From positions 122,180 to 186,179 of the forward strand of contig CAZHDZ010000002.1 of the NCBI GenBank assembly GCA_964531275.1: DNA of 64,000 nucleotides. Reading direction: 5' to 3'. Both the position numbers and the translations under genes were made by a program. The notes beneath the pieces were generated by a model. The model worked only from the letters and a program-made list of their open reading frames with translations, made no database searches and had not been told where the DNA came from. The DNA is from an uncultured Gammaproteobacteria bacterium (GTDB lineage: Bacteria > Patescibacteriota > Microgenomatia > Levybacterales > GWA1-39-11). Positions 1-64,000 of this stretch are shown here, one piece after another. Within the stretch, counting starts at the first letter, position 1. Every line of letters begins with the position of its first letter.

Positions 1-420
1 TCCCTTAACAAGCGTAGAGGTTGGGATTTCCTCAATCTGGCCGTCCCTCATAACCTTCGCATTTGGACTTGACATTTTCTTTAAAGACGCAAGGGTCTTT
101 TCTGCCTTATATTCTTGGTAAAACCCAATAATCGCATTAAGAACTATCACTATGCCTATGAGAAAAGCGTCTTTGTAGTCTTGAAGGAAGAGTGACAGCG
201 CAACTGCAGCAATAAGGATATAGATCATAAAACTCGCAAATTGCTTAAAAAATATCTCGAGCGGGGAAATCTTTCTTGGTTCTGGCAATACATTCTCTCC
301 ATCTCGTTCTAGACGTGATTTGGCTTCAGTTTTGGAAAGTCCTGTATCTGGATTGGACTCGAGTTTTTCAAAAATCTGTTTGGGGTTTTGATTGTACGGA
401 AGAAGTGAGGACAGGTCCAT
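1..420 (-). CDS. P-type cation-transporting ATPase, N-terminal part (partial; gene continues beyond window start)
   Basis: Reverse-strand translation from the ATG at 420 reads MDLSSLLPYNQNPKQIFEKLESNPDTGLSKTEAKSRLERDGENVLPEPRKISPLEIFFKQF...IGFYQEYKAEKTLASLKKMSSPNAKVMRDGQ, the classic Cation_ATPase_N / first TM pair of P-type ATPases. It is absent from the ORF track because it has no stop in the window. Confidence 0.6.
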   Translation of the reverse strand, partial: MDLSSLLPYNQNPKQIFEKLESNPDTGLSKTEAKSRLERDGENVLPEPRKISPLEIFFKQFASFMIYILIAAVALSLFLQDYKDAFLIGIVIVLNAIIGFYQEYKAEKTLASLKKMSSPNAKVMRDGQIEEIPTSTLVKG

Positions 421-430
421 TGTTACATTC

Positions 431-632
431 TAGAAGAAAACAACTCTAAAGTAAAAGATTGCCAAGAACTTAAAGCACTCTTTTCTTTAGATAAACAACA
501 CTAAAGTAAAAGATTGCCAAAAACCTAAAGCACTCTTTTCTTTAGATAATCAATACTAAAGTAAAAGATTGCCAAAAACCTAAAGCACTCTTTTCTTTAG
601 ATAATCAATACTAAAGTAAAAGATTGCCAAGA
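431..632. repeat. 55-bp tandem direct repeat, about 3.6 copies (core ctaaagtaaaagattgccaaRaacYtaaagcactcttttctttagataaWcaaYa); each unit carries a ctaaag/ctttag inverted repeat
   Basis: The core ctaaagtaaaagattgccaa recurs at 446, 501, 556 and 611 with a 55-nt period. The array lies in the divergent intergenic region between the P-type ATPase and terC. Confidence 0.8.
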
Positions 633-690
633 ATTTGATATACTCATTTCTTGTGGGTATTCAACGAAATCTTTGATATACTCATTTGTT

Positions 691-1611
691 ATGGATGTAC
701 AAGGAAATCTTCTGATTCTATTCGCGGTAATTATAGTAGCCTTCTTGGCTTTAGATCTTGGATACTTCAACAGGAAAGCACATAAAGTAACACCAAAAGC
801 AGCTCTCATACAGTCAATTTTCTGGGTAGGGGTTTCTATCGCCTTTGCTTTTTTAATAGCAATTTACATGGGGCAAAAAGTTGCGGTCGAATTTATGAGC
901 GCGTACGTCACAGAAAAAATGCTGTCTGTAGATAACCTTTTTGTCATAATGCTTATTTTTAATTTCTTCAAAATTGAGGAGAGATTTCATCATAAGGTAC
1001 TTTTCTGGGGAATTATGGGAGCAATTGTTTTTCGTGCAATTTTTATTCTATTGGGAGCATTTATTATTCATAATTTCAGCTGGGTTCTTTATGTATTCGG
1101 AGCGATACTCGTGTATACAGGTATCAAGTTATTTTCTGACAAAAAGGAAGAACATGTTGATTTCAATAATAATCGCGCGGTAAGAATTACTAGAAAATTT
1201 CTTCCGATAACAAGCGATTACCATAATGGTAAATTTTTTACCAGAAAGAAAGGCAAAATTTTATTCACAGAGCTAGTGCTTATTATCGTACTTGTTGAGG
1301 CTACCGATATTGTTTTTGCTATAGATTCTATTCCTGCTGCATTTGCTATTTCTCAAAATCCTTTCATTGTTTTTACTTCTAATATTTTTGCGATTATGGG
1401 ACTAAGAGCTCTGTTCTTTTTGCTTCAGAATGTTATGGATAAATTTCATCATCTACAGAAAGCTTTATCTTTTATTTTAGTTTTTATTGGTGGAAAGATG
1501 CTGCTAGGAATTTTTCATCTTCATTTAGACTCATTAGTATCTTTCGGGGTTATTATGGCCGCCCTTATTATTTCACTTATTACATCTGTACTTTTCCCCA
1601 AGAAAGTCTAG
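691..1611 (+). CDS. TerC family integral membrane protein
   Basis: ORF track 673..1611 uses a TTG start; the ATG at 691 gives MDVQGNLLILFAVIIVAFLALDLGYF. The protein has multi-TM TerC-like composition and the DxxxD/LSVDNLFV-type motifs typical of TerC/Alx. Confidence 0.7.
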   Translation: MDVQGNLLILFAVIIVAFLALDLGYFNRKAHKVTPKAALIQSIFWVGVSIAFAFLIAIYMGQKVAVEFMSAYVTEKMLSVDNLFVIMLIFNFFKIEERFHHKVLFWGIMGAIVFRAIFILLGAFIIHNFSWVLYVFGAILVYTGIKLFSDKKEEHVDFNNNRAVRITRKFLPITSDYHNGKFFTRKKGKILFTELVLIIVLVEATDIVFAIDSIPAAFAISQNPFIVFTSNIFAIMGLRALFFLLQNVMDKFHHLQKALSFILVFIGGKMLLGIFHLHLDSLVSFGVIMAALIISLITSVLFPKKV

Positions 1612-2168
1612 AGGTAGCTGTCAAAAGGAACTGCTGTCTCTCCTCTAAATACCATTCCTGATGTAGATGAGCCTATTGGTAATGTTGCTAGAGCAACTAC
1701 TTTTGCCGCAACCTCCTCAGGAAGCCTGTCTCCACCTGGGTTCATGTTGGTTTTGACTTTGCCTGGGTCCAGAGCATTTATAAGTACTCCATTGTGTGTT
1801 CTTTTTAATTCGCCTGCTAAAGAAGCTAGATAATAAAGTTCTGCAGCCTTAGACATTCCATATCCAGCCCCTCCTTTTGCACCAACCTCCTCAAGAGCTC
1901 TTTTATAGCTTCCCCAACTTCCAAACATCTGAACAATTCTTCCATAATTTGCTTCTTGCATCGCTGGCAAAACAGCTTGTGTCATATTTACAGAACCCAA
2001 TGTGTTCACTTCAAGCTCCTGTCTTATTACATCTATTGATACTGTAGATGCTTTTACGTTGCGGTCTTCTTGAGGAAATACAACGGCACAGTTAACGAGA
2101 ACATTTGCTCCTCCATTTCTCGCGTAGACCCTTCTTGCCAAGTTCTTTACTGCATGCTTAGTTGTCAA
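1608..2168 (-). CDS. SDR family oxidoreductase, C-terminal portion only (N-terminal Rossmann segment missing; probable gene remnant)
   Basis: 186 aa containing NCAVVFPQED, the YGMSKAA (YxxxK) active-site motif and LINALDPG, but no TGxxxGxG NAD-binding N-terminus. Local GC is clearly higher than the surroundings. Confidence 0.5.
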   Translation of the reverse strand: MTTKHAVKNLARRVYARNGGANVLVNCAVVFPQEDRNVKASTVSIDVIRQELEVNTLGSVNMTQAVLPAMQEANYGRIVQMFGSWGSYKRALEEVGAKGGAGYGMSKAAELYYLASLAGELKRTHNGVLINALDPGKVKTNMNPGGDRLPEEVAAKVVALATLPIGSSTSGMVFRGETAVPFDSYL

Positions 2169-2212
2169 TTATTTTTATATTGATTTGCGGATATTTTGTC
2201 CTGGCGGATGCA

Positions 2213-3334
2213 TTAACTAGTTGCGGGTTTGCTTCCGCTATTGCCCCCAAAGCCAAATCCTTGATCTAGCTTGTTGTTGACACGATTTGATACAAAATCT
2301 CTAAAAACTCCCCGAATTTTACCCGGGATATTGGCTTCATCTGGTTTGTCATATAATCCATCTAGCCCTACAGCTTGCAATACTCCTTCTCCCAGCAAGC
2401 CATATCCTGTGTTTCCGGGCAACACATTTAAAGCCTTAGTTGCTGCACGAGCAGTAGCTCGTTCAACCCATGTCTCATTTGGAGCCCCCAACTCTAACAG
2501 TAATTTACCCAGATTTTTTGTATTGCTCCCAACAGCAGCATGAGAAAGTTTTACAACTTCTTTTTTAAGAGCCGATAAATCACCATCAGACATTGCAAGT
2601 AGCCACCCATCAGCTTTTGCTGACAATTCTGGAACAAGTATATTTCCTGGCAATTTAAAACGTCTTAATGCTTCCCCAACATATGGAATTAGACCAGTAT
2701 TTTGCTCAACTTGCATTGCCGTCATGTCTCTATACCATTTTGTATGCAATGCTTCTCTTACACCTACTCTTCTTACCATTTCTCCTGCCTCCGGGCTTGC
2801 GTCTCTTAAGATCTTATCCTCCAAGTGGTACCAATTACGTGTTAAAAGTTCCTGAGCCATACCAAATGTTGTTAGCTGAACGGGTTTATCACCTGATTCA
2901 TGTATATAATCAAGACTTTGTACTCTAGCTACTTCAGCTTGAATTACGTCTTGAGGAACACCCATCTGCATAAGTATTAGTTGAAAAGGTGTTGAGTGGC
3001 CCTTTTCATCAGGTTCCCAGACATTTCGAGTAAACCTTGTAAGCCAAGGTGCGTTGTGAGCATCTCCTGCTTTTGCAAATTCGTCTGCGTACTGTGTCGT
3101 TGCGCATTCAGTTAATGCAGACAACCAGTTAATATCTTGGAAATCCTTTACTGATATTCCGTTAGGTAGACTATCAAGTGCTGGTGCAATATTTATTCGC
3201 GAAGAAAGATCTAGAAGAACATTCGGTTGCAAAAAACCTGCTGGAGCTGTTGCTTCCAAATGGCTAACATAACCTTCAAGCCCTTGCGCAGTGCTTGTTG
3301 AAGTTGGAGAACCATTGCCTATTATTTCAGACAT
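2213..3334 (-). CDS. hypothetical protein (higher-GC, likely horizontally acquired); function not recognised
   Basis: 373-aa ORF with no motif I can assign. Codon usage and GC differ from the neighbouring AT-rich genes. Confidence 0.45.
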   Translation of the reverse strand: MSEIIGNGSPTSTSTAQGLEGYVSHLEATAPAGFLQPNVLLDLSSRINIAPALDSLPNGISVKDFQDINWLSALTECATTQYADEFAKAGDAHNAPWLTRFTRNVWEPDEKGHSTPFQLILMQMGVPQDVIQAEVARVQSLDYIHESGDKPVQLTTFGMAQELLTRNWYHLEDKILRDASPEAGEMVRRVGVREALHTKWYRDMTAMQVEQNTGLIPYVGEALRRFKLPGNILVPELSAKADGWLLAMSDGDLSALKKEVVKLSHAAVGSNTKNLGKLLLELGAPNETWVERATARAATKALNVLPGNTGYGLLGEGVLQAVGLDGLYDKPDEANIPGKIRGVFRDFVSNRVNNKLDQGFGFGGNSGSKPATS

Positions 3335-3396
3335 AGTATATGTTATCAGATAGATCTCTAGGTAATGAGAATTTTGATATATAATAATTTTTTCAT

Positions 3397-4533
3397 ATGA
3401 ACTACATAGAGGTTATTGATGAGATATTTAGCCAATTCAAAGGGCAAAAGTTTGCTATAAAATTTTGGAATGGCAAAACAATTCAGTATGGTTCCGGAAA
3501 ATCGCCAGCTTTCACTTTAATTTTCAAAGATGAAGTAACGGTTCAGAGATTGCTTGGTCAGGGTTCATTAGGTTTTGGAGAATCCTACATGGATGAGTCC
3601 TTACAGATAGAGGGTGACATTGAAAGCTATCTTCGCATGCGTCACCAATTCAAGCATATAAAGCCTTCTCTTCGTCTTGCCATTGCGCGAATTCTATCCA
3701 ACAAGCCAAGGCATAAAAGTCGCAAAGATCAAATTTCACATCATTACGATTTGGGTAATGATTTTTTTAAATTAATCTTAGACAACACAACCATGATGTA
3801 CTCATCAGCTTTCTATAAAAATGAAAAAGAAAAATTAAATAGTGCTCAAACAAACAAAATAGAATTTATTTGTAAGTGGCTTGATCTACCAAGTAATTCA
3901 CAAGTTCTCGACCTTGGATCCGGTTGGGCAGGATTTGCAAAAATAGCAGCTCAAAAATTTAAGTGGAATGTTATTGGGCTCACATTAAGCCAAGCGCAGC
4001 TTGCCTATTCGCAGGATCTAACTGAAAAAGAAAAATTGCAGAAGAAAGTAGTATTTAAAGAGCAAGATTTTGTAAAAGCTTTACCGTCAAAAAAGTTTGA
4101 TGGAGCGGTAATTATTGAATCTATAGAGCATGTTGGACAAAATAATCTTCAAAAATTCTTTAAGGATGTAGCAAAAGTTCTAAAATCAGGAGCACCTTTT
4201 ATCATTCAGACAACCGGAAGATACGAAATTCACAGAGTAGATAAGTGGACATTGAAGTATGTATTTCCAGGAGGTTATCTTCCAAGTAAGGGAGAGCTGT
4301 TGAAGTATGCTCAGGATGCAGGATTTACTGTCGAGCTTTTCCGCGATGATACAGATGACTACATTCGTACCATGACGATATGGATACAAAATCTGGAAAA
4401 GAATCAAAAGACAATTGAGAAAATGTTTGACAAGTCATTCTATAGACTATGGTATCTATGGATGCATGGAGCAAAAGTTAATTTTGAAATAGGAGACATG
4501 AGTCTTTTTCGAATAAAGTTGCGTCGAGCATAA
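3397..4533 (+). CDS. cyclopropane-fatty-acyl-phospholipid synthase family SAM-dependent methyltransferase
   Basis: HYDLGNDFFKL...MMYSSAFY and the VLDLGSGWAG SAM-binding motif, with overall length typical of the CFA synthase / mycolic acid methyltransferase family. Confidence 0.75.
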   Translation: MNYIEVIDEIFSQFKGQKFAIKFWNGKTIQYGSGKSPAFTLIFKDEVTVQRLLGQGSLGFGESYMDESLQIEGDIESYLRMRHQFKHIKPSLRLAIARILSNKPRHKSRKDQISHHYDLGNDFFKLILDNTTMMYSSAFYKNEKEKLNSAQTNKIEFICKWLDLPSNSQVLDLGSGWAGFAKIAAQKFKWNVIGLTLSQAQLAYSQDLTEKEKLQKKVVFKEQDFVKALPSKKFDGAVIIESIEHVGQNNLQKFFKDVAKVLKSGAPFIIQTTGRYEIHRVDKWTLKYVFPGGYLPSKGELLKYAQDAGFTVELFRDDTDDYIRTMTIWIQNLEKNQKTIEKMFDKSFYRLWYLWMHGAKVNFEIGDMSLFRIKLRRA

Positions 4534-4577
4534 CAAGTGATTGAGAAATGTAAGGATTTACTGTAATAATCAACTAT

Positions 4578-5429
4578 ATGGACCCTCAAGCACAACAGCC
4601 AACAGCTCAACAAAATCCTGTCCCAACCACCGATTCTATTGCTATATCATCTATTCCTGCTGAAATTCCGAAGAAAGTAAAAAGATTTGAACTCTTGATG
4701 TATATTGGAATTGGATTAAGTCTTCTTACTTCGTCGTCATTTTTCCCATTCCTTCTCTTTGGCCTTGGGCTTGTATATTTAACTGTCAGAAAAAAAATAC
4801 CTTGGGCAAGAACAGCCCTGACAGTAGTGGTTGCTTTCGGTGTTTTTTCGACGTTACTGAGCATGGGAGGAATGCTTTACAACTTTAATCTTATTTATCT
4901 TATTGCCTTGCCTACCGCTTTTATTCAGGTTTATGCCATGTGGCTTATTTATTCAAAAGAAGCTAATCAGTGGATCTATGGCGACTATTCATTGCCAGGG
5001 GCAACGCAACCTACTGTTAGTAGAATTTGGCAAAAAACCATCCCGCTTACTAATCTCATCTTTTTAATAATTTCTGCTATTGCTGTTTTTGGTGTGGATT
5101 TTATTATTCTTATTAATTCTTTTGAGCTTCTTCCTTTTTGGATCGAAATGCTAGTAGTATTTGCAGTTTTTATGATCTTTTTTTATCTTGAGAATTACAG
5201 ATTCAAGTCGAAATTTTCAGATTCGTTTTCCTGGGCAGATAACGGTATTTATTCATTAGTACTTATCAGGAATATAATTCTTTTCTTAAATTTCATACCA
5301 TTCATTCAGATTGCAGGTGCATTAGCAACGGCGGTTGGAATCATTCCCTACATTATTATTTATTCAGTCCTAATTAATAAAAGAGACAAGATTGGTGTAG
5401 TTAACGCTTCTACAAATAATTCATTCTAA
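4578..5429 (+). CDS. hypothetical 8-TM membrane protein, paralog A (MDPQ-family)
   Basis: 283 aa with a Q/P-rich N-terminus followed by TM helices. The C-terminal half (LLPFWIEMLVVFAVFMIFFYLENYRFKSKF...LNFIPFIQIAGA) is nearly identical in pattern to the 5881..6786 product. Confidence 0.6.
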   Translation: MDPQAQQPTAQQNPVPTTDSIAISSIPAEIPKKVKRFELLMYIGIGLSLLTSSSFFPFLLFGLGLVYLTVRKKIPWARTALTVVVAFGVFSTLLSMGGMLYNFNLIYLIALPTAFIQVYAMWLIYSKEANQWIYGDYSLPGATQPTVSRIWQKTIPLTNLIFLIISAIAVFGVDFIILINSFELLPFWIEMLVVFAVFMIFFYLENYRFKSKFSDSFSWADNGIYSLVLIRNIILFLNFIPFIQIAGALATAVGIIPYIIIYSVLINKRDKIGVVNASTNNSF

Positions 5430-5516
5430 AACAGTAAATTCATGAAGAATCAATACAAACTAGGTTCATCACAGTCTACCCGTAATGGTTCACTGCGTGA
5501 TATGGTGTCTCCTTAA

Positions 5517-5828
5517 ATGCCAGGAAATATTAAAATTTCCAGAGCCCAAATAATTCTAGGAGTTGTTTTTAATGTTCTAAGTTTTTTGATTTTAATATTA
5601 GCCATTAGGGGAAGTTTTGAGATAAAGGATTATGTAGGGGCGCTTCTTTGGAGTTTGGTCTGGGCAACACCTCTTTTGCTTGGAAAGCTTTTTGTTGCTT
5701 ACTTAGCTATTCGTAAAAACTTAAATACCTTAAGAATTCTGCTGTTGCTTTGGTTCTGCTTGGACATAATCGCTTTTTTGATAGTACTTCTTTATATGGA
5801 CTTTTTCCGTGTGTTGAAGTACTTTTAA
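5517..5828 (+). CDS. truncated paralog of the MDPQ-family membrane protein (N-terminal half only)
   Basis: The 103-aa LLGKLFVAYLAIRKNLNTLRILLLLWFCLDIIAFLIVL aligns to AVGKLVLVHFFLRKRSNVIRILLLGWVCLDMIIVM of the 5881 gene. The conserved C-terminal half is absent. Confidence 0.4.
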   Translation: MPGNIKISRAQIILGVVFNVLSFLILILAIRGSFEIKDYVGALLWSLVWATPLLLGKLFVAYLAIRKNLNTLRILLLLWFCLDIIAFLIVLLYMDFFRVLKYF

Positions 5829-5880
5829 TTTCTTAGCCCAAGAAGTAACTATCTTAGGCAAGCAATGTGTAGTAAATCTA

Positions 5881-6786
5881 ATGGATCCACAGACCCAAAT
5901 TATTCAACAACCTGTCCAACAAAATTTACCAGAAGGTAAGATCCATGCAATGCCTAGAGCTATGATTTTATTCTCATTCTTAATGTATGTGGGTGCATTT
6001 TTGAGTATAGTTGGTCCTCCCATGATGCTTAAGATGTTGGATTCTGGTTTTTACTCTTCAAGAACAAACGATCAGGCATTATTCCTAAGCGCTTTAGTTA
6101 TTGTACCGTTTGCAGTGGGAAAGTTAGTGCTTGTACACTTTTTTTTGAGAAAGAGAAGCAACGTAATAAGAATTTTATTATTAGGGTGGGTTTGCTTGGA
6201 TATGATCATTGTGATGGCAAATTCGCTTGGTAGCGCTGGTAGTTTTATGGCTCCAATGTTCATTCCGTTTCTTGCTCCTCTTGTTCAACTTATTTCACTC
6301 TTTTTTCTTTTCAGTGCCAGCTCTAGAGAATGGTTCATAACAGGGTTTTCTAGTACATCAGAACTTTCGAGGAGGTATTGGTACAAAATTATACCGAAAA
6401 CAAACATTGTATTTCTGGTACTGTCCTGCATCTTAGTATTTGGGCTAGACTTGTTAATCTTATTGTCTTCACCTATGCTTTTTCCTTTTTGGATTGAAAT
6501 GCTTGTCGCTTTTGGAGTCTTTATGGGATTCTTCTATGCGGAATGCTACACCTTTAGATCTAAGTTTTCTCAATCTTATTCAAGCGTTGATATCCCACTG
6601 TACTGCCTAATAGTTCTACGAAATTTTGTTCTATTCCTCAACTTTATTCCTTTAATTCAAATTATTGGTGCTATATTATCTGCAGTGGGTATTTTGCCTT
6701 ATCTTATTGTGTATGTGATATTAATTAGGATTCGAAATAAAGAAACTATGGTTGCGCCAGTAGCTATTCCTCAACCTCAGCCCTAA
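5881..6786 (+). CDS. hypothetical 8-TM membrane protein, paralog B (MDPQ-family)
   Basis: 301 aa; the same start (MDPQTQ) and the same C-terminal FPFWIEMLVAFGVFMGFFY...LNFIPLIQIIGA block as the 4578 gene. Confidence 0.6.
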   Translation: MDPQTQIIQQPVQQNLPEGKIHAMPRAMILFSFLMYVGAFLSIVGPPMMLKMLDSGFYSSRTNDQALFLSALVIVPFAVGKLVLVHFFLRKRSNVIRILLLGWVCLDMIIVMANSLGSAGSFMAPMFIPFLAPLVQLISLFFLFSASSREWFITGFSSTSELSRRYWYKIIPKTNIVFLVLSCILVFGLDLLILLSSPMLFPFWIEMLVAFGVFMGFFYAECYTFRSKFSQSYSSVDIPLYCLIVLRNFVLFLNFIPLIQIIGAILSAVGILPYLIVYVILIRIRNKETMVAPVAIPQPQP

Positions 6787-7493
6787 AGCTTGCTAGCCTT
6801 TGACATTACCAATTCTGCTGCTACTTCAAATTCGTTACGTAATTTGGTAACTTTTACTTTTTTGGGATCTTTAAAGATATCCTTCGGATAAAGCGGCTTA
6901 CCAAAGGCAAAAATAATTTTCTTTTTTCCAGAAAGAATATTTGGGATAGTAAAATGTTCAGTGCCTGAAATTTTGACTGGAATTATTGGCAAACCCGTTT
7001 TGTAGCTTAAGAATGCTACTCCCCCTCTTGCCTTAGGTTTCTTAATATCACGAGTTACCCTGCCATGTGGAAATATACCTACGTTTCTCCCCTCTTTGAG
7101 AATCTGAAGATGATGAGGAAGGGCTCGTTCGTAGTCCTTAAGACCTTTATATGTTGGATATGCGCCAATTAACCTAAAGAAAAAACCTCCATAAAAGAAA
7201 TTTTTCCAGAACCCTAGGTATTTGTAGCTTGCCAAGGAGACATAGATTACTGGAAAATTTTTTGATAAGAACGGCAGAACAGATACCATAAGGAGTGGAT
7301 CCATTTCACTTAGGTGATAAGGCGCAAATATTGCATTGCTCTTGAGTCTTTCAACGTTTTTTATTCCTTTAATTTGAAGCGAGCAAAACAAAATCATAAC
7401 CGTTCTTAGCGGGAGCCAAACTGCTCGTTGAAAAAATATAGGGGAGGTGTATTTGTTCATTTTGAAAATGACTATTGACAGAAGAATTTGCAA
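6783..7493 (-). CDS. lysophospholipid (1-acyl-sn-glycerol-3-phosphate) acyltransferase, PlsC family
   Basis: HxxxxD-type block (APYHLSEMDP) and FPHGRVTRD (the FPEGTR-equivalent) characteristic of PlsC/LPLAT acyltransferases. Confidence 0.6.
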   Translation of the reverse strand: MQILLSIVIFKMNKYTSPIFFQRAVWLPLRTVMILFCSLQIKGIKNVERLKSNAIFAPYHLSEMDPLLMVSVLPFLSKNFPVIYVSLASYKYLGFWKNFFYGGFFFRLIGAYPTYKGLKDYERALPHHLQILKEGRNVGIFPHGRVTRDIKKPKARGGVAFLSYKTGLPIIPVKISGTEHFTIPNILSGKKKIIFAFGKPLYPKDIFKDPKKVKVTKLRNEFEVAAELVMSKASKL

Positions 7494-7514
7494 TGATTAC
7501 ATTTTATATACACC

Positions 7515-8162
7515 ATGAATTTGTTAGTAACATTATTTTTTCTTCAGAACATTATAGTAACAACTCTTCTTGGTTACAAATTCTTTTCTCAAAAAAACCC
7601 AGTATTTAAGAATTTTGGCATTGCCTTATTCCTAAATGCAGTAGCATTTGCTATTTGGTCATATGCAATTATCACCCAAGCCTCAGATCTAGGATTTTAC
7701 GTAACTGCTGGTGCTGCACCATTTATTGGATCCTTAGTTTTTTTAATGTTGGTAAGTGCGCAAAAAGTAAGCGAATCAATGAGAAAGAATCTTGTTATTG
7801 GATCTGCGGTAGTAGGTTTGGTGCTATTTGCTTTAAGAACTTTTGTATATCCATCAGCTCCTTCAATTTCTGAAGAAGGTTTGTTCTTCTTCAACTTACA
7901 CCCGATAATTCAAATGTTGTACGCCTTGGGCTTAGGATTTACTGCCATTCCAGCTATTAGTTTTGTGGCCGCAAAATTTAAAGGCAGATATTCTGCTATT
8001 GTGCGTTACGGATTTCTTTTAGAGGTAATTGGCGGAATTCTGCTTATGACAACATCTAATACATTCATGCTTTATATTTTGGGTTGGGTAATGGGTATTA
8101 CTTATTTTGTCCTGTGTGTTACTCTCGTTTTTAATAAAAAAACTTGGTCTCTATCCAATTAG
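7515..8162 (+). CDS. hypothetical multi-TM membrane protein
   Basis: 215 aa, about 6 hydrophobic helices, no recognisable motif. Confidence 0.45.
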   Translation: MNLLVTLFFLQNIIVTTLLGYKFFSQKNPVFKNFGIALFLNAVAFAIWSYAIITQASDLGFYVTAGAAPFIGSLVFLMLVSAQKVSESMRKNLVIGSAVVGLVLFALRTFVYPSAPSISEEGLFFFNLHPIIQMLYALGLGFTAIPAISFVAAKFKGRYSAIVRYGFLLEVIGGILLMTTSNTFMLYILGWVMGITYFVLCVTLVFNKKTWSLSN

Positions 8163-8224
8163 TATTCTGCCACTCTTCCTCTGCTAGAATAGCATACCTT
8201 TATGAAAGTTCTACATATAGGTTT

Positions 8225-8251
8225 ATGAAAATTTTACTTATACGACTATGA
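8225..8251 (+). other. 8-codon uORF (MKILLIRL) whose TGA overlaps the ATG of the downstream gene (ATGA) and which mimics its N-terminus (MRILLTG)
   Basis: atgaaaattttacttatacgactatga versus the gene start atgagaattttgcttactgga. Confidence 0.35.
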
Positions 8252-9186
8252 GAATTTTGCTTACTGGAATTTCAGGTAATTTAGGTTATGAAGTAGCTAG
8301 TGAATGTATTAAGAAAAATATTGAGATAATTCCTCTTGTGAGAAATAAGATATCAGTAGAGGAGTTATTTGACGTGAGTATATTCCCCGAAATCATAGAA
8401 ACAGATCTCTTAAGTGACCAAAAAATAAATCTTAGCTCATCAGTTGACGCAATTGTTCATTGCGCGGGAATTGTGCATTTTAAGAAAGCAGAGAATAATA
8501 ATGAGAAAATGCTCACAAAAATGATTGAGCTTGCTAAATGTATTGATGCCCCACTTTACTTTGTGAGCACAGCTTTTACCTTTAGGCCTCACAATGAGAA
8601 CTTTGTCCCGAATAACTCATACGAGCAAGACAAGTATAACTGCGAGAAATTGCTTAAAAATTCAGACATTCAACATTCCATAATAAAACCTTCTGTTCTT
8701 ACTGGCAGCAGTACAGACGGCTCTATAAGAAATTTTACAGGCTACTACTCTCTTCTTAAGGGTCTTTTGCAATACGCTGATATCTCTAGTAATAATGGAA
8801 TCAAATTAAGAGTTCCAAGATTCACGGGTTACTCAGACATTGTTCCTATTGATTTAGTTGCGCAAGAGATTGTTGGAATGGTGAAGTCACATACGCTTAA
8901 CGAATTGTATCTAACAAACATGAATCCACCTAAAGCGATGTGGCTATTTTCTGAGACGTTAGATTACTTTAACCTTTCTGAAGTCGTATCGATGGTAGAC
9001 ATGTCATTTGATCAATTTGGTAAGTTAAAATTGACTAAGGAAGAAAAGGAATTTCGTGAATTTAGCCAACACTTTTTGCCATACTGGGAACTTGGTTATA
9101 ATTTCCCTAATTCTGCGTTAAAGAATGCGTCTGTAGATAGAACTTATTTAAAGAAAATATTAGACTATTTTATATTACATAATTGA
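8248..9186 (+). CDS. NAD(P)-dependent epimerase/dehydratase or thioester-reductase-like extended SDR
   Basis: N-terminal LLTGISGNLG Rossmann motif and a YEQDK YxxxK motif. Confidence 0.6.
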   Translation: MRILLTGISGNLGYEVASECIKKNIEIIPLVRNKISVEELFDVSIFPEIIETDLLSDQKINLSSSVDAIVHCAGIVHFKKAENNNEKMLTKMIELAKCIDAPLYFVSTAFTFRPHNENFVPNNSYEQDKYNCEKLLKNSDIQHSIIKPSVLTGSSTDGSIRNFTGYYSLLKGLLQYADISSNNGIKLRVPRFTGYSDIVPIDLVAQEIVGMVKSHTLNELYLTNMNPPKAMWLFSETLDYFNLSEVVSMVDMSFDQFGKLKLTKEEKEFREFSQHFLPYWELGYNFPNSALKNASVDRTYLKKILDYFILHN

Positions 9187-9189
9187 TTA

Positions 9190-10272
9190 ATGAGTAAAGA
9201 AATTATTAACTATAGTCAATGTTGGGAAGATCCCACCATTCTTCTTAGGGCACTAAAGATATCAAAAAATGACATTGTTCTTTCGATAACTTCAGGAGGA
9301 GATAATACTTTGTCGATCGTGTCAAAGGATCCTAAGAAAATCGAAACAATTGATACCAATAGTGCTCAAAATTATCTTTTTGACCTAAAACTTTCCGCAA
9401 TACACTCCTTAAGTTATGATGAAGTACTTGAGTTTTTGGGGTTATCAGATTCTACTGATCGTATAGGGCTTTTTAAAAAACTTAAAGGAAATTTAAATTC
9501 AAAATCATTCAGTTGGTGGTTAAGTAAACCAACTCTTATTGAAAAAGGAGTAATTCATGTAGGAAAGCTTGAGCGCTTTCTCAATGGATTTCGAAGATTT
9601 GTGCTTCCTTTAATTCATGCCCAGAGTACCATAGAAGAATTTTGCTCGCAGGTAACACTTAGGAGGCAGCAAGTTTTTTACGCAAAATTTTGGAATACGT
9701 GGAAATGGAGAGCGTACTTCAAGATTTCGTCTCACCCTTTTGTTCTTAATCGCTTTGCAAGACAAAAAGAAATGACTTCCAACGTATCAACAGGAATAGT
9801 TACAACTAAATACTTTGATCGGCTTGAAAAAAGTCTTAATCAACAGCTCCTCTCAAATAACTATTTCATGACGTATTGCCTGAAAGGAAGCTTTTCAGAC
9901 ACTAAGCCGCACTATTTGAATGCAGACTCTTACAACAATATTAGAGCTTCCAAAACAGCAATAAATGTTACAACCATAGACGCTCTATCCTTTCTTAAAT
10001 CCGCAAAGACTAATACTTTTTCGAAATATAATCTATCCGACATCTTTGAGGCATTACCCCCAAAAGAATATGAAATGCTTTGGGAAGAAATAGTTAGAAC
10101 TGCTAAGAATAACGCTACTGTTGCCTACTGGAACAATCTTATAAAGAGACCTCTACCTTACCATTTGAAGCAAGTTGTTAGGGAAGACATGCGTCTGTCA
10201 AAAGTGTTAAGTAATCAGGATAGAGTCTTTTTTTATGACGGCTTTCACGTATGCACGATAATCAAGAAATGA
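9190..10272 (+). CDS. DUF3419 / BtaA-like protein (SAM:diacylglycerol 3-amino-3-carboxypropyl transferase family)
   Basis: N-terminus INYSQCWEDPTILLRALKISKNDIVLSITSGGDNTLS...IDTNSAQNYLFDLKL matches the BtaA/DUF3419 signature (YxQxWEDP ... SGGxN ... D-N-AQ ... LKL) as I recall it. Confidence 0.55.
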   Translation: MSKEIINYSQCWEDPTILLRALKISKNDIVLSITSGGDNTLSIVSKDPKKIETIDTNSAQNYLFDLKLSAIHSLSYDEVLEFLGLSDSTDRIGLFKKLKGNLNSKSFSWWLSKPTLIEKGVIHVGKLERFLNGFRRFVLPLIHAQSTIEEFCSQVTLRRQQVFYAKFWNTWKWRAYFKISSHPFVLNRFARQKEMTSNVSTGIVTTKYFDRLEKSLNQQLLSNNYFMTYCLKGSFSDTKPHYLNADSYNNIRASKTAINVTTIDALSFLKSAKTNTFSKYNLSDIFEALPPKEYEMLWEEIVRTAKNNATVAYWNNLIKRPLPYHLKQVVREDMRLSKVLSNQDRVFFYDGFHVCTIIKK

Positions 10273-11147
10273 AAAACAACCTATTTTATAAATTTTATGT
10301 GTATCAAAATGAGCGATTTCCTCTGATTGTGCTTGCAATAAGTTTGCTTCCTGCAGTTCTTAGCTCTAGTGTAATTGTAGAAAGTGCAGCTTCCGTGCCC
10401 AAGATAGGACTGACAGTTTTAATCGCAATACTTTATCTGCTTCACGTACGTTTGTTAGATGATAGACGGGATTTTTTGCATGACAATAAATTTCACAAAG
10501 ACCGTCCTGTTCAGATGGGAATTATTTCTAAGAAAGAGCTTATCTCTATAGATATACTTATAGTCCCACTATTAGTTCTTCTTGCACTTCTTAGCGGACC
10601 ATTGGCATTGCTCCTCATGCTACTTCTCATATCCTTTTCTTACTTTGCAGAGCAAAATTTTCATATTGGATCATTTCTGAGCCGACACTTCTTCCTCTAC
10701 AACTTGTTGAATACGTGTCAGACGATTGGTTTGCAAATATTTATATACTTTTTCCTCAATAGTAAATTAGAAATTAACAATCTTTTGTTTTTACATTTTC
10801 TTTTTACTTGTCTCGGTACCCTAGTATTCGAATTTGCACGGAAAGTAAAACGGCCTGGTAAAGATGGTTCTGGAAAAGACACCTATACTCACTTCCTGGG
10901 TTTTAGAAAGTCTATTTTTGCTTACTTGTTCTTATGCTGTATCAATTTGAGCATTTTTCTAGCCATTGCAACAATCATTGCTAAAGATAGTTCAGGCATA
11001 GTTGTGGGCACTATTTTGGCTGCTATCTTAATTTTAGGCACATCCATATTCCACCTTAAGAAGAAGGAAGCGTATTCTGAAAAAATAATGCAGCTATCCT
11101 TCATTTTGTCTTATGCAGTATGTAATTTAGTAATTTTTCTCTTATGA
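10269..11147 (+). CDS. UbiA-family prenyltransferase-like membrane protein
   Basis: LDDRRDFLHDNKFHKDRPVQMGIISKKE parallels the UbiA motif NDxxDxxxD...RP...G, and the protein has 7-8 TM helices. The ATG at 10269 overlaps the upstream stop (ATGA). Possibly a DGGGP-synthase-like enzyme. Confidence 0.5.
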   Translation: MKNNLFYKFYVYQNERFPLIVLAISLLPAVLSSSVIVESAASVPKIGLTVLIAILYLLHVRLLDDRRDFLHDNKFHKDRPVQMGIISKKELISIDILIVPLLVLLALLSGPLALLLMLLLISFSYFAEQNFHIGSFLSRHFFLYNLLNTCQTIGLQIFIYFFLNSKLEINNLLFLHFLFTCLGTLVFEFARKVKRPGKDGSGKDTYTHFLGFRKSIFAYLFLCCINLSIFLAIATIIAKDSSGIVVGTILAAILILGTSIFHLKKKEAYSEKIMQLSFILSYAVCNLVIFLL

Positions 11148-12733
11148 AACAATATTTTGACAGCGCAAATATTGCGGAGAGTTATTCTGGGATTGTTCTT
11201 CCCCTAACATCCTCCTTTGCCAAAATGGTTTACTCTCGTGTATACAGAGATTTGCTTAAAAAATCTGGAATTTCTGACAAGAAAGTCGAGTCATATAGAC
11301 ACATATTTGATGGGCTACTCGCATTTTTTTATGGGCGGATGTATTACAACATGAATAACTGGTATTTAATGGCGGCTTTTGCACCGGGATATAAAGCGAA
11401 TAAGAAAAATTTTGAAAGAATGATTACGAGTAATATAAAAGAGGAAATTGTTACCTCTATTAAGCCCTCTCTTCTATATAGACTCATATATCCTGAAATC
11501 CTAACATATAAAATTATTACGTATGGTTACAACGCTAAAAGATTCAAACTAACAGTCAGAAAAAAAATGAAAGCACTAAATGAATTGGATTTCGCAACAC
11601 TTTCCTACAAAGAATGCATTCAGCTTTTTGATCGAATCAATAAAGACTTTCTTAACAAATGGTACGTAGCTGTTGAAAACGATTTTTTTGTTATGACTTA
11701 TCTAGGAATTCTCAGTAAATTACTCACTGAGCAAGAATTTCAAAAAGTACTTACCTTCAAAAGTAAAGCCACAGAACAGGTTCAAGAAATAATTCAGTTA
11801 AGTAGTGAAATGGGAAAAGTAAAACTCTTGTGGAATGCAATTTTGAAGAATAATGAAAAAGAATTCTGGAAGCAGCTGTCTCTTAATCCTAAGATTAAAA
11901 GAATGTACAAGAACTATTCAGTAACTTTTGGAGGTAGATTCGCAAATGAACTAAAACTGGAATCTATTGGTGCAGACGAAGATATTACAAAACTTTTTGA
12001 CACTCTCAAAATGTATAGAAATTTTAAAATAGAACATTCTGTCCAAAGAGAAATTGGCATAACATCTAGAAAAAAAATGCTCGTTCAATTAATTCTAGGG
12101 CAATTTAAAAAATATGCTTCTCAGCGTGAAGAATTTAGGTTGCTACGGTCAAACACATATGGTTTGACCAGAAAGCTCTTTCGCAGAATGGGACAAATTT
12201 TAGTTGAGAAGAATCTTATTTCTTCAATTGATGACGTATTTTATTTAGAGCTCAATGAGCTATTGTCTGATTCAATATTACAAAATAAAAAGCTTAAAGA
12301 TATTATCTTAAAGAGAAAAAAAATATATGAAGAATATAAAAAAATTACTCCTCCAAGTCATTTTGAGACTGAAAACAACAAACTTCCAAAGCTTACAGAA
12401 AGAAAAACTATAAAAACCAAGATCATTCAAGCAAGGCCAGCATCTCCTGGAATTATTAGGGGGAAAGTAAGGGTTTTTAAAGATTTCTATATGCCAGATA
12501 AAATCGATTTTGATATTCTTGTTACCTCCCATACCGATCCTGGTTGGACTTCTCTAATGGGGCTTTCAAAAGGGATGATAATTGAGCATGGAGGGATACT
12601 TTCTCATGCATCAATTGTTGCAAGAGAGCTAAAAATTCCGGCTGTGATAGGCGCCATCGATGCTGTAAGCTTCCTACAGAACGGACAAATAGTCGAAATT
12701 GACGGCTCAACGGGAGTAATTAAAATACTTTAG
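11144..12733 (+). CDS. protein with a C-terminal PEP-utilizing-enzyme mobile (phosphohistidine) domain and a novel N-terminal region
   Basis: The C-terminus ARPASPGIIRGKVRVF...LVTSHTDPGWTSLMGLSKGMIIEHGGILSHASIVARELKIPAVIGA is the conserved His-swivel domain of PEP synthase / PPDK / rifampicin phosphotransferase. The N-terminal roughly 430 aa were not recognised. Confidence 0.6.
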   Translation: MKQYFDSANIAESYSGIVLPLTSSFAKMVYSRVYRDLLKKSGISDKKVESYRHIFDGLLAFFYGRMYYNMNNWYLMAAFAPGYKANKKNFERMITSNIKEEIVTSIKPSLLYRLIYPEILTYKIITYGYNAKRFKLTVRKKMKALNELDFATLSYKECIQLFDRINKDFLNKWYVAVENDFFVMTYLGILSKLLTEQEFQKVLTFKSKATEQVQEIIQLSSEMGKVKLLWNAILKNNEKEFWKQLSLNPKIKRMYKNYSVTFGGRFANELKLESIGADEDITKLFDTLKMYRNFKIEHSVQREIGITSRKKMLVQLILGQFKKYASQREEFRLLRSNTYGLTRKLFRRMGQILVEKNLISSIDDVFYLELNELLSDSILQNKKLKDIILKRKKIYEEYKKITPPSHFETENNKLPKLTERKTIKTKIIQARPASPGIIRGKVRVFKDFYMPDKIDFDILVTSHTDPGWTSLMGLSKGMIIEHGGILSHASIVARELKIPAVIGAIDAVSFLQNGQIVEIDGSTGVIKIL

Positions 12734-12734
12734 T

Positions 12735-13739
12735 ATGAAGATAAAAATCTACAAAGCAGAAGTGAATTTGCCAGCTGCTCTACTCGGTTTTTTAGATAGG
12801 ACTTATGGCACTCATAAGAATTACGACCTTTTTTTGAACGATTTTAAAAAAGCTTTTGCTTACTGCGTTGAGAGTAGCAATATAAAGTTTATTCCATTTA
12901 TTATTGAGAAAGACAAGGAAATGTTGGGTCACATTTCTTTAATCCTCGATCAACGATTGGGTCCAGCTACAGCTTTTTTCGGATTTTTTGAACTGGTGAA
13001 TGATAAAGCAGTATTTGATCTATTGTGGACAGAGCTTTGTAGTGAGGCGAAAAAGAAGGGTATTAAAATGCTTTTGGGGCCTGTTAATGGAAGTATTTGG
13101 CATCAGTATAGGAACATTAGTAAAAGTGATACCTCTGAGTATTTTAATTCTGAACCGATGAGTCAAAAGCATTACTTCGCTTTTCTTAAAGGCAGCAATG
13201 CAATAAAAGAAATAGAATATCATTCTGCATATCGAGAGAATTTTGCTGCCGTAATGTCTAAAATTAAGACCTCGGAAAGTATTCTTAAAGACTCTGGTTT
13301 TACTATAGAGCAGGAGGAAAAAATGGACCTAGGAAAGCTTATTAAGATTGCACATCTCTCAAAAACAGTTTTTTCTAAAAGTTGGGGATTTACAGAATTA
13401 ACAAAAGAAGAATTTTTAAAGCTCTATCCATCAGACAAAATTGAAGAAAATCTTAACAAGCTCTATATTCTTTACAAAAGAGAAGAAATTATTGGTTACT
13501 GTAGCACTATTATTGAAGATAAAGATACATTAATCTGTAAGACTATATGCATACTACCTGAGTATCAGGGGCTGGGATTGGGAAATGCCCTTGCCTTTAG
13601 AGTACATAAAGATGCAATTTCTGATGGATATTCTAAGATAATATACGCTTTGGTAAGAACAGATAATAAAATTAAGAATTTTCCTCAAAATGATGTTGTT
13701 ATTTTTAGAAACTACTCCACTTTTGAATTTAAAATATGA
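12735..13739 (+). CDS. GNAT-fold acyl-CoA N-acyltransferase-like protein (tandem GNAT halves)
   Basis: The C-terminal CILPEYQGLGLGNALAF block is a GNAT motif A-like Q/RxxGxG/A. A 334-aa length suggests a FemAB/MprF-C-like double GNAT. Confidence 0.4.
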   Translation: MKIKIYKAEVNLPAALLGFLDRTYGTHKNYDLFLNDFKKAFAYCVESSNIKFIPFIIEKDKEMLGHISLILDQRLGPATAFFGFFELVNDKAVFDLLWTELCSEAKKKGIKMLLGPVNGSIWHQYRNISKSDTSEYFNSEPMSQKHYFAFLKGSNAIKEIEYHSAYRENFAAVMSKIKTSESILKDSGFTIEQEEKMDLGKLIKIAHLSKTVFSKSWGFTELTKEEFLKLYPSDKIEENLNKLYILYKREEIIGYCSTIIEDKDTLICKTICILPEYQGLGLGNALAFRVHKDAISDGYSKIIYALVRTDNKIKNFPQNDVVIFRNYSTFEFKI

Positions 13740-14359
13740 ATCTAGCATTCTTCGGTTTTCTTGTCATGTCAATTGCTATTTTATTTATTTCTGAAATTGC
13801 CAGAAGAAAGCTAAATTTGCCTACGGAAATAACAAGAAGAGCTACACATGTAGTTGCTGCATTTATTGCTGCGATTTCCTCTCTATTCTTAGATAAATGG
13901 TTAATTGTAGTAGGATGTCTACTGTTTGCTGGAATAATGTTCTTATCTCGAAGAACAAGCCTTTTTAACTCTATACAAAAAGTAAAAAGAAAATCTTTGG
14001 GTGAAGTGTTCTTACCATTAAGCGAGGCAATAACAGCTTTAATTTTCCTGCCCATAGGACGGATCGAATTTCAGTATGGAGTGCTTGTCATGGGTCTTTC
14101 CGATCCTCTTGCTGGATTTATAGGAACGCGTTTTGGAAAACACGAAATTAAAATATTAGGAAACACAAAAAGCCTCGAGGGGTCACTTTCTTTCTTTCTA
14201 TGTACATTGATGTTGACACTTGTCTTTGCTCCCACGATAGGAATTAACTTACTAATCCTGCCCTTGTTATTAACGCTTATAGAGATTTGCCTAGGCTATG
14301 GTACAGACAACCTTGTGCTCCCTATCGCAGGAGCTACTCTGCTAAGTTTTTGTATATAA
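13736..14359 (+). CDS. CTP-transferase-1 superfamily membrane protein (polyprenol/phytol-kinase- or CdsA/CarS-like)
   Basis: GLSDPLAGFIGTRFGKHEIKILGNTKSLEGSLSFF resembles the VTE5/Sec59 GDxxAxxxGxxxGxxK...KSxEGS motif. 207 aa, multi-TM. The ATG overlaps the upstream stop. Confidence 0.45.
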   Translation: MNLAFFGFLVMSIAILFISEIARRKLNLPTEITRRATHVVAAFIAAISSLFLDKWLIVVGCLLFAGIMFLSRRTSLFNSIQKVKRKSLGEVFLPLSEAITALIFLPIGRIEFQYGVLVMGLSDPLAGFIGTRFGKHEIKILGNTKSLEGSLSFFLCTLMLTLVFAPTIGINLLILPLLLTLIEICLGYGTDNLVLPIAGATLLSFCI

Positions 14360-14569
14360 AATTCTCAAAAGAAAATTTTCTTTGCATTTCCTTACTATAA
14401 TCTTGTCGTGTTGGATGTCAGAAATCTGCATACTTTAATGAGTATGTTAAATATGATTTCAAATACTCTCTCTGTGTTATCTAGGAGGTTTTACGCTCTT
14501 TGCGGAATTAAAGGCCATGAAGTGTACTCACTTTTTGTCCAAGTTACTATGCATTGAGAATGTAAATAC

Positions 14570-14812
14570 TTGTGCTATAGTGAATTTATGAAGAAGAAAT
14601 GGGGAATTTTTGATCAAATTTTGTGGCTCTACTCCCTTCTTGCTACTATTTTTTATATTCTAGTATTTCTTTCTGTCGTTTTAAATCCTTCACCTGGTGC
14701 TTCTACAAATTCCGAGATTTCAATGGGTGGTATAATTTTTGTTGTGAGCCTTATACCGGTATTATTATTTCTTATTCGTGAGGGATATTTCCACTTCAAA
14801 TATTCCAAATAA
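14570..14812 (+). CDS. small hypothetical membrane protein
   Basis: 80 aa with two hydrophobic helices. Confidence 0.35.
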   Translation: MCYSEFMKKKWGIFDQILWLYSLLATIFYILVFLSVVLNPSPGASTNSEISMGGIIFVVSLIPVLLFLIREGYFHFKYSK

Positions 14813-15072
14813 TTTAATAGCTGTTTCTAGGAACTACCCCTTTTTGCTTTTGGGACGAAATACAGAACCTGTGATAACTGCTACAAAAAGTGCACGTAGT
14901 CCTTTGCCAATACCGGTAATAATCGAAGCTATAATTGCACTTATCTGCTTGGCAAATTGTGTTAATAAATTCTCAGTAACAGGATCCAGTTTTGGTTTGT
15001 CATTCTCGGCCATAAAATTAGTATAGCAATTAATTTACAAAAATCTCCTTAGTGTGTTAGAGTATTTTTATA

Positions 15073-15474
15073 GTGAGCTCTCCGATGAAAGAAAAATCCG
15101 CATCAGACCAAATTGATGCAATTGTTAAGAAGTTTGATGGTTGGCGTAGTGAGAAACTTGTCCTTATTCGTAAATTAATAAAGCAGGCAGACCCTGATGT
15201 CATAGAAGAAGTTAAATGGAAGTCTCCTTCAAATCCGGATGGTGTTCCTACGTGGTCTCATGATGGAATAATTTGCACAGGGGAAACGTATAAGAGCCAT
15301 CTTCGAATTGCATTTGCAAAAGGCCCATCCCTTAAAAATTCGGAAGGTGTAATGAATTCTTATAGGGCAGTAATTATTCGCGAGGAAGATGCTGTTAATG
15401 AAAAAGCCTTTAGTGAGCTTGTAGCTGAGGCGGTAAAACTCAATCAGGAGAAGAAAAAAAATAATGGAAAATGA
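15073..15474 (+). CDS. DUF1801 (YdhG/YdeI-like) domain protein
   Basis: The pattern ...[19 protein letters not shown]...[10 protein letters not shown]...LRIAFAKG is typical of DUF1801. Confidence 0.55.
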
Positions 15475-15841
15475 GAAAACAATACAACGAGTTCGTGCAA
15501 TGAAGGTTGCTGGAGTATATCCATTTTATGTTGCAAAGGCAGAGAAAAAAAATCGTTCAAAAGATGAAGTAGATGAAATTCTTTGCTGGCTAACGGGATA
15601 CAGTAAAAAAGAATTAGGTGAACAATTAGATAGTGATACAAATTTTGAAATGTTTTTTACGAAAGCTCCTCGCATGAATCCTTCGCGAGCATTAATTAAG
15701 GGCATGGTTTGCGGAGTTCGTGTTGAAGATGTGAAAGATCCTATCCTACGTGAAGTTAGGTATTTAGATAAATTAGTTGACGAACTGGCTCATGGAAAAG
15801 CTATGGAAAAAATCTTACGTCAACCTCAAGCGGCTATTTGA
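15464..15841 (+). CDS. DUF2200 domain protein
   Basis: [17 protein letters not shown]...[11 protein letters not shown] matches the DUF2200 family consensus. Overlaps the upstream gene by 11 nt. Confidence 0.55.
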
Positions 15842-16434
15842 ACAGTAAATTCTGTAGGCGCTACGTCATTCTTTCCTTCATGAGGCTCAAGCATTGCGTG
15901 AATGCTATTAAACCAATTTGTCCATAATGTTTTTGTTGGATCTGTGACTCTTTGCGGTTCTTCAGCAACAGAAAATCCTTGGCCCAAACACAAAGCCAGT
16001 ATTTCCGCAATATTCTCGTAAGGTTCTGTAATTACCAATTTACCATCTCTTCTTAATACCCTTTTGCTGGAATTTAGTATTTTTGCGTACAGGTCTTTTT
16101 GCCGACCATGGTTTTGAATCTCCTGTGAATCATGATAGCCGTTATCAAATATTTGCTCTGTGTCAGACCAATCTAGTAGATGTCCGTCTGTTCTAAGCTC
16201 ATCGAATACGTTATTTAAATACAAACCACTAATTGATTGCTCTTGGAAAGGAAGACTACAGTGATCATCGATTTGCCATTTAATCAAATGAAGATTGTCC
16301 GGCTTATCCAGCACGGGTCTTACAGTTGGATCAAGGGCAATGTACTGAGCATTGCTATTTTGTACCGATTGTCTCAGAAAAAAATCTGCTTTTGTACCGC
16401 CTCCAATATCAACGTAAATTGACTGCTCTTTCAT
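15826..16434 (-). CDS. class I SAM-dependent methyltransferase
   Basis: Motif [12 protein letters not shown] and post-motif LRRDGKLVI. Confidence 0.5.
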
Positions 16435-16475
16435 GGCTGGGAGTATATCTTATTATAGGATTAAATTCAATGAAG

Positions 16476-17072
16476 TTAGTTAATCTGTGCAGTTTTGACT
16501 TCGCCTGCTCGCTTATATTTAGCAAAAATTACCCCACTCGGTGTAACTGTTGATTCATAGAGGTGAAAAGCAAAAGGTCTTGTCCCTTTCTCAAATAACC
16601 GTTTTCCGTCCCCTATGGTGACAGGAAAAGTCTTAAGCCAAAATTCATCTACCAAGTCGTGTTCCATTAAGGTCTGAACAAGATTTGCGCTTCCGTATAC
16701 CTGCAAGTCTGGGCCCTCGGAGTTCTTCAATTCTTTTAATTCTTCAACACTTTTTATAACTTTAGTATTTTCCCAGCTAGGATTTTCTAGAGTACTAGAT
16801 ACAACATATTTAGTGATATCGTTAACTTGAGGCCACATGTCTGTGTGAGTCGGCCAAAAATTTACCCAAATGTCATAAGTTTTTCGTCCCAGGAGGAGGG
16901 CCTTCGTCTCTTCCATTTGCTTATTCATTTCCTGACCACCAACTTCATCTTCAAAATGTGGACCCATCCACCCGCCATATTGGAAATTGTTAGAAGTATC
17001 TTCCCCAGGACCACCTGGTGCCTGGATAACTCCATCAAGGGTAAGAAATTCGAGTACATAGATTTTTCTCAT
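16476..17072 (-). CDS. dihydrofolate reductase family protein (RibD C-terminal domain-like)
   Basis: MRKIYVLEFLTLDGVIQAPGGPGED...LLLGRKTYD is the typical YwjB/RibD_C DHFR-like N-terminus. The ORF track starts 10 codons earlier (17102). Confidence 0.6.
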   Translation of the reverse strand: MRKIYVLEFLTLDGVIQAPGGPGEDTSNNFQYGGWMGPHFEDEVGGQEMNKQMEETKALLLGRKTYDIWVNFWPTHTDMWPQVNDITKYVVSSTLENPSWENTKVIKSVEELKELKNSEGPDLQVYGSANLVQTLMEHDLVDEFWLKTFPVTIGDGKRLFEKGTRPFAFHLYESTVTPSGVIFAKYKRAGEVKTAQIN

Positions 17073-17117
17073 GTAATTAATTCTATCACCCTTTTTTGGC
17101 ATGATATTATTAAATTT

Positions 17118-17687
17118 GTGGGAATAATAACTTATTTTGATGTATTAGCCGTACTTCTCTTTGTCTTGATCTGGATTGGGATTGTAACTTTCCTTAGAAT
17201 TAAAAAACAAAAAAGTTTTATCTATTTATTATTTTTCACTATTTTCTACTTATATCTTTTTAAGGTGCTTGATTACACGTTATTTCAATTTCAATCTTTA
17301 TTAATTCTAAAATATTTAATGCCAAATCTTATACTTAGAGGTCAAGAAGCAGGTGAAAGTATCAACGTAATTCCTCTTATTACCCTTACAGGCGAAGATG
17401 TAAGAACATCTTTTCTGAACATAGTGATGTTAGTACCTTTTGGCTTCGGATTGCCCTTTATTACCAAGTTCCGTATGAAGAATGTAATTGTTGTAGGATT
17501 GGCTTTTAGTATTGTTATTGAGCTGCTACAACTATTAACAGGTAGTATTGCTGGGATTACGTTCAGGATTTTTGATATTAATGATGTATTTTTTAATACT
17601 CTTGGCGTTATCTTAGGCTACACTCTATTTATGTGGTCAAAACAAATTTTTCATCGCATATTTCCTAGGCTTGCTCTGGAGTATTAA
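17118..17687 (+). CDS. VanZ-like family membrane protein
   Basis: The C-terminal part of ORF 16827..17687 (LITLTGEDVRTSFLNIVMLVPFGFGLPF...LLQLLTGSIAGITFRIFDINDVFFNTLGVILGY) is VanZ-like. The true start must lie after the convergent/overlapping DHFR-like gene; the GTG at 17118 is plausible. Confidence 0.5.
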   Translation: MGIITYFDVLAVLLFVLIWIGIVTFLRIKKQKSFIYLLFFTIFYLYLFKVLDYTLFQFQSLLILKYLMPNLILRGQEAGESINVIPLITLTGEDVRTSFLNIVMLVPFGFGLPFITKFRMKNVIVVGLAFSIVIELLQLLTGSIAGITFRIFDINDVFFNTLGVILGYTLFMWSKQIFHRIFPRLALEY

Positions 17688-17855
17688 GCACCTCGCTTTT
17701 GTGGTTGATGCTATTGATGAAGTGGTAGCTTCCGTAAAAGAAAAGTGATGGGAAGTTTTTGTAGGCGTTTATGATTACGAAATGTCTACAAGTTATACTG
17801 CTCCAAGGGACCTGCCGGAATTGTCATTGAGCTTGCAGAGAAGATGAGGTAAATC

Positions 17856-18629
17856 TCATTTGGCTTCTACTTTACCTATCCATTTTCTAAATATTTGCTC
17901 TATTTCATCCAGCTGTGATTTTTCTTTAAAAGTGTGTGGTGCTTTTTTGATTATGTGAATTTCCTTATTTCCTGGTAGTTTGTCATAAAGTATTCGTTGG
18001 TGCGATGGAGGTGTACTTTCATCTTGATCTCCAACAATAAGGAGTACGGGCATTGTAAGACACGATGCTTCTGGCAAAACATCGTGTTTGAGTCTATCAA
18101 CCATGTGAGACCAGGGAAGTCTTTTGACCCCACCAGGTGCTCTATCACTTTTTTCTTCTTCCCATCCACTTTGCTCCCATTGTTTCATTTCATCTACCCC
18201 TCTTGATTCGGCACTTAATTTTCCGGAAACTACAGAAGAAATAGGAGCAAGACCTTTAACTTCTTTAGAGTGTTTTTCGGCATAAACAATAGTTGAGATA
18301 CCACCCAGGCTATGACCGACTAAATAGAAAGGTTCTTGATACCAGGATTGGGACTTTGACCATGTTATTACATCTTCTAAGTCTTCGTAGTAATTAGTCG
18401 TTGTTGCATCCTCATATCTTCCATCGCTTTCCCCAAATGTGTTAGTGGTATCGAATCTAACGACAACGAAGTCTTTGTCTTTAAATGCTTGTGCAAATGT
18501 AGCTATGTGTTCTTGCTCTTTGGAGCCGCTTAATCCATGCATAACGAAAGCTAAACCTTTCTGATTTTTTTCTTCATCAACAAGGACTACAACGTTTTGA
18601 CCTTTTCTATTTTGGATTTTCGTCTTCAC
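17856..18629 (-). CDS. alpha/beta hydrolase fold protein
   Basis: GHSLGG nucleophile elbow (GxSxG), with HG-containing N-terminal and Asp/His downstream positions. Confidence 0.65.
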   Translation of the reverse strand: MKTKIQNRKGQNVVVLVDEEKNQKGLAFVMHGLSGSKEQEHIATFAQAFKDKDFVVVRFDTTNTFGESDGRYEDATTTNYYEDLEDVITWSKSQSWYQEPFYLVGHSLGGISTIVYAEKHSKEVKGLAPISSVVSGKLSAESRGVDEMKQWEQSGWEEEKSDRAPGGVKRLPWSHMVDRLKHDVLPEASCLTMPVLLIVGDQDESTPPSHQRILYDKLPGNKEIHIIKKAPHTFKEKSQLDEIEQIFRKWIGKVEAK

Positions 18630-18695
18630 AAAAGGAGTATATCAAAGAAAAGAGAGGTTGAGGCAAGTTTGATTCTTATGGAATTAAGAACTTTG

Positions 18696-18766
18696 CTGGG
18701 ACGCTTGGATTCGAACCAAAATACACAGCTCCAAAGGCTGCGGTCCTACCATTAGACGACATCCCA
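18696..18766 (-). tRNA. tRNA-Gln (anticodon UUG), CCA not encoded
   Basis: The reverse complement folds as acceptor TGGGATG/CGTCCCA (U1:A72, characteristic of bacterial tRNA-Gln), D-arm GTC-TAATGGTAG-GAC, anticodon stem GCAGC/GCTGT with loop CTTTGGA (TTG), T-arm TTTGG-TTCGAAT-CCAAG, and discriminator G. Confidence 0.8.
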
Positions 18767-18860
18767 ACAAAGTTCTCAAACACTGACAACAAAATTCTCA
18801 AATTGTTGTCGTAGACAATTATACCAAACTAACCTTCACCTTCAACAAACTGCTATTATT

Positions 18861-19355
18861 TTGATTTTCGCAAGGTTTGAGAGTAATATGGGTAAAATGC
18901 TAGAAGATTTACAAAAATTTCTTGTTAAAGCAAAAACAAAAGGTTATGCTTCGTCGGGAGAATCTGGTGCCGTTGTTGAAAATGACATGTCAAAATCCAC
19001 ACGCTTTTTCGAAGGTAGTTATTCACTTCATGATAATTGGTTTGGCGGTGAGCCTTTCGGTGGCCGTGAGGTCGTTTGGAAAGACGAAAAGCCACATTGG
19101 ATGATGGTTTATTATGGTCATGATACAGGTATCGCAAAAGATTTAATACCATTTCTGATAAAGTGTCTTTCTCAAATACCAGAGGACATGCCCTTAAGAG
19201 GGCCAAGAGAGTTCTCCGAAGATGACTTTAGATATTTTAATACTTGGCATGGGACTTTAGAGGCCTTTAATGGAGAAGAGAAAATATTCTACAAAGGCGA
19301 GGAGGCCTATTCAGCGCGTTACGCTGGTGGTCTTGTTGACCAAAGAAAAGACTAA
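18861..19355 (+). CDS. conserved hypothetical protein (DUF5680-like)
   Basis: ...KGYASSGESGAVVENDMSKSTRFFEGSYSLHDNWFGGEPFGGREVVWKDEKPHWMMVYYGH. Alternative starts at 18888/18897 (MGKMLEDL). Confidence 0.45.
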   Translation: MIFARFESNMGKMLEDLQKFLVKAKTKGYASSGESGAVVENDMSKSTRFFEGSYSLHDNWFGGEPFGGREVVWKDEKPHWMMVYYGHDTGIAKDLIPFLIKCLSQIPEDMPLRGPREFSEDDFRYFNTWHGTLEAFNGEEKIFYKGEEAYSARYAGGLVDQRKD

Positions 19356-19407
19356 TTCTTACACTCCTTTTACTACTCGTTTACATTCTTCTGATACCCT
19401 TCATTCT

Positions 19408-19797
19408 GTGAATAAAAAGTTTTCAAAAATTGCATCAGTAATATCCGATATTATCGGTAGCCCATCCGCTTTTCTAGTAGCTGGATGTGCAATAACCGTA
19501 TGGCTCTTCTCGGGTCCTTTTCTGCAATTTTCCGACACCTGGCAACTTATCGTTAACACCTCAACTACCATCATTACCTTCCTTACTGTCTTTTTAATCC
19601 AACACACACAGAATAAGAATGACCGAGCAACTCAATTGAAATTAGATGAGATCTTGCATTCAATTACTAATGCACGTAATGATTTTATCGACTTGGAAGA
19701 AGTATCGGAGGAAAGATTAAAAAAACTGAGGCAGGAATACAAAAATATTAAGAAAAAAGAGCCTAAGTATAGCAAAAAACTAAAATCGAGGATATAA
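19408..19797 (+). CDS. small low-affinity iron permease family (Fet4-like) membrane protein
   Basis: GSPSAFLVAGCAITVWLFSGPFLQFSDTWQLIVNTSTTIITFLTVFLIQHTQNKNDRATQLKLDEIL matches the conserved core of bacterial proteins I recall as annotated low-affinity iron permease family. No ATG precedes the conserved region, so the in-frame GTG at 19408 is proposed. Confidence 0.5.
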   Translation: MNKKFSKIASVISDIIGSPSAFLVAGCAITVWLFSGPFLQFSDTWQLIVNTSTTIITFLTVFLIQHTQNKNDRATQLKLDEILHSITNARNDFIDLEEVSEERLKKLRQEYKNIKKKEPKYSKKLKSRI

Positions 19798-19809
19798 AAA
19801 GTGCTCCGC

Positions 19810-19839
19810 TTGACATATTATAGGACTAATATATATAAT
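19810..19839 (+). promoter_or_regulatory. sigma70-like promoter (TTGACA, 18 nt spacer, TATAAT) for the monooxygenase gene
   Basis: ttgaca at 19810-19815 and tataat at 19834-19839, about 20 nt upstream of the ATG at 19859, implying a short, SD-poor leader. Confidence 0.5.
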
Positions 19840-19858
19840 ACGCACTTGGCTTCAAAAT

Positions 19859-21202
19859 ATGGAACAAAAACACGTTGTTATTGCTGGTGCAGGAATTACT
19901 GGTTCTTATTTGGCAATAAGGCTATCTGAGAAGGGATATAAGGTGACTTTACTCGAGAAGCTTTCAAAGAAAGAAATACTCTCATCCGCATCCAAAAGAT
20001 CTTACAATTTAACCCTTTACGGTTATGCTCTTGATTTGCTTAAAAAAGCAGGCATTTGGAATGAAATCAAAACTCAAGTAATTCCACTTAAGGGCTCTGT
20101 CACTCAGTTGCCCTATTCACAAAAAACAATTACTTCAACAAATGATTCAAAAAAAGCACCTTATTATGCAATTTCGCGCTCTAACCTTCTTCTTATCCTC
20201 TTAGATAAGGCATTGGAGAAGAATAATGTCAAGGTTCTTTTCAGTTCAACACTTATTTCGGCAAATTCCTCTGCTCATACTGTTACATACAGAAATAGTG
20301 TGGGAAGAACTGTGAATGTCTCATGTGATTTTGTTGCGGGTTGTGATGGCGTAAATTCAAAGCTTAGAGAGTTCGTATTGAAAAATACAAAAGGTTCTCT
20401 TTCTAAAGAGTACTCGAGTTGGGTTTACCAACAGATTATTTTTACAAAAGATAAGGCTACCAAACTAAAGTTGCTTCCAAATTATGCATATACATGGAGC
20501 AGTAAGAATACAGTCATTGCTTCATTTCCTAATAAGGATGAATCGGTTACGGCTCTTCTCATTTATCCGTCAGAGAAAAGACCTACTTTTAGAGTATTTA
20601 AGAAATTATTTCCTTCTCTTTCTTCAATTGAGCTTGAGTTCGAACAGGCAGAAGACTCTACTGAGGGTAGATTTGTAACTCTCCACTCAACAAGTTGGTC
20701 CTTTAAAGAATTTATGGTTATTCTTGGTGATGCTGCACATGGATTCAATCCCTTTTTTGGGCAAGGAATATCAGCAGGGATGGGGGATGTACAGTCATTA
20801 CTAGAGGCAATTGACTCTAGTACAAATCTTGAGGTAGCATTTGATCGATTTGTTGAGATCAGAAAACTACAGATGGACGCTTTGGGCGAGTTGTCTAAGG
20901 AGGGATTCGAGAGATATAGAAGAGATAAATTGGCAGATTATGAAGTTATATATGACCGGATTGAGTCTTTGCTACATATGTATTTGCCACAATACATTGC
21001 ACCACCGATTTTTGAGTCTATATCCCAAAATCCTGGGTTTGCGCATACATATTTACAAAAAAGAATTAGTCAAAGGAATTTCTTAAATATGCTTGGCATG
21101 AGCGTGGCAGTGAAAACGATAATATTTCTGTTAGTTCTAAAGGAAAATTTTAGAAGCATAAAGCTTCCAACGCCGTCTCTTCAGTTGGAACGGAATGCAT
21201 AA
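19859..21202 (+). CDS. FAD-dependent monooxygenase / oxidoreductase (class A flavoprotein hydroxylase or geranylgeranyl-reductase-like)
   Basis: N-terminal VVIAGAGITGSYLAIRL...LLEK dinucleotide-binding motif, plus the GDAAHGFNPFFGQGISAGMGD fingerprint. Confidence 0.7.
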   Translation: MEQKHVVIAGAGITGSYLAIRLSEKGYKVTLLEKLSKKEILSSASKRSYNLTLYGYALDLLKKAGIWNEIKTQVIPLKGSVTQLPYSQKTITSTNDSKKAPYYAISRSNLLLILLDKALEKNNVKVLFSSTLISANSSAHTVTYRNSVGRTVNVSCDFVAGCDGVNSKLREFVLKNTKGSLSKEYSSWVYQQIIFTKDKATKLKLLPNYAYTWSSKNTVIASFPNKDESVTALLIYPSEKRPTFRVFKKLFPSLSSIELEFEQAEDSTEGRFVTLHSTSWSFKEFMVILGDAAHGFNPFFGQGISAGMGDVQSLLEAIDSSTNLEVAFDRFVEIRKLQMDALGELSKEGFERYRRDKLADYEVIYDRIESLLHMYLPQYIAPPIFESISQNPGFAHTYLQKRISQRNFLNMLGMSVAVKTIIFLLVLKENFRSIKLPTPSLQLERNA

Positions 21203-21212
21203 AAATGGCTAG

Positions 21213-22955
21213 TTGTGTCATAAGCAATTTGATGAGACGATACTTCATGTAATGAGCCAAGAGCCAGCTGAAGAATTCACTTTTCGAAATCTTTTTATTC
21301 CACTCACAACAACAAAAATTATTGCCTTTATTTCAATAATTGCTGTCCTAGTCTACTCTCCGGTCTTTCTGAATGGCTTTATTGCAGACGACTATTATTT
21401 GGTTGTTAATAATCCCCTCATACAGAGATTCTCCAACTTTACACATTTCTTTACAAATAGCTTTGGACTCATTGGAGGTTCGCCAACTGGAATTTATTAT
21501 CGCCCAATTATGTCTCTCCATTTTGCAATCGTCTATCATTTTTTTGGGGCCAATCCATTCTTCTTTCATTCTTTTCAGTTAGTTCTTCATGTAATAAATA
21601 GTCTTCTTTTATTCAGCTTTTTTAGAAGTTTTTTTACCCGCTCAATTGCTTTTGTGATGGTGTTAATTTTTGTGATTCATCCACTTAATGTAGAAACTGT
21701 TGCTTATATTTCTGCGTCACAGGATATTTTTTTTGTTACTTTTGGTTTGTTAGCGCTTAACGTTTCTACTCTCAAATTTAAATACCGTTTCATAATTGTT
21801 CCTGCTCTCCTTTTACTCAGTGTCCTTTCCAAGGAAACCGGAGTACTTTTTACCCTGTTCTTGCTGGGTCTGGCTTTTATGAAAGAAAGGAATTCTTTAA
21901 AGAAATATTCACTTGGGCTTGCTGTTGTGGGGGCAATTTATGTTGTTCTTCGCTTCTTGATCGCAAAAATTGGTTTTGCACATACTCCTCCGACTGCCAT
22001 TGGAGATTTAAGTTTAGTTGCTCGAGTAGAAAATATTCCTAAAATTTTTTTCTACTACATCTCGAACTTTGTTTGGCCTCAAAATTTAGTAATGCCTCAA
22101 GGGTGGGTAATAACGGAAAGGACTATCTCAAATTTCCATTTCCCCCTTGTAGTTGATAGCTTGTTGATTGCATTCATTCTTTACATGCTTATATTGCTCA
22201 GAAAGTCAAAAATGTTCAGATTGTATATCTTATTTTTGGCAATGTTCATCTTTGGCATGTTCTTTCATATGCAATTATTTCCTCTTGATATGACAGCGTC
22301 AGATCGTTGGTTTTATTTTCCCTTCATCGGAATTCTAGGAATGATTGGGGTTATGCTTAATAGTTTAAATACATTTTGGAGAAAAATTTGTATTATCTTA
22401 ATCCTAATTATTTCCTTAGCTTTGAGTGTTTCAACTTTTAAACGTGCTAGCTTGTGGAGAGATGGCTTAACTCTTTGGTCTCATGACATAAAGATTTCAA
22501 AGAACAATCCCGAAATTGAAAATGCTTATGGCTTTGCATTAATTGAGAATAAACAGTATCGTCAAGGTCAAATACATCTAGAGAGGGCTGTAAGGTTGTA
22601 TCCAAACGCGTCTTCGTGGACTAATTTGGGTGTTGCTCTGAGTATGCAAGGTGAGACCGATAGGGCTATTAGCTCGTTTAAGAAAGGCGTTGAGTACGGC
22701 AATTATTATTTAGCTTATGAGAACTTGGCGATTCAACTAGGAAAATCGAAAAGTCCTGAAGCACTCGCTTTTGCCGAAAAAGCTCTTGAGAAGTATCCGT
22801 TCAGCTCTAGGTTATGGCTTGTAAAATCTGTTTTGGAAAGTGAAGCCGGCAATAGTAGGGAGGCTTTTAGAGCAATCGAAAAGTCAGTTCGTTTCGGACG
22901 TAATCCACAAAACATAGAAATTTATAATCTATTGAAGCGCACTTACAATTACTAG
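21213..22955 (+). CDS. TMTC-like membrane protein: N-terminal GT-C-type (DUF1736-like) multi-TM domain fused to C-terminal TPR repeats
   Basis: About 11 TM helices with an early FIADDYYLV loop, followed by a soluble C-terminus with TPR-like repeats (NAYGFALIENKQYRQGQIHLERAVRLYPNASSWTNLGVAL...). Confidence 0.55.
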   Translation: MCHKQFDETILHVMSQEPAEEFTFRNLFIPLTTTKIIAFISIIAVLVYSPVFLNGFIADDYYLVVNNPLIQRFSNFTHFFTNSFGLIGGSPTGIYYRPIMSLHFAIVYHFFGANPFFFHSFQLVLHVINSLLLFSFFRSFFTRSIAFVMVLIFVIHPLNVETVAYISASQDIFFVTFGLLALNVSTLKFKYRFIIVPALLLLSVLSKETGVLFTLFLLGLAFMKERNSLKKYSLGLAVVGAIYVVLRFLIAKIGFAHTPPTAIGDLSLVARVENIPKIFFYYISNFVWPQNLVMPQGWVITERTISNFHFPLVVDSLLIAFILYMLILLRKSKMFRLYILFLAMFIFGMFFHMQLFPLDMTASDRWFYFPFIGILGMIGVMLNSLNTFWRKICIILILIISLALSVSTFKRASLWRDGLTLWSHDIKISKNNPEIENAYGFALIENKQYRQGQIHLERAVRLYPNASSWTNLGVALSMQGETDRAISSFKKGVEYGNYYLAYENLAIQLGKSKSPEALAFAEKALEKYPFSSRLWLVKSVLESEAGNSREAFRAIEKSVRFGRNPQNIEIYNLLKRTYNY

Positions 22956-23335
22956 TCATTTAAAACCTCAGGCAATTCTGCCTCGATTGGATAAAAGCGT
23001 ATTGAAAGCGAATTAACGCAGTGCCTGGTATCTTTTTCGGTAAGTTCTTCTCCTTCAAAAACATGTCCTAAATGGCCTTCACAATTAGCACATCTAATTT
23101 CTGTTCTTTGGCCGTCTTCATCCTCTACTCTTTTTACTGCGTCAGGGAAGTTCTCATCAAAAGCTGGCCAACCACACCCAGCATCAAATTTACTCTTTGA
23201 GGAAAAGAGTGGTGCGTTACATCTTCGACACACAAATGTCCCATCCTTGAAAAAGTCATCATATTCTCCTGTGAACGGCCGTTCTGTTCCTTTAAATTCT
23301 ATGACGTCTTGTTCTTCATTTGAAAGCGTGTTCAT
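22952..23335 (-). CDS. msrB: peptide-methionine (R)-S-oxide reductase MsrB
   Basis: CRRCNAPLF...GCGWPAF...RTEIRCANCEGHLGHVF: two CxxC pairs and the GWP and HLGHVF motifs of SelR/MsrB. Confidence 0.85.
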   Translation of the reverse strand: MNTLSNEEQDVIEFKGTERPFTGEYDDFFKDGTFVCRRCNAPLFSSKSKFDAGCGWPAFDENFPDAVKRVEDEDGQRTEIRCANCEGHLGHVFEGEELTEKDTRHCVNSLSIRFYPIEAELPEVLND

Positions 23336-23371
23336 GTACTCATTGTACAGTTTTGGGCGCTTAAATTATAG

Positions 23372-23653
23372 TTACAGAGTCTTTGCGATTTTATCAGTTT
23401 CGTCTTTAGCTCTGTATACAGTTTTCTCGCCATCCTCAATTGCTTCATCAACCTTCTTGTGGACTGCTTCTACGTCTTTCTTTTTTGAGTCCATCATATC
23501 CATTGCATGTTCTCGTGCATCATGGAGGGTACTTAGGACCTTTTCTCTAGTTTTTTTATCGGACAGAGCTACAGTTGCTGCAGTTACTCCTGCTCCTATT
23601 ACGGCTCCGGCGATACCTGCTGCAACAGTTATATTATTATTTGGTTTATTCAA
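23372..23653 (-). CDS. YtxH-like small protein (glycine-zipper N-terminus, charged helical C-terminus)
   Basis: AAGIAGAVIGAGVTAATVALSDKKTREK... resembles the YtxH/DUF948 arrangement. Confidence 0.45.
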   Translation of the reverse strand: MNKPNNNITVAAGIAGAVIGAGVTAATVALSDKKTREKVLSTLHDAREHAMDMMDSKKKDVEAVHKKVDEAIEDGEKTVYRAKDETDKIAKTL

Positions 23654-23754
23654 AATTATTCACCTCCATTCTTTTTACTATGCTACGTTCTTAGTGTAAA
23701 AATTCATGTAAATATATGTAATAGAGGTGTAAGGATGCCTGATATAATAATTAC

Positions 23755-24852
23755 ATGCAGCGAATATTATTGATTCTTAGTTTCTTACTACTGTCCTTCT
23801 TCTTTGCGCCTCAAGTGTTGGCCCAAAGCGATTTTTCTGAAAAGCGATTTGAAGGTACTATTATCGCAATCGCCGAAACAAGCAGAATAATAGAGGCCAA
23901 TGGCAATGCGCATCCATACCAGCGCCTGAAAGTTCTTGGTACTTCGGGCGAATTTAAAGGTAAGACGTATGAAGTAGAAAACGGTTCTTATAACCAGTCC
24001 GGGGTGGTATCCTACTCGGTTGGTGACAAAGTTCTTCTTTCTGCACAAAAAGATGTATCAGGAAGAACAACAATATTTATTAATGATTACGTAAGGCGCG
24101 GCCCTCTCTATCTGCTTGCAGCAATATTTATTGTCCTTGCGATAGTTATTGGTGGAAAACGTGGAATTTTTTCTTTAGTTGGTCTTATCCTTACTTTTGT
24201 CTTGATTTTTACGTTTGTACTTCCTGCAATCTCTTCCGGACAAAATCCAATAGTAATATCAATCATAGCCTCAATTGTAATTGTGCCCGTTACCTTTATT
24301 TTGTCGCATGGGGTTAACAAAAAAACTTTTTGTGCTATTTTCTCAACATTTATAGTTCTTGTTATTACCGCTATTCTCTCCCAGATATTTATTGGCGCAA
24401 CACATCTTTCCGGTTTTTCCTCCGATGAAGTCTCTTTTCTAAATACAATAAAAAAAGGAATGGTGGATGCAAAAGGATTACTCTTTGCAGGTATTTTAAT
24501 AGCCTTATTGGGGATTTTGGATGACATTACAATTGCTCAATCAGCAATCGTATTTCAACTCAAAAAAGCAAATCAAGAGCTAGGATTCCTTGAACTTTTT
24601 AAAAGGGCTATGGACGTAGGACGAGATCATATATCTTCTATGGCAAGTACGTTAATTCTTGTGTATGCAGGTGCGTCCCTACCTCTTCTTTTGCTTTTTA
24701 TAAATAGCCCTCTCCCCTATGAGCAGGTAATAAATTATGAAATTATTGCTGAGGAAATAGTTAGAACTTTAACTGCAAGTATTGGACTTATTTTAGCCGT
24801 ACCTATAACAACACTACTTACTGCCCTTGTTGCTTCGCAAAGAGCTAAATAA
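23755..24852 (+). CDS. YibE/F family membrane protein with signal peptide and N-terminal extracytoplasmic domain
   Basis: Signal peptide MQRILLILSFLLLSFFFAPQVLA, then a roughly 100-aa soluble domain, then the YibE/F-like TM core (LLAGILIALLGILDDITIAQSAIVFQL...). Confidence 0.55.
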   Translation: MQRILLILSFLLLSFFFAPQVLAQSDFSEKRFEGTIIAIAETSRIIEANGNAHPYQRLKVLGTSGEFKGKTYEVENGSYNQSGVVSYSVGDKVLLSAQKDVSGRTTIFINDYVRRGPLYLLAAIFIVLAIVIGGKRGIFSLVGLILTFVLIFTFVLPAISSGQNPIVISIIASIVIVPVTFILSHGVNKKTFCAIFSTFIVLVITAILSQIFIGATHLSGFSSDEVSFLNTIKKGMVDAKGLLFAGILIALLGILDDITIAQSAIVFQLKKANQELGFLELFKRAMDVGRDHISSMASTLILVYAGASLPLLLLFINSPLPYEQVINYEIIAEEIVRTLTASIGLILAVPITTLLTALVASQRAK

Positions 24853-25162
24853 TCTTAATTAGCGAACCCTTTTTAATTTTAAGTTTTTTTATATTCCCTT
24901 GCGGCATTTCCAGAACCCCATTGTATACTGGATTCCACAGATACAGCTTGTTGGGCGTTAGACTTTCCTTACATGCCACCACTTTTCCATCACTATCAAC
25001 AATTGCTACATCAATAGGATATTTCATAAAGAATGTATGTATTCCGAAATGAGTTTTAAAATAAATTGCGACTGGTTTTTTTGAAGTTAGCAGACCTTCG
25101 CTTTTTTCTTTCCAGGAATGTAACTTTTTTGCCTTAATTTTAATCATTCTTACAGCTCCCAT
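24845..25162 (-). CDS. DUF192 domain protein
   Basis: ...HTFFMKYPIDVAIVDSDGKVVA...NGVLEMPQG matches DUF192 (COG1430). The ORF track extends to a TTG at 25183; the ATG at 25162 is more plausible. Confidence 0.5.
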   Translation of the reverse strand: MGAVRMIKIKAKKLHSWKEKSEGLLTSKKPVAIYFKTHFGIHTFFMKYPIDVAIVDSDGKVVACKESLTPNKLYLWNPVYNGVLEMPQGNIKKLKIKKGSLIKII

Positions 25163-25177
25163 GATACGATATAGGAT

Positions 25178-25219
25178 ATGCAATTAGTAGATGACGTTTT
25201 TAGCGAAGCGAACATGTGA
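25178..25219 (+). other. 13-codon uORF (MQLVDDVFSEANM) duplicating the RBS region and first 8 codons of obg, 134 nt upstream
   Basis: ataggatATGcaattagtagatgacgttttt versus the obg start ataggatATGcaattagttgacgatgtattt. The four nucleotide differences in codons 1-8 are all synonymous. Confidence 0.45.
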
Positions 25220-25311
25220 GGGAGCCAAAAACATCCCAACTCACTCTAGCACAGACAAGAATTGTTGCTTTGATTTAATCATAGCTTCAGTCACATGTTA
25301 TAATATAGGAT

Positions 25312-26277
25312 ATGCAATTAGTTGACGATGTATTTATCAATGTAAAAGCTGGTAATGGTGGAAATGGTGCCACTGTTACAAAGCAGATGTATGCATCCAA
25401 AAAAACTATGCCCGACGGTGGTAATGGTGGCAATGGGGGCAATGTTTTCTTTAAGGCTGATGCCAATATCTCGGACCTTTCTCAATTCCAGTTCAAAAAG
25501 AAAATAAGAGGTATTGATGGGGTCTCTGGGTTAAATAAGGATTTAGATGGAGCAAACGGCGAGGATATTACTGTTCTTGTGCCATTTGGGACTAACATTT
25601 TTAATGAAGATACTAAGGAACATGTCGAATTGACCACAGATTTACCCTTTTGTGTTGCTTTTGGAGGAACCGGAGGAATGGGAAATCATGATTTCAAGCC
25701 AGATATAAAGACTTTTTCGCCTCGTCAACATTTAGGCACGATGGGGGATGATTTTAGACTACATTTAGTTCTTAATCTTATTGCTGATATTGGACTCGTT
25801 GGATTTCCAAATGCTGGAAAAAGCTCTCTTTTAAAAGCGTTAACCAATGCAACACCTAAAATTGGCGACTATCCCTTTACAACTCTTGATCCAAATTTGG
25901 GGGTTTTTGAAAAACTAGTTATTGCAGATGTACCCGGACTTATTGAGGGAGCATCAGGCGGTAAAGGACTAGGTATAAAATTTCTAAAGCATATTAAAAA
26001 AACTAAGCTTCTACTCCATTGTGTTGCTGCCACAGAAGACGACCCTTATAAGACATATATGACAATACGAAATGAATTTAAGGAATTTGATTCTTCTTTG
26101 CTTGAAAAGGAGGAAGTAATCCTTCTTACTAAAAGCGATCTTATTAGTGAAGGTGAGGTTGAAGTAAAACTTAAATCCCTTAAGAAAGCAAAAAAACCTG
26201 TTCTTGCGGTTAGTGTTTATGAAGAAGAGGCTCTTGCCGCAGTACGTCACCAACTACTAACTTCTCTTAAACCGTAA
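25312..26277 (+). CDS. obg: GTPase Obg/CgtA (short form without C-terminal extension)
   Basis: N-terminal glycine-rich Obg fold (NVKAGNGGNGATV...DGGNGGNGGNVFF), then the G domain with GFPNAGKSSLL (G1) and DYPFTTLDPNLGV (G2/switch). Confidence 0.85.
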   Translation: MQLVDDVFINVKAGNGGNGATVTKQMYASKKTMPDGGNGGNGGNVFFKADANISDLSQFQFKKKIRGIDGVSGLNKDLDGANGEDITVLVPFGTNIFNEDTKEHVELTTDLPFCVAFGGTGGMGNHDFKPDIKTFSPRQHLGTMGDDFRLHLVLNLIADIGLVGFPNAGKSSLLKALTNATPKIGDYPFTTLDPNLGVFEKLVIADVPGLIEGASGGKGLGIKFLKHIKKTKLLLHCVAATEDDPYKTYMTIRNEFKEFDSSLLEKEEVILLTKSDLISEGEVEVKLKSLKKAKKPVLAVSVYEEEALAAVRHQLLTSLKP

Positions 26278-26352
26278 TTATTAGCTACCAACCACCGATC
26301 ACCATCCACTAATTCAGTTTTCTTTCAGTCCTTTTCTGATAGAATATTCCCG

Positions 26353-27021
26353 ATGCGGATTTTAATTGTTGAGGACGAACAAAAAATAGCCAATTCCCTA
26401 AAGAAAGGTTTTGAGCAAGAATCATATGCGGTTGATGTTACGTATGACGGACGTGATGGATATGAAATGGCAATATCTGAAGAGTACGACGTAATAATTT
26501 TAGATAGACTTATGCCAAAAATGAGTGGTATCGAGCTTTGTAAGAAGCTCCGGGAAGAAAAAAATCATACTCCTATTATTATGTTGACAGCACGCGGGGA
26601 AGTTGATGATAAAGTAGAAGGTCTTAACGCCGGAGCGGATGACTATCTTCCGAAGCCATTTGCATTTGCGGAGCTTCTGGCTCGTGTGAGAGCTGTCTCG
26701 CGGCGTCCAAAAGCTGCTGTCGCCTCAGTTCTCCAGGTCGGTGACTTGACACTTGATTCTGTGACATTCGAAGCTGTTAGGGGGAAAATTAGAATTAGTC
26801 TTTCTAGCAAAGAGTATGCACTTCTAGAATATCTCATGCGGCATAAAGGCAAAGTAGTTAAGAAAGAGCAAATAATGACCCATGTATGGAATTATGATGC
26901 AGACGTGATGCCCAATTCAGTTGAGGTTTATATAACACATTTGAGAAACAAGATTGATAAACCTTTTGTTGGACGAGAGCTAATTACTACGGTTAGAGGT
27001 TTTGGTTATAAAATCGGATAA
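26353..27021 (+). CDS. OmpR-family two-component response regulator
   Basis: Receiver domain (ILIVEDE ... D51 in ILDRLMP ... K in LTARGE) plus a C-terminal winged-helix (LTxxEYxLLEYLMRHKGKVVxKEQI...VEVYITHLRNKID). Confidence 0.85.
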   Translation: MRILIVEDEQKIANSLKKGFEQESYAVDVTYDGRDGYEMAISEEYDVIILDRLMPKMSGIELCKKLREEKNHTPIIMLTARGEVDDKVEGLNAGADDYLPKPFAFAELLARVRAVSRRPKAAVASVLQVGDLTLDSVTFEAVRGKIRISLSSKEYALLEYLMRHKGKVVKKEQIMTHVWNYDADVMPNSVEVYITHLRNKIDKPFVGRELITTVRGFGYKIG

Positions 27022-27026
27022 ATTAG

Positions 27027-27242
27027 ATGTTTCACAACGCTAGATTACAACTCACTGCCTGGTATTTGATAAGCGTAGCCAAGCAAATAAATTAATATGT
27101 TTCACAACGCCAGATTACAATTAACGGCATGGTATTTGCTTAGTGTAACGAAGCAAATAAATATGTTCCATAACGCTAGACTACAACTATCGGCATGGTA
27201 TTTGCTTATGATCAAGGACAAAGCAAATACTAACTATTAAAT
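27027..27242 (+). repeat. three degenerate tandem copies (70, 66 and 80 nt) of the histidine-kinase 5' end, forming short uORFs that encode MFHNARLQL(T/S)AWYL...
   Basis: ATGs at 27027, 27097 and 27163, with the real gene ATG at 27243. Each copy starts atgttYcaYaacgcNagaYtWcaaYtNNcNgcMtggtatttg, and the differences fall almost exclusively at synonymous positions. Confidence 0.8.
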
Positions 27243-28253
27243 ATGTTCCATAACGCAAGACTTCAATTAACGGCATGGTATTTGCTTATGATCATGTTCA
27301 TTAGCCTTATTTTTAGCGTGGTCATTTATGCAAATGTCGATCGTGAATTAGTAAGATTCGAGAAATTTCAGGAATTAAGCCGTGATAGAGCCGCTCAATA
27401 TTTTGGGTCATATCCAGGAGCGGAAATCCCCAACACTGTTGACGAGCAACTTATAAATGAAGCAAGAGGTAGACTTTTAAGTGACCTTGTAATTTTAAAT
27501 GTTTGTATTCTCATTGCTGCAGGTGTTGCGGGGTACTTTTTAGCTGGTAGAACACTTACCCCCATTAGAAAAATGATTGAGGATCAGTCTCGATTCTTTG
27601 GAGATGCATCTCACGAGCTCAAAACGCCAATCACCTCTCTCAAGTCTGAAATAGAAATTTATCTTCGACTAAAGAAAAAAAGCTTAAAAGATGCTGACGA
27701 GGTGTTGAAAAGTAACCTTGAAGAAGTTAACAGAATGCAAGACTTAACTAATAACTTACTAACGCTCGCAACGCTTGAAAAAGCAGGTCAAAAGCTAAAT
27801 TTTACCCAAGTATTTATTCGTGAAGTACTCTTGGAAGCTTCAAAAAATGTAAGCGCACAAGCAAAGAAGAAAAAGACCAGCATTACAATAAAGGGTCAAA
27901 ATATTTCTTTTTCAGGCAATCAAAATAGTCTCATTCAGTTATTTACTATTCTTTTTGACAATGCCATTAAATATAGTAAGGACTCAAGCAAGATTGTTGC
28001 AAGCGCCCAAAAGACGAACGGATTCGTGAGTATAAAGGTAGTAGATAATGGAATAGGAATTCCTGAGGATGAAATAGAGAATATATTTGACAGATTTTAT
28101 AGAGTTGATAAATCAAGAACGTCGGGTGACGCTGGAGGTTTTGGCCTTGGGCTTTCGATAGCAAAAGAAATTGTTCTACTTCACGGTGGCGAAATACAAG
28201 TTAAAAGTTCGTCTTCCGGCTCTACATTTACGATCGATATCCCCTCAGCATAG
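27243..28253 (+). CDS. sensor histidine kinase (HisKA + HATPase_c), partner of the upstream OmpR regulator
   Basis: H-box GDASHELKTPITSL, N-box FDNAIKYS, and G boxes DNGIGIPED and GGFGLGLSIAKEIV, with two N-terminal TM segments. Confidence 0.85.
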   Translation: MFHNARLQLTAWYLLMIMFISLIFSVVIYANVDRELVRFEKFQELSRDRAAQYFGSYPGAEIPNTVDEQLINEARGRLLSDLVILNVCILIAAGVAGYFLAGRTLTPIRKMIEDQSRFFGDASHELKTPITSLKSEIEIYLRLKKKSLKDADEVLKSNLEEVNRMQDLTNNLLTLATLEKAGQKLNFTQVFIREVLLEASKNVSAQAKKKKTSITIKGQNISFSGNQNSLIQLFTILFDNAIKYSKDSSKIVASAQKTNGFVSIKVVDNGIGIPEDEIENIFDRFYRVDKSRTSGDAGGFGLGLSIAKEIVLLHGGEIQVKSSSSGSTFTIDIPSA

Positions 28254-28290
28254 GCTTGACAGTTACTACTGATTACAACATACTTAACTT

Positions 28291-29244
28291 ATGAGCTCAG
28301 ATGAGGTACATAAATATTTTGAAGTAGGGTTAAAAAGCGGAAAAAGCATTGCTGACATTAAAGCAGAGCTTATTTCTGCAGGAGTTGAGCCTACTTTGAT
28401 TGATACTGTAGCTGCAGAAGTAGAAAAGATTAGGGGAGAAATGCCGGAAGCCCCGAATCCAGCATCTCTTTCAAAAAGGATGTACCCCATAATTACTATC
28501 AATCGCATAAAGGATCCCAAAAGAAGCTATGCATTCCCTATATTTGGAGGCTTAACGAAGGGAATTATCCTAATTCCACAATTTGCCATGCTCTGGTTTG
28601 CTTCTCTATGTATGGGAGTGGGACTTCTTATTAACCCTTTTGTAGTGCTTTTTACGGGCAAATACTGGATGCCTGCCTATAATTGGGTTGTCCGATTCGT
28701 CAACATACAGGTAAAAATAAGTTTTTTCTTCAGTGGACTAACCAATAGATATCCTGGATTCAACTTCTCAATCCAAGACAGCTATATAGTAACTGTGCCC
28801 TATCCGACAGCTCCTAGCAAGCTATATGCTATACCTCTCTTTGGATTTGCGGTGAGAGCCATATTAACTCTTCCCTTTAATATTTACTCCTCAGTACTCA
28901 CGAGTGGTAGCTCTGTAATGGCTTCATTCTCTTCTTTCTCAGTTCTTTTCAAAGGATATTATCCGGAAAGTACATATGAGCTAGAAAGAGATTCATTAAG
29001 AGTTAATCTTGCTGGAACTCTGTACTTTGCGGGTATCAGTGACACTCTTCCCACCTATAAAATTTCAAAAAATCATTTAGGACTTAAGATGATATTTATA
29101 ATAATTGGCGCAATTTTAACAATTTTGAATATGTTAAGTAATTTCAGTGATCAAAATGATTCTCAAGGTAGAAATAGATATAAATCCTATCTAACACCCA
29201 CTCCAACATACGAAATTCCCTATAAAATAGAAAATACCAACTAA
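28291..29244 (+). CDS. DUF4389 domain membrane protein (two repeats)
   Basis: VLFTGKYWMPAYNWVVRFVNIQVKISFFFSGLTNRYPGFNF matches the DUF4389 signature (LFTGRYP ... W..RV.AY ... TDxYPPF); a second repeat has KGYYPESTYEL. Confidence 0.5.
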   Translation: MSSDEVHKYFEVGLKSGKSIADIKAELISAGVEPTLIDTVAAEVEKIRGEMPEAPNPASLSKRMYPIITINRIKDPKRSYAFPIFGGLTKGIILIPQFAMLWFASLCMGVGLLINPFVVLFTGKYWMPAYNWVVRFVNIQVKISFFFSGLTNRYPGFNFSIQDSYIVTVPYPTAPSKLYAIPLFGFAVRAILTLPFNIYSSVLTSGSSVMASFSSFSVLFKGYYPESTYELERDSLRVNLAGTLYFAGISDTLPTYKISKNHLGLKMIFIIIGAILTILNMLSNFSDQNDSQGRNRYKSYLTPTPTYEIPYKIENTN

Positions 29245-29256
29245 GTGTGGTATAAT
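29228..29256 (+). promoter_or_regulatory. candidate extended -10 promoter (tagaaa, 17 nt spacer, TGgTATAAT) giving a roughly 170-nt leader for the DEAD-box helicase gene
   Basis: Sequence tagaaaataccaactaagtgTGgTATAAT; such long leaders are typical of cold-shock DEAD-box helicase genes. Confidence 0.35.
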
Positions 29257-29429
29257 TACTCTAGGTTATTAAGCAGATAGTGTTTGACTCGTTCAAACCG
29301 AAGGCTCAACTTCTTTAAGATTTTCACCCTTCACCTTGCCCAACAATCTCATTTTTTTGAAAGCGCATTCTTGGGAATCGCATTAGTGCTAGATTTTTTA
29401 TTCCCGTTGTGCTTTCAAATTATCAAATT

Positions 29430-30707
29430 ATGAATAAAACATTTTACAAAAATAATAATGGTACTTCTGGCTCAGGTGGAAGAAGAAGCTTTGCTGGTCG
29501 TGGCAGCTACACCCAGTCGGGAAGCTACAACCAAAAAGGTGGTAGTCTTTCCAGAAATCCTCATGCATTTAGAAGCACACCACAAATGCGTGGTGGAAGA
29601 AAAATGTCCACATTTAATCCTTCAATGCTCGTAAATGAAGTAAAGGAATACACTCCTGTAGAGCAGTTTGTCCCAATACATAAATTCACAGACTTTAATT
29701 TAGATGAAAGATTAATGGCAAATATTGTTTCAAAAGGCTACGAACTTCCTACCCCTGTTCAAGATGAAGGTATTATTCCCATGCTTGAAGGCAAGGATAT
29801 TATCGGAATTGCCAATACAGGTACGGGAAAAACTGCTGCCTTTTTGATACCACTCATAAATAAAGTTCTTCAAGACCGTAACAAAAAGGTAATTATATTA
29901 GCTCCAACCCGCGAATTAGCTGTTCAGATTAGGGACGAATTTGAAGATTTTACGCGCGGTATGCATATCTACTCAGTGCTTTTAATAGGAGGGGTTAATG
30001 CTTATAGACAGAAAATGGGCTTGAGAAATGAATTTAATTTTGTGATAGGAACCCCTGGACGTGTGAAAGACATGATAATGGATCGAAAATTAAATCTTGC
30101 ACTCTTTGATAGTGTGGTTCTTGATGAGGCAGACCACATGGTAGACATTGGATTTATTCATGACGTTAAATACTTTATTTCGCTTCTTCCAAGAAAAAGA
30201 CAGTCTCTTTTCTTTTCGGCAACAATTGATGGAAAAGTTAAGGAAATCCTTAATGATTTCGTGACCAATCCAGTAACAATTTCTGTCAAAACTCACGATA
30301 CTGCTGATAATGTAGAGCAAGAAGTTATCAAGACTGAAAGCCAGAACAGAAAAATTGAGCAGCTCCATGACTTACTTATCAAGAAAAATTACGAAAAAGT
30401 TATAATTTTCGGTCGCACAAAATGGGGAGTACAAAAGGTCTCTGACGAATTAAATAGACGAGGGTTCAAAACAGGAGCGATCCATGGCAATAAGAACCAA
30501 AATCAAAGACAAAGAACCCTCACTCAATTTAAAAGGAACGAACTAACTATTCTTCTAGCAACTGACGTTGCCGCAAGAGGACTTGATATTGATGATGTGT
30601 CACACGTTATAAATTACGATATGCCGGCAACTTATGAAGATTATATTCATAGAATTGGTCGTACTGGACGTGCAAATAAGCGTGGGACTGCCTTAACTTT
30701 CGTCTAG
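29430..30707 (+). CDS. DEAD-box ATP-dependent RNA helicase with an Arg/Gly/Ser-rich N-terminal extension
   Basis: Q motif (LPTPVQ), motif I ANTGTGKTAAF, motif II VLDEADHM, motif III SAT, and motif VI HRIGRTGRA. The N-terminal 60 aa are rich in GGRR/RGG. Confidence 0.85.
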   Translation: MNKTFYKNNNGTSGSGGRRSFAGRGSYTQSGSYNQKGGSLSRNPHAFRSTPQMRGGRKMSTFNPSMLVNEVKEYTPVEQFVPIHKFTDFNLDERLMANIVSKGYELPTPVQDEGIIPMLEGKDIIGIANTGTGKTAAFLIPLINKVLQDRNKKVIILAPTRELAVQIRDEFEDFTRGMHIYSVLLIGGVNAYRQKMGLRNEFNFVIGTPGRVKDMIMDRKLNLALFDSVVLDEADHMVDIGFIHDVKYFISLLPRKRQSLFFSATIDGKVKEILNDFVTNPVTISVKTHDTADNVEQEVIKTESQNRKIEQLHDLLIKKNYEKVIIFGRTKWGVQKVSDELNRRGFKTGAIHGNKNQNQRQRTLTQFKRNELTILLATDVAARGLDIDDVSHVINYDMPATYEDYIHRIGRTGRANKRGTALTFV

Positions 30708-30947
30708 CGCTATTAGCTTCTCTTTTTCTTTCTTTGGTAACTTTTTAATTGCAATTTCCCTTTTTAATGCTTTGCTGAGATTTTCTGCCTCCTCTTTATA
30801 AACTAACTCGACAGGTCGTCTTCCCGTTGTGTATTTTGCACCACCCTTTTCTATTCCATTGTGCTCTTTCAATCTCCTTTCCAAGTCGCGCGCTATCCCG
30901 CAATAGTATGAGTTATCTCGACATTTTAATAGGTATACAAAATACAT
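30693..30947 (-). CDS. GIY-YIG nuclease superfamily protein (UPF0213/YhbQ-like)
   Basis: YFVYLLKCRDNSYYCGIARDLERRLKEHN...GAKYT; 84 aa. Confidence 0.7.
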   Translation of the reverse strand: MYFVYLLKCRDNSYYCGIARDLERRLKEHNGIEKGGAKYTTGRRPVELVYKEEAENLSKALKREIAIKKLPKKEKEKLIALDES

Positions 30948-31005
30948 GTACTAGGAGTAACTATACTGGATTTTAGGTGCAAAATGTGATACAATAAGTA
31001 CCTTC

Positions 31006-31278
31006 ATGCAAGTAAAAGTTGTTAATCCATGTACCCGTTGCGGAAAAGAACGCATAGAGGGAAAAAAGTATTCTGAAGAGATTGCTACATTTTTTGGCAC
31101 CTCCACAATAATTCATGTGGATACTGTTTGTCCTGATCCAGAATGTCAGAAAATCGTTGAGGAAAAATTGGATGCTCAGAAGGCTAAGTCTGATGAACTA
31201 AAGGCTGAAAAGCAAAAAAAGCTTGATGTAGCAACCGCAGCAAGAAAAGCAAAAGCTGCTGCTGCAATCAAAAATTAA
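31006..31278 (+). CDS. hypothetical small protein with a CxxC...CxxxxC zinc-ribbon-like N-terminus and a Lys/Ala-rich tail
   Basis: CTRCGK...CPDPEC; 90 aa. Confidence 0.4.
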   Translation: MQVKVVNPCTRCGKERIEGKKYSEEIATFFGTSTIIHVDTVCPDPECQKIVEEKLDAQKAKSDELKAEKQKKLDVATAARKAKAAAAIKN

Positions 31279-31639
31279 GTTTTACTACTTCGAGAGACTA
31301 CGATTGATATTTTCATAGGGATAATAGCTATATGGTAATTCTGCTGTTCTGGTTAGAAGCATGTAGTATGAATGCAAAAAAACTACGAACAAAAGCAGGG
31401 CAAAAGGTATGAGGAGGAGATAATGATACTGGCCTTCGGGTAGCTTTCTTTTTCTTGGCATTTGATGATTATACATAATCCACTTTACTGTATGCTAGCT
31501 GTTTTGTAAGAAGAAGTTTTTTAATTCATGCTAAAAATCCTTGCTCCTCTTCCCGATAGATCTAAGCTTGCCATGCATGTAGAGCTTGTTTATATCCCAT
31601 AAAAGTCAGGGAAATGCTAGACTTTATAAAGTACTAAAA

Positions 31640-31897
31640 ATGAAACGTAAAGTAAAAGTGTGGTTCAAGGCAAAAGAATATGGTTGGGGATGGTATCCGG
31701 CATCTTGGCAAGGATGGCTAGTCCTAGCTTCTTATGTCGTTATAAATTTCCTTACATTTCTTGAAGTTGACAGAATTTCAGACACTGCACAAGATTCCCT
31801 TATTAACTTTTTTCTTCCTTTTATATTCTTTCTTTCAGTCCTACTTGTCATTTGCTACATGACAGGAGAAAGACCTCGTTGGCGATGGGGAAAGTAA
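31640..31897 (+). CDS. small hypothetical membrane protein
   Basis: MKRKVKVWFKAKEYGWGWYPASWQGWLVLASYVVINFL...; two TM helices. The ORF track starts earlier (31586). Confidence 0.35.
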   Translation: MKRKVKVWFKAKEYGWGWYPASWQGWLVLASYVVINFLTFLEVDRISDTAQDSLINFFLPFIFFLSVLLVICYMTGERPRWRWGK

Positions 31898-32149
31898 ATC
31901 ATCGTGAAAATCCTAAAATTTTTTGTGAAACAAAAATTTGTAGACTTTGATGAGAATTGTTATAGAAGATATCTATTGTAAGAAAAATTTTCACGTAGTC
32001 TAATGATCATGGTTCTCGGCAGGACTCTACAAATTGCCCCTCTGTAAAGTCCACTTGATAATTCTTAGTCTTTAATCTTTCTGCCCGCGAAAGACAACTT
32101 TTGGCAGAGTTGTTCATTGTGGTCAGTTTTTTGAAAGGAGGTGACTATA

Positions 32150-32686
32150 ATGAATATAAATAGAAAAATAATGATGAGCGGGCTTTCAATAGTCTCAGCT
32201 CTCACTCTTCTCGGAGGCACAGCATTCGCTGCTTTTACAGTTCAAGCACAGACAACAAACAATACTTTCTCAACAACAACTCCAGGTCTTTTGGTTTCTG
32301 TTAATGGAGGAAGCGAGGGTACTTCTGTTGCTGGTGTAAACGTCTCAGGACTTATTCCTGGAATAGTAAGCCCAACCCAAAGTTTTACAGTGCGCAACAC
32401 TGATACTGATGCAGGAGCAAACACTGCAACGACTATGCAGCTAACTCCAACTGGAGCAAATACTCTTTCAGGTGATGATTTGTCAATAACTGTTAATTGT
32501 GGAGGAGGCGATATAACAGGTACCTATACGGCTTGGATTACAACTCCTCAGTCAATAGGAACAATCGCTCCTGGAGCAACTGCTAACTGTACGATGACTG
32601 CAACTTTAAGCAGCTCTGCACCGAATTCTGCAGCTGGCAAAAGTGCTGTATTTGACGCTACCTTCACAGGTACCGTTGGTCTTTAG
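32150..32686 (+). CDS. TasA/camelysin-like secreted protein with a SipW-cognate-class signal peptide
   Basis: A strong SD (aaaggagg) sits 5 nt before the ATG at 32150. The signal peptide ends ...GGTAFAAFTVQAQTTNNTFST, resembling the AFT/NNTF hallmark of SipW-processed TasA-like proteins; the mature part is Thr/Gly/Asn-rich and beta-rich. Confidence 0.6.
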   Translation: MNINRKIMMSGLSIVSALTLLGGTAFAAFTVQAQTTNNTFSTTTPGLLVSVNGGSEGTSVAGVNVSGLIPGIVSPTQSFTVRNTDTDAGANTATTMQLTPTGANTLSGDDLSITVNCGGGDITGTYTAWITTPQSIGTIAPGATANCTMTATLSSSAPNSAAGKSAVFDATFTGTVGL

Positions 32687-32750
32687 TTCTTTTTCGCCGG
32701 TGGTGGGCGACTGCCTGACTCACCACCGACACCGGTAGCAATTAATTAAT

Positions 32751-33320
32751 ATGAAACAAACAACTCAAAAGCTTCTCCACTCTCCTGCAGCACAGCTATT
32801 TTCTGCAGTTATGAACGCTCTTTTGATAGTCTTTATCTTCGGAATGGTACCGGTTGTGCTTTTCATATTTATTACTTCTAGAAGCCCTATGCTTTGGGGA
32901 ATTAAGTCATACGTTGTGCAGACAGGGAGCATGGAGCCAGCACTAGAGGTTGGTAGCATGGTTTTCACTTATCCGCAAAAGAGTTATGAAGTTGGTGATG
33001 TTATAACTTTTAACAGAGGGAAAATTATTATTACTCACAGAGTTCACAATATAACTTCAGCAGGATTTGTCACAAAGGGAGATGCCAACAGTTCTGTCGA
33101 TGCGCAGATTGTGAGCAAGGGCAATATTATAGGGAAAGATGTCGTTGTTGTGCCTCTAATAGGTCGCTTAACAGGATTTATTAAGACTCCATTTGGATTC
33201 GGACTACTGCTTGGTATCCCTACTCTACTATTTGTTATATACGAGGCTTTTCAAATTAAAAAGGAATGGGAAAAATCAATTGAGCAAAAAATTATGAAGA
33301 AATTGAATTATGAGGTTTAA
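32751..33320 (+). CDS. signal peptidase I, SipW-like (ER/archaeal type)
   Basis: VQTGSMEPALEVGSMVF (SGSMEP box) and ITHRVHNI (catalytic His box), with N- and C-terminal TM anchors. Confidence 0.75.
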   Translation: MKQTTQKLLHSPAAQLFSAVMNALLIVFIFGMVPVVLFIFITSRSPMLWGIKSYVVQTGSMEPALEVGSMVFTYPQKSYEVGDVITFNRGKIIITHRVHNITSAGFVTKGDANSSVDAQIVSKGNIIGKDVVVVPLIGRLTGFIKTPFGFGLLLGIPTLLFVIYEAFQIKKEWEKSIEQKIMKKLNYEV

Positions 33321-33786
33321 AAAGTATTATTTATTCGCGCCTATTGCGGGCACTCTAGTATTAATTCTTGTCTCCTCTACTCTAGCTATATTTACCACAC
33401 AAGCAAAGGCTTCCAATAATACTTTTTCAACTGCTTTAGTATTTGGTAGTCCTACCCCAACTATTACTCCCACTATCACAATCACGCCATCAGTGACTCC
33501 AACTACTACACCAACCCCAACTACAACGATAACTCCAACACCGACGTCTACTCATGATGACTGCGACACCAATGTAGTTGTAATAGGAGGGGGAGCTGGC
33601 TCTAATACAGAAGCTATAGTGGAATGCGAGACCTCAACAACAGTAAATCAAAGCAATAATACCACCAGCAACACCACAGTTAACCAAACGTCCTCTACAG
33701 GCAATAATTCTTCTTCTCACAACGTAACGACTGGTAATTCAAGCAACACTACGACTACAACCACAATAACCTCTACAAACAATTAA
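33310..33786 (+). CDS. second TasA-like SipW-cognate secreted protein with a Thr/Pro-rich linker and Asn/Ser/Thr-rich C-terminus
   Basis: The signal peptide ends LAIFTTQAKASNNTFST, followed by (PTxT)n repeats (PTPTITPTITITPSVTPTTTPTPTTTITPTPTS) and then N/S/T-rich sequence. Confidence 0.55.
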   Translation: MRFKKYYLFAPIAGTLVLILVSSTLAIFTTQAKASNNTFSTALVFGSPTPTITPTITITPSVTPTTTPTPTTTITPTPTSTHDDCDTNVVVIGGGAGSNTEAIVECETSTTVNQSNNTTSNTTVNQTSSTGNNSSSHNVTTGNSSNTTTTTTITSTNN

Positions 33787-34016
33787 GTATTACCTATAAC
33801 TTTTACAGTTATTACATCGCCCTTACTTTTCCTGCGTAACATTGAGTAGTAACAAGTTAAATTTACTTAATTTTTATTTAACTTTATTTTAATTTTTATT
33901 TAACTTAGTTTTATACTATACTGTAAGTAGATAGTATCCACGCTGCTTTTGTTAAAAGAAATTATCTGAATTTTGAGCCCCAGTATAGAATACTGGCGAA
34001 ATCATAAATATACATA

Positions 34017-35504
34017 ATGAGTTCAATCGAATTAAAGAAAAATTCAAATCGTTTAGAGAAAAATAAAAGTTTTGTGTATAAGGGAGTGAGCTACATGCAT
34101 TATGCTGATATAGCTTTCCATCAAAGTGCATACTATCTCTTTACAAGAAAGCAAAAGATTCTCATTGTTGCTCTTCTACTAACCATAGCGGGTGCATTTC
34201 TTTTCAACTGGCATGCAACATTAATTTTCGCAGTTATATTTGTCACAGCGATATACTTCATTGATTTTTTCTTTAACTTTTTTCTCATCTTTAGAAGTTT
34301 TACAAATAAGCAAGAGCTTTCATTTACGAAAGACGAAGTACTTGCCTATAACAAAAGTTGGCCTACTTACACAATCCTTTGCCCTTTATACAAAGAATGG
34401 GCAGTAATTCCACAATTTGTTAAGGCAATGAAAAATCTTGATTATCCCAAAGAAAAGTTACAAATACTTTTCTTGCTCGAAGAGGATGATGTGCAATCGC
34501 AACAAGTTGTTAAGGAGTTTAATCTTCCTTCATTTTTCGAAACCGTGATTGTTCCACACTCTCTCCCAAAAACAAAACCAAAGGCAATGAATTTTGCATT
34601 GTCTAAAATTAAAGGAGAGTATTGTGTAATTTACGACGCAGAAGATGTGCCAGATACTTTGCAATTAAAGAAAGCGATTCTAGGATTTGATTTATCTGGT
34701 GAAAAAGTAGCATGCATACAAGCAAAACTAAATTTTTATAATCCGAGTCAAAATCTTTTAACAAAGGCTTTCACTGCTGAATATTCATTATGGTTTGAGC
34801 TTATTCTTCCGGGGCTACAGACGCTTAATGCTCCTATACCTCTTGGTGGTACGTCTAATCATTTTCGAACTGAAGGTATTAAGATGCTTGGTGGGTGGGA
34901 TCCATTTAACGTTACAGAAGACGCTGATCTGGGCATTAGACTTTTTAAAAAGGGTTACAAAACTGCAATTCTAGATTCAGTTACTCTTGAAGAGGCAAAT
35001 AGTGATTTTCTTAACTGGTATAACCAAAGAACTCGGTGGATAAAAGGATATATACAGACATACGTTGTTCACATGCGTCATCCCACTACATTTGATAAAA
35101 AGTTTTTGAATTCACATGTATTCTTGTTTCAGTTGATTATAGGGTCCAAAGTTTTCTCTCTTTTAGTAAACCCGTTCATGTGGATGTTAACTCTTGCTTA
35201 TTTTGTGTTCCAATTTCAGTTTGGTGCTTTTGTTGAATCGCTCTACCCGCCAATAGTTTTGTACTTTGCAGTAGCTACCTTAATATTTGGTAATTTTTTG
35301 CAGATTGTATATTACATGATCGGTTGCTACAGAAAAAAAGAATTTGCACTTTGCAAATATGCATTAATAATCCCACTCTATTGGATTGGAATGAGCGTTG
35401 CAGCATGGAAAGCATTATATGAAACGTTCTATAAGCCTTATTACTGGTCAAAAACAAAACATGGTTTACATCTACAAAAGCCTGTAGTTTCTACAAATAG
35501 TTAA
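34017..35504 (+). CDS. family 2 glycosyltransferase, processive beta-glycan synthase-like (BcsA/NodC-like), paralog 1 (single-domain)
   Basis: D...DAED (VIYDAEDVP), TED (VTEDADLGIR) and QxxRW (QRTRWIKGY) motifs, with 2 N-terminal and about 4 C-terminal TM helices. Confidence 0.8.
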   Translation: MSSIELKKNSNRLEKNKSFVYKGVSYMHYADIAFHQSAYYLFTRKQKILIVALLLTIAGAFLFNWHATLIFAVIFVTAIYFIDFFFNFFLIFRSFTNKQELSFTKDEVLAYNKSWPTYTILCPLYKEWAVIPQFVKAMKNLDYPKEKLQILFLLEEDDVQSQQVVKEFNLPSFFETVIVPHSLPKTKPKAMNFALSKIKGEYCVIYDAEDVPDTLQLKKAILGFDLSGEKVACIQAKLNFYNPSQNLLTKAFTAEYSLWFELILPGLQTLNAPIPLGGTSNHFRTEGIKMLGGWDPFNVTEDADLGIRLFKKGYKTAILDSVTLEEANSDFLNWYNQRTRWIKGYIQTYVVHMRHPTTFDKKFLNSHVFLFQLIIGSKVFSLLVNPFMWMLTLAYFVFQFQFGAFVESLYPPIVLYFAVATLIFGNFLQIVYYMIGCYRKKEFALCKYALIIPLYWIGMSVAAWKALYETFYKPYYWSKTKHGLHLQKPVVSTNS

Positions 35505-36932
35505 ATGGGATTCATAAAGAAAAACTTACTTGATATTTTATGTTGGCTGCTTTTAGTGGCCGGGGTTTTTGCTGTTTATGTAGTAGCTATTGAAAAAAAC
35601 TTTACATCATCCGTAGAAAGAGGAAGATACGCCCTAACAAGAGCAATTGTTGAAGATAAGTCTTTTAAAATAGATAGCTATAAAGAGTTTTCGTACCCTG
35701 ACGTTAGTTTTAAAAATGGCCATTACTATAGTCGATTTCCTGCAGGCATGTCTTTCCTGATGGCACCTGCACACATGATAGCTTTAAGGATATCTCCACA
35801 AAATCCACAAATTGTTGGTTTTGAATTCGTATCACTACTCTCTGCACTTTCAGTAGGATTTTTATATATCTTAGGACGAATTAATAAATTCAGCATTTCA
35901 ACTTCATTGCTTGGAGGCTACGTATTTGCGTTTGCGACTATTCTATTTTCATTTTCTGGGGGTTACTGGGCACATATTCCTTCAATTTTTGTTGTCTCAT
36001 CTGTTCTTGTTATCTTTTCTCTTTTCCTAAAAAGTCCAAAGTACCGGCATATATTTCTAATTGCGTTACTCTATTCCATTGGATTCAGCATAGATTTTCC
36101 GAATGCACTTTTCCTTTTCCCGATTATTTTGTTTATTCTTATTGCAGGTTACAAGAAGGGGAAACTTACTTTTCTGAAATATTTTGGTCTCATTATTACT
36201 CCTATTATTCTTATTATTTCGCTAATTCTCTTGTATAACACCTTAAGCTTCGGTAAACCCCTAGCAATTGGACAGTCTGCTTCAGTATCAGTTGGGACGA
36301 GATTTAAAACAAGCTTTATTCCATTAAAAGACTGGACTTCAGAAGGAGTATTTGATGACAGAAGGCTTTTTCCAGGCCTATACACTCAATTAATTAGTTC
36401 TCAACGAGGTCTTCTCATGTTTTCCCCTATCGTTTTCTTGGCTTGCATTGGCTTTATAAGTCTTTTTAAGAAAGACAAAATTTTCAGCACGGTAACTGCG
36501 AGCATTTTCTTGATTAATGTTATTTTTTATTCTGTATGGCAAGACTATTGGGGTGGCTGGAGTTATGGACCAAGATATCTGCTGGCAGTTCTTCCCATAT
36601 TTCTTTTGCCGACTCTTTTCTTTATTAAAGAAAAGCTGAAGAATATTTTGTTTCTAGTTTTATTTATTTTAGCCTCATTCTGGGGAATTTTAATTAACAC
36701 ATTGGGTGCTCTTACGGGCATACTTTTACCGTGCCCCTGCGAAGGATATTATGGACTTAAATATTCTCCACTCCAAGCTTTTAATCACCTTTATACCGCA
36801 AGCGATATTAACTCATTTTTTTACGATTCCTTCCTCCGTTCATTATTATCCCCACAATATATGTTCTTGCTTCTATTTTCTGTAATCATGTTGTTTTTTA
36901 TAGTTCTTGTATTAGTACATGAGAAAAAATAG
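35505..36932 (+). CDS. GT-C family (ArnT/PMT-like) membrane glycosyltransferase, paralog of 53999..55540
   Basis: About 12 TM helices. The first loop ERGRYALTRAIVED resembles the DEGRYAEISREM loop of ArnT/PMT_2. Confidence 0.5.
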   Translation: MGFIKKNLLDILCWLLLVAGVFAVYVVAIEKNFTSSVERGRYALTRAIVEDKSFKIDSYKEFSYPDVSFKNGHYYSRFPAGMSFLMAPAHMIALRISPQNPQIVGFEFVSLLSALSVGFLYILGRINKFSISTSLLGGYVFAFATILFSFSGGYWAHIPSIFVVSSVLVIFSLFLKSPKYRHIFLIALLYSIGFSIDFPNALFLFPIILFILIAGYKKGKLTFLKYFGLIITPIILIISLILLYNTLSFGKPLAIGQSASVSVGTRFKTSFIPLKDWTSEGVFDDRRLFPGLYTQLISSQRGLLMFSPIVFLACIGFISLFKKDKIFSTVTASIFLINVIFYSVWQDYWGGWSYGPRYLLAVLPIFLLPTLFFIKEKLKNILFLVLFILASFWGILINTLGALTGILLPCPCEGYYGLKYSPLQAFNHLYTASDINSFFYDSFLRSLLSPQYMFLLLFSVIMLFFIVLVLVHEKK

Positions 36933-39525
36933 TACACATTTTTATTTTTGGATAACTGCTGCAGTAGCATCAATATTGAGCATTGCCAGTTACATCTATT
37001 ATCTAAATCAAGGCGTTACAGTCGCTTACAACGATGCCAGAGCGCATTTAGATATGGCAAGACTGGTCGTTGATAATCTAAAACCCGGTATCGCACAAAT
37101 GGGAAGCGTTTGGTTACCACTTAATCACGTGCTTATGCTTCCGCTTATATGGAATTACACGCTGTGGCAATCTGGATTTGCAGGAAGTTTGGTGTCAATG
37201 ATCACGTTTATTGGAAGCGCACTTTTCATCTTTTTACTTGTTAATGAACTGACGAAAAAAGCACACGTAGCCTTTCTAGGTAGTCTTGTATTCATTTTAA
37301 ATCCAAACGTGTTATATATGCAGACAACACCCATGACAGAACTTACGCTTTTATTCTTCTTTACAGGCACAAGCTACTTTCTCTGTAAGTGGGTAAAAGA
37401 AAATTTCAACATTATCTATTTAATATTATCTGCTTTCATGGTATTTGGTGCCACCCTCACGCGGTATGATGGATGGTTCCTATTTATCTGCCTCATACCC
37501 TTAATAGCCGTTATGTCATTTGTTTCTGTTATTTCAAAAAGAACTGATATAAAACGAGCAGTTCTTGTTCAGTTAGCAAGAATTATTGAAGGAAGAATTG
37601 TAATTTTTTCGACAATTGGAGGCTATGGAATCCTATTATGGCTATTATGGAACCAAATTATTTACGGACAAGCCCTCTATTTCATGATCGGTCCATATTC
37701 AGCATATGCGCAGCAAACAAAGATTAAAGAGGCTGGGTCCTTATTAACCTACCACAACCTTCCACTCTCCATACAGTCTTATTGGTGGGCGATGGTTGAC
37801 AATACAGGCTCGCTATTGTTATTGCTAGGCGTAATTGGCTTCTTATACTTCCTTATTAAGCAAAAAATTAACCCAATTGCTTTAGCGCTATACACACTAC
37901 TTACCCCGTTGGTTTTCCATATACTTTCACTGTATGCAGGGAATTCAATATTAGTTGTGCCCGAGCTTGGTTCATCAGCTACACAAGAAGCTCATACCTC
38001 ATGGTTTAATGTAAGATATGGGTTAATGATGGTTCCCGCTGTTGCTATTTTTAGCGCATATCTTGCAAGTAAAGCCCGACTTATTGCAGTAATATTATTA
38101 ATTTCGATAATTGCTCAAGCAGGTTTGTTGTATATTAGAAATGATGTTATTACACTAACTGATGGTGTGATCGGGACTAGTTCACTGGACGTTGGAGATG
38201 CAAGCACCTGGATGAGGAGTGAGGTTGCTTCTGGAAATGGCCACATTTTAACCTCTATTGCCTACAATAATGCTTTAGCTTTTAGCACTGGTATTCCCCT
38301 AAAGAGGTTTATTCATGAAGGCACGGGAAATTACTGGTCAGACTCATTAACAGCACCCTCCAAGCATGCTACGTGGATAGTTATGGCAAATGGAGATGTA
38401 GGAGATGCAATATATACATCTTTAGTAACAAAGAAGAATCCTGATTTTAAGAATAACTTTACTCTGGTTATGAAAGGGAAGCATACGAATATTTATCAAA
38501 GAAACGAAACCTTAACGGATAAAAAAAATGCTGTTTTGGGTGTAAATATGGAAAATCTCAACATTCATGGCATGAATTCATATGATCTTGTATACAGAAC
38601 ACATAGGGAAATAGATGAAACCCTCAGTACTGCCGCTTCTCATAATATAAATACAATCCGTTTTTGGGGTTTTGGCGAAGGCTTTAAAGACTCATTCCAA
38701 CCAAATCTCGGAGAATTTAACTATAAAATGTTTGATAATTTGGCATACGCTGTTCATGAAGCTGAAAAAAAGAACCTAAAAGTAATTATCACATTCTCGA
38801 ATTATTGGAAGGATTATGGTGGAATAATTCAGTACTTAAAGTGGCACAACCTACCTAGTGCAACTACTACTCAAAAAGATGAATTTTTTCAAAATGAAAA
38901 AATAATTGTAAGCTTTGAAAAGTATATAAATGAGCTCTTGAGCTATAAGAGTTTGTACACAGGCAAACCCTTAAAGGAAGAGAAAGCTATTCTCGGATGG
39001 GAGCTAATGAATGAAGCGAGAAGTTCCACGGTTAAACGACAGGATATAATATTAAAATGGATGGATCGAACTTCTACTTATGTTAAGAGGCTAGATCCTA
39101 CTCGTCCAATTTTCGCAGGAGTAGAAGGTTTTACAGCTCAGTATCAACCTGATGGACATGGGCCGTTATTAGAAGATGTAGCGAAGCTTAAAAATATCGA
39201 TATCTTAACTGGTCACTACTACATAAGGGAAAATGATAAGTCTTCAATCGCTGAAGTGTTTTCGTATTGGCAAAAGATACAAAAAAGCAGCGGAAAACCT
39301 CTTCTTGTTGAAGAGGCTGGATTTGTAAAGAATAAAAAAGGGAATGAAAATAAAAACAGAATAGACCTATATAAAGACATATATAAAGAGGCTGATTCAA
39401 GAGGGCTTAACGGAGTGCTTCTTTGGAATTGGGCTCTAGCGATAGACAGTAGTTTTGGAATTTCCCCAAAAGATAAAAATGATAGTGCTATTTTAAATTT
39501 AATAAAAACGCAGGGAGCTAAGTAG
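36919..39525 (+). CDS. fusion protein: N-terminal GT-C-like multi-TM domain (paralog of 45212.. and 52378..) plus C-terminal GH5-type glycoside hydrolase domain
   Basis: The N-terminal roughly 500 aa are multi-TM with YNDARAHLDMARLVVDNLKPGIAQMGSVWLPLNHVLMLP. The C-terminal roughly 330 aa carry NTIRFWGF, a TIM-barrel strand LKVIITFSNYW, and a GWELMNEAR (NEP-like) catalytic acid/base motif of GH5. Confidence 0.55.
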   Translation: MRKNSTHFYFWITAAVASILSIASYIYYLNQGVTVAYNDARAHLDMARLVVDNLKPGIAQMGSVWLPLNHVLMLPLIWNYTLWQSGFAGSLVSMITFIGSALFIFLLVNELTKKAHVAFLGSLVFILNPNVLYMQTTPMTELTLLFFFTGTSYFLCKWVKENFNIIYLILSAFMVFGATLTRYDGWFLFICLIPLIAVMSFVSVISKRTDIKRAVLVQLARIIEGRIVIFSTIGGYGILLWLLWNQIIYGQALYFMIGPYSAYAQQTKIKEAGSLLTYHNLPLSIQSYWWAMVDNTGSLLLLLGVIGFLYFLIKQKINPIALALYTLLTPLVFHILSLYAGNSILVVPELGSSATQEAHTSWFNVRYGLMMVPAVAIFSAYLASKARLIAVILLISIIAQAGLLYIRNDVITLTDGVIGTSSLDVGDASTWMRSEVASGNGHILTSIAYNNALAFSTGIPLKRFIHEGTGNYWSDSLTAPSKHATWIVMANGDVGDAIYTSLVTKKNPDFKNNFTLVMKGKHTNIYQRNETLTDKKNAVLGVNMENLNIHGMNSYDLVYRTHREIDETLSTAASHNINTIRFWGFGEGFKDSFQPNLGEFNYKMFDNLAYAVHEAEKKNLKVIITFSNYWKDYGGIIQYLKWHNLPSATTTQKDEFFQNEKIIVSFEKYINELLSYKSLYTGKPLKEEKAILGWELMNEARSSTVKRQDIILKWMDRTSTYVKRLDPTRPIFAGVEGFTAQYQPDGHGPLLEDVAKLKNIDILTGHYYIRENDKSSIAEVFSYWQKIQKSSGKPLLVEEAGFVKNKKGNENKNRIDLYKDIYKEADSRGLNGVLLWNWALAIDSSFGISPKDKNDSAILNLIKTQGAK

Positions 39526-39542
39526 ATGAGTGTTTAAAAAGA

Positions 39543-40091
39543 TTAGGCTTCGGGTGTTGCGATTTGAGTTGCCGTGATCACAAATTCTAGACCACTTTTG
39601 AGATTGTTGAAATGAGGTTCGTAAGGAAAATACAGTTGTCTTTCTTCTTCAACCCCAAGCTCCCAGCGACTGACATCCCAGGCTAGTCTATCTCCATTTT
39701 CCGAATATTGCCCTAATCCCTGATAGGTAGGTACACCCCCTACTGAAAGGCTAATTCTTGCAAGATCAATCTCTGGATCTATTTCATCAAACGCAAAAGA
39801 CATTGATACAGGTCCCTCGGAAAGGACTCGTGTTTTGTCCGGTTGCATTTCGTATACTACTTTTGTCGGACCCAGAGGCATATCTCCCTCGATAGTTTTG
39901 CTTGATGTTGCGGCTAGACTAAAGTTCCAACGACCTTTGCCAAGACCTTCTACGTCTAGGTCTACTGTTCCTAATTCGATATCTTCAAAGTCTCTTTCTC
40001 CATCTATATTTGGCTCAAAGTCTTCAGGTATTCTAAATTTCTCACCAAGTTTTACGTTAAGTTGTGGTCTAGGATTCTCTTCTGAGGTCAT
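39543..40091 (-). CDS. hypothetical protein (acidic, no TM helices)
   Basis: 182-aa ORF with no recognisable motif and slightly elevated GC. Confidence 0.35.
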   Translation of the reverse strand: MTSEENPRPQLNVKLGEKFRIPEDFEPNIDGERDFEDIELGTVDLDVEGLGKGRWNFSLAATSSKTIEGDMPLGPTKVVYEMQPDKTRVLSEGPVSMSFAFDEIDPEIDLARISLSVGGVPTYQGLGQYSENGDRLAWDVSRWELGVEEERQLYFPYEPHFNNLKSGLEFVITATQIATPEA

Positions 40092-40132
40092 TTGTAAAGT
40101 ATAAGGGTGGGGCTAAATGGAGTCAATAATTG

Positions 40133-40951
40133 TTATAGTGACCAGATCTTGAAGTTCTTAAATTCTACGTCCATAAAATCTGTTCTTATTCCTGCGTAAT
40201 TATCTTCACTTATAGGTCTTGAGCCATATCTAGATCCCTCGTCTGTTGCTGTAAGATACGTGGTCCATGAGCCTCTATTCTGCAAATCTCCTTCAAGCGT
40301 TATGTTAACCTTTCCATTGTCATTTCTGACAACGGTCTTAATACCTATCCACGAGTTGAGGGGAATGAGATTTGGATTTGAATTTCTATTATATGTTCCA
40401 TTGAGCACTTTCTTGTAGGCCAATGTATAGTATGACCCATTTAATTTCTTTTTAATTACCATAGCACCATCAACTCTTAATCCTGCGTAGTACAGAGTTT
40501 GGCCATCCATTGCGTATCTGCTCATGAGTAAAATTCCATTCCCTTCACTTCTATTACTACTAGAAAGCGCGTTGTAACGATTTATTTTGAAATAATTTGT
40601 TTGAGCAAAATTGCCCCATCGTGGTCTTGTGATAAGCCTTAGAAGATTTTGTGGTTGTCTTCCTCCGTTAGTATCAGTACTGCTACTTTTTGCGTACATT
40701 TGGAAAATAGGACTGGAAGAAGGAAGATCTCCCTGGAGTGATTTACCAATTCCGTCTGTGACTGTGATTGTTCCACCAGAATTAACCCACAAATTTGGGT
40801 TATTGCTCGTATCCATGCTGCCGGCGCCGAGAATTGTCATATTCTGGCCTGGGGTAAATGAATAAAGAATAGCTGCGTAAGCTTGAGTGGCTCCAACTAA
40901 ACTTAAGAGAAAAAGGGCAAGCAGTATAACTTTCATTTGATGCTGCTTCAT
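40133..40951 (-). CDS. secreted protein with a LamG/concanavalin-like jelly-roll domain
   Basis: Signal peptide MKVILLALFLLSLVGATQAYA. The beta-rich body contains a YAGLRVDG block similar to the C-terminal domain of the adjacent deacetylase. Confidence 0.4.
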   Translation of the reverse strand: MKQHQMKVILLALFLLSLVGATQAYAAILYSFTPGQNMTILGAGSMDTSNNPNLWVNSGGTITVTDGIGKSLQGDLPSSSPIFQMYAKSSSTDTNGGRQPQNLLRLITRPRWGNFAQTNYFKINRYNALSSSNRSEGNGILLMSRYAMDGQTLYYAGLRVDGAMVIKKKLNGSYYTLAYKKVLNGTYNRNSNPNLIPLNSWIGIKTVVRNDNGKVNITLEGDLQNRGSWTTYLTATDEGSRYGSRPISEDNYAGIRTDFMDVEFKNFKIWSL

Positions 40952-42540
40952 CGGTCCTCATAATATACCTTTACGTCACTAATTTCAACTTTTGCCTTAT
41001 TCTGAGTTCCTGAATACACACCAAATCCAATTCCACCATTTGGAATTGTGCCAACGGTTCTAGAAGATATGAGAGTCCTATTGTTGTAGAGGCATTCGAT
41101 TAAATTGCCTGTTACTCTCATTCCTATATATGCTCCGTCAGAAAGCGTTAAATAGTAATTACTTCCTGTCTTTGTAAGTACTATTCTTTTGCCATCTACT
41201 TTTTGGTCAAGAGTTACTCCGTCAGGGTTATAGGTGCAAACAACCATATTATTTCCATCAATTGCTCTTGAGATTACACTAAAGTTCTTTCCACTAACAA
41301 GCTTTGCGTTTGCACTTACAGTGTAGTCAGTCCAAAGATATGACCCGTCTAAAAATGTTGTTAGACTTGCACTTTTGGTGCCAACATTCAACGTCATAAC
41401 TCCTTGAGAAATTGTGTAGTCGAGATTTCCATTGCTACTTACCCAATTCTCGTTTTCTTCTACAAAAAAGTTGCCCGTAAAAGGAAGACTTTTTGATTGG
41501 CTCGCAGCCATGGTATGTATAAATTCCGTAATTTTTACATTCTCTGAGGACTTTATTCTTCTAACAAGTCTTTTCTCTGCATTGATTTTAAAATTATTTC
41601 TAAAGTAACCGGTTCTTTTATCTGTTTTAAATTGGATCATATATTTGTTGTATACACTTGCAGTAAGCGCCAAGATCTCCCCAGCAGTACTTTCCGTGCC
41701 ATAATCTCCAAATGGAAATGCATAACTTGTTACTGTATTGCCCAGAAGATCTTCAATATCTCTTTTCGAATCTGTTAAGTCCTGAATAATTCTTTCTCTA
41801 TATTCCTTGTCATTTTCTAGTCTGTTCTCACGATCAAGCCATTTCTTGTTAGTCATGAAATGTCCCCTCTTCCCTTCTTTATTTATTTTGATAAGATTGT
41901 GATCATTTCTTCCATGAGACTGTATATCCCATCTACCTGTCGCAGCCATTTCCAGCACTTCTTCTCGAGTTATGTAATATGGGGATTTTTCATTTGTAGT
42001 CGAATGAGCAGTGATAACATACATAATTGCCTTAAAGCCCAATGCCTGAAGTAAAGGATCGGAGTTATAGTAGCTCGTCTTAATACCGTCATCGAAAGTT
42101 AAAAGAAATGATCTATCGGGAAGTTCAATCTTTCCTTCCAAAAAATCTTCAAATTCTCTAAGCGTTACGGTCCTGTACCCTTCCTTCTTAAGAGCAAGCA
42201 TTTGTTGAGTAAAATTCTCGAGAGAGATTTCTTCAGTAGGATCTTCAATCTTACCGCTCTCTCTTGTAACTCCGTGATATACAAGAACCGGAACTGCATC
42301 CGCATTTCTGTTTTCAATTTTATTAACAACAAGATTAGATACAACTTTTTGATAGTTATTTAGATCGTCATTCATTTGCTTCTGTAACTGACTCTCACGA
42401 CTTTGCACTTTGGCAGCTTTTTCAAATATGAAATCAATTGCCGAAGTGTGAAAATAGTACTTTCCGATTAAATTGGAAAGTACAAAAAAAAGTAGAAGAA
42501 CTCCAACTATCTCTACAAGAAATTTTAACCTCTTATCCAT
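40948..42540 (-). CDS. polysaccharide deacetylase (CE4, NodB domain) with N-terminal TM anchor and C-terminal LamG-like domain
   Basis: LLTFDDGIKTSYY (TFDDG motif 1), HGRNDH (His motif), and an N-terminal TM helix. The C-terminal roughly 170 aa form a jelly-roll-like domain. Confidence 0.7.
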   Translation of the reverse strand: MDKRLKFLVEIVGVLLLFFVLSNLIGKYYFHTSAIDFIFEKAAKVQSRESQLQKQMNDDLNNYQKVVSNLVVNKIENRNADAVPVLVYHGVTRESGKIEDPTEEISLENFTQQMLALKKEGYRTVTLREFEDFLEGKIELPDRSFLLTFDDGIKTSYYNSDPLLQALGFKAIMYVITAHSTTNEKSPYYITREEVLEMAATGRWDIQSHGRNDHNLIKINKEGKRGHFMTNKKWLDRENRLENDKEYRERIIQDLTDSKRDIEDLLGNTVTSYAFPFGDYGTESTAGEILALTASVYNKYMIQFKTDKRTGYFRNNFKINAEKRLVRRIKSSENVKITEFIHTMAASQSKSLPFTGNFFVEENENWVSSNGNLDYTISQGVMTLNVGTKSASLTTFLDGSYLWTDYTVSANAKLVSGKNFSVISRAIDGNNMVVCTYNPDGVTLDQKVDGKRIVLTKTGSNYYLTLSDGAYIGMRVTGNLIECLYNNRTLISSRTVGTIPNGGIGFGVYSGTQNKAKVEISDVKVYYEDR

Positions 42541-43859
42541 ATTGATTTTTTAATAGTAAAAAGGGAATAGAATATCAACCAAGAAAGAATAAAGGTAGAC
42601 ATAAGGCTCATGATTGGTCTAAAAATCCACTTATAATCGCTGTTTTCTTCGAATTTATACGCAAGCCCGTACAAAAAGCCTACAAATGCAATTCCTACTA
42701 TATACAAAAAACCTGTCTCAAAGTTACCCCGGAGAGGCAGGTAGATTATGTGTCTTGCTACAATAAAAGGTCCAAGCAATACAAAAAGGATGTGCGTATA
42801 ATAGACGGCTGCAGGAATAAAAGGCTTCTTCCAATAAAAGCTACCGGTAAAGAAAATATTGCGAATAAAACTTTTCTTCCATCTAACTTGCTGCTTAATA
42901 AATTTAGGAAAAGTATCGGGAATATTTGTCCAAACTTTAGCAGATTTTGAGTACACCACTTTCCAATCCTTTGCGGGATAATTAACTGAAGTTACAAATG
43001 GGGAATCTTTGTATTGCTTCTTTAGTTTTTTCTCAAGAAATTTACTTCCCAGTACGAAGGCTGTTAATGTTCTATCTGTGGCAAATCTAAATTCTTGACC
43101 CAAAAATGTGTCACCTTCCCAGGCAGGTATGAAATTGTAAATTGCTTCTCGCCTAAAAACAGCTAGGGGTCCTGAGACACAAGTTACCGCGCCAAAGACA
43201 CTTTCAAAAGCTTTTCTAATAGAGAACTGGCCCTCATACCAAGTGTCCTGAATTTTAGTAAGCAGGTTCTTCTCTGAGTTAAGAGCTCTGCAATGTCCAC
43301 TGACTGCACCAATTGATGAATCGTGTGCAAATATAAGCTCGATCTTTTCAAGAGCATCTGGTGCAAGCACAGAATCGCTATCAGAAAAAGCAAGAATGCT
43401 ACCTTTGGATTCAAAGATTGCTTTTGCTATTGCTTTTTTCTTCCCAAGATTTTGAGTTAATGTAATAACTTTAATTTTGTAATTCTTAGCCAGCCTTGCA
43501 AGTAGAAGTGGTGTAGCATCGTCACTTTGATCATCAACAATTATTATTTCTTTATTTGTGTAGGTTTGGTGAATGATAGAAAGAACACATCTCTCGATAA
43601 GTGCTTCCTCATTTCGCACTGCAACAATACACGTAATAAGATTTCGTCCACCTTTAGTAAAGCGCGAATTCTTAGCAACAATATATGGATCCTTATAGAA
43701 ATTAAAAACAGTAAAAAATACAAAAAGAATTCCAAGAGTAACGGTCACTCCATAACCCAAGAAAAGCACACTCTCATTTCCTTGCGAGAATAATAGCTTC
43801 CCAGCAAGTATAGAAACAATCGTTAGAAGTATGACGTGAGAGGCTATTTTTTTTCTCAT
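42525..43859 (-). CDS. family 2 glycosyltransferase (membrane-embedded, PgaC/Bcs-like)
   Basis: IIVDDQSDD, AFSDSDSV (DxD), QVRWKKS (QxxRW), and N- and C-terminal TM helices. Confidence 0.7.
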   Translation of the reverse strand: MRKKIASHVILLTIVSILAGKLLFSQGNESVLFLGYGVTVTLGILFVFFTVFNFYKDPYIVAKNSRFTKGGRNLITCIVAVRNEEALIERCVLSIIHQTYTNKEIIIVDDQSDDATPLLLARLAKNYKIKVITLTQNLGKKKAIAKAIFESKGSILAFSDSDSVLAPDALEKIELIFAHDSSIGAVSGHCRALNSEKNLLTKIQDTWYEGQFSIRKAFESVFGAVTCVSGPLAVFRREAIYNFIPAWEGDTFLGQEFRFATDRTLTAFVLGSKFLEKKLKKQYKDSPFVTSVNYPAKDWKVVYSKSAKVWTNIPDTFPKFIKQQVRWKKSFIRNIFFTGSFYWKKPFIPAAVYYTHILFVLLGPFIVARHIIYLPLRGNFETGFLYIVGIAFVGFLYGLAYKFEENSDYKWIFRPIMSLMSTFILSWLIFYSLFTIKKSIWIRG

Positions 43860-45142
43860 TATATTGTTCTGCCAATGCCTTTGTAATAAATATCTTGATC
43901 CTTAAAAGCGTCTCTACTTAGGAAATTTCTTCCATCGACAAGAACCTTAATGCCATGCTTTTTTAGAAGCTCTGGAGTAAGCACTTTGAATTCCTTATGT
44001 GTTGTAGCAAGAAGGATTGCATCAGCTCCTTCCAGAGCCTCCTCGATAGAATTAACATTAGACTTGGCAGGAATATATGGGTCATAAATTCTTAAAATAG
44101 CTCCTTTATTCTTTAGATCCTCAAGCATTTCATAGGCAGGACTTTCACGATCATCATCAATATTGCCCTTGTATGAAAGCCCCAAGAAAGCAATTTTTGA
44201 TCCTTTTACAGATTTTTCAACTGAATTAAGTCCATTGAGCATTAACTCAACTGTTTTTTGAGGCATTTGATTATTTATTCTTCGGGCAAGAGAAAGGAAA
44301 TCGTGATGAAATCCATTCTTCTTTGCATATTCAATAAGATAATAAGGATCCACCGGAATGCAGTGCCCACCCACTCCACATCCTGGGTAATGTGCCATAA
44401 ACGCAAAAGGCTTCGTTGCAGCACCATCGATAACATTAACAACATCTATCCCTAGCTTTGAAAAGGATAATGCCAATTCATTTACAAAAGCAATATTAAT
44501 ATCACGAAAAGAATTCTCAACAACCTTACAGGCTTCTGCTTCTTTCAAAGAACCCATCTCTTTCACTGATGCTGTGAGAATTGTTCTATAAAAAGTTGCA
44601 GCACGTTCCAAGCTTTCATCATCAAAGCCACCAACAACTCTATTTATATTTTCTACATTCCATTTTGGATCTCCGGGATTAATTCTCTCTGGGCAGTGAC
44701 TTAAGAAGAAATCAATTCCACATTTTAAGCCTGAGCTTTCCTCAAGAATTGGCGCCATGACATCTTCACTTACTCCTGGGTTAACTGTCGACTCCAGAAT
44801 AATTAGTTGACCTTTCTCTAAGTGCTTACCGATTGATTCACATGCAGAAACCACTGGTCCGTAATCTGGCATATGATTGTCATCAATTGGTGTAGGCACA
44901 CAAACAATAACTATTTCTGCTCCTTTTATTTTTGAAAAATCATTTGTTACGGTTAGATTTGATGTAGGAAGATATTTTTCAACAGCTTCATCTTTGAAAG
45001 TAGGAATTTTATTATTGAGCTTTTCGACTGTATTAGGATTTCTGACAATGCCAGTGACACTATAACCTTTCCTATCTGCCAAAAGAGCCAGTGGCAAACC
45101 CACATAGCCTAATCCTATAATTGCTATTTTACTACCACTCAT
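43859..45142 (-). CDS. nucleotide-sugar 6-dehydrogenase (UDP-ManNAc/UDP-GlcNAc dehydrogenase WecC/TviB-like)
   Basis: N-terminal IAIIGLGYVGLPLA Rossmann, a catalytic GGHCIPVDPYYL block, and a C-terminal UDPG_MGDP_dh_C-like end. Confidence 0.8.
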   Translation of the reverse strand: MSGSKIAIIGLGYVGLPLALLADRKGYSVTGIVRNPNTVEKLNNKIPTFKDEAVEKYLPTSNLTVTNDFSKIKGAEIVIVCVPTPIDDNHMPDYGPVVSACESIGKHLEKGQLIILESTVNPGVSEDVMAPILEESSGLKCGIDFFLSHCPERINPGDPKWNVENINRVVGGFDDESLERAATFYRTILTASVKEMGSLKEAEACKVVENSFRDINIAFVNELALSFSKLGIDVVNVIDGAATKPFAFMAHYPGCGVGGHCIPVDPYYLIEYAKKNGFHHDFLSLARRINNQMPQKTVELMLNGLNSVEKSVKGSKIAFLGLSYKGNIDDDRESPAYEMLEDLKNKGAILRIYDPYIPAKSNVNSIEEALEGADAILLATTHKEFKVLTPELLKKHGIKVLVDGRNFLSRDAFKDQDIYYKGIGRTI

Positions 45143-45211
45143 AGGTACATATTATATCTTATAATGATTCCTTAGGCAACCGAGAGTATGTGGTTTTTAA
45201 AGAGACATCGC

Positions 45212-46747
45212 TTAACTTTTTCTTTTATATACGAAGATTTCACCATTTCTATATACAACATCAAAATACTTGTTGAGCTGAACATTTGAACTCAACTGTC
45301 TCCATATTGCATCGGTCTTATCATGTCTCACAATTAACCACCTAACATGATCCTGAGGTTTTTCCAATGCATTCTCCCAGTGGGGATGATTACCAACATA
45401 GATAATATTTTCAAAAGGTATATTAAGGTCAATTGGGTCTGCACTTCTCGCAAAATCGTCAAACATTACATAACCATAATCGTAATTATCCCTAACAAAG
45501 TTTGTTGCAGGAGAGGGTCTTCTAGAAGAAAGTCCTACAATTCCATCTTGAAGAGACACCGGTGTCCCACTGACCACAAATAGATATGCCTGAACAGCAA
45601 TTACGGCAATAATTACTGGTTTTAGGTACTTATGTAAGGAAGCTGTTAAAAGAGCTAAAAATACTGCTACGGCAGGGACCATAATAATTCCATACCGAAT
45701 GTTAAAAAGAGTCCACTGGTAGTCTTGTGGAACAAGCTCTGGCACTAGTAAAATTGAAATACCCAAGTAAAGTGTTATCACATAGAAAATATATGGAGTA
45801 AGTAAGGCTAAGCTGGCCGCAAAAGTTGCTCTGCTTTTAGAAAAAATTGTTTTCCCTATTCCTAAAAGTACTCCAAGCAATGCGACAATTGAAACTACAA
45901 CACCTGCATTTTGAGCTGATGCTAACGAATAATAGGTAAGAGAATTTGTAATATTTTTATATGATGGAAGTTCTCCGCGAGCCAACCAATCCATTTGTTG
46001 CGATTTTGCAGAATAAGGGCTATTTAAATAATAAGCAGGATCATTAAATATAAGATAACACCACAATGACCAGAGACCTATTCCAAAGAATGCAAGAACT
46101 GCATATATTACAATACTGCCTTCTATCTTCTTGTACTTATACCCTTTCAGTAAGCCAATGATAACTACTGCTATGACTTCAAAAATTACTAGAAACCACG
46201 CGTCATAGCGCATTAAGGTTCCTGCAAAAGCTGCAAATGAAGCAAGAATAAGTGGCCCAATCGTTCCTTTCTTCGCCCAAAGGACAAGATAGTACGAGGA
46301 TAAAATCAAAGAACAAATTAAGGGTAATTCTCCGAGGGGAGTTGTCTGCATATATAGTATGTTGGGATTTAATGCAAAAACTACAACTCCTACGATTTGT
46401 GCAAACCTTGAAGGGGTAAAAAGTCGAATTAGCTTGTATACATATAGTACTGAGACAACATAACTCAATGCTGCAACAATTGTTCCTGCAAGGCCACTTC
46501 TCCACAGAAAATCATTCCATACAAATGGGAGCATAAGCATATGAGGTAGTGGCAACCATGCTCCTCCTAATTGTCCAAAGCCAGGAGTAAGTCCGCTAAC
46601 AACTCTTTTTGCTATATTTATATGTGATTCAGCATCTCCATAAGCAAGTATTAAGTTGTTGGTGAATGCATAGAAAATACTACTCATGCTTGCTACACAT
46701 GCAAGTAAAATAATAGAAAGTAATATATTTTTGTCTACTCTTGTCAT
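45212..46747 (-). CDS. GT-C-like multi-TM membrane protein (paralog of the N-domain of 36919.. and of 52378..)
   Basis: AYGDAESHINIAKRVVSGLTPGFGQLGGAWLPLPHMLMLPFVWNDFLWRSGLAG aligns with the other two paralogs. About 12 TM helices. Confidence 0.5.
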   Translation of the reverse strand: MTRVDKNILLSIILLACVASMSSIFYAFTNNLILAYGDAESHINIAKRVVSGLTPGFGQLGGAWLPLPHMLMLPFVWNDFLWRSGLAGTIVAALSYVVSVLYVYKLIRLFTPSRFAQIVGVVVFALNPNILYMQTTPLGELPLICSLILSSYYLVLWAKKGTIGPLILASFAAFAGTLMRYDAWFLVIFEVIAVVIIGLLKGYKYKKIEGSIVIYAVLAFFGIGLWSLWCYLIFNDPAYYLNSPYSAKSQQMDWLARGELPSYKNITNSLTYYSLASAQNAGVVVSIVALLGVLLGIGKTIFSKSRATFAASLALLTPYIFYVITLYLGISILLVPELVPQDYQWTLFNIRYGIIMVPAVAVFLALLTASLHKYLKPVIIAVIAVQAYLFVVSGTPVSLQDGIVGLSSRRPSPATNFVRDNYDYGYVMFDDFARSADPIDLNIPFENIIYVGNHPHWENALEKPQDHVRWLIVRHDKTDAIWRQLSSNVQLNKYFDVVYRNGEIFVYKRKS

Positions 46748-48864
46748 ATGGCACCTTTAAAAATATTGTTCTTCAAATGTAAACCGTGCTTTGTCTTTGA
46801 CCAATGGTGTGGTGCAGTAATTAGCTTATATACAGCCATCCATGCAGCGGCACTCATGAGTAACCAATATATGGGCACAAAAAGAGCGTATTTAATAAGC
46901 GCATAGTGCCCATGCTTTGCGCATCCGATCATGTAGTAATACATGTAAAGGAAATTCCCACAGATGAGAGAAGCAATGCCAAGATAAAGAACAGGTACTG
47001 GGAATAATGATTCAATTATTGGACCAAATTGAGACCTAAATAAGAAATAGAGAATTGTTAGCATCCACATTGCGGGGTTAACAAACATTGAAAATATTTT
47101 GCCCCCAATAACCATTTGAAAAAACAAAAGATCAGGTTTTCTAAATGTACTTGAGAAATCTCCTGGTTTTCTCATGTGCAAGAAATACGTTTGAATGTAC
47201 CCTTTTATCCATCTCGTTCTTTGCCAAAACCAGTTATTTAAATCACTATTTGCTTCCTCTAGAGTTACTGAAGAAACTATGGCTGTTTTGAATCCTAATT
47301 TTGCGATTCTCATCCCTAGATCTGCGTCTTCTGTTACATTAAATGCATCCCAACCCTTCAACATCTTAAGATCTGAAGTTCTAAAGTGGTTTGAGGTTCC
47401 ACCTAATGGGATTGGAGCTTTTATAGATTGTAGGCCCGTAAGAACCAAATCAAACCATAGTGAATACTCGGCTGTAAACGCTTTTGTCAGAATATTTTGA
47501 TGGGGATTGTAAAAATTTAACTTAGCCTGTATGCACGCTGTTTTACGCCCTGCCCTCTCAAATGCAAGAACTGCTTTTTTAAGTTGCATAGGTTCTGGTG
47601 CATCTTCGGCATCAAAAATAACAACAAACTCTCCAGTCGCCCGAAGCAATCCATAATTACAAGCCTTTGGTTTTGTCTTTGGGAATGAATGAGGAACAAT
47701 AATTGCTTCAAAATATGAAGGTAGGTGAAGTTTTTCTATGTAAGAAAGGCTTTCAGTATCATCTTCCTCCAAGAGCAGCTGAACCTGCAACTTATTTTTT
47801 GGATAGTCTAACTTTGATATCGCTTGGGTAAATTGAGGGATTACCTGCCATTCTTTATAAAGCGGGCAAAGAATTGTGTACCTTGGGAGGCGTTCATCAT
47901 TGATTTCTGAAAGCGCTACATCTTCTATAACTATCTCTGCTGGATTTGCAAAGCTTCTTATGATTAAGAATAGGTTAAAAAGTAAATCCAGAAAATATAA
48001 TGTCGTTATAATCCCAACAAAGGAGATAAGAGCTAACTTCCAGTCTGAAGCAAAGGAATACACGCCAGCAGTTAGCATTAAGAGCATTAGTGTAATTTGT
48101 CTTTGATTGAATCTATAGAATGCACTTTCATCCTGAGGAAGCTCTGAGTAATGAACAAATTCTTTCCCGTCGTAATGAAATCCATTGCCTTTTTCTTTTG
48201 CAATTCGTGGGTGAAAAGGAATTACTACGTGTCCAAGAACTTTAAGACGCAACTTTTCCTTAACTAATGTCATTATCCCATGAAGGGTTCTATTGGCAGG
48301 TTTTTTGAAGAATCTTCTTGAAGTGTTGGCTTTGAAAGCAGTAACGATATAGCCGGCGTCTTTTGAACTTTGTATAAATTCAAAGTCAAAAATAGATGAA
48401 TTTAAATTTAAACGCTCATAAATTTCTCTCTTAAAAACAACTAAATCCAGCTGAAGATCTACACCTACTAATTTTCTCAAAAACCCCTTAGCTACTCTTT
48501 TATTGCTTGCGTAGACAATGTCGTTTGATTCCAACTCTTGTATCATTTGACTAACGATATCAATCGGGTATTTGCTTCCAAATTCCATTACGCAAATATT
48601 CTTATACGATGAATTTTTCAAACCTCTTTGAATGTTGTAACCACGACCCGGCTTTCCGTCTCTTTTTATTAACTTAATGGGATAATGGCTTAAGAAAACC
48701 CTCGTGTCCCACTCAGAACTTTCTGAAAATGTGTCGGCAACAAAAATTATTTCGTACGAGTCACGCTGACCATCAAACAAAGCGTCAATTTTAGTTACTA
48801 TTGACTCAAAACTTTTTCTGACGCCGGATACATGAACAATAAAGGAGGTTTTTGGAAGATTCAT
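46744..48864 (-). CDS. bifunctional glycosyltransferase: N-terminal DPM1/ArnC-like GT2 domain, TM region, C-terminal processive BcsA/NodC-like GT2 domain (paralog 2)
   Basis: The N-terminus has IIFVADTF...RDGKPGRG. The C-terminal half has the YTILCPLYKEWQVIPQF block shared with 34017.., plus FDAEDAP, TEDADLGMR and QRTRWIKGY. Confidence 0.75.
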   Translation of the reverse strand: MNLPKTSFIVHVSGVRKSFESIVTKIDALFDGQRDSYEIIFVADTFSESSEWDTRVFLSHYPIKLIKRDGKPGRGYNIQRGLKNSSYKNICVMEFGSKYPIDIVSQMIQELESNDIVYASNKRVAKGFLRKLVGVDLQLDLVVFKREIYERLNLNSSIFDFEFIQSSKDAGYIVTAFKANTSRRFFKKPANRTLHGIMTLVKEKLRLKVLGHVVIPFHPRIAKEKGNGFHYDGKEFVHYSELPQDESAFYRFNQRQITLMLLMLTAGVYSFASDWKLALISFVGIITTLYFLDLLFNLFLIIRSFANPAEIVIEDVALSEINDERLPRYTILCPLYKEWQVIPQFTQAISKLDYPKNKLQVQLLLEEDDTESLSYIEKLHLPSYFEAIIVPHSFPKTKPKACNYGLLRATGEFVVIFDAEDAPEPMQLKKAVLAFERAGRKTACIQAKLNFYNPHQNILTKAFTAEYSLWFDLVLTGLQSIKAPIPLGGTSNHFRTSDLKMLKGWDAFNVTEDADLGMRIAKLGFKTAIVSSVTLEEANSDLNNWFWQRTRWIKGYIQTYFLHMRKPGDFSSTFRKPDLLFFQMVIGGKIFSMFVNPAMWMLTILYFLFRSQFGPIIESLFPVPVLYLGIASLICGNFLYMYYYMIGCAKHGHYALIKYALFVPIYWLLMSAAAWMAVYKLITAPHHWSKTKHGLHLKNNIFKGAI

Positions 48865-49043
48865 TTGATACCTCCTGTTCGTGATTTTATATATCGATTA
48901 AATTCAGCCCAGTCTATTCTGTAGGATTTACCGATTTTAACAGCGGGTATTTCTCCCGAATGAATGTACGAATAGATAGTAATAGGATTGAGTCGTAATA
49001 CTTGCGCTATTTCTTTAACTGTTTTGAAATTCTTATTAACCAT
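48861..49043 (-). CDS. excisionase/MerR-like helix-turn-helix DNA-binding protein, translationally coupled to the downstream bifunctional GT2
   Basis: FKTVKEIAQVLRLNPITIYSYIHSGEIPAVKIGKSYRI matches the excisionase-family HTH (LTVKEAAELLGVS..TIYRLI..GELPAVKIGR.WRI). Its stop overlaps the GT2 start by 4 nt. Confidence 0.65.
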   Translation of the reverse strand: MVNKNFKTVKEIAQVLRLNPITIYSYIHSGEIPAVKIGKSYRIDWAEFNRYIKSRTGGIK

Positions 49044-49218
49044 TATAATTTAATATAGTATGATATATTTATATATAGTTACTATAACACTTAGCTTCAA
49101 AAAAGCAAGCTTTTTTATAGAGATATTGAGGTATTCATACAATTCTCTTACTTAATCCATGAACAATGAAAGCTATTCTAAATAGTCCAAATTCTGCTTG
49201 AAAATATCGAATTCCAGA

Positions 49219-49752
49219 CTAAGCCTGAGGTTTTGCCACAACAACAAATCTTTTAGAATCTAAAAAGCCTGTACACGTATAAATTGTTATCCTACTGTCG
49301 TTAGTGTTGTCGATTATGTACGTCTGAGATGGATTAACAGTTGCTGTATACTCAATAACGAATTTTTTCTTATAGCCGTTTTCCATAATTATGTAGACTG
49401 TTTGACCAGGTTTTACTTTTGGAAGATCTGCCAAAAGATAATTCCAGTTGTGACCATACATCACACTGTTCCCTTTTTGTCCTGGTAGAGGTGATGAAGA
49501 CAAGTATGAGACCCCTTGGTTGCTTGTTTCCCACATATTCCCTTTTGTAATAGCAGGAATAATAGGCAAATTAACTTTTATAGACGGAATCTCTATTCTT
49601 TGAGGAGCTTCAAAACTAAGAACATTGACGGAAGTAGGAGCTTTTTCAAAGGACAATAAGTATGGAGAATGACGAAGAAAGAAAAGATAACAACTAAAGA
49701 TAAGAAAACCTAAGCCTAATAATAGTATGAGATTGGGAATTAAGTTTCTCAT
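49219..49752 (-). CDS. sortase (class E-like transpeptidase)
   Basis: N-terminal TM anchor, His box VMYGHNW, catalytic ITIYTCTG (TLxTC) and a downstream Arg (KRFVVV). Confidence 0.7.
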   Translation of the reverse strand: MRNLIPNLILLLGLGFLIFSCYLFFLRHSPYLLSFEKAPTSVNVLSFEAPQRIEIPSIKVNLPIIPAITKGNMWETSNQGVSYLSSSPLPGQKGNSVMYGHNWNYLLADLPKVKPGQTVYIIMENGYKKKFVIEYTATVNPSQTYIIDNTNDSRITIYTCTGFLDSKRFVVVAKPQA

Positions 49753-49763
49753 AAAAAGAAATC

Positions 49764-50363
49764 TTAATTTGAACGAGTTTTTAATCGAAGAATGAGTCCT
49801 GTTATCGTAAGCAATACACCAACTGTGAAGATTTCAGCTATGAAAAGCATGTTTCCTGTTGAAGCCAAATTGGTTCCTTGAGCAGACTGAACAATAGAGC
49901 CTTTGCCGTCACTTCTTCCATCAGTTCTACCATCGGTTCTACCATCAGTTCTTCCATCTCCTCCGCTCGTACTAGATGCAGAGCATGTATAATTCTTATT
50001 TTGAGCTAGATACGGGACATCCGAAAGTCCCCATGCCTCTCCGCTAGGAACAAATATCCACCCCTGACTTTGATATACCTTAATTTCATCTTCAGTTAGA
50101 TTTCCGATTTTCATCCAGTTTGTTTGGATACCAGCACCATCACTTCCACAAAAACATTGCATTGCATTTTCGCCTTCAGCATATACAACATCTTTTCCTA
50201 TTTTTGATCCAATACCAACTATGCCATGGGTGCCATCCTGATAATTTGCAATAACTGTTCCAGTTGGAACAAGACAAGAAGTGAAAGAATCTTGTGCAAA
50301 AGCAGGTTTTGTCAACGCAAGAACACAGGCTGCTAAAAATGATAAGAGAAGCAATTTATTCAT
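49764..50363 (-). CDS. sortase substrate: secreted protein with DGRT repeats and a C-terminal LASTG sorting signal
   Basis: Signal peptide MNKLLLLSFLAACVLALTKPAFA, then GDGRTDGRTDGRTDGRSDG repeats, then LASTGN plus the hydrophobic MLFIAEIFTVGVLLTITGLIL and a basic RLKTRSN tail (cell-wall sorting signal). Confidence 0.7.
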   Translation of the reverse strand: MNKLLLLSFLAACVLALTKPAFAQDSFTSCLVPTGTVIANYQDGTHGIVGIGSKIGKDVVYAEGENAMQCFCGSDGAGIQTNWMKIGNLTEDEIKVYQSQGWIFVPSGEAWGLSDVPYLAQNKNYTCSASSTSGGDGRTDGRTDGRTDGRSDGKGSIVQSAQGTNLASTGNMLFIAEIFTVGVLLTITGLILRLKTRSN

Positions 50364-50431
50364 ATCGAAGCAGTAGTATAGTATATTACTCTGGGCTTGT
50401 CAACAAGTATATTGCTAGCCTAATTTCTCAA

Positions 50432-51385
50432 TTATAGAGACGTCTCAAGAGGCACAAGAGGCATTGTAATCGCTTGTAAATATGTTAGTGCTGAATGTAA
50501 TTGTCCCAACAACATATAAGCAAGAATTCTCATTGAAAATCCCAAATAAAGAAAAGCTACAACCAACCCCAAAGTGCTTGGATGATGCTTCTTCTGATAA
50601 TATTTAATGCCCTGAATTTGACGTTGCAATATATACAATTTGTGGAATTTCTTGTCTGTAGAAGCACCACAAAGGTGCGTTGAGGTAAATTTAGGCGTAA
50701 ACATAAACTTAAATCCTGCATCATGAATTCTTTTACACCATTCTAGATCGTCCATATAAAGAAATATTCTTTCGTCATTCCCTCCAGTTTTTTCAAACAC
50801 TTTATACTTTAAAAAGTAGAAGCATGTTGGTGCCCACTCTACCTGCAAATCCTTTTTGTATAGTTCTTCTTTGTAACCATAAATTTTACTTATTCTGTCC
50901 TTAATAAAAGGAATACTTTCAAAACCTAATAGCCAAAAAATGGTTCTTCTAGGTGTAGGTAGATACCCGCCATAAGTTTCAAATTTGTGCTCGGCATTGA
51001 ATAATTTACAAATCATCAAATCAGTATCTGGGTTCTTTTCCATGTAATTAAAAGAGTTGGCAATCGCATCTTCTTCAAGATACAAATCAGAATTTAATAA
51101 GAGTATAAAATCCGCATTTTTAGATGCTCTCATGCCAACGTTATATCCGATCGAAACCCCAGCATTTGTAGGATTAATTATTAAAGTTACTTGAGGGTAT
51201 TTTGACTTGATCATTTCAACACTTCCATCCGAGGAAGCATTATCAACAACTATAATTTCTGCCTTGTGCTTACTTGTCTTCTGACAATACGCAACGGCAC
51301 TTAACGCTTTTTGTATGCAAACGTCAGTAATGTCTCTTGTGTTGTAGTTAAGAATTACGAGTGATACTTTCATATTATTTTTCAT
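50432..51385 (-). CDS. family 2 glycosyltransferase (WbbL/rhamnosyl- or hexosyltransferase-like, soluble GT-A)
   Basis: MKVSLVILNYNTRD...IIVVDNASSDGS and DDLEWCKR (DxD region). The ORF track starts at 51439; the ATG at 51385 or 51373 is more likely. Confidence 0.7.
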   Translation of the reverse strand: MKNNMKVSLVILNYNTRDITDVCIQKALSAVAYCQKTSKHKAEIIVVDNASSDGSVEMIKSKYPQVTLIINPTNAGVSIGYNVGMRASKNADFILLLNSDLYLEEDAIANSFNYMEKNPDTDLMICKLFNAEHKFETYGGYLPTPRRTIFWLLGFESIPFIKDRISKIYGYKEELYKKDLQVEWAPTCFYFLKYKVFEKTGGNDERIFLYMDDLEWCKRIHDAGFKFMFTPKFTSTHLCGASTDKKFHKLYILQRQIQGIKYYQKKHHPSTLGLVVAFLYLGFSMRILAYMLLGQLHSALTYLQAITMPLVPLETSL

Positions 51386-52376
51386 TGACCTCCTGATAGA
51401 ATGTCTTAAGCTCCAATGCAGCTGCCTTAGGCATCCCATCTTTTGTCCAGATTTCAGTTGATCCGCCAGTATTTATCCAGTAATTAAGTCCAATAACATT
51501 TGGGTTTTCGGACAATAAATCCAAGACTTCTTTTACCCATTCTGCCTGCTCCACTTCGCTCATATTTCCATTAATATCAGGTATGGGCGCGCCAAACTCT
51601 CCTAGAATAACTTTCCCTCCGCTCATTTTTGCAATTTTTGTTATATCAGAATTTAATTGTGTAGGGCTTTTGACATAGTGGTCTATCGTTACAATTCCCC
51701 CCATTTTTTCTGTGGTATTTCGATCCATAACAAGCTTTGCAATGTCAAAATTCATAGAACTGTAATTTGATGCCACTTTCTTTCCTATTTTTTCAAACTC
51801 TTGTGTTGTTGCGTTGTATTCATCGATAAGAAATTTTCTGTGTCCATTGACATCTCCGTTCTGTCTAGGGTCACCAGGCCCTCCATTTTCACATTCAGGG
51901 CACGGAGAAAATACGTCGCCATCTTCAAAGAGTTCAGAATTAGTTCTGATGAACTCTCTTGTCAACTTAAGATGTTGTGCCCTATCAATCTTCGAATACC
52001 CAAACCAACCTTCCCATCCAGAAAAATTTCCACGAAACCACACTTTTAATTTATTCTCGCGAGCAATTTTAACCCAACGTCGCAAGATAGGAAGAAATTC
52101 TGAGTCATATGGAGTGGCAATCCCCACGTGAGTTGCTCCAATTTCTGCTATTTCCTTTACCTGAAGCTCTATAGTCTTATTAAATGATTCATCATTCAAC
52201 TTTTCTCGAGATAGATCTCTTGAGTACTTCATTGTATCAACGGATTCAAACTTCCATCGGTTCTCCGCAGGCTTAAGATAGTTATAGGCAAAATATAGAG
52301 ATATAGCTATTAGAATTACCCCTACTGTAATAAGACCTGAAGCAAAATGTTTTTTATGTTGTGGCTGTATATCCAT
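51375..52376 (-). CDS. membrane-anchored glycoside-hydrolase-like (GH5/cellulase-like TIM-barrel) protein
   Basis: N-terminal TM helix, then IGATHVGIATPY...KLKVWFRGNFSGWEGWFGY, similar in pattern to the GH5 domain of 36919..39525. Confidence 0.4.
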   Translation of the reverse strand: MDIQPQHKKHFASGLITVGVILIAISLYFAYNYLKPAENRWKFESVDTMKYSRDLSREKLNDESFNKTIELQVKEIAEIGATHVGIATPYDSEFLPILRRWVKIARENKLKVWFRGNFSGWEGWFGYSKIDRAQHLKLTREFIRTNSELFEDGDVFSPCPECENGGPGDPRQNGDVNGHRKFLIDEYNATTQEFEKIGKKVASNYSSMNFDIAKLVMDRNTTEKMGGIVTIDHYVKSPTQLNSDITKIAKMSGGKVILGEFGAPIPDINGNMSEVEQAEWVKEVLDLLSENPNVIGLNYWINTGGSTEIWTKDGMPKAAALELKTFYQEVNEK

Positions 52377-52377
52377 A

Positions 52378-54006
52378 TTATCTTTGTGGCCCAAGAGAAG
52401 CCTCTGTATTAAGGTTCTTTACATATTCCTTCTTTAATTGATAAATGTCTGCAAATGGGTAGCTTCCCACCTTGTCATATCTTGCAAGACCACTATTATC
52501 TTTAAGGAGTTTGAATGTTTGATCATTTAAATCATTGGTTCTCATAATAATCCACCTCGCCCATCTGTCAGGTGAAGAAGTTGCAGCCAACCAGTAATTG
52601 CCAGTACCTTCATGAATAAATTTCTTCATAGGATATCCTGATGAGAAAATTATCGCGTCATGAGATGCCGCAGATATTAATATAAAACCGTCATCCCCTG
52701 CATTATTCTTGAGCCATCCCGAAACCTCAGAAACATTTTTTTGACTTGAACCAACCTGAGCATCATCAATTGTTACTGCATCATGATTAACAAATGTAAA
52801 GAAGGCTACAAATAAAAGAATCCCAATAATAAGAAGCTTCATCTTCTGAGCTCTCCCGATTAGATAACCTATAAATATTGCGATTGATGGCATAAGCATA
52901 AGACCATATCGCACGTTGAACCAAGTATTACCGGATAAACCTTGAATAAAAAGCACAGACTGTCCCATAAAAAGTGCGAGGATATTAAAAACTAGAGGAG
53001 CAAAAAGAGCTAATGCCGCAATTTTATAGGCTGTTTTAATTTTCTTGTCTAAGTAAAAAACAATTGCACCAATTGCTCCAAGTACAAGCACGAGAGCATT
53101 GGAGTTATATGCGAGAGCATACAAATATACCTGAGTAGAAAATATTATATTTTTCTTAGTTTCTAGATTGCCTGCGGCCTCAAGCTGCAACTGCTGTGCG
53201 TAAGCGGAATAAGGACCATAAATGAAGTAAAGTGGATCTTTAAAAATTATAAGATTCCATAAAAGCCACAGCACTACACCTAAAGCACCAACAGTAGCAA
53301 AGAATAGAAATCTTGCCTCGGCCCCCCTAAATCCAATTTTCTTGTACGTATAAATCGTAACGATAATAGTTGAAACGGCAAGCAAGAACCATCCATCATA
53401 ACGAATTAATGTAGAAAGCATAACCCAGAATGAAGCTTTTATTAATGAAAGAAGTTTCTCGCTTTTAAAGAAGTTGAGTAATTCAAAGCAAGCTGCTGTC
53501 ATAGTAGCAAGTAGCAAAAGTTCAGTCATTGCAGTTGATTGCATGTATAACACGTTAATATTTGCTAAAAATACGGCAACCGCGACAACTCTCCCAAGAA
53601 CATTTACATTTAACCTTTTTAGGTAGTAATAAATTAAACCGCCGGTTGCTACAAAAGAAATCATTGATTGCAATGCGCCCGAAAGTCCCGAATGCCACAT
53701 AAAGTCGTTCCAAATCGTTGGAATCATAAGTAAATGAGGCAAAGGAAGCCATACAGATCCTAACTGCGCAAGCCCAGGCTTAAGTCCTTCAACAGCACGA
53801 CGTCCAATATCCAAATGTGATCTGGCATCGTTATAAGAAAGACCTAATCCATTTTGTAAGTAAAAATAAAATGCACCAATAGATATCAAGGAAAGGACCA
53901 GCATGAGAAACACAATCCCGTAGCGATTTACAACATTCTTCCCTTTTGCAATTAACTCACTTGGGACAGTTATAGAAATTGTTGGATCGAAGAATTTCTT
54001 AAGCAT
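52378..54006 (-). CDS. GT-C-like multi-TM membrane protein (paralog of 45212.. and of the N-domain of 36919..)
   Basis: SYNDARSHLDIGRRAVEGLKPGLAQLGSVWLPLPHLLMIPTIWNDFMWHSGLSG, with about 12 TM helices. Confidence 0.5.
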   Translation of the reverse strand: MLKKFFDPTISITVPSELIAKGKNVVNRYGIVFLMLVLSLISIGAFYFYLQNGLGLSYNDARSHLDIGRRAVEGLKPGLAQLGSVWLPLPHLLMIPTIWNDFMWHSGLSGALQSMISFVATGGLIYYYLKRLNVNVLGRVVAVAVFLANINVLYMQSTAMTELLLLATMTAACFELLNFFKSEKLLSLIKASFWVMLSTLIRYDGWFLLAVSTIIVTIYTYKKIGFRGAEARFLFFATVGALGVVLWLLWNLIIFKDPLYFIYGPYSAYAQQLQLEAAGNLETKKNIIFSTQVYLYALAYNSNALVLVLGAIGAIVFYLDKKIKTAYKIAALALFAPLVFNILALFMGQSVLFIQGLSGNTWFNVRYGLMLMPSIAIFIGYLIGRAQKMKLLIIGILLFVAFFTFVNHDAVTIDDAQVGSSQKNVSEVSGWLKNNAGDDGFILISAASHDAIIFSSGYPMKKFIHEGTGNYWLAATSSPDRWARWIIMRTNDLNDQTFKLLKDNSGLARYDKVGSYPFADIYQLKKEYVKNLNTEASLGPQR

Positions 54007-55540
54007 GTACCCTCCTTGCTTTAAATGTAAATATAAATATCAGAACTAAAATAGGTGCAGTAAGTAAGGCATAGAAGAGTGTTGGACTTATAAAGTTTTT
54101 TAAAAGGGAGTTGTAGACAAAAGATTTTGAATTACCTGAAAGCACAAAATTTAAATTGCGGTCTATTGAGTACCTCTGAACTTTACCTGTTTGCTTTTCT
54201 AATGCCAAGACCTGAACCTTTGGAGGGTTTGCACTTGAGCTAATTGCTCCCAACGCATTAACAGAAATAGAATAAGAAGCCATAACCAAAAATAAAATTA
54301 AAAAACTTTTTTTCTTAACATACTCAGTAATTGCTTGAGCAAGCAAAATTGAGAGGATAGCATATGCAGGTATTAGATAACGAGAACCAAATGCCCATCC
54401 TCCCCATGGATCTCCCCATAGCGAATAAAGAACTACATTCATAACAGCAATAGAAACAAGGAGATTCACTTCTTTTTGTCTTTTCTTCCAGACTGCAAAT
54501 ATACCCAAAATCCCAAGAAGCATAATTGGCGTAAAATAAACGATTCCACGATCAGGACTTAAGAAGTGTATATAAAATCCATTGAGAAGATTTCTTGTTC
54601 TAAAGAATCCTGTTGCCGTCTTGTCTTGATTCCGATCTCCTGCAACTATTTCCTGCACAGGCTGATCTACTACAAGATTTGAAGTCGTTGGCTTTCCAGC
54701 AGCATTAATAGCAGCAACAGAATCAATCGTTCCAGATAACTGCAACGGCTTATTATATGAACCCAGACTGAACCACACATAAAATGCCAGTGGAATAAGA
54801 ACTACTAACGGGGTGAGTATTGAAAGTAGATGTAAAGAGATAGTAAATCCCTTTTTCTCCATTTTTCCCCAAATTATTCTTCCTGTTGCCCAGAGAGCAA
54901 TAGGCAACATGAGAACTAAATTAGGATAATCAACAGGTACGGAAACGGCTAATAAAAACCACACCCCAGCTAAGCTAGCAAAATTCTTCCATCTCAGCAA
55001 TAAATAAACAGACAAGAGAATTAAGAAAAGAGAAATGTGATGCTGATATAAAGTTACTGCATAAGTAAATGCAGGTGTTGCAAAAAGAAATAGTGCGCTC
55101 GCGGCCAAGGAGGCGTAGATGTTAGCGCCAAGAATTCTCGCTATTTTTACTATTAAGAATGCGTTAATAAGAGCAAATAACGCAATTATTGCGACCGTCC
55201 CAACCTGGGCGATGCCCAAAACCCTACCTAATAAGTAGCCTGGCATTGCAATAAAAGAAACCCCAGGGGCAAAAAGGGAAACATAATTTCCATTTGTGTA
55301 ACCTAAATCGGGAGTTGCAAACTTAGCAACAGGAAGACGGAATATAAGAGAATTGTCCTCAATGTATGAATATAACAACGCAAATCTTCCTCTCTCTGGA
55401 GAAAGCTCGAAAGGGCCAAATTCTTTCCATTTTGGTGTGTTAAGATCATTGGATGTAGGATTACCTGATATTCCCCTAAGAGAAACCAGAAGTACTAAGG
55501 CAAAGAGAATAAACGTACTGATAAAAATTAATTTACGCAT
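53999..55540 (-). CDS. GT-C family (ArnT/PMT-like) membrane glycosyltransferase, paralog of 35505..36932
   Basis: ERGRFALLYSYIEDNSL...TNGNYVSLFAPGVSFIAMPGY parallels ERGRYALTRAIVEDKSF...KNGHYYSRFPAGMSFLMAPAH. Confidence 0.5.
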   Translation of the reverse strand: MRKLIFISTFILFALVLLVSLRGISGNPTSNDLNTPKWKEFGPFELSPERGRFALLYSYIEDNSLIFRLPVAKFATPDLGYTNGNYVSLFAPGVSFIAMPGYLLGRVLGIAQVGTVAIIALFALINAFLIVKIARILGANIYASLAASALFLFATPAFTYAVTLYQHHISLFLILLSVYLLLRWKNFASLAGVWFLLAVSVPVDYPNLVLMLPIALWATGRIIWGKMEKKGFTISLHLLSILTPLVVLIPLAFYVWFSLGSYNKPLQLSGTIDSVAAINAAGKPTTSNLVVDQPVQEIVAGDRNQDKTATGFFRTRNLLNGFYIHFLSPDRGIVYFTPIMLLGILGIFAVWKKRQKEVNLLVSIAVMNVVLYSLWGDPWGGWAFGSRYLIPAYAILSILLAQAITEYVKKKSFLILFLVMASYSISVNALGAISSSANPPKVQVLALEKQTGKVQRYSIDRNLNFVLSGNSKSFVYNSLLKNFISPTLFYALLTAPILVLIFIFTFKARRVHA

Positions 55541-55541
55541 A

Positions 55542-56579
55542 TTATTTTTTTAAAGAAACCAGCTTTCTGTAATTGCTATAAAACAGCCTATTGCTAACTA
55601 ATTTTTTTCTCAATTTGGATAGATTGACAAGCAAAATTCTTGCAGCAAGATTATTGGTGTAGTAAATATCATATTGCATTTTTGAGATGCTAGTAAAGCT
55701 TCTTTTTAACATGTCGTCTCCTCTACTAAAATCGAAAAGTTCCATTCCTTCTTTGTGCAGACCCTCAAATAACGAATATGCAAGAATTTTCCCTGGTGTT
55801 AGGAAAGCATAAGAATTGTTAAAAGATTTATTTATACCATGGTATATTTTTCCCGATCTTACTCCTATTTCGTATGCAATTGGCTTTTTTTTGTAATAAA
55901 GAACATTCATCCCAATATTGTCTCTCCCATTTTTTACTAAGCTGGCAAAAAACGCCCTATTCAGCGGATTATTAAATGTTCCTATGTTCTTTTTTTGTCT
56001 ATAGCTAATTCTGTCTATCTTCATGGCAATTTTTAGAGACTGAACGCTACCTCTATTCATCTCGAATGAAATATCACGTCCGTATTCTTCATAAACTTTC
56101 TTAATTTTTCTCATGTTCTTACTTTTAACAAATCTGAAAGGATTATTTTCAAAGGGCAGTTGGAGATTTACGCCAGTCTCGAGTTTTTCAATGCCTCGCT
56201 GTGAAAATAAACTAGCTAGATCTTCTGGGACCTCAGTCAGAACAAAAGAGCCTTTAGCCTTCAGGGCATTAAAAAGTGTATTAATAGTCGCCGTCTCATA
56301 TTTATCGATAAGAAGTGCACTTCTATCAACAAAAAGCCCACCAGGGTTTGTATAGAAAGAAATACCAAACTTCTTTACCAAAACAAGAGGCAATAAGGCT
56401 TTTAGCTTGTTTTTATGTCGTATGCAGATTATTACGGGTTTTAAATCAGGATATACTTCACTACATATCTGAAACCACACATATGAATTGAAGAAATGAG
56501 CACATACTGAGCTATCCCACAGGGATTTCCATTCTTCTATTAAGCTTTCGTTTATAAATTCAATATATTCGATTTTCAT
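55542..56579 (-). CDS. FemAB/CelD-like GNAT-fold acyltransferase (Acetyltransf_6-like)
   Basis: 345-aa soluble protein with a N...W...F...Y...W N-terminal pattern and a C-terminal GNAT-like core. Weak assignment. Confidence 0.35.
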   Translation of the reverse strand: MKIEYIEFINESLIEEWKSLWDSSVCAHFFNSYVWFQICSEVYPDLKPVIICIRHKNKLKALLPLVLVKKFGISFYTNPGGLFVDRSALLIDKYETATINTLFNALKAKGSFVLTEVPEDLASLFSQRGIEKLETGVNLQLPFENNPFRFVKSKNMRKIKKVYEEYGRDISFEMNRGSVQSLKIAMKIDRISYRQKKNIGTFNNPLNRAFFASLVKNGRDNIGMNVLYYKKKPIAYEIGVRSGKIYHGINKSFNNSYAFLTPGKILAYSLFEGLHKEGMELFDFSRGDDMLKRSFTSISKMQYDIYYTNNLAARILLVNLSKLRKKLVSNRLFYSNYRKLVSLKK

Positions 56580-57331
56580 TATAGATTTGTAAAAAACACT
56601 TCATTCTTCTTCGGCATTTTTCCGGAAGGAAAGAGCAGATCAAATTGCGTTTTGTAGAGCTTTACAAGCTTTTCTTTTGCATCCCAATCTGTCTTGAATA
56701 CATATCTCTTGCCTTTTGCTGCGCGTTCAATATCAATCATGTTGTAGGGAAAATCTGACCAATAGATGACGTTATGAAAATCCTCAGAGGACTTAAATGT
56801 AAGAGTATGATCGACATGCCCACCTACAGCCAAAGGAGCAAATACATATGCATTCTTTTCAATGAAAGAGAGTTTATTTTTTATCAGGTCAACAGTTTTT
56901 ACATCTTGTTTTGCTATCTTTTTACCGATAATGTTCAATCTATATATCGGGTACATAACTGAAAATTCTGTTAGAAAAGTACTTAAGAATTTTTCTAGAA
57001 AATTTTGAGAGTACTTCTTTCTCCATAATGCCTCTGAAAATCCCAAATTCACTACATTTACTCCCATTCTTTTCATGACAATACTGTCTTCTACTACTCT
57101 TTCTTTGTAATACGAGTTTGCTGAGCTAAAACCCGCTCTTTGAGTAGATTTCTGGGCTGACAATGTACTCTTTCTCCCTGCTTTTGTAAAGATATTTATA
57201 ACCGTTACATTTGTTCTTTTTGTAAGTCTACTCATGAGTCCACCAGCTGAAAGCACCGCGTCATCTAAGTGTGGTGACAAAAAATAACAGTTAATCTTTT
57301 CTTTTTCAATTTTTTTAATAAGATTTTCCAT
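56579..57331 (-). CDS. PIG-L / LmbE family N-acetylglucosaminyl deacetylase
   Basis: YFLSPHLDDAVLSAGGLM matches the PIG-L motif SPHPDDExLGxGG; there is a downstream HxDH-type region (GGHVDH). Confidence 0.7.
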   Translation of the reverse strand: MENLIKKIEKEKINCYFLSPHLDDAVLSAGGLMSRLTKRTNVTVINIFTKAGRKSTLSAQKSTQRAGFSSANSYYKERVVEDSIVMKRMGVNVVNLGFSEALWRKKYSQNFLEKFLSTFLTEFSVMYPIYRLNIIGKKIAKQDVKTVDLIKNKLSFIEKNAYVFAPLAVGGHVDHTLTFKSSEDFHNVIYWSDFPYNMIDIERAAKGKRYVFKTDWDAKEKLVKLYKTQFDLLFPSGKMPKKNEVFFTNL

Positions 57332-57332
57332 A

Positions 57333-58406
57333 TTAGATTGATACTGCTTTAATGTATTCCCTACCTACGTATTCCCAATTAAATTTGTTAGCGTATTTTT
57401 TCCCTTTTTTAGCAATAGCGTCATGTGTTTTATGGTTTTTAGCTACTTCTCCTATTGCATGCGAAAGTTTTTCCGTGTCAAAAGGTCTGATTTTTATGCT
57501 TAATCCATTTGGTATCCATTTAAGACCAGGAATGTTAAATGAAATTAATGGAACTCCGGCACTTAAACTTTCTAGACAAACCATAGAAAATGTTTCGAAC
57601 CTTGAAGGAACTACAACGCAAATAGCACTAGATAATAATTTTTGTTTTTGAATTGAATTAACTTTACCTTTTAAGATCACTTTCGAATCAAGTTTAAGAC
57701 GTGTAATGTACTTCTTTAAGATGGTTAATTGCTTTGCTTCTCCACTCCCGGCCAAAACAAGTTTTTGTGGGATATTTGCTTTTTTATACGATTCCAGCAG
57801 AAGGTCCAACCCTTTCTGATTAACCTCTAACCTTCCAATAAAGAGTATGTATCTCTTGGGAGAAGCGAACGTCTGGATTTTCTCTATGCCGTTTGGGATA
57901 ACGACTATGCTTGCTTTTTTATTTTGTAGCTTAACTTCGTTTTTTATTTGGTTTTGGGTAACTATGAACTTATTGTATTTTTTCAGGCCAAAATTCTCTA
58001 CTAAATCAAAAGGCAGCTTATACTTTCTTTTCATGTCGGAAGCACTAAGCATATGAACAAGTCCAATAACTGGTTTTTTGGTAAACAAAGGCAAAAATGA
58101 AGTTGAGAATGGAGGAGTAAAGTTCTCTACCCATACATCAAAATTATTCTTTCTGACGATACTCGGCAATAATAGTTGGTACACGATTTGTCCTAGCTTA
58201 GGGCCTCCAAAAGCAATACCAATCCTTCTATACGCAACACCTTCAACTTTTTCGTTTTTTGCCCCAAAATACCTGCCTGTTATTACTTCTACATCAAATT
58301 TTCGGGAAAGTTCTTTAGCACTTTTGTGAACAGCATAAGCACCACCACCGGCATAATGCGGGTTTTTTATATCGTCATAAGTAGAAATTATTATTTTTTT
58401 TGTCAT
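57333..58406 (-). CDS. family 4 glycosyltransferase (GT-B)
   Basis: FIGRLEVNQKGLDLL...LVLAGSG...VVPSRFETFSMVCLESLSAGVPLISFNIPG (EX7E motif). Confidence 0.75.
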   Translation of the reverse strand: MTKKIIISTYDDIKNPHYAGGGAYAVHKSAKELSRKFDVEVITGRYFGAKNEKVEGVAYRRIGIAFGGPKLGQIVYQLLLPSIVRKNNFDVWVENFTPPFSTSFLPLFTKKPVIGLVHMLSASDMKRKYKLPFDLVENFGLKKYNKFIVTQNQIKNEVKLQNKKASIVVIPNGIEKIQTFASPKRYILFIGRLEVNQKGLDLLLESYKKANIPQKLVLAGSGEAKQLTILKKYITRLKLDSKVILKGKVNSIQKQKLLSSAICVVVPSRFETFSMVCLESLSAGVPLISFNIPGLKWIPNGLSIKIRPFDTEKLSHAIGEVAKNHKTHDAIAKKGKKYANKFNWEYVGREYIKAVSI

Positions 58407-58407
58407 G

Positions 58408-59667
58408 TTAAAAAAAGAGTGATGAAATTCTATTAGCTATATAGCCTGCTTTTTTAAGAGAAAACATAGGAGTTCTTTTTTCGTGCTCTTGAAATAGAAT
58501 GTGCCCAAATGAACGTGAGCTTTCTTCCCAACTGAATTGTTTTGCCCACTTATATGCTTCTTTTGAAGCCAAGTCTCGAAGCCTCTGATTAACTATTAAT
58601 TTTTTAATGCTTCTTGAAAAAGCCTTGGTATCTTTAAGCTTGACTAATATTCCAGTTTTGCCATCAACTATTGAATCTCTCAAGCCTTTAGTGTCTGAAG
58701 CAATCACCGGAGTTCTGCAAGAATTTGCCTCAATTACTGTGATCCCCCATCCTTCCACGGTTGATGGCTGAACAGCAAACCAACTCTGAGAAAGAAGTCG
58801 TATTTTTTCTTCTTCACTTACCTTCCCCAAAAACAAAATTTTATCTTCTAACCCTAGCTTTACAACTAAATCCCTGAGACTTCCCAAAGTATCTCCTTCT
58901 CCGACAATATAGAATCGAGCATTGGCAAATCTTTTGGCCACTGTTGCAAATGCACGAATTGCAACATCAACATTTTTGTAAGCCTTTAGCCTGCCAAGAT
59001 AAATCATCGAAGGAAAATCAGTTTTTTTGAATTTCTTGGTCGGCATTTCTATTCCTGGATTGACAATCTGAACTCTTTCCTCAGATGCGATTCCTGCTTT
59101 TACTATTTCACGTCGTGAGGATTCTGATACGGTTATTACTTGGTGATTCTTATAGACAAGAGGCATAACCTTGCCTTCAATAAAACGTCCTATATGTGAC
59201 ATTGGAAATTTCATTTGCTCAATGAAAATCTCCTGATGCACATGATGAACTAATAATATTACGGGCTTTCTTGTAAAAAGAGGAGTAAAAAATGGAATAC
59301 CATTTTCTGAGTCAATTATTACATCGTATTTATTTCTAAACTTAAAAATTGTATAAAGTATTGCCCAAAGATATACCGTAAAGAATCCACCGCGTCTTAT
59401 TATGTTAACCATTCCTATAGTCTCGTTTCGACTACTTTGACCGTCATTTCCACAGAATAGTGTTACTGAATTTCCTTCTTGGGCCCATCTTTTAGATAAC
59501 TCTTGAATATAGACCTCTGCTCCACCTGACCATGCGTGCTTAGTATCTCTCCAATTAAAGACTAGGACTCTAAGACCCTTGCCTTTTACTTTTTTACCCG
59601 GTATGAATAGCCCACCCAAGTCTCTAAGGTTTGAAAGGACAATTAATGATTTATCTAAGATACTCAT
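58408..59667 (-). CDS. family 4 glycosyltransferase (GT-B)
   Basis: YLGRLKAYKNVDVAIRAF...YIVGEG...VQPSTVEGWGITVIEANSCRTPVIASDTKGL. Confidence 0.75.
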   Translation of the reverse strand: MSILDKSLIVLSNLRDLGGLFIPGKKVKGKGLRVLVFNWRDTKHAWSGGAEVYIQELSKRWAQEGNSVTLFCGNDGQSSRNETIGMVNIIRRGGFFTVYLWAILYTIFKFRNKYDVIIDSENGIPFFTPLFTRKPVILLVHHVHQEIFIEQMKFPMSHIGRFIEGKVMPLVYKNHQVITVSESSRREIVKAGIASEERVQIVNPGIEMPTKKFKKTDFPSMIYLGRLKAYKNVDVAIRAFATVAKRFANARFYIVGEGDTLGSLRDLVVKLGLEDKILFLGKVSEEEKIRLLSQSWFAVQPSTVEGWGITVIEANSCRTPVIASDTKGLRDSIVDGKTGILVKLKDTKAFSRSIKKLIVNQRLRDLASKEAYKWAKQFSWEESSRSFGHILFQEHEKRTPMFSLKKAGYIANRISSLFF

Positions 59668-59669
59668 AA

Positions 59670-62114
59670 TTAAAATATTGATGACGCGTACTTCAAAGGC
59701 GTGACAATTGCTTTTTTGAAAGCAAGAACACCGAAGCTGATAATCTTTCTCTCAGCAATACCAATAACAATAAGAGTTCCAGCAAATAGTGCTAAAGTTT
59801 TTCTCTCAAAAGACCCAAGGAGGACGATGGGCCCAAGAATTCCACGAGTTACAGAAACTTTGGGGAACTTAAAGTCTGGCTTAGGAAGTCGAAGTCCAGG
59901 TTGAGGCACAACGACCGGAACAACTTCAGCTGCTCTTTCCTGTTCTTGTTTTTTCTTAAGAAGATGAAGACCGTGAACAGTTTTCTCCCAATAGAATGGT
60001 TTGAAAATCAATTGGTATAAAGCCATGAATCCAGCAACAGAAATCATGAGCCAATAAAAGGGTATTAAGAACGTGTATTTTATAAGTGGGTAATGCTCTC
60101 TTTTCATTACTCCAATCATGTAGTAGTACATAAATAGGAAATTTCCGAATATGAGAGAGAAGGCTGCCATGTAAAAAACAATGGCAGGGTAAAGTTTTTC
60201 TATTGTGGGTCCAACGTAAATATAAAGCGTAAAGTATGCAATTGTTGCAAGCCAAAGCAAGGGGTTAATCAGAATAAACGCAATCTTACCCCCAATGATC
60301 AGGTGAAATATAGGAAAATGATGTCCGCGTGTTTTTGCAAAGGCAAGACTATTTCTCGTATGCACAAGATACGTCTGCATGTAGCCTTTAATCCAACGTG
60401 ATCTTTGCCTTATCCAATTTCCCCACTTACTGTTAGCCTCCTCAAGGGTCAGAGAATCAATAATCGCCGTCTTATAACCACCTTTAAATAAACGCATACC
60501 TAAATCGGCATCTTCAGTTACGTTGAACGGATCCCACCCTTGCAACATATGCAGATCCTCAGTTCTAAAGTGATTTGAGGTCCCTCCTAGTGGAATGCTT
60601 GTATTAATTGATTGAAGTCCCGTTAGTGTAATGTCAAACCATAGCGAATACTCAGCTGTAAAGAACCTTGTAAGTAGGTTTTGTGAGGGGTTGTAGTAAT
60701 TTAGTTTTGCCTGCAAGCAAACGACATCTCGCCCGGCTTTTTGAAATGCTGCATAAGCTTTTTTCAACTGCATTGGTTCTGGCTTATCCTCGGCATCAAA
60801 AATGACTAGGTATTCACCCCTAGCAAAAGAGAGCCCATAATTACATGCCTTTGGCTTAGTCTTTGGTTGAGAATTAGGAACAACTACAACCCGTACATAT
60901 GATGGTAGCTTCATCTGCCTTGCAGCAAGTATTGATTCTTTATCGTCTTCTTCAAGAAGCAGCATGACGTCCAATTTCCTTTTTGGCCATGATAACTGAG
61001 ATATATTCTCTACAAATTGGGGAATAATATGAGCTTCTTTGTAAAGAGGGCACAAAATTGTATATATGGGTAGATGCTTGTCTTGCAATACTGAAAGCTC
61101 TCTTGGTGTGAAAGAAATTTCCTGAGGAAAATGGAGACTTTTAAGTACTACAAATAGATTAAATACTGTGTCAGAGAAGTAAATAAAGCTTAATATGGCA
61201 ACAATAAACGAAAGAGTTGCAACCGGACTCAAAACCACTCCCATAATAGCAAGCTCAATAAGAAGTGCTATCGTAAATTTTTGACCTGAAGTAAATGTAA
61301 TGATAGATGATTTGCTGTGATGCAGTGTCGTGTGAGTAACGTATTTTTTTCTCTTATATCGGATTCCTGCACCACGCATTGTATTTGTCTTTTCAGAAGG
61401 AACGATACGAGGAGATAACTTGGCCAATTTGAGATTTAGCGCAGAAGAACCAATCTCATATACAGTTCTAATTATTCCGATTTTAGATTCTCCCTTTTTT
61501 CTCTTTGAAAAAGTTATGTCGTGATTTGTAATCGAGAACCCCGCTTCGCGTGCACTATGCAAAAAAGCTAGATCAAAAGTCCAAGCAGAAGATGGCTTGA
61601 AATATATTGTAGATATTACTTCTTTTTTAAATACTTTAAGCCCTGATTGTATATCATGGTCAAGGCCAAACAAGAACTTTCCAAATCCAAATCTAAAACC
61701 ACGACTAAGAGTTCTTCGAAGAACATTGTCTTTGTACCTTCTTCTATTGGAACAAACAATATCTACATCCTTTAGCTTAAGAGCCATTTTTGCGATTTCT
61801 TCGGGAGGATATTGAAGATCAGCATCGATGAGGGCCAAATTAGAATATTTAGCTTCGGAAAAGCCCTCAAATAACGAATAAGCCTTTCCTTGCTTTCCCT
61901 TTTTGAGCAAATGCCTTACAGGATAATTTTCTGTAAGTTTTTTTACTATTCTTGCGGTTCCGTCTTTTGATCTATCATCTATTATTAGAATTTCAAATTT
62001 AAATTTACCCTTCTCTAAAGAAGCTGATAGTCTTTCTATTAATTCCCTAACAGAACCTTGCTCGTTGTAAGCCGGAACAATTATTGATATCTCTTTTTTA
62101 AATATGTTTTTCAT
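59670..62114 (-). CDS. bifunctional glycosyltransferase: N-terminal DPM1/ArnC-like GT2 domain, TM region, C-terminal processive BcsA/NodC-like GT2 domain (paralog 3)
   Basis: The N-terminus has ISIIVPAYNEQGSVRELIERL...ILIIDDRSKDGT...LIDADLQYPPEEI. The C-terminal half has YTILCPLYKEAHIIPQF, VIFDAEDKPEPMQL, TEDADLGMR and QRSRWIKGY. Confidence 0.8.
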   Translation of the reverse strand: MKNIFKKEISIIVPAYNEQGSVRELIERLSASLEKGKFKFEILIIDDRSKDGTARIVKKLTENYPVRHLLKKGKQGKAYSLFEGFSEAKYSNLALIDADLQYPPEEIAKMALKLKDVDIVCSNRRRYKDNVLRRTLSRGFRFGFGKFLFGLDHDIQSGLKVFKKEVISTIYFKPSSAWTFDLAFLHSAREAGFSITNHDITFSKRKKGESKIGIIRTVYEIGSSALNLKLAKLSPRIVPSEKTNTMRGAGIRYKRKKYVTHTTLHHSKSSIITFTSGQKFTIALLIELAIMGVVLSPVATLSFIVAILSFIYFSDTVFNLFVVLKSLHFPQEISFTPRELSVLQDKHLPIYTILCPLYKEAHIIPQFVENISQLSWPKRKLDVMLLLEEDDKESILAARQMKLPSYVRVVVVPNSQPKTKPKACNYGLSFARGEYLVIFDAEDKPEPMQLKKAYAAFQKAGRDVVCLQAKLNYYNPSQNLLTRFFTAEYSLWFDITLTGLQSINTSIPLGGTSNHFRTEDLHMLQGWDPFNVTEDADLGMRLFKGGYKTAIIDSLTLEEANSKWGNWIRQRSRWIKGYMQTYLVHTRNSLAFAKTRGHHFPIFHLIIGGKIAFILINPLLWLATIAYFTLYIYVGPTIEKLYPAIVFYMAAFSLIFGNFLFMYYYMIGVMKREHYPLIKYTFLIPFYWLMISVAGFMALYQLIFKPFYWEKTVHGLHLLKKKQEQERAAEVVPVVVPQPGLRLPKPDFKFPKVSVTRGILGPIVLLGSFERKTLALFAGTLIVIGIAERKIISFGVLAFKKAIVTPLKYASSIF

Positions 62115-62115
62115 G

Positions 62116-62307
62116 CTATTTAGAACCTACTTTGTGGTACTCAATAAATTTATTAAGTGATTGATTAGACACACGATAATGTCCCCCGAATTCCACAGCT
62201 TCGAGAGATCCTTCTTTTATGTATTTGTAAATCGTGAGAGCAGACAAACGAAGAAGCAAAGCAACCTCTTGCACAGTATAAAAATCGGCAGATGAAAAAT
62301 ATCCCAT
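62116..62307 (-). CDS. excisionase/MerR-like helix-turn-helix DNA-binding protein, immediately upstream of (and coupled to) the bifunctional GT2
   Basis: FYTVQEVALLLRLSALTIYKYIKEGSLEAVEFGGHYRV. Its stop lies 1 nt before the GT2 ATG. Confidence 0.65.
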   Translation of the reverse strand: MGYFSSADFYTVQEVALLLRLSALTIYKYIKEGSLEAVEFGGHYRVSNQSLNKFIEYHKVGSK

Positions 62308-62520
62308 ATAATTTTACTAGAAGCTGTGAATTATAGCCAAGCTAAGCTATTCTGTCAACTATAGGGTTCTATCTACTGCTTTGAATTATTGTTAAGTTTG
62401 CTTAACTATGCTTTAGACATAAATGCAATGTACTGTGTTGCACAACATAATCGCATGGAGATGTATGAACTTGGTAGGATTTTTGTCACACAAGGAAAAG
62501 AAATGTAATATACTTAATTA

Positions 62521-64000
62521 ATGCTTCTTTTAATTTTATTTTCGTTCATAGCAGGTTTCGTAACCATACTCTCACCTTGTATTTTGCCGATTCTCCCCAT
62601 AGTCCTTTCCGGCTCTTTGAATGGAGGACACCGAAGACCAATAGGCATTGTAATCGGTTTTGTTCTAAGCTTTACCCTCTTCACACTTTTCTTATCGGCA
62701 ATAGTTAAGGCAACCGGTCTTTCTCCTGAACTTCTGAGAAATTTTTCAGTCCTTATTATTCTTTTCTTCGGCACTGCTCTTCTTCTTCCTAATTTTCAGG
62801 TTCTTATGGAAAAACTATTCACAAAACTTGCAGGAAGTGTAAGTGGAAAAGTTAGTCAAGGGAACGGATTTTGGAGCGGACTACTGCTAGGCTTGAGTTT
62901 AGGACTCATTTGGACTCCCTGCGTTGGACCTATAATTGCGTCCGTTATAACCCTTGCTGCAACAAGCAGTGTGAATGGAAGCGCAATTTTAATCACAGTT
63001 GCTTACTCAATAGGGACAGCTATTCCAATGTTTGCAATTACGTACGGAGGACGGAAGTTGCTTCAGAAAGTTCCGTGGCTACTTCGAAATACAGGGAACA
63101 TCCAAAAAGTCTTTGGGATACTTATGATCTTAGTTGCAATAGGCATCTTCTTCAACTTGGATAGAAAATTCCAATCAGCGGTTCTTGATAAGTTGCCGCA
63201 ATATGGAGCTGGCTTAACCAAAATTGAAGATAATGCAGCTGTAAAAGAACAGCTTGAAAAAGTGAGAGCAGACAAATCGAGTCTGTCACTAGATATGGGA
63301 ATGCATGCAACTGCACCGGAGTTAATTCAAGGAGGAGACTGGTTCAACACAAAACCCCTCACTATTAAATCCCTCTCCGGCAAAGTTGTACTAATAGATT
63401 TTTGGACCTACACATGCATCAATTGCATAAGAACTCTCCCCTATCTTAAGTCTTGGTATTCAAAATATGAAAAGGATGGATTCGTTATTATTGGAGTACA
63501 CACCCCAGAATTTGCTTTTGAAAAAGACTCAAAGAATGTTAAGCAAGCAATAGCAGACTTTGAAATAAAATATCCTGTCATGCAGGATAACGATTACGCT
63601 ACCTGGAGCGCATACAACAATCGCTATTGGCCTGCACACTACCTCATAGATAAGAATGGAAAAATTCGCTACACACACTTTGGAGAAGGGGAATACGACA
63701 AGACAGAGGAAATGATCCAAAAACTCCTTAAAGAGACTGGTGCAAATATACAGGACAAGATAAAAAATGAATCGTATGATGTAGATTCCCAAACTCCCGA
63801 GACATATTTAGGGTACGCTCGAATGCAAGGATTGGCTTCACCTGAAAGTGCCGCTCACGATACAAAAAGCGCGTACACGATTCCATCATCACTAAATCTT
63901 AATACATTTGCTTTTGCTGGAAACTGGACAATTGAAGAAGAAATGGCAACTGGAGAAGAAGGCTCGATAATCGACTTCAAGTTTCTAGCAAAGAACGTAT
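62521..64000 (+). CDS. DipZ-like thiol:disulfide interchange protein (CcdA/DsbD membrane domain fused to a thioredoxin-like domain), 3' end beyond window
   Basis: From the ATG at 62521, the frame is open to the window end (hence absent from the ORF track). The CcdA half has SPCILPILP and TPCVGPI; the redoxin half has FWTYTCINCIRTLPYL (CxxC). Confidence 0.7.
   Translation, partial: MLLLILFSFIAGFVTILSPCILPILPIVLSGSLNGGHRRPIGIVIGFVLSFTLFTLFLSAIVKATGLSPELLRNFSVLIILFFGTALLLPNFQVLMEKLFTKLAGSVSGKVSQGNGFWSGLLLGLSLGLIWTPCVGPIIASVITLAATSSVNGSAILITVAYSIGTAIPMFAITYGGRKLLQKVPWLLRNTGNIQKVFGILMILVAIGIFFNLDRKFQSAVLDKLPQYGAGLTKIEDNAAVKEQLEKVRADKSSLSLDMGMHATAPELIQGGDWFNTKPLTIKSLSGKVVLIDFWTYTCINCIRTLPYLKSWYSKYEKDGFVIIGVHTPEFAFEKDSKNVKQAIADFEIKYPVMQDNDYATWSAYNNRYWPAHYLIDKNGKIRYTHFGEGEYDKTEEMIQKLLKETGANIQDKIKNESYDVDSQTPETYLGYARMQGLASPESAAHDTKSAYTIPSSLNLNTFAFAGNWTIEEEMATGEEGSIIDFKFLAKNV

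Follow-up and report, generated by a model that had tools for sequence, protein, structure and literature searches.

Why should the start of a sensor histidine kinase gene be present four times in tandem between the kinase and its response regulator, with copies that differ almost only at silent sites? This question is raised by a locus in the window, the stretch of 64,000 nucleotides analysed here, where a first-pass annotation had read the copies as translated leader peptides kept by purifying selection. We find that the array is real and that it is a tandem partial duplication of the junction between regulator and kinase, specific to one lineage. With regard to its origin, we give about an even chance to the explanation that it is a by-product of recombination at a hotspot combined with a termination-reinitiation relay, for which selection on the peptides is not needed.

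Structure of the array

The genes flanking the array lie on the forward strand and were identified with Pfam. The upstream gene (26353-27021) carries Response_reg and Trans_reg_C domains, encodes an OmpR-type response regulator of 222 aa and ends with the stop TAA at 27019-27021; a TAGAAT box located 7 nt 5' of its ATG, in the upstream sequence, suggests a leaderless-type start. The downstream gene (27243-28253) encodes a sensor histidine kinase of 336 aa with TM1, a short outer loop, TM2, HisKA and HATPase_c, and is followed on the same strand by a DUF4389 membrane-protein gene (28291-29244, Pfam). The insertion between regulator and kinase amounts to 221 nt. The four tandem kinase starts initially described, with ATGs at 27027, 27097, 27163 and 27243, are confirmed by the sequence, the list of open reading frames (ORFs) and TRF, which calls a repeat at 27027-27208 with a period of 66-70, 2.7 copies and 82% matches.

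Each unit consists of the kinase ATG, the first 14-17 codons and a tail of 24-30 nt, the duplicated kinase segment being codons 1-17 (27243-27293). A gap of 5 nt, ATTAG (27022-27026, forward strand), which is the ancestral regulator-kinase coupling junction, leads from the regulator stop to the first ATG. All three copies are on the forward strand. Copy 1 (c1), a 70-nt unit at 27027-27096, carries kinase codons 1-14, I15 and the tail SVAKQIN; its ORF (27027-27095) encodes 22 aa, MFHNARLQLTAWYLISVAKQIN, and its stop at 27093-27095 lies 1 nt before the ATG of copy 2 at 27097. Copy 2 (c2), a 66-nt unit at 27097-27162, carries codons 1-15 and the tail SVTKQIN and, lacking a stop, runs in frame into copy 3 (c3), an 80-nt unit at 27163-27242 with codons 1-17, the change T10S and the tail KDKANTNY. 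The fused c2+c3 ORF (27097-27240, 47 aa) terminates at 27238-27240, leaving 2 nt to the kinase ATG at 27243, and the stop-to-start gaps along the chain of regulator, c1, c2+c3 and kinase are 5, 1 and 2 nt. The ORFs of the first description, together with its codon differences, match the ORF list and the codon table.

The tails are less uniform. The non-kinase parts of c1 and c2 differ at 3-5 positions in 21-24 nt and by a 4-nt indel, and the tail reading frame of c1 and c2 differs from that of c3. A comparison of the c1-c3 tails with kinase nt 43-140 and with the regulator 3' ends of five alleles gave P values of 0.13-1.0, and by-eye matches to kinase codons 25-31, to the window's own regulator end and to the regulator end of L086 were no better than those to shuffles.

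No SD-like motif precedes any of the four ATGs, an absence that is unspecific as only 8 of the 53 window genes have one. There is no convincing -10 box before 27243, and two weak promoter-like matches at 27066-27121 are not above shuffle expectation. Neither an RNA element nor the alternative RNA structures expected for leader attenuation or arrest are supported: the fold of 27000-27300 is not significant (z = -0.52), 27022-27242 holds no terminator-like site and the spacer has no Rfam match at E≤1.

The copies had also been proposed to duplicate the first transmembrane segment or signal anchor of the kinase, possibly as decoys, an idea that does not fit in this form. In an AF2 model of the kinase (mean pLDDT 71), long helices span residues 2-54 and 64-142, and the hydrophobic core of TM1 corresponds to residues ~15-30 of helix 2-54. 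Homology of the copies to the kinase stops at codon 14-17, ahead of this core; no transmembrane helix is found in the upstream small ORFs, and the tails SVAKQIN and KDKANTNY are polar. The copies encode no signal anchor. Within the N-terminal stretch of the kinase, residues M1, F2, R6, L9, T10, W12, Y13 and L14 are invariant among 36 homologues.

Assembly support and distribution

Strain variants of a single kinase start could in principle have been joined in tandem by the assembler, since the window comes from a metagenome-assembled genome and, in a related assembly (L004), a 100-N scaffold gap falls exactly on the regulator-kinase junction. We consider this very improbable. A Logan contig of run SRR12762304 is identical to the window over 3032 nt, array included, although the contig possibly derives from the same reads and offers independence of assembler, not of sample. 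The longest exact repeat within the array is 25 nt, so that a graph with k≥27 crosses it unambiguously; the tails and the joins between units are each unique in sequence and are necessarily present in reads, and assemblers collapse strain variants instead of concatenating them. On this sequence evidence, the array is no assembly artefact.

The array is absent from ~28 other loci of the kinase family, all of which are without a second copy of the start. In ~25 family loci from GTDB genomes and in L085-L087, one start lies directly next to the regulator stop; in most loci of the family this stop either overlaps the ATG of the kinase or is separated from it by 0-13 nt; L108 has an unrelated spacer of 52 nt with no uORF. 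The truncated kinase calls P0004, P0023 and P0036 do not hide further arrays, as they are gene-caller choices at loci with a single start each. Two pattern scans of JGI metagenomes (241 M records) gave 0 matches to tandem starts, and a GTDB scan gave no second example among the matches listed, which were mostly distant relatives. The 47-aa ORF had no match among 5.8 billion proteins in a search whose word filter is possibly blind to so short a query, and exact-protein look-ups with the regulator and the kinase returned only one Logan contig, a single sample thus carrying the lineage. The array is, as far as these databases reach, confined to one lineage. The earlier remark that no description of such an arrangement was known agrees with our searches, which found neither a precedent in the literature nor a second example in very large databases.

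Silent-site divergence among the copies

Over the 14 codons shared by the four copies, 10 sites vary and at least 11 events are needed, of which 10 are synonymous and one is the replacement T10S in c3; codon position 2 has no change at all. The probability of at least 10 synonymous events in 11 is 8e-7 to 2e-5 for kappa 1-4, and a chance origin of the silent bias is rejected (P about 1e-6 to 2e-5). Among the copies, dN is about 0.03 and dS at least 0.5. The first-pass statement that all changes but one T/S exchange are silent is accurate for these 14 codons (10 of 11), but codon 15 of c1 adds a second conservative change, from L to I.

Copy 1, the most divergent haplotype, differs from the kinase start at 9 of 42 nt, with 9 silent differences and 0 replacements, equivalent to 9 of 16 silent-capable sites; no donor allele for the c1 haplotype was found. 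The second copy follows c1 at variable sites 6-21 and the kinase at sites 25-45, with a single switch (permutation P=0.009), and shares 25 nt of exact identity with 27264-27288; within the array, 3 site pairs violate the four-gamete test. Because c2 is a chimera of c1 and kinase, the silent signal is essentially one deep comparison, that of the c1 haplotype with the kinase haplotype. The only copy-private changes are one silent change in c2, T10S at a family-invariant residue in c3 and L15I in c1, so that no clear silent excess is seen among the in-situ mutations of the copies.

A comparison of c1 with c2 over all 22 codons gives 8 silent and 2 conservative changes, for which a binomial estimate with p(silent)=0.24 puts P at about 3e-4. 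At codons 7 and 9, silent changes follow one another step by step from c1 through c3 to the kinase (TTA/CTA/CTT and CTC/CTA/TTA). These series resemble gradual in-situ evolution under constraint and count against the by-product view, as does a second duplicated gene start in the window (634-709): its decay is dominated by replacements, and the kinase copies are atypical for neutral duplicates.

Several simpler sources of the pattern were rejected. Coding by the wobble-sharing antisense ORF at 27102-27221 on the reverse strand would need more amino-acid changes between c2 and c3 (3, against 1 in the sense frame), and two TTA/CTA first-position changes at leucine codons are silent only in the sense frame. 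A point-mutation-only 'snapshot' model, in which the copies arose at different times, has a P of about 3e-4 for 9/9 silent changes and about 7e-4 for 10/11. Plain homogenising conversion from the resident kinase start should, by a reasoned estimate, bring dN/dS to about 0.5-0.75 and leave the copies with few silent differences, and the differences are not adenine-specific as DGR-type mutagenesis would require.

Recombination at the regulator-kinase junction

The closest alleles, of the L002/L003 type, have two tandem units at the same junction, which retain no more of the kinase start than its first ~13 nt. The first decayed unit begins 5 nt (L002) or 2 nt (L003) after the regulator stop. L002 has a 29-codon uORF with its end 5 nt before the kinase, and in L003 a 6-codon uORF is accompanied by one of 31 codons, which runs across the kinase start in another reading frame. 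Between the two alleles, divergence within the two-unit array is on a par with that at third codon positions (Fisher P=0.59), and indels as well as changes of stop and frame occur. Copies evolving at neutral rates in related loci, with frameshifts and replacements, had been named beforehand as the finding that would speak against selection; the L002/L003 units come close to this, but beyond ~13 nt the homology of their 'B' units to the kinase start and the window copies is marginal (8-46 of 500 shuffles, uncorrected).

The identity of L002 to L003 is 100% across DUF192, Obg and regulator nt 1-308; regulator nt 309-666 hold 25 differences, all of them silent. Their spacers are 84% identical and 24 of 30 third positions are identical in kinase codons 1-30, while from about codon 31 silent sites are saturated, with a 4-fold identity of 40% (gene by gene, Obg is 99.9% identical and the kinase 76%). 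Because identity upstream and in the first 30 codons gives way to saturated silent divergence, the kinase body has evidently been swapped, the crossover lying near codon 30 within the conserved 5' part, and the upstream array stayed. Codons 1-30 are thus the crossover zone in these sister strains, and the kinase body and the DUF4389 gene are swapped as a single variable cassette.

A smaller exchange separates L002 from L098, in which 10 of 13 differences in 2300 nt fall within +20..+68 of the kinase ORF; this 49-nt patch covers codons 7-23, and 9 of its 10 changes are silent, the other being M16L. In the identity profile of L088 against L098, the kinase and DUF4389 are divergent as far as about +2000, beyond which identity returns to about 90% or more. 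Different kinase alleles differ among themselves at 4-11 of the 42 nt of the start, a range in which the 9 differences between c1 and the window's kinase start also fall. Crossovers inside the duplicated or conserved segment therefore include the breakpoint at codon ~30, the +20..+68 patch and the c2 switch between sites 21 and 25, and by these alignments the regulator-kinase junction is a recombination hotspot. Given documented recombination at the junction, silent-only divergence can be imported from functional alleles, and the pattern may, but need not, reflect selection on the upstream peptides. Hence, the bias beyond chance seen at the outset stands, but it is not a unique signature of purifying selection on a peptide at a junction that shows an allele swap, a patch with 9 of 10 changes silent and a chimeric c2.

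Origin of the array and competing readings

In the explanation held here at roughly even probability, the array would have formed and been reshuffled at a hotspot, the strongly conserved beginning of the kinase gene, and the silent differences would mostly have arisen while the sequences served as functional kinase starts. The course of events that we infer is that the copies were assembled by replacement of kinase alleles, import of short patches into the 5' end and conversion or unequal crossing-over within the array. The c1 ATG occupies the ancestral site of the kinase ATG, 5 nt past the regulator stop; because of this position and because the genome is mostly without Shine-Dalgarno sites, ribosomes leaving the regulator would most likely reinitiate first on c1, next on c2+c3 and finally on the kinase. 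Such a termination-reinitiation relay, suggested by the gaps of 5, 1 and 2 nt in an SD-poor genome, would preserve the coupling of the displaced kinase to the regulator, probably with a lower yield. Some observations tell against the by-product view. A new kinase 5' end with the array kept needs a left crossover in or beside the last copy, and the donor for the window's lineage, which one sample carries, was not found. If the divergence of the c1 and c2 tails is neutral decay, several replacements are expected in the kinase-like parts, where at most two are seen; therefore repeated resetting by conversion, or selection, is needed.

Selection is the core of the reading of the first-pass annotation, that the copies are translated as 'N-terminal mimic' leader peptides whose shared 14-residue motif is under direct purifying selection. 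Such peptides would tune kinase production or activity either in trans, by imitating the invariant cytoplasmic cap with which TM1 of the kinase begins and so serving as decoys, or in cis as nascent chains. Translation of the copies is plausible from their intact ATGs and chained ORFs, but no relative conserves the array. In favour of direct selection are the 10 of 11 silent changes with none at codon position 2, the comparison of c1 with c2 over 22 codons, the silent series at codons 7 and 9, the better preservation of the kinase-like parts than of the adjoining tails, the replacement-driven decay of the neutral control duplication at 634-709 and the fact that the duplicated segment is the family-invariant motif M1..L14. 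However, the array occurs in one lineage, with neutral and decaying units at the sister junctions and none in the rest of the family; the signal is largely the comparison of c1 with the kinase, as c2 is chimeric; and imported silent-only patches are documented at exactly this segment. Moreover, c3 is altered at the invariant T10, the tail frames of c1/c2 and c3 differ so that only 14 residues could matter, the peptides have no TM core, a 22-aa product would barely clear the ribosome tunnel, and no partner or mechanism is known. We regard such leader peptides as doubtful on balance, and somewhat more doubtful still the full proposition that the three ORFs are translated, the motif is directly selected and self-derived mimics tune the kinase, which they could do by competing for a recogniser of the invariant N-terminal cap or through a nascent-chain relay setting the kinase-to-regulator ratio. 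An improbable third reading grants the copies no function as peptides: replacement mutations would occasionally convert into the kinase and be purged, and very large populations would thereby keep the copies protein-like while silent sites drift. It explains why the kinase-homologous part but not the tails is preserved, and agrees with the in-array exchange evident in the chimeric c2, with tracts of 24-25 nt identical to the kinase start and with very strong purifying selection on the real N-terminus. Nevertheless, frequent conversion should homogenise silent sites, of which c1 differs at 9 of 16; the selection coefficient, being conversion rate times fitness cost, would be tiny, and the reading has no quantitative support.

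Implications

If the by-product reading holds, the most conserved stretch of a kinase is the crossover point for sensor-cassette swaps among near-identical strains of uncultured CPR bacteria, and cassette swapping leaves debris at the junction. A dN/dS-type signature could then be imported by recombination and falsely hint at selection on short ORFs, a caveat worth heeding when small ORFs are sought in metagenomes. A further suggestion from the locus is that regulator-kinase coupling can survive an insertion of 221 nt through a chain of short ORFs in a genome without Shine-Dalgarno sites. Were the peptides under selection instead, they would represent a new route to a regulatory leader peptide, a device made from a gene's own duplicated start, and a handle on the unexplained invariance of the N-terminus in this kinase family.

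Comparison with known systems

In Pseudomonas putida, the short upstream ORF cbrX is translationally coupled to the histidine kinase CbrA, and translation of CbrA requires translation of this ORF, whatever its peptide sequence (PMC6591292). Here too a short ORF ends at the kinase start (c2+c3 stop at 27238-27240, ATG at 27243), and the irrelevance of cbrX peptide identity is the behaviour that the relay model would predict for this locus. However, cbrX is one conserved ORF unrelated to the N-terminus of CbrA, whereas the present locus has three tandem self-copies in the regulator-kinase spacer of one lineage; conservation of the upstream ORF among relatives, as for cbrX, was not seen in the ~28 other family loci or in L002, L003 and L108. 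Translational coupling by termination-reinitiation is associated with closely spaced or overlapping gene pairs (PMC6728339, PMC10666635) and needs gaps far below ~20 nt (PMC10666635). The ancestral regulator-kinase stop and start, which overlap or abut, and the ORF boundaries of 1-5 nt in the window resemble such pairs. Unlike a coupled two-gene junction, the locus has a 221-nt insertion that would break the coupling unless the inserted ORFs hand ribosomes on serially, and a serial relay made of copies of the downstream gene's start was not found in the literature searched.

MgrB and SafA are small proteins that modulate sensor kinases, and TrpL, SecM and MifM are regulatory leader or arrest peptides. 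The mimic reading would place the window ORFs in this class, as short ORFs tied to the control of a sensor or a downstream gene; they differ from it in having no TM core, no attenuator or SD-masking structure, no homologues and no wider conservation. Orphan fragments in Rhs and CDI systems lie downstream of the toxin genes and keep the displaced variable module. As in those orphans, partial copies that keep the conserved junction sequence are stacked up where recombination takes place at such a motif, but the fragments here are upstream and hold only 14-17 conserved codons and a short tail.

In the agr specificity groups of Staphylococcus aureus, allelic sensor cassettes are exchanged by recombination. 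To our knowledge, agr loci do not accumulate duplicated kinase starts at the crossover site. The cassette described here also differs from agr in comprising the whole kinase from about codon 31 and the DUF4389 gene, with no peptide-pheromone gene evident. The likeness lies in the exchange itself, in which a sensor-kinase block is swapped between near-identical strains with crossovers in conserved flanks (see also PMC8768832).

Structure of the array

The genes for an OmpR-type response regulator (26353-27021, + strand) and a 336-aa sensor histidine kinase with HisKA and HATPase_c domains (27243-28253, + strand), assigned from the ORF list and Pfam, are separated by a spacer of 221 nt that is filled by three tandem units on the same strand. 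These are c1 (27027-27096; 70 nt, kinase codons 1-14 plus a tail), c2 (27097-27162; 66 nt, codons 1-15 plus a tail) and c3 (27163-27242; 80 nt, codons 1-17 plus a tail). Every unit opens with an ATG and kinase-like codons and closes with a tail of 24-30 nt showing no recognisable kinase likeness. The c1 ATG lies 5 nt past the regulator stop, which is the ancestral kinase start position. The array encodes ORFs of 22 aa (c1) and 47 aa (c2 and c3 fused in frame), and the stop-to-start gaps along regulator, c1, c2+c3 and kinase are 5, 1 and 2 nt.

Over the 14 codons shared by all four copies, 10 sites vary through at least 11 events, 10 silent and one a replacement (T10S in c3), with zero changes at codon position 2; two of the silent events are leucine first-position changes, silent in the sense frame only. 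The tandem start copies and near-silent divergence reported by the first-pass annotation were thus borne out in full by the sequence, TRF and a codon table. Chance was rejected as the origin of the silent bias, its probability under random substitution being about 8e-7 to 2e-5. Compared with the kinase start, c1 carries 9 silent and no replacement differences (9/42 nt), about equal to the divergence between starts of different alleles (4-11/42). Since c2 is chimeric (following c1 at variable sites 6-21 and the kinase start at 25-45, with one switch, P=0.009) and c3 intermediate or mosaic, the silent-only signal comes mainly from comparing the c1 and kinase haplotypes. Three site pairs within the array fail the four-gamete test.

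An assembly artefact is very improbable. A Logan contig (run SRR12762304) is identical over 3032 nt, array included, although both assemblies may share reads; the longest exact repeat within the array is 25 nt and the unit junctions are unique sequences, so that the path is unambiguous at ordinary k-mer sizes.

A second ATG-proximal tandem duplication in the window (634-716, 38 nt x 2.2) served as an internal control. At 634-709 it takes in a promoter-like TTTGATATACT box together with the ATG and first six codons of the ORF at 691; the upstream copy has GTG for ATG and amino acid changes in 4/6 codons (VGIQRN vs MDVQGN), the replacement-dominated pattern expected for neutral decay. On its upstream side this repeat and the ORF at 691 adjoin a 55-nt unit repeated 3.4 times (446-633, 96% matches), each unit bearing the inverted repeat CTAAAG...CTTTAG; this tract may serve as an array of operators or represent a small repeat element.

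Kinase family and N-terminus

The kinase is a member of a large Patescibacteria/CPR family, with Microgenomates-type matches in Levy-, Shapiro-, Woese- and Gottesmanbacteria. Its N-terminus, MF.SARLKLTAWYLLIIM, is almost invariant, and 36 sequences agree without exception on M1, F2, R6, L9, T10, W12, Y13 and L14. In an AF2 model (mean pLDDT 71), residues 2-54 make up a single helix that runs from a cytoplasmic cap through TM1 to an outer helix. The copies had been described as duplicating the first TM/signal-anchor segment; by the model they retain the cap and first TM1 turns and lack the hydrophobic core.

Many database entries of this family are 15-35 residues short at the N-terminus, callers having picked an internal ATG in TM1 (MIMF.., MFIS..). 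Such entries include P0004, P0005, P0023, P0035, P0036, P0038, P0039 and P0046, and in the four loci read (L004, L085-L087) the full conserved N-terminus is encoded in the DNA. In addition, several GTDB representative MAGs with a Patescibacteria-type kinase are titled 'uncultured Gammaproteobacteria/Pseudomonadales bacterium' (loci L005, L007, L009-L012, L016, L019-L023, L025, L030); the same N-terminal motif is present in those kinases checked, and such record names look unreliable.

Predicted translation of the junction

In most family loci the regulator stop overlaps the kinase ATG or precedes it by 0-13 nt, which points to tight regulator-kinase translational coupling as the ancestral state. 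A Shine-Dalgarno-like motif was found for 8 of the 53 window ORFs of at least 120 aa, and a TATAAT-like box stands 6-8 nt 5' of the ATG in many genes (e.g. 23755, 25312, 26353, 28291 and 43859 on the - strand), which suggests that leaderless transcripts are widespread in the source CPR genome. The spacer has neither an Rfam match nor a terminator, its RNA fold is not unusual, and its promoter-like matches do not exceed shuffle expectation. Termination-reinitiation coupling collapses at a gap of about 20 nt (PMC10666635) and hence, with no Shine-Dalgarno alternative, an untranslated 221-nt spacer would break the coupling of the kinase to the regulator. The tightly spaced ORFs are most simply read as a relay, in which ribosomes would pass from the regulator to c1, to c2+c3 and on to the kinase; hand-overs would probably be incomplete, lowering kinase output relative to the regulator. 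A precedent is cbrX-cbrA, where translating the kinase requires a short upstream ORF but not a particular peptide sequence (PMC6591292). At L002, one of the two closest allele types, a single upstream ORF begins 5 nt past the regulator stop and ends 5 nt short of the kinase ATG; it is absent in the other, L003, and the relay would therefore not be a conserved design.

Distribution and alternative junctions

A search for similar duplications at related loci, as the first-pass annotation had proposed, showed no second kinase-start copy at some 25 loci of the family in GTDB genomes, among the matches listed, or in three closer relatives (58-63% identity), and two family-wide degenerate patterns, each demanding two tandem starts, gave 0 matches at spacings of 15-45 or 46-76 nt in 241 M JGI metagenome records.

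The L002 and L003 types (86-88% protein identity, seen in >20 samples) carry at the same junction a 100-104-nt spacer of two tandem 'B' units. The relationship between the two units is clear (z = 5-15). They open with ATGTTYCWTGACG, which matches the first four kinase codons, further similarity to the kinase start being marginal. Their ORFs (MFLDDL*, MFHDGP*, 29 codons in L002, 31 codons in L003) are not conserved, and that of 31 codons overlaps the kinase start out of frame. A 67% identical allele, L108, has an unrelated 52-nt spacer (1105-1156, ENA contig) that contains many CTAGCT repeats and, 10 nt 5' of the ATG, a TATATT box; alleles of this type may have their own kinase promoter. In L004, from a sister assembly with the same allele type (GCA_964436385.1), a scaffold gap of exactly 100 N (4402-4501) starts 22 nt ahead of the regulator stop and reaches the kinase ATG. 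All this makes the junction hypervariable, with the window's array restricted to one lineage from one sample.

Recombination at the junction

The junction is a recombination hotspot. L002 and L003 show 100% identity across DUF192, Obg and regulator nt 1-308, followed by 25 differences at regulator nt 309-666, all silent (third-position identity 81%). Their spacers, 84% identical with three indels, have diverged no differently from third positions (Fisher P=0.59), which means neutral drift of the B array. In the kinase, third positions match at 24/30 of codons 1-30, and from about codon 31 silent sites are saturated (4-fold identity 40%). The kinase body and the DUF4389 gene have thus been replaced by a distant allele through a crossover within the conserved kinase 5' end, leaving the upstream array in place. 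The variable cassette thus comprises the kinase from about codon 31 and the downstream DUF4389 gene (protein of 317, 254 or 246 aa by allele) in strains otherwise 100% identical in the flanks (DUF192, Obg and regulator 5' half for L002 vs L003; the cassette also for L088 vs L098). Divergence sets in at regulator nt 309 and reaches about 2 kb beyond the kinase ATG; in the DEAD-box helicase gene the sequences are again some 90% identical or more. A stand-alone GIY-YIG nuclease gene (84 aa, 30693-30947, - strand) lies close to the right edge of the cassette, syntenic just past the helicase in the window, L004, L086, L098 and L108.

L002 and L098 differ at 13 positions in 2300 nt, 10 of them at kinase ORF +20..+68. 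This 49-nt patch (L002 3362-3411, L098 2529-2578; codons 7-23) holds 9 silent substitutions and M16L, and in L098 its codons 12-22 are similar to those of the more distant L085 allele. It is a short import into the very segment duplicated in the window.

Origin of the silent divergence

Staggered copying with point mutation only was rejected (about 3e-4 to 7e-4), as was homogenising conversion from the resident start, which would not leave 9 silent differences.

The silent divergence had been taken as the signature of purifying selection on the encoded peptides. The bias is indeed not due to chance; selection, however, is not needed as its cause, since it would equally arise if the functional start had been replaced or patched by diverged functional alleles, with the copies as by-products. 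We give this import origin an even chance. Replacement or patch events occurred at the junction twice among a handful of sister strains, on the time scale of an Obg divergence of 0.1%; the array is without conservation, the sister array drifts neutrally, and the changes private to single copies are one silent, T10S at an invariant residue and L15I (c1). These same observations count against direct selection on the peptides, which would fit the bias as well but which we regard as rather unlikely. In its favour, the tails of c1 and c2 have diverged from each other at 3-5 of 21-24 nt and by one indel while the kinase-like parts are almost free of replacements, codons 7 and 9 show a stepwise silent series across the copies, and the 634-709 control, unlike the kinase copies, has the pattern expected under neutral decay. 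The B units of L002/L003, with their neutral drift, indels and shifting ORFs, come close to the neutral divergence at homologous loci that had been named beforehand as evidence against selection. A more doubtful alternative is indirect constraint, whereby replacement mutations in the copies would be hazardous, being convertible into the kinase. The array is a real oddity of a single lineage, and an ordinary origin for it is no less likely than the exciting one.

Comparison with known systems

The first-pass annotation knew of no description of the arrangement, and neither a literature description of tandem self-copies of a gene start as upstream ORFs nor a second such array in the databases searched was found. 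The array is not a strict member of the coupled upstream ORF, agr-like or Rhs/CDI families. In its predicted working it is closest to a translationally coupled upstream ORF; like agr, the locus behaves as an allelic sensor cassette with exchange, and junction fragments pile up there somewhat as orphans do in Rhs/CDI.

Follow-up and report, generated by a model that had tools for sequence, protein, structure and literature searches.

A putative envelope-glycan assembly system encoded in three versions by a 28-kb region of a Patescibacteria genome

Gene content of the region

The window, a 64,000-nucleotide stretch of DNA from a member of the Patescibacteria (CPR), includes a region spanning ~28 kb that is organised into three operons: operon 1 (34017-39525, +), operon 2 (48864-39543, -) and operon 3 (62307-49219, -). 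Genes were assigned from Pfam and NCBIfam searches (Table 1). The common core is a membrane GT2 beside one or two GT-C-fold glycosyltransferases (families A and B), together with an extracytoplasmic hydrolase, which in operon 1 is a GH5 mannanase-type domain fused to B and in operon 3 an unclassified domain, X. The original prediction of a cell-envelope glycan and glycosylation cluster is supported: every ORF that it named lies where it was placed, and the gene list agrees with ORF coordinates, Pfam and NCBIfam after corrections for 36919, 51375, 59670 and 46744. The calls for the two GT4s, the PIG-L, FemAB-like and sortase genes, the PgaC-like GT2, the CE4 deacetylase and the UDP-sugar dehydrogenase were confirmed by Pfam and NCBIfam matches, and the WbbL-like gene is a GT2, with a weak rhamnosyltransferase similarity. 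Outside the 28-kb region, searches with the putatively GT-C (TMTC-like) gene at 21213 showed only TPR repeats and many TM helices.

Table 1. Features of the three operons, with positions in the window and principal family matches
Operon	Feature	Coordinates	Strand	Matches
1	GT2a, single-domain BcsA-type membrane synthase	34017..35504	+	Glyco_trans_2_3 8e-24 (Pfam); CelA 3e-27 (NCBIfam); BcsA 7lby 8e-17 (PDB)
1	A1, GT-C-fold family A	35505..36932	+	NF047440 1e-12
1	B1, GT-C-fold family B, N-terminal part of 868-aa protein	36919..38508	+	510 bits, family B profile
1	GH5 endo-beta-1,4-mannanase-like domain fused to B1	38509..39525	+	3pz9 6e-34 (PDB)
2	182-aa acidic protein, last gene (membership by position only)	39543..40091	-	
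2	Secreted 272-aa protein, unknown family	40133..40951	-	
2	CE4 polysaccharide deacetylase, PgaB-like, uncharacterised C-terminal domain	40948..42540	-	Polysacc_deac_1 2e-16; PgaB 1.8e-32
2	Second synthase-type GT2, NodC/PgaC/chitin-synthase-like	42525..43859	-	NodC 2e-36; PgaC 2e-33; Chitin_synth_2 2e-16
2	Nucleotide-sugar 6-dehydrogenase (UDP-ManNAc/UDP-GlcNAc dehydrogenase-like)	43859..45142	-	TIGR03026 1.5e-124; closest equivalogs UDP-ManNAc dehydrogenase 5.5e-97, TviB 5.5e-74
2	B2, GT-C-fold family B	45212..46747	-	PMT_2 27.3 bits (cutoff 26.1)
2	GT2b, BcsA-type synthase + degenerate N-terminal GT2-like domain	46744..48864	-	
3	Dedicated sortase	49219..49752	-	PF04203 3.5e-23
3	LAxTG sortase substrate	49764..50363	-	
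3	Soluble-type GT2, WbbL/rhamnosyltransferase-like (weak)	50432..51439	-	Glycos_transf_2 1.4e-16; TIGR01556 8e-12 (below cutoff)
3	X, membrane-anchored extracytoplasmic domain	51375..52394	-	
3	B3, GT-C family B	52378..54006	-	560 bits, family B profile
3	A2, GT-C family A	53999..55540	-	NF047440 4e-10
3	GNAT Acetyltransf_6 (FemAB-like/CelD-like), acyl- or aminoacyl-transferase	55542..56579	-	PF13480 4e-17
3	PIG-L family de-N-acetylase	56579..57331	-	PF02585 7e-10
3	GT4b	57333..58406	-	Glycos_transf_1 3.5e-24
3	GT4a, MshA/BshA/PglJ-like	58408..59667	-	Glycos_transf_1 1e-41; MshA 3e-30
3	GT2c, bifunctional: N-terminal ArnC/DPMS/GtrB-like domain + C-terminal BcsA-type synthase	59670..62114	-	N-domain: ArnC 2e-19, P. 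furiosus DPMS 6e-19, GtrB 1e-11 (PDB)
Upstream of 3	HTH_17 small DNA-binding protein	62116..62307	-	PF12728 5e-12

Synthases, GT-C enzymes and hydrolases

All three GT2s carry the full signature of a processive synthase, as had been predicted, with the DAED, TED and QRxRW (QRTRW) motifs invariant across 30 members of the family, and GT2a has TM helices on both sides of its catalytic domain. Their proposed paralogy is borne out by identities of 57, 53 and 44% (E 0 to 4e-176, all-vs-all BLASTP) and by the common block YTILCPLYKE..IPQF...LLLEEDD. GT2c contains two separate GT2 stretches, the first of which has canonical NE / DD.S / DADLQYPP motifs and, besides the PDB relatives in Table 1, matches AglJ and dolichyl-phosphate hexose transferases; at the level of sequence, this shows a polyprenyl-phosphate-sugar synthase domain of the ArnC/DPMS/GtrB type. 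In GT2b, Pfam matches are confined to residues 327-620, and the N-domain, which scores merely 0.033, has lost the NE, DDxS and DxDLQY motifs. Since GT2a is without any ArnC-like domain and GT2b without an active one, operons 1 and 2 would need a borrowed lipid-linked donor.

One member of each GT-C family was modelled with AlphaFold2, A1 for family A (pLDDT 90.5) and B2 for family B (pLDDT 93.2), the other three proteins being their paralogs. Foldseek searches with these models returned GT-C enzymes exclusively at E<=1e-3, the best matches being ALG9, PglB, STT3, AglB, Pmt4 and ArnT for A1, and DPY19, STT3, ALG12, AglB, ArnT, AftB and Pmt4 for B2. The predicted structures thus show a GT-C fold for both families, and the assignment on which the original prediction had staked itself survived. 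An aspartate located after TM1 is invariant in each family (D66 in A, D38 in B). The predicted paralog sets, three B and two A, also stand: in BLASTP the B set (36919 residues 16-530, 45212 and 52378) has 33-40% identity (E 1e-92 to 1e-120; 35-40% for B1 and 33-40% for B3 against the other two) and shares the loop Y(N/G)DA(R/E)xH...WLPL(P/N)H, and the A pair has 27% identity (E 1.6e-45) and shares ERGR(Y/F)AL...ED. The GT-C density, described as unusual, is typical within the lineage, in which A+B pairs occur in many CPR loci and some loci have four GT-C genes in 10 kb.

The prediction of GH5-like hydrolases holds for the C-terminus of 36919, in which the catalytic N168-E169, E269, H236 and W306 are conserved and the best 17 of 18 PDB matches are mannanases or mannosidases, and fails for X (51375), which was rejected as GH5, the family being undetectable in searches and profile comparison with the GH5 domain giving 3% probability. 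For operon 1, the GH5 type points to a backbone resembling beta-1,4-mannan (Man or ManNAc). X has 457 homologues and belongs to an unclassified family, putatively of clan GH-A-like glycoside hydrolases: PF11790 Glyco_hydro_cc was matched by 9 of 45 members, with weak GH128-like signals, and the X profile gave weak PDB matches alone, to GH10, GH53 and GH5, around GEFG. A hydrolase function is less well supported for X than for the GH5 domain.

The accessory genes of operon 2, in which a NodC/PgaC-like synthase is joined by a UDP-HexNAc dehydrogenase and a CE4 deacetylase, suggest a HexNAc polymer that is partly deacetylated and/or uronic. The secreted 272-aa protein had no match in Pfam, NCBIfam or PDB, and a homologue is encoded after NodC-CE4 in L032 and beside CE4 in L111; the 182-aa protein had none in Pfam or NCBIfam. 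In operon 3, the cytoplasmic GT4a and GT4b (a pair with 26% identity, E 2e-22, BLASTP), PIG-L and the GNAT protein, for which NCBIfam and PDB searches returned no relatives, probably make a primer, anchor or side unit that contains GlcN and is N-acylated. The HTH_17 protein, whose gene ends 1 nt before that of GT2c, is a possible regulator of this operon.

Conservation and age of the three modules

Of 44 CPR-like loci, 42 have a GT-C gene no more than 10 kb from the GT2, as do 12 of 13 non-CPR loci. Fusions link the same components: B to GH5 (P0143, P0145, L044, L072 and L082), ArnC-like GT2 to B and GH5 (L066), X to B (P0314 and others) or to A (P0333), and CE4 to A. GT4a is fused to the GT2 C-terminus in many CPR genomes, giving proteins of 1100-1600 aa, and GT2::GT2::GT4(::GT4) arrangements also occur; L034 has GT4b fused to PIG-L, and L044 and L092 have PIG-L, which keeps its place in the gene order of at least 12 loci, fused to the Fem-like gene. 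Five loci of Ktedonobacteria type have GT2::GT-C fusions; one of them is from cultured Thermogemmatispora aurantia, in which Pfam places GT2 and PMT_2 in one 1130-aa ORF. This gene order and the multiple independent domain fusions show that the parts belong together. On balance, it seems somewhat probable that each operon encodes its own version of a hybrid system for envelope-glycan assembly, which is conserved across Patescibacteria and which Chloroflexota, Firmicutes, Actinomycetota and Dormibacterota have in a reduced form. Its coupling of a cellulose-synthase-like enzyme with membrane glycosyltransferases of the lipid-carrier type and an enzyme that cuts the polymer is seemingly undescribed, no description of such a system having been found in the searchable literature.

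Three similar gene copies inside 28 kb could also be read, without any conserved system, as the segmental duplication originally predicted, if recent and local, or as unrelated exopolysaccharide genes brought together by chance. This is extremely improbable: nucleotide identity between copies is only ~67% and restricted to the GT2 cores, each copy has closer relatives in other CPR classes than among its sisters, and the order of module 3 is repeated gene for gene in L035 and dozens of metagenome loci, which together refute it. The three module versions are ancient and each conserved on its own, rather than local copies.

The sortase substrate has a signal peptide and then a ~100-aa four-Cys domain, for which Pfam and PDB searches returned no relatives; a low-complexity linker leads on to LASTG, which is followed by a TM helix and the basic tail RLKTR. 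C29, C69, C71, C126, QTNW and WGL are invariant in the family alignment, and the LAxTG-type motif (LA-x-[T/S]-G) was present in 74 of 74 copies with a detected motif. A search anchored on the substrate protein alone recovered 50 independent metagenome loci, with the sortase gene directly downstream in 44, glycan-module genes nearby in 43 and X immediately upstream in 32. The hunch that the substrate belongs to the system is therefore strongly supported, and the sortase and LAxTG protein form a conserved part of module 3, in which the four-Cys protein may either be glycosylated by the system or tether its product to the wall.

Proposed assembly and alternative explanations

The explanation that we favour, with modest confidence, combines BcsA-type polymerisation, an ArnC-like donor, GT-C decoration and hydrolase trimming. 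The BcsA-type GT2 would polymerise a beta-linked backbone from nucleotide sugar and thread it through the membrane, while the ArnC-like domain would place a sugar on polyprenyl phosphate. This lipid-linked sugar would be flipped, a step with no assigned protein in the region, and moved by the GT-C enzymes onto the emerging polymer at the outer face, and the hydrolase would trim or release chains, as BcsZ and PssZ do in other synthase systems. We infer the sugar and linkage of the polymer, and the GT-C acceptor, from family resemblance; the product may be a wall polymer, a lipoglycan or a protein-linked glycan.

The ArnC/AglJ-like domain could instead make a polyprenyl-phosphate-sugar primer, which the synthase and the operon 3 GT4s elongate and which, after export, a GT-C enzyme ligates en bloc to peptidoglycan, lipid or protein, resembling WaaL after the synthase-dependent O-antigen route or AglB with dolichol-phosphate-linked glycans. 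An initiating-type GT2 fused before a synthase, with GT4s behind, is the usual pattern of consecutive enzymes, and the AglJ and dolichyl-phosphate hexose transferase matches of GT2c, the oligosaccharyltransferases among the top structural neighbours of both GT-C families and the absence of a separate flippase gene, GtrA-type included, from the 34-62 kb region are all consistent with this route. We nevertheless consider it unlikely, because a ligase needs no two different GT-C enzymes per module and a lipid primer is not known to be required by BcsA-type synthases. The parallel system of Paenibacillus also speaks against it: a synthase carrying a c-di-GMP-binding MshEN domain is followed there by a GT2+GtrA/DPMS_TM gene and a PMT_2 GT-C, and the polyprenyl-phosphate-sugar synthase has a DPMS/GtrA-type gene of its own, as is typical when the donor is a monosaccharide.

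A protein acceptor is equally compatible with the fold data, because DPY19, STT3, PglB and Pmt4 are among the best structural neighbours. The GT-C enzymes, with folds resembling protein glycosyltransferases, might then act as PMT/OST/DPY19-like enzymes on the LAxTG protein, and perhaps on the Thr/Pro-rich TasA-like protein 33310, with the GT2s only supplying lipid-linked donors and the sortase then attaching the glycosylated protein to the wall. GspA of Actinomyces oris is anchored in this way and sets a precedent for sortase substrates that are glycosylated (PMC6381275). In favour of this reading, tight co-conservation links the substrate and sortase genes to A-B-X, Ser/Thr-rich linkers are found in many substrates and 33 of 47 have an N-x-S/T sequon immediately ahead of the last conserved Cys, but neither linker composition nor sequon is universally conserved. 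A dedicated protein-glycosylation system is quite improbable, since the GT2 keeps every processive-synthase residue, GT-C enzymes carry fused polysaccharide hydrolase domains, and the GT2/GT-C pair occurs without a nearby sortase or substrate in modules 1 and 2 and in all examined Saccharimonadales, Chloroflexota and Firmicutes loci.

Organisation and enzyme content of the cluster

The glycan cluster comprises three operons, in which genes tightly abut or overlap one another. An open reading frame was present at every gene coordinate of the original prediction, the sequence blocks it quoted were found in the window proteins, and its CE4 and PIG-L deacetylases, sugar dehydrogenase, PgaC-like GT2, sortase and sortase substrate were borne out by Pfam, NCBIfam and sequence. 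The FemAB-like label of 55542 survived in part: the protein belongs to the broad GNAT family PF13480 (4e-17), but FemABX similarity was not found, FemA/FemX-level matches being absent from NCBIfam and PDB sequence searches. A 63-aa HTH_17 (excisionase/MerR-like) DNA-binding protein is encoded 1 nt ahead of the first operon 3 gene after it. In operon 2, the 40133 gene encodes a secreted 272-aa protein of an unclassified family, with no match in a PDB sequence search, whose homologues adjoin the NodC-like GT2 and CE4 genes in two other loci (L032, 19136; L111, 3801), and it probably belongs to this sub-module.

Features of the window, with genes named by start coordinate and operon contents in order
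Feature	Position	Strand	Content or assignment	Basis
Operon 1	34017-39525	+	GT2a, A1, B1::GH5	
Operon 2	48864-39543	-	GT2b, B2, sugar dehydrogenase, NodC-like GT2, CE4, two unknown proteins	
Operon 3	62307-49219	-	HTH_17, GT2c, GT4a, GT4b, PIG-L, GNAT, A2, B3, X, GT2w, LAxTG protein, sortase	
GT2a	34017	+	GT2 synthase	BLASTP, alignment
A1	35505	+	GT-C family A	AlphaFold2, Foldseek
B1::GH5	36919	+	GT-C family B by paralogy; GH5 domain	BLASTP, PDB
Secreted protein	40133-40951	-	unclassified family	
CE4	40948	-	CE4 deacetylase, PgaB-like	Pfam/NCBIfam
NodC-like GT2	42525	-	NodC/PgaC/chitin-synthase-like GT2	Pfam/NCBIfam
Sugar dehydrogenase	43859	-	nucleotide-sugar dehydrogenase, nearest UDP-ManNAc/UDP-GlcNAc dehydrogenases	Pfam/NCBIfam
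B2	45212	-	GT-C family B	AlphaFold2, Foldseek
GT2b	46744	-	GT2 synthase	BLASTP, alignment
Sortase	49219	-	sortase	Pfam
LAxTG protein	49764-50363	-	sortase substrate	
GT2w	50432	-	small GT2	Pfam/NCBIfam
X	51375	-	putative hydrolase	
B3	52378	-	GT-C family B by paralogy	BLASTP
A2	53999	-	GT-C family A by paralogy	BLASTP
GNAT	55542	-	GNAT Acetyltransf_6	Pfam/NCBIfam
PIG-L	56579	-	PIG-L	Pfam/NCBIfam
GT2c	59670	-	GT2 synthase with ArnC-like domain	BLASTP, alignment
HTH_17	62116-62307	-	DNA-binding protein	

The GT2 synthases form a genuine paralog set, as had been proposed, with identities of 57, 53 and 44% in all-against-all BLASTP. All three contain DAED, TED and QRTRW, which do not vary among 30 aligned family members, resemble BcsA (PDB 7lby, 8e-17) and carry hydrophobic segments on both sides of the GT domain in a hydropathy scan; these segments may be TM helices that could form a translocation channel. 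A search for evidence of Bcs membership found no PilZ match and no BcsB-like gene, and the NCBIfam CelA model scored 95 bits on a window GT2 against an equivalog cutoff of 699. The name XagB, attached to some homologues, is merely a JGI label.

The synthase of operon 3 (59670) has an additional N-terminal GT2 domain with intact motifs, which is of the polyprenyl-phosphate-sugar synthase type because the solved structures closest to it are those of ArnC (2e-19), Pyrococcus DPMS (6e-19) and GtrB (1e-11). No separate TM anchor belongs to this ArnC-like domain, which continues into the processive-type synthase. Its counterpart in 46744 is degenerate, having lost all three signature motifs (Pfam E 0.033), and 34017 has none. 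A GtrA-type flippase gene was looked for among ORFs of 70-220 aa in the 34-62 kb region, none of which has three or more TM helices.

BLASTP also recovered the other two proposed paralog sets, with 33-40% identity among the family B proteins 36919 (residues 16-530), 45212 and 52378, and 27% identity (E 1.6e-45) between the family A proteins 35505 and 53999; the two GT4s share 26% by the same method. Each multi-TM family was then represented by one protein, for which homologues were collected and aligned and an AlphaFold2 model was compared with PDB by Foldseek at E<=1e-3. The 45212 model (pLDDT 93.2, pTM 0.92) returned 23 matches, all GT-C enzymes (DPY19 at the top, with STT3, ALG12, AglB, ArnT, AftB and Pmt4), and the 35505 model (pLDDT 90.5, pTM 0.91) returned 16, again all GT-C enzymes (ALG9, PglB, STT3, AglB, Pmt4, ALG3 and ArnT). 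In the alignments, D38 of family B is invariant within Y-G/N-D-A directly after TM1, and in family A D66, just after TM1, is invariant and D57 nearly so; the secondary-structure strings of the models would place these residues in the first extracytoplasmic loop. The GT-C assignment of the five multi-TM proteins, set beforehand as the refutation test of the original prediction, thus holds for families A and B, as both models match only GT-C enzymes and an invariant Asp follows TM1, with paralogy pointing to the same class for the 36919 N-terminal part, 52378 and 53999.

PDB sequence searches gave no match for 45212 or 35505, and Pfam PMT_2 (gathering threshold 26.1 bits) scored 27.3 bits on 45212, 16.6 on 35505 and had no match in 36919, 52378 or 53999; homologues carry the NCBI name 'glycosyltransferase family 39 protein'. 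Fusion or adjacency to ArnC/DPMS-like GT2 domains suggests that these GT-C enzymes may use a polyprenyl-phosphate-linked donor. The protein at 21213-22955, described as TMTC-like, has many TM helices and a C-terminal TPR region, and its membrane part had no GT-C match in Pfam, NCBIfam or the family A and B profiles.

GH5-like hydrolases had been predicted in the cluster, which is correct for the C-terminus of 36919; 51375 (X) is not detectably GH5. Residues 531-868 of 36919 (338 aa) are of the GH5 beta-mannanase type (best PDB match 3pz9, 6e-34), with mannan-active enzymes as the top 17 of 18 PDB matches and an intact clan GH-A catalytic set (N168-E169, H236, E269 and W306, all invariant); PF00150 matches the homologous protein P0143 (2.8e-12), not the window copy. 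A diverged GH5 domain in 51375 was rejected, since hhalign against the GH5 domain gave 3% probability, and the window copy had no Pfam or PDB sequence match. X defines a new family of ~457 proteins without previous annotation. PF11790 (Glyco_hydro_cc) matches 9 of 45 members (best 3e-5), and the X profile has weak PDB matches to GH10, GH53 and GH5 around a GEFG motif, consistent with a putative hydrolase.

Conservation, fusions and age of the modules

A protein search returned more than 8000 GT2 homologues at ~55% identity, mainly from Patescibacteria, and because this conservation across CPR classes is unusually high, the GT2 system probably serves a core envelope function. Named homologues, from Levyi-, Roizman- and Woesebacteria, suggest the affiliation of the window's own organism. 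Envelope chemistry has hardly been described for the Patescibacteria, an enormous radiation with few cultured members, and the system is a candidate factor in the host attachment of these episymbionts. A genome scan anchored on the GT2 yielded 80 loci (loci are given L-numbers throughout), which are spread over many CPR classes and also represent Chloroflexota, Paenibacillus, Sporolactobacillus, Actinomycetota, Dormibacterota and Omnitrophota. According to profile and BLAST maps, 42/44 CPR-like loci and 12/13 other loci with enough flank have a GT-C gene no more than 10 kb from the GT2.

Independent fusions also join the linked genes in many combinations. GT2::B fusions occur in five Ktedonobacteria-type loci, including that of the cultured Thermogemmatispora aurantia, in which Pfam detects GT2 and PMT_2 in a single 1130-aa ORF. 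An ArnC-like GT2::B::GH5 fusion is present in L066, B::GH5 fusions in two proteins (P0143, P0145) and three loci (L044, L072, L082), and a PMT_2::GH8 fusion in one Saccharimonadales locus. X is fused both to B (B::X) and to A (A::X), and others include GT4b::PIG-L, PIG-L::GNAT, CE4::A and GT2::GT2::GT4(::GT4) giants of 1100-1600 aa. These repeated fusions predict that the cellulose-synthase-type enzyme and the GT-C enzymes act as one machine.

In Paenibacillus foliorum (L077, 9071-14291), a synthase with the c-di-GMP receptor domain MshEN (3.9e-7) is followed by a GT2 with GtrA/DPMS_TM (GtrA domain PF04138) and then by a PMT_2 GT-C; this is a cultured, probably c-di-GMP-regulated version of the system. 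Cultured relatives are thus available in T. aurantia, with the minimal two-gene form (L070, 9071-9868 and 9905-13297), and in Paenibacillus, with the c-di-GMP-binding MshEN form. Cultivable Saccharibacteria have dGT2-B modules in their genomes (L001).

Segmental duplication, proposed as the origin of the paralogs, is rejected: self-BLASTN detected ~67% identity in the GT2 cores only, and the window GT2s are nearer to genes of other genomes than to each other, sister GT2s ranking 6th to 53rd of 82 in closeness in a C-domain alignment. Separate loci elsewhere reproduce the individual modules, with L035 matching module 3 gene for gene (63-89% identity), L012 matching module 1, and L014 and L022 matching the GT2-B2 pair of module 2. 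The cluster is therefore a union of three old module types. Many MAG records whose loci have the genes of CPR loci in the CPR arrangement (L007, L009, L012, L014, L019, L027 and others) bear the titles 'uncultured Gammaproteobacteria', 'Bdellovibrionales' or 'Pseudomonadales', names that look unreliable.

Sortase and LAxTG substrate

The last two genes of operon 3 encode a substrate protein with a signal peptide, LASTG motif, TM helix and basic tail (RLKTR), and a sortase (PF04203, 3.5e-23) with a TIYTCTG motif, whose best class C, D, E and F scores were 30-44 bits versus NCBIfam cutoffs of 140-166. A second, independent scan anchored on the substrate protein alone gave 80 metagenome loci, of which the 50 with at least 3 kb of flank were counted. 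The sortase lies directly downstream of the substrate in 44/50, glycan-module genes are present in 43/50, X is immediately upstream in 32/50, and a GT2 lies within 2 kb downstream in 9/50. All 74 copies with a detected sorting motif have one of the LAxTG type (LA-x-[T/S]-G), a kind of signal that class E sortases typically use. The mature protein consists of a ~100-aa domain with four invariant Cys and QTNW and WGL motifs, for which Pfam and a PDB search with the substrate profile returned no relative; together with its own sortase, it represents a newly defined family without previous annotation. Of the sigma-70-like sequences in the region, the one with the highest match (TTGACA-17-TATACT, 11/12 positions, 50375-50403, minus strand) falls in the 68-nt gap upstream of the substrate gene, so the pair may also be transcribed separately, the total of promoter-like sites in the region being not above chance.

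The GT-C enzymes might glycosylate the LAxTG protein itself, an explanation that appears quite improbable. An N-x-S/T sequon lies within six residues before the last invariant Cys in 33/47 substrates, compared with 0.7 per 100 aa elsewhere in the domain, and because only these 33 carry it, N-glycosylation is treated as a lead, not a conclusion. C-mannosylation, suggested by the DPY19 top match of family B, was rejected, as the substrates have adjacent WW/WM in GIQTNW(W/M)K and no W-x-x-W. The preferred reading is that the GT-C enzymes act on an exported polymer.

Proposed pathway and relation to known systems

Domain content, folds, conserved linkage and fusions are established, and a pathway can be proposed in which a beta-glycan would be made and exported by the BcsA-type GT2 while the ArnC-like domain would form a sugar-charged polyprenyl phosphate. 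With this as donor, the GT-C enzymes would then elaborate the polymer outside the membrane, and a hydrolase would trim or release it. In module 3, GT4, PIG-L and GNAT steps may build a GlcN-containing unit in the cytoplasm, with the LAxTG protein as possible carrier or wall tether of the product. The weak points of this pathway are that the cluster has no flippase gene, operons 1 and 2 contain no active donor synthase, and the assignment of X is weak. The synthase could otherwise be lipid-primed, with the GT-C enzyme acting as an en bloc ligase, which is considered unlikely.

The proposed export-and-elaboration pathway draws on parts of known classes, namely synthase-dependent exopolysaccharide production, Gtr/Arn-type extracytoplasmic glycosylation and sortase anchoring. 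Synthase-dependent systems include BcsA/BcsZ for cellulose, PgaC/PgaB for PNAG and Escherichia coli NfrB (PMC8669469). The window shares with them a membrane GT2 with D, DxD, TED and QxxRW and probable flanking TM helices, a cognate extracytoplasmic hydrolase (GH5, and putatively X) and, in operon 2, a PgaC/PgaB-like pair; the Paenibacillus relative shares the MshEN domain with NfrB. Unlike these systems, it has no BcsB, PilZ or outer-membrane parts, and its synthase is obligatorily teamed, sometimes fused, with a GT-C and a polyprenyl-phosphate-sugar synthase, both of which they lack.

Three-component extracytoplasmic glycosylation is represented by GtrA/GtrB/GtrC, ArnC/ArnT, CsbB/YfhO and GacI/GacL (summarised in PMC13390465). 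The pairing of an ArnC/GtrB/DPMS-like GT2 domain with a GT-C, directly fused in L066, is common to both, but the window cluster has no GtrA gene and its ArnC-like domain is joined to a processive-type synthase, whereas the acceptor polymer of the known systems comes from separate Wzy- or ABC-dependent pathways. The system thus falls outside Bcs (no PilZ/BcsB, sub-threshold scores) and outside the canonical Gtr triad (no GtrA).

The GPI-anchor and mycobacterial PIM/LM glycolipid pathways use a GT4 (PIG-A/MshA-like), PIG-L, a DPM1/Ppm1-like GT2 and GT-C enzymes, with a GPI transamidase in the former. Operon 3 resembles them at the level of enzyme class only, with GT4, PIG-L, an acyltransferase-type GNAT, a DPM1/Ppm1-like GT2, two GT-C enzymes and a protein-attaching transpeptidase in a compatible order; unlike in the GPI pathway, this transpeptidase is a sortase, and the operon adds a processive synthase domain and a putative hydrolase. 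PEP-CTERM/exosortase EPS loci likewise contain related enzymes, including a GT2 (XrtG-associated, TIGR03111, 3e-16) and GT4s (stp2 and XYAG1), with all scores far below family cutoffs, as well as a FemAB-like GNAT, a polysaccharide deacetylase and a sorting enzyme with a dedicated substrate. The window has a classical sortase and LAxTG instead of exosortase and PEP-CTERM, and GT-C enzymes are not known as components of PEP-CTERM/exosortase loci. Linkage of a sortase substrate to a glycan-attaching function is also seen in the glycoprotein anchoring of Actinomyces oris GspA/SrtA/LcpA (PMC6381275), but the window has no LCP enzyme, the linked enzymes are GT-C, GT2 and GH, and the substrate domain is unrelated to known families.

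Wzx/Wzy, ABC transporter and synthase schemes do not cover this combination, and the searchable literature on CPR/Patescibacteria yielded no description of obligatory synthase/GT-C/hydrolase coupling with a sortase and substrate dedicated to it. It is conceivable, if doubtful, that the GT2/GT-C/hydrolase trio is a distinct undescribed route, in which the synthase backbone is obligatorily coupled to a lipid-carrier GT-C step (one polypeptide in Ktedonobacteria) and which supplies Patescibacteria and several Terrabacteria with their main secondary wall polymer or lipoglycan, and in which the Microgenomates-type sortase joins the four-Cys LAxTG protein to the glycan or to a PIG-L/GNAT-generated amine. 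If true, the joined protein would parallel, in bacteria, the surface proteins that are anchored through glycolipids or glycans.

Other genes of the window were also classified. Operon 1 is directly preceded by genes (32141-33786) for a TasA/camelysin-like protein (32141), a signal peptidase of the SipW type (32751; NF046067, 4.6e-26) and a Thr/Pro-rich TasA-like protein (33310). Homologues of SipW and TasA also occur beside the GT2 (L010) and beside the substrate-sortase pair (L136, L147), and SipW occurs with no TasA nearby in L122, L143, L152 and L163. A lipid-related-looking run at 8248-14359 contains an NAD-dependent epimerase/reductase, DUF3419, a UbiA prenyltransferase (10251, 4e-11), a PEP-utilising-enzyme domain protein, a GNAT and a 207-aa four-TM protein without family match, and these genes may have a part in the metabolism of lipids or of the polyprenyl carrier. 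The Obg GTPase (25312-26277) is only 321 aa long, with Pfam covering the GTP1_OBG and GTPase domains alone, which is compatible with a reduced CPR genome.

Follow-up and report, generated by a model that had tools for sequence, protein, structure and literature searches.

One gene in the window (the whole stretch of 64,000 nt that was analyzed) encodes a single polypeptide in which a GT-C membrane domain is followed by a GH5 glycoside hydrolase domain with both catalytic glutamates, as sequence comparisons and structure models confirm (table 1). The ORF starts with ATG, lies exactly where the first-pass annotation had placed it, and overlaps the upstream gene by 14 nt. The protein, hereafter P0001, comes from an uncultured ultra-small bacterium of the CPR/Patescibacteria type; judging from sequence and models, its GH5 part faces outward and is apparently active. 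We lean, by a narrow preference, toward a role for P0001 as a finishing subunit that would modify and cut, on the outer face of the membrane, the product of a synthase-dependent beta-glycan pathway for surface polysaccharide.

Table 1. Features of P0001 and of the Glycan Genes around It
Feature	Position	Strand	Details
Fusion gene (P0001)	36919..39525	+	868 aa; GT-C glycosyltransferase, then linker, then GH5; AF2 mean pLDDT 90.3
Membrane core, aa 1-407	36919..38139	+	11 TM helices, GT-C fold, N-terminus inside; from Foldseek, VIA, model helices, and K/R-rich inside loops
D39..H43, first outside loop (EL1)	37033..37047	+	Candidate GT-C catalytic acid
R182-Y183-D184, short outside loop TM5-TM6	37462..37470	+	53/53 in fused set; invariant among 54 mostly stand-alone members
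Dome, aa 408-530	38140..38508	+	Extracytoplasmic alpha/beta domain; also terminal in stand-alone paralogues
Flexible linker, aa 531-545	38509..38553	+	pLDDT <50 at residues 532-543
GH5 (beta/alpha)8 barrel, aa 546-868	38554..39522	+	Mannanase-like; phmmer versus PDB, Foldseek
N698-E699, GH5 acid/base pair after strand beta4	39010..39015	+	53/53; strand 691-695 in model
E799, GH5 nucleophile, strand beta7 end (E-x-G)	39313..39315	+	52/53 plus one gap; strand 795-800 in model
BcsA-like processive GT2 synthase, first operon gene	34017..35504	+	495 aa; TED 300, QRTRW 337
LA_3751/3752-like polytopic protein, second operon gene	35505..36932	+	NF047440 1.3e-12 (below cut-off); PMT_2 0.0092
Third module	45212..48864	-	BcsA-like GT2 46744..48864 (TED 511, QRTRW 548), then stand-alone GT-C 45212..46747
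Clan-GH-A-like protein, TM-anchored	51375..52394	-	Directly after GT-C paralogue 52378..54006; ESM Atlas; TM aa 17-37
Paralogous pair	52378..55540	-	LA_3751-like (53999..55540), then stand-alone GT-C (52378..54006); sequence comparison
Double GT2	59670..62114	-	814 aa; polyprenyl-phosphate-sugar-synthase-like N-domain plus BcsA-like synthase

The Membrane Half Belongs to an Unclassified GT-C Family

Residues 1-530 are paralogous to the products of 45212..46747 (-) and 52378..54006 (-), with 35% and 40% identity, respectively, and all three have a Y-N/G-D-A-x-x-H loop after TM1. The paralogous family recognized in the first-pass annotation therefore stands, whereas the 12 TM helices ascribed to it become 11 on counting. 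ORFs 35505..36932 and 53999..55540 form a separate family (17-18% identity; NF047440). Foldseek matches of the membrane core at E<=0.001 are confined to GT-C enzymes (DPY19 7zli at 5.9e-7, STT3, ArnT, PglB, AglB, ALG12, Pmt4, and AftA/B), and the top 20 VIA matches have the GT-C fold throughout (Z 12.9-24.0), three of them being the non-catalytic GPI-transamidase subunit; the first unrelated rows have Z <=6.5. The best alignments are with AglB 3waj (Z 24.0, rmsd 6.1, 429 aligned), ArnT 5f15 (Z 23.7, rmsd 4.7, 434 aligned), and Pmt1/2 6p2r (Z 22.9, rmsd 4.0, 363 aligned), and those with AglB and ArnT extend to residue 530. The dome is similar, at modest VIA Z values, to the globular domains with which AglB, PglB, and STT3 end (3vu0, Z 7.2, rmsd 3.3, 97 aligned; 3aag, Z 6.1, rmsd 3.5, 100 aligned; 2zag, Z 5.8, rmsd 3.9, 101 aligned).

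With GT-Cs that use lipid-phosphate donors (ArnT 5f15, AglB 3waj, PglB 5ogl, PMT 6p2r/9e61, ALG12 9s6t, and DPY19 7zli; VIA Z 16.6-24.0) P0001 shares an N-in polytopic core, an invariant acid in a long EL1, a late outside loop that is flexible (residues 341-364, pLDDT ~60), and a C-terminal outside dome; unlike them, it bears a glycoside hydrolase. PMTs have 11 helices, and ArnT and PglB have 13. DPY19, for which these GT-C features have been described, also has 13 as compared with 11 in P0001, and its Glu71 exemplifies the acidic catalytic residue of EL1 (PMC10154233). We infer, from its position and not from superposition, that D39 is the equivalent of this acid; R182-Y183-D184 may bind the donor phosphate or a metal. 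Eleven membrane helices give an N-in/C-out topology, and the K/R-rich loops are predicted to be inside, which agrees with the earlier expectation that the GH5 domain lies outside the membrane; it is thus predicted to be extracytoplasmic. The pTM of the full model is 0.65 versus 0.88 for the N-terminal model alone, so the model leaves unfixed where GH5 lies with respect to the GT-C domain and its site. A profile of the GT-C family matched no PDB sequence at E<=10, and PMT_2 is matched by only 30 of 53 fused and eight of 54 mostly stand-alone members and not by P0001 itself; we therefore regard the N-terminal half, on sequence grounds, as belonging to an unclassified GT-C family.

The GH5 Half Is Most Similar to Beta-Mannanases

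The C-terminal part had been assigned to GH5 on the basis of its motifs, and comparison with GH5 structures bears this out. A phmmer search with residues 531-868 retrieved GH5 beta-mannanases (3pz9 at 6.4e-34, 6tn6 at 3.1e-33, 8gf3 at 3.6e-31, and 1rh9 at 4.9e-25), and the first 21 Foldseek matches comprise only mannanases and mannosidases of GH5, with 3pz9 at the top (E 3e-20, target TM 0.79). WELMNE of P0001 aligns with WELANE of 3pz9, 6tn6, and 8gf3, and LLVEEAG aligns with VVLEEYG of the mannanase structures, where E799 corresponds to the second E of VLEEYG in 3pz9. The nearest GH5 enzymes, namely those of Thermotoga petrophila (3pz9/6tn6), BlMan5_7 (8gf3), soybean (9m20), tomato (1rh9), and Trichoderma reesei (1qno), likewise have the (beta/alpha)8 barrel, NE after beta4, the Glu nucleophile after beta7, and conserved Arg/His/Tyr/Trp; the similarity is clear by sequence (6.4e-34 to 5.6e-18) and fold (target TM up to 0.80) at only ~23-27% identity. 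We provisionally take these mannanases to be of the subfamily-7 type, a label that comes from the 8gf3 title. They have a signal peptide or CBMs where P0001 has a 530-aa membrane glycosyltransferase. Local Pfam and NCBIfam searches gave no match for P0001 itself, the PF00150 model missing its GH5 copy; PF00150 is matched by 48 of the 53 homologues, and the precomputed annotation assigns PF26410 to P0001.

All solved relatives with E <1e-9 in the phmmer search are mannan-degrading. These nearest relatives, beta-mannanases only, would favor a backbone of the beta-1,4-mannan or glucomannan type; the sugar specificity of the synthase and that of the GT-C are not readable from sequence. A ManC-like gene elsewhere in the genome (TIGR01479 positions 3-349, 9.6e-66, below cut-off) provides circumstantial support for a supply of GDP-mannose.

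Both Halves Are Conserved in a Rare but Old Fusion

Among 53 full-length fused homologues with identities down to 32%, H43, E141, R182-Y183-D184, N698, and E699 occur without exception (53/53) and D39 and E799 in 52/53, which indicates that the membrane half is no mere anchor and that the GH5 domain, whose catalytic Glu pair was a point to be checked, has not decayed. R581 is also kept in all 53 and H766, Y768, and W836 in 52 each, and D39 and H43 are both invariant in a second set of 54 mostly stand-alone GT-C members. On this conservation, both halves are under selection.

The loci were chosen by similarity search, and related loci are not independent. The 31 non-redundant GH5 loci include 28 in which the domain is fused to the GT-C, and GH5 Pfam domains are found in 67 of the 120 best database matches; by these sequence counts the fusion is not a one-off but rather rare and old. 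In our literature search a GT-C/GH5 fusion was not found described. The GH5 clade also includes tandem GH5-GH5 and digestive-type secreted multidomain proteins, and only 22 of its 150 best representatives have a GT-C. The closest relative (L001, 61% identity) is encoded after BcsA-like and LA3751-like genes as a GT-C without a GH5 domain, and a search of that genome for GH5 (E<=1e-10; genome completeness not given) gave no match. Since the same operon exists without GH5, cutting by GH5 is not essential to the module, and this locus, together with a sample of 401 genomes from the phylum in which 22 have the GT-C family but only four the fusion, speaks against the "obligatory coupling" of synthesis and cleavage that had been proposed.

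The Fusion Is Linked to BcsA-Like Synthases

The first operon product (34017) matches BcsA (PDB 7lby, 7.8e-17), TIGR03030 CelA (2.9e-27, below cut-off), and PF13632 (8.3e-24), and PilZ is absent from its Pfam matches. The second product is probably a second GT-C; structurally, the ESM Atlas places it near RgtA/B/C/D-like and PMT-like clusters (TM 0.83-0.90, a lead only). The synthases of the window have TED and QxxRW motifs. The double GT2, which starts a minus-strand gene run that ends with the LA_3751-like, GT-C, and 51375 genes, has two GT2 stretches in Pfam, NCBIfam matches to ArnC-type PRK10714 (4.7e-22), PgfS, and CelA, and phmmer matches to PolPsyn (3e-48) and BcsA-like (5e-166) sequences.

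The association with polysaccharide synthases suggested at first reading recurs widely: 18 of the 21 informative fused loci (those of the 28 with at least 800 bp upstream) have an upstream same-strand BcsA-like GT2 within 7 kb, which is missing in the other three (L088, L094, and L109). It is the very next gene in 13 loci, and nine of these 13 synthases carry an N-terminal polyprenyl-P-sugar-synthase-like GT2 domain, which in L002 matches Dol-P-Man synthase 5mlz (7.6e-19) and ArnC (1.8e-14). Synthase and GT-C are even one frame in six Chloroflexota cases with no N and no frameshift, as BcsA-like::GT-C in three Thermogemmatispora genomes (L047, L050, and L051), L052, and L063 and as PolP-synthase::BcsA-like::GT-C in L062. 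A stand-alone GH5 gene adjoins BcsA-like and GT-C genes in Dictyobacter alpinus (L041), and L114 is arranged alike. The synthase upstream of P0001 is without this polyprenyl-P-sugar-synthase domain, and the Pfam matches of the window ORFs include no flippase family of the GtrA type; the donor supply of this operon is thus unaccounted for, unless the double GT2 serves it.

When the 495-aa synthase was modeled with P0001 residues 1-420, ipSAE was 0.75 versus 0.01 for the best of three controls, a score to be read as model confidence only; among solved complexes 116 of 157 pass the mark used, as do two of 215 mismatched pairs, counts that apply only approximately given that own alignments served as input. 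At least 95% of the contacts recur between runs, partner pLDDT is >=81, and the predicted interface places synthase residues 95, 396, and 423-450 against TM5/TM7 of the GT-C (residues 165-169 and 221-247). We know of no solved synthase/GT-C complex, so it seems unlikely that the prediction passed by reproducing a known structure.

A Possible Unfused Counterpart of the GH5 Domain

The first-pass annotation also named a second TM-anchored, GH5-like gene at 51375; its anchor and a clan-GH-A-like fold are retained, whereas GH5 membership is not supported, and no sequence similarity to the GH5 domain of P0001 is detectable. Its resemblance to clan GH-A TIM barrels is seen solely in its ESM Atlas model, which has TM scores of 0.63-0.69 with Cellulase, GH2_C, and GH53 clusters. 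In L021 the gene for a 58%-identical homologue immediately precedes the fusion gene, and in 33 of 75 informative frames a member of the family immediately follows the GT-C. As modeled, the 51375 protein would correspond to the GH5 domain in unfused form, and a hydrolase partner would be the rule for the GT-C family, most members having a separate clan-GH-A-like neighbour.

Proposed Role and Alternatives

As a finishing subunit, P0001 would act on the product of the BcsA-like GT2 two genes upstream (34017), which, judging from its family and motifs, would polymerize a beta-linked glycan and export it across the membrane. The GT-C core is predicted to pack against the C-terminal membrane helices of this synthase and would, at the outer leaflet, move a sugar from a polyprenyl-phosphate-sugar donor to the emerging chain or an acceptor by means of the invariant Asp39/His43 of EL1 and the R182-Y183-D184 site. 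The GH5 domain, tethered ~15 residues past the dome, would cut or transglycosylate the same polymer for release or sizing, modeled on the supposed role of BcsZ and CcsZ for cellulose.

A rather unlikely competitor is a Pgf/Gtr-type system, in which the GT-C adds single sugars from polyprenyl-P-sugar to a wall polymer or to surface proteins that sortase has anchored and GH5 edits that glycan, the product of the neighbouring synthase being unrelated. GT-C enzymes supplied by GtrB-like synthases do transfer single sugars, the same glycan island holds a sortase (49219..49752; PF04203 3.5e-23) and a small protein without Pfam match, and double GT2s match the PgfS model NF047588 (59670 at 1.9e-20; L084 at 7.5e-25) as well as ArnC-type models. 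We know, however, of no role for a mannanase-like endo-hydrolase in Pgf or Gtr systems, and the synthases adjacent to the GT-C family in most loci and fused to it in the six Chloroflexota frames, together with the predicted membrane interface that passed its controls, argue against an unrelated product. In Streptococcus mutans PgfS/PgfM1/PgfM2 glycosylate Cnm and WapA (PMC5856776).

Less probable still, GH5 could digest environmental or host-cell beta-mannan-type glycans for an auxotrophic epibiont, with the GT-C anchoring it only or acting independently. This would suit the host-attached lifestyle that CPR bacteria are thought to have (PMC11665869), the mannan-degrading relatives, the secreted, tandem, and CBM-bearing proteins near it in the GH5 clade, and the single GH5 gene found in the 1.67-Mb genome. 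A 530-aa, 11-helix part with invariant active-site-type residues nevertheless exceeds the needs of an anchor, for which the 51375 family uses one TM; synthase genes accompany the fusion in 18 of the 21 informative loci, and we noticed no genes for sugar uptake or mannose catabolism next to it in the window. We consider it quite improbable that the GT-C has lost transferase activity and is a BcsB-like guide that directs the nascent product of the synthase to the tethered GH5, by analogy with PIGU, the GT-C-fold non-catalytic part of GPI transamidase. VIA matches to that subunit (7w72_U, Z 15.7, rmsd 4.7, 301 aligned; 9ub7_B, Z 16.4, rmsd 4.3, 280 aligned), the absence of a BcsB-like protein from the window Pfam matches, and an operon with no polyprenyl-P-sugar synthase of its own are in keeping with such a scaffold; against it, the invariant acidic and basic residues lie in the outside loops that hold the catalytic and phosphate-binding residues of GT-Cs, and the product of the polyprenyl-P-sugar-synthase-like domains in adjacent synthases needs a consumer.

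Known systems resemble this one in part. Cyclic beta-1,2-glucan synthase Cgs and NdvB-type GH17-GT2 proteins combine polymer synthesis with a product-processing glycoside-hydrolase-fold domain in one polypeptide, as P0001 may do, although they use cytoplasmic GT2/GT84 domains and neither GT-C fold nor GH5. As in GtrA/GtrB/GtrC, ArnC/ArnT, PgfS/PgfM1/PgfM2, and GacI-L, a GtrB/ArnC/DPMS-like GT2 adjoins a putative outside GT-C consumer; unlike there, that GT2 and a processive synthase form one polypeptide, the GT-C carries or precedes a hydrolase, and a GtrA-type flippase was not seen in the window. The GT-C target is more likely the polymer of the synthase than O-antigen, teichoic acid, or protein. 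The operon resembles BcsA with BcsZ (GH8) and Clostridial CcsA with CcsZ, a GH5 that serves a Gram-positive cellulose synthase and thus gives a monoderm precedent (PMC7710045), in pairing a processive BcsA-like GT2 (TED, QxxRW) with an extracytoplasmic clan-type endo-hydrolase. It differs in that the hydrolase is mannanase-like and covalently joined to a GT-C, the BcsZ/CcsZ role being cellulase-like, and in that Pfam reveals no PilZ or BcsB-type partner and the synthase often has an extra polyprenyl-P-sugar-synthase domain. The occurrence of this fusion with a cellulose-synthase-like polymer synthase suggests that the two work together and that the fusion finishes and trims the surface polysaccharide of the cell itself.

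Genomic Setting of the Fused Gene

The gene encoding P0001, in which a GT-C part (residues 1-530) is joined by a linker to a GH5 part (residues 546-868), is the last in a run of three plus-strand genes that abut one another, and the gene after it is convergent. Pfam analysis of the ORFs places this gene cluster in a glycan-biosynthesis island covering 34-62 kb of the window. The island contains five further GT2 and two GT4 genes as well as genes for a nucleotide-sugar dehydrogenase, a polysaccharide deacetylase, a PIG-L deacetylase, a GNAT/FemAB-like protein, and a sortase. Housekeeping and lipid genes unrelated to it occupy the left half of the window. The source genome comprises 1.67 Mb in 76 contigs and is ~95% complete. 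Named relatives of its proteins come from Gottesman-, Roizman-, and Pacebacteria, so the bacterium is probably a Microgenomates-type member of CPR/Patescibacteria. A promoter and terminator scan of positions 33700-40200 returned fewer sites than were found in shuffled sequence and is uninformative.

Within the island, the NodC/chitin-synthase-like GT2 gene and the two genes that adjoin it (40948..45142) may form a separate module for a chitin/chitosan- or PNAG-like polymer, downstream of the pair formed by the BcsA-like synthase gene 46744 and the GT-C gene 45212. Far from the locus, the source genome encodes a ManC-like nucleotidyltransferase whose score is below the model cut-off. This gene (G000:C1:204123-205190; L117 1495..2580) is flanked by a GT4 gene on one side and a polyprenyl glycosylphosphotransferase gene (TIGR03025 8e-72, under the model cut-off) on the other, surroundings that look like a second glycan locus, Wzx/Wzy-style or similar.

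Coordinates and characteristics of genes in the glycan-biosynthesis island
Feature	Position	Strand	Remarks
BcsA-like GT2 synthase	34017..35504	+	
LA_3751/3752-like polytopic protein	35505..36932	+	NF047440
P0001 ORF	36919..39525	+	ATG start, 868 aa; 14-nt overlap with stop of preceding gene
Polysaccharide deacetylase	40948..42540	-	Adjoins NodC-like GT2
NodC/chitin-synthase-like GT2	42525..43859	-	TIGR04242 1.8e-36, below cut-off
Nucleotide-sugar dehydrogenase	43859..45142	-	Adjoins NodC-like GT2
Stand-alone GT-C paralogue	45212..46747		35% identity to P0001 residues 1-530
TM-anchored clan-GH-A-like protein	51375..52394	-	
Stand-alone GT-C paralogue	52378..54006	-	40% identity to P0001 residues 1-530
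LA_3751/3752-like polytopic protein	53999..55540	-	NF047440

The C-Terminal Domain Is Related to GH5 Mannanases

Comparison of residues 531-868 with PDB sequences using phmmer gave 18 matches, 17 of which are mannan-active enzymes, including every match with an E value less than 1e-9; among them are 3pz9, 6tn6, 8gf3 ("BlMan5_7"), 9m20, and the enzymes from tomato (1rh9) and T. reesei (1qno). An AlphaFold2 model of P0001 built from 53 full-length homologues (mean pLDDT 90.3) contains a (beta/alpha)8 TIM barrel, with pLDDT mostly above 90 across residues 546-868, and in a Foldseek search of the PDB ranks 1-21 were occupied solely by GH5 mannanases and mannosidases (top match 3pz9, E 3e-20, target TM 0.79). 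The first-pass annotation had set two things beforehand as the test of its domain call, both catalytic glutamates and a relationship to GH5 or clan GH-A, and both were found. The acid/base pair N698-E699 at the end of beta4 is present in 53/53 homologues and aligns with the NE of solved mannanases; the nucleophile E799 at the end of beta7 (strand 795-800) is present in 52/53, the remaining sequence having a gap, and aligns with the EE of 3pz9; and the phmmer match to 3pz9 has an E value of 6.4e-34. Together with the other signature residues, R581 (53/53) and H766, Y768, and W836 (52/53 each), the alignment indicates that the GH5 signature of P0001 is complete and conserved.

Domain models are less informative for this protein. 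PF00150 from our local library matches 48 of the 53 homologues and does not match P0001 or either of its halves even at E<=10, and a local NCBIfam scan was likewise uninformative for the whole protein and for each half. Precomputed annotation assigns PF26410 to P0001, and our local Pfam-A copy reports this model for none of the 53 homologues; PF26410 seems to be missing from the local library, so a blank Pfam result there is no evidence of absence. Short GH5 relatives were sought by a word-based search, which retrieved no more than an 82-aa fragment and a plant mannanase sharing 29% identity. Tandem proteins with two GH5 domains are among the closest relatives of the domain that are not fused (P0124, P0126, P0128, P0136, and P0139; 885-2137 aa).

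The N-Terminal Domain Adopts a GT-C Fold

Residues 1-530 have two paralogues in the window, 45212..46747 and 52378..54006; the products of 35505..36932 and 53999..55540 come from another polytopic family. A model of residues 1-530 (pLDDT 88.6, pTM 0.88) retrieved 28 matches with E<=0.001 in Foldseek, all of which are GT-C enzymes. In an exhaustive structural comparison the highest scores were obtained with AglB (3waj; Z 24.0, rmsd 6.1, 429 residues aligned), ArnT (5f15; Z 23.7, rmsd 4.7, 434 aligned), ALG12 (9s6t; Z 23.2, rmsd 5.4, 416 aligned), and Pmt1/2 (6p2r; Z 22.9, rmsd 4.0, 363 aligned); the top 20 structures all have the GT-C fold (Z 12.9-24.0), and the rows after them score at most 7.2, those for membrane proteins at most 6.5. 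The similarity of residues 423-530 to the outside C-terminal domains of AglB, PglB, and STT3 is modest (Z 7.2, 6.1, and 5.8). The proposed GT-C-like membrane domain is thus borne out by these fold comparisons; its proposed 12 transmembrane helices are not, as model helices, hydropathy, and the distribution of Lys and Arg together indicate 11 with the N-terminus inside. These three lines agree in placing the dome, and hence the GH5 domain, outside the membrane, where topology prediction had been expected to put it.

By sequence profile, the P0001 GT-C family appears to lie outside the named GT-C families (GT39 PMT, GT83 ArnT, and GT66 OST). A profile of the N-terminal family had no match among PDB sequences at E<=10, PMT_2 matches 30/53 fused proteins and 8/54 members of a mostly stand-alone set, mostly weakly, and P0001 itself has no Pfam or NCBIfam match. 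GT-C enzymes bear a catalytic acid in the first outside loop, as PMC10154233 describes. D39, which the model places at the start of the first helix of EL1, is present in 52/53 fused proteins and invariant in the mostly stand-alone set; we infer, by equivalence of position only, that it is the acidic catalytic residue. E141, R182-Y183-D184, and, in the same loop as D39, H43 likewise vary hardly or not at all in either set. GtrB/DPMS-like GT2 domains occur in genes neighbouring GT-C genes, which is circumstantial evidence for a polyprenyl-phosphate-linked donor.

Distribution and History of the Fusion

Of the best 120 database matches, GH5 Pfam domains are present in 67 and absent from 53, and almost all of the latter are ~505-552 aa, the size of a stand-alone GT-C protein. 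Across 401 genomes sampled evenly from the phylum we identified the GT-C family in 22 (E<=1e-30) and a GH5 match in five (E<=1e-10). In four of these five, including the genome studied here, the GH5 domain is part of an 869-890-aa frame; the fifth encodes a Cellulase+CBM protein of 960 aa in which just 246 residues precede the GH5 domain. Pooling the window with five genome loci and 31 metagenome loci gave 38 GH5 domains, which at 95% identity formed 31 clusters: 28 are fused to GT-C, two are unfused, and one is cut by a contig end. A search of proteins of 1520-4340 aa yielded no match, which is weak evidence against larger fusions containing the GH5 domain.

Trees of the GT-C domain, the rows of which are the top matches of one search and hence a non-random sample, contain one well-supported split that separates 52 of the 53 fused sequences plus three stand-alone rows from 50 stand-alone sequences plus P0067, and they require four changes between the fused and stand-alone states. 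P0067, a fused protein, sits on a long branch and is perhaps misplaced, and P0025 derives from a 2.2-kb contig and is perhaps truncated. The 22 fused GH5 domains among the best 150 cluster representatives all fall within one supported set of 30 rows. The picture is one of a single old fusion with a few later losses, in which, given non-random sampling, a single origin is not strictly demonstrated. In the closest relative (L001, 61% identity) the operon is the same except that it lacks a GH5 domain, and the rest of that genome yielded no GH5 either; the coupling of synthesis and cleavage, which had been suggested from the sequence of the window to be obligatory, is therefore frequent and old but not obligatory.

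Association of the GT-C Family with BcsA-Like Synthases

The synthase encoded at 34017 is a BcsA-like processive GT2 enzyme (BcsA 7lby 7.8e-17; CelA model 2.9e-27, far below cut-off) with the motifs TED at 300 and QRTRW at 337. Pfam shows only GT2 families and no PilZ domain in this protein and in the BcsA-like proteins 46744 and 59670, and nothing BcsB-like was found in the island. For the 21 fused loci in which 800 bp or more lie upstream, the upstream neighbour is a BcsA-like gene in 13, an LA_3751-like gene in six (as also in the window), and a gene of the 51375 type in one, with nothing recognised in one; a BcsA-like gene lies on the same strand within 7 kb in 18/21 informative fused loci. 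On nine of the 13 adjoining BcsA-like synthases there is an N-terminal GT2 domain that is most like polyprenyl-phosphate-sugar synthases (in L002, Dol-P-Man synthase 5mlz 7.6e-19, with a match to ArnC as well), and the product of 59670 has the same double architecture. In a survey of the whole family, covering 76 genome loci with 82 GT-C frames in 72 of them, an LA_3751-like gene is the upstream neighbour of GT-C in 45/77 informative cases, a 51375-type protein is encoded directly downstream in 33/75, and a BcsA-like domain is in frame with GT-C or at most 7 kb upstream in 49/74.

In Chloroflexota, synthase and GT-C are found in one polypeptide at six loci (L047, L050, L051 [Thermogemmatispora], L052, L063, and L062; ORFs of 1142-1544 aa), and all these frames are free of N; the L062 fusion additionally bears a polyprenyl-phosphate-sugar-synthase-like GT2 domain. 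Two of the Thermogemmatispora genomes are from cultured strains. In Dictyobacter alpinus (L041), and likewise at L114, a stand-alone GH5 gene adjoins synthase and GT-C genes. In several metagenome or MAG copies (L096, L107, L115, L086, and L031) the synthase or GT-C gene is broken into two frames, which may reflect frameshifts or assembly errors. A predicted complex of the window synthase with GT-C residues 1-420 scored 0.75 versus 0.01 for the best control; the score mark is reached by 116/157 solved complexes and 2/215 mismatched pairs, counts that are rough since own alignments were used. The runs agree in at least 95% of contacts, partner pLDDT is at least 81, and the predicted interface consists of the C-terminal helices of the synthase (423-450) against TM5 and TM7 of GT-C. 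The modelling supports, as a prediction, binding of the synthase to GT-C.

A Candidate Family Related to Clan GH-A

The island contains an unfused version of the module on the minus strand, made up of an LA_3751-like gene (53999), a GT-C gene (52378), and the gene 51375, which had been read as a second, TM-anchored GH5-like gene. Its product has the TM anchor, and an ESM Atlas model is the sole basis for calling it clan-GH-A-like. BLASTP of the GH5 domain against it gave a best E value of 0.014 over 36 aa, which is no meaningful similarity, so it cannot be called GH5 by sequence. The 51375 family, which has no Pfam match, has a GEFG-type motif, with no NE pair identified, and has members in L001, L013, L021, L032, and L061; going by the model, it is a candidate new glycoside-hydrolase-like family. 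An apparent fusion of GT-C to a member of this family in L056 was rejected: a run of 10 N at the junction (11538..11547) is followed by a new start and a TM segment, indicating two genes. In stop-to-stop translation the N run mimics a fusion and is a trap for automated counts of domain architectures.

Possible Functions and Significance

The simplest interpretation is that P0001 works on what the neighbouring synthase produces, on the outer side of the membrane, where the GT-C part would draw on a lipid-linked sugar and the GH5 part would cut or transglycosylate the chain. BcsZ (GH8) and CcsZ (GH5) are associated with cellulose synthases, the latter according to PMC7710045, and we propose a like role for the GH5 domain of P0001, which is predicted to be extracytoplasmic and is encoded in the same operon as a BcsA-like synthase. 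Unlike the locus studied here, Bcs and Ccs systems have PilZ on the synthase and a BcsB/CcsB partner, neither of which Pfam showed in the island. The mannanase-like affinities of the GH5 domain suggest that the polymer may be of a beta-mannan or glucomannan type, and the ManC-like gene is circumstantial evidence only for a supply of GDP-mannose.

Other readings are less probable. P0001 could contribute to Pgf/Gtr-type glycosylation of sortase substrates. Of the three components of such systems, the GT2 domain is present in 59670 and in nine of the 13 adjoining synthases, and the GT-C is present in P0001; a GtrA-family flippase was not found in the window, and the P0001 operon contains no polyprenyl-phosphate-sugar synthase. 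P0001 could also be an anchored enzyme used for foraging, or serve as a scaffold without catalysis.

Returning to a role on the synthase product, pairwise fusions link polyprenyl-phosphate-sugar synthase to BcsA-like synthase, BcsA-like synthase to GT-C, and GT-C to GH5. A far-reaching extension, which we regard as rather unlikely, is that these four domains work as a single assembly line in the membrane that makes a branched surface polymer resembling beta-mannan or glucomannan, in which the synthase would extrude the backbone, GT-C would decorate it co-synthetically with a lipid-linked sugar made by the extra domain of the synthase, and the tethered GH5 domain would cut the product or graft it onto the wall by transglycosylation.

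Full-text searches of PMC and bioRxiv retrieved no paper on a GT-C/GH5 fusion or on a partnership between BcsA-like and GT-C proteins. For CAZy-type curation, the fusion provides a natural membrane-tethered mannanase-like enzyme together with an unclassified GT-C family. The successive fusions lead us to predict that processive GT2 synthases work in direct partnership with a GT-C family in bacterial exopolysaccharide synthesis, and because the same genes are split or differently fused in cultured Chloroflexota (D. alpinus and Thermogemmatispora), this prediction is testable in growing organisms. The assembly line, if true, would amount to a synthase-dependent pathway in bacteria that has branching at the outside face built in, a logic that to our knowledge has so far been known from plant Golgi hemicellulose synthesis and not from bacteria. 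The envelopes of CPR/Patescibacteria are almost unknown biochemically, and this type of locus provides a specific candidate machinery, open to testing, for one of their surface glycans.
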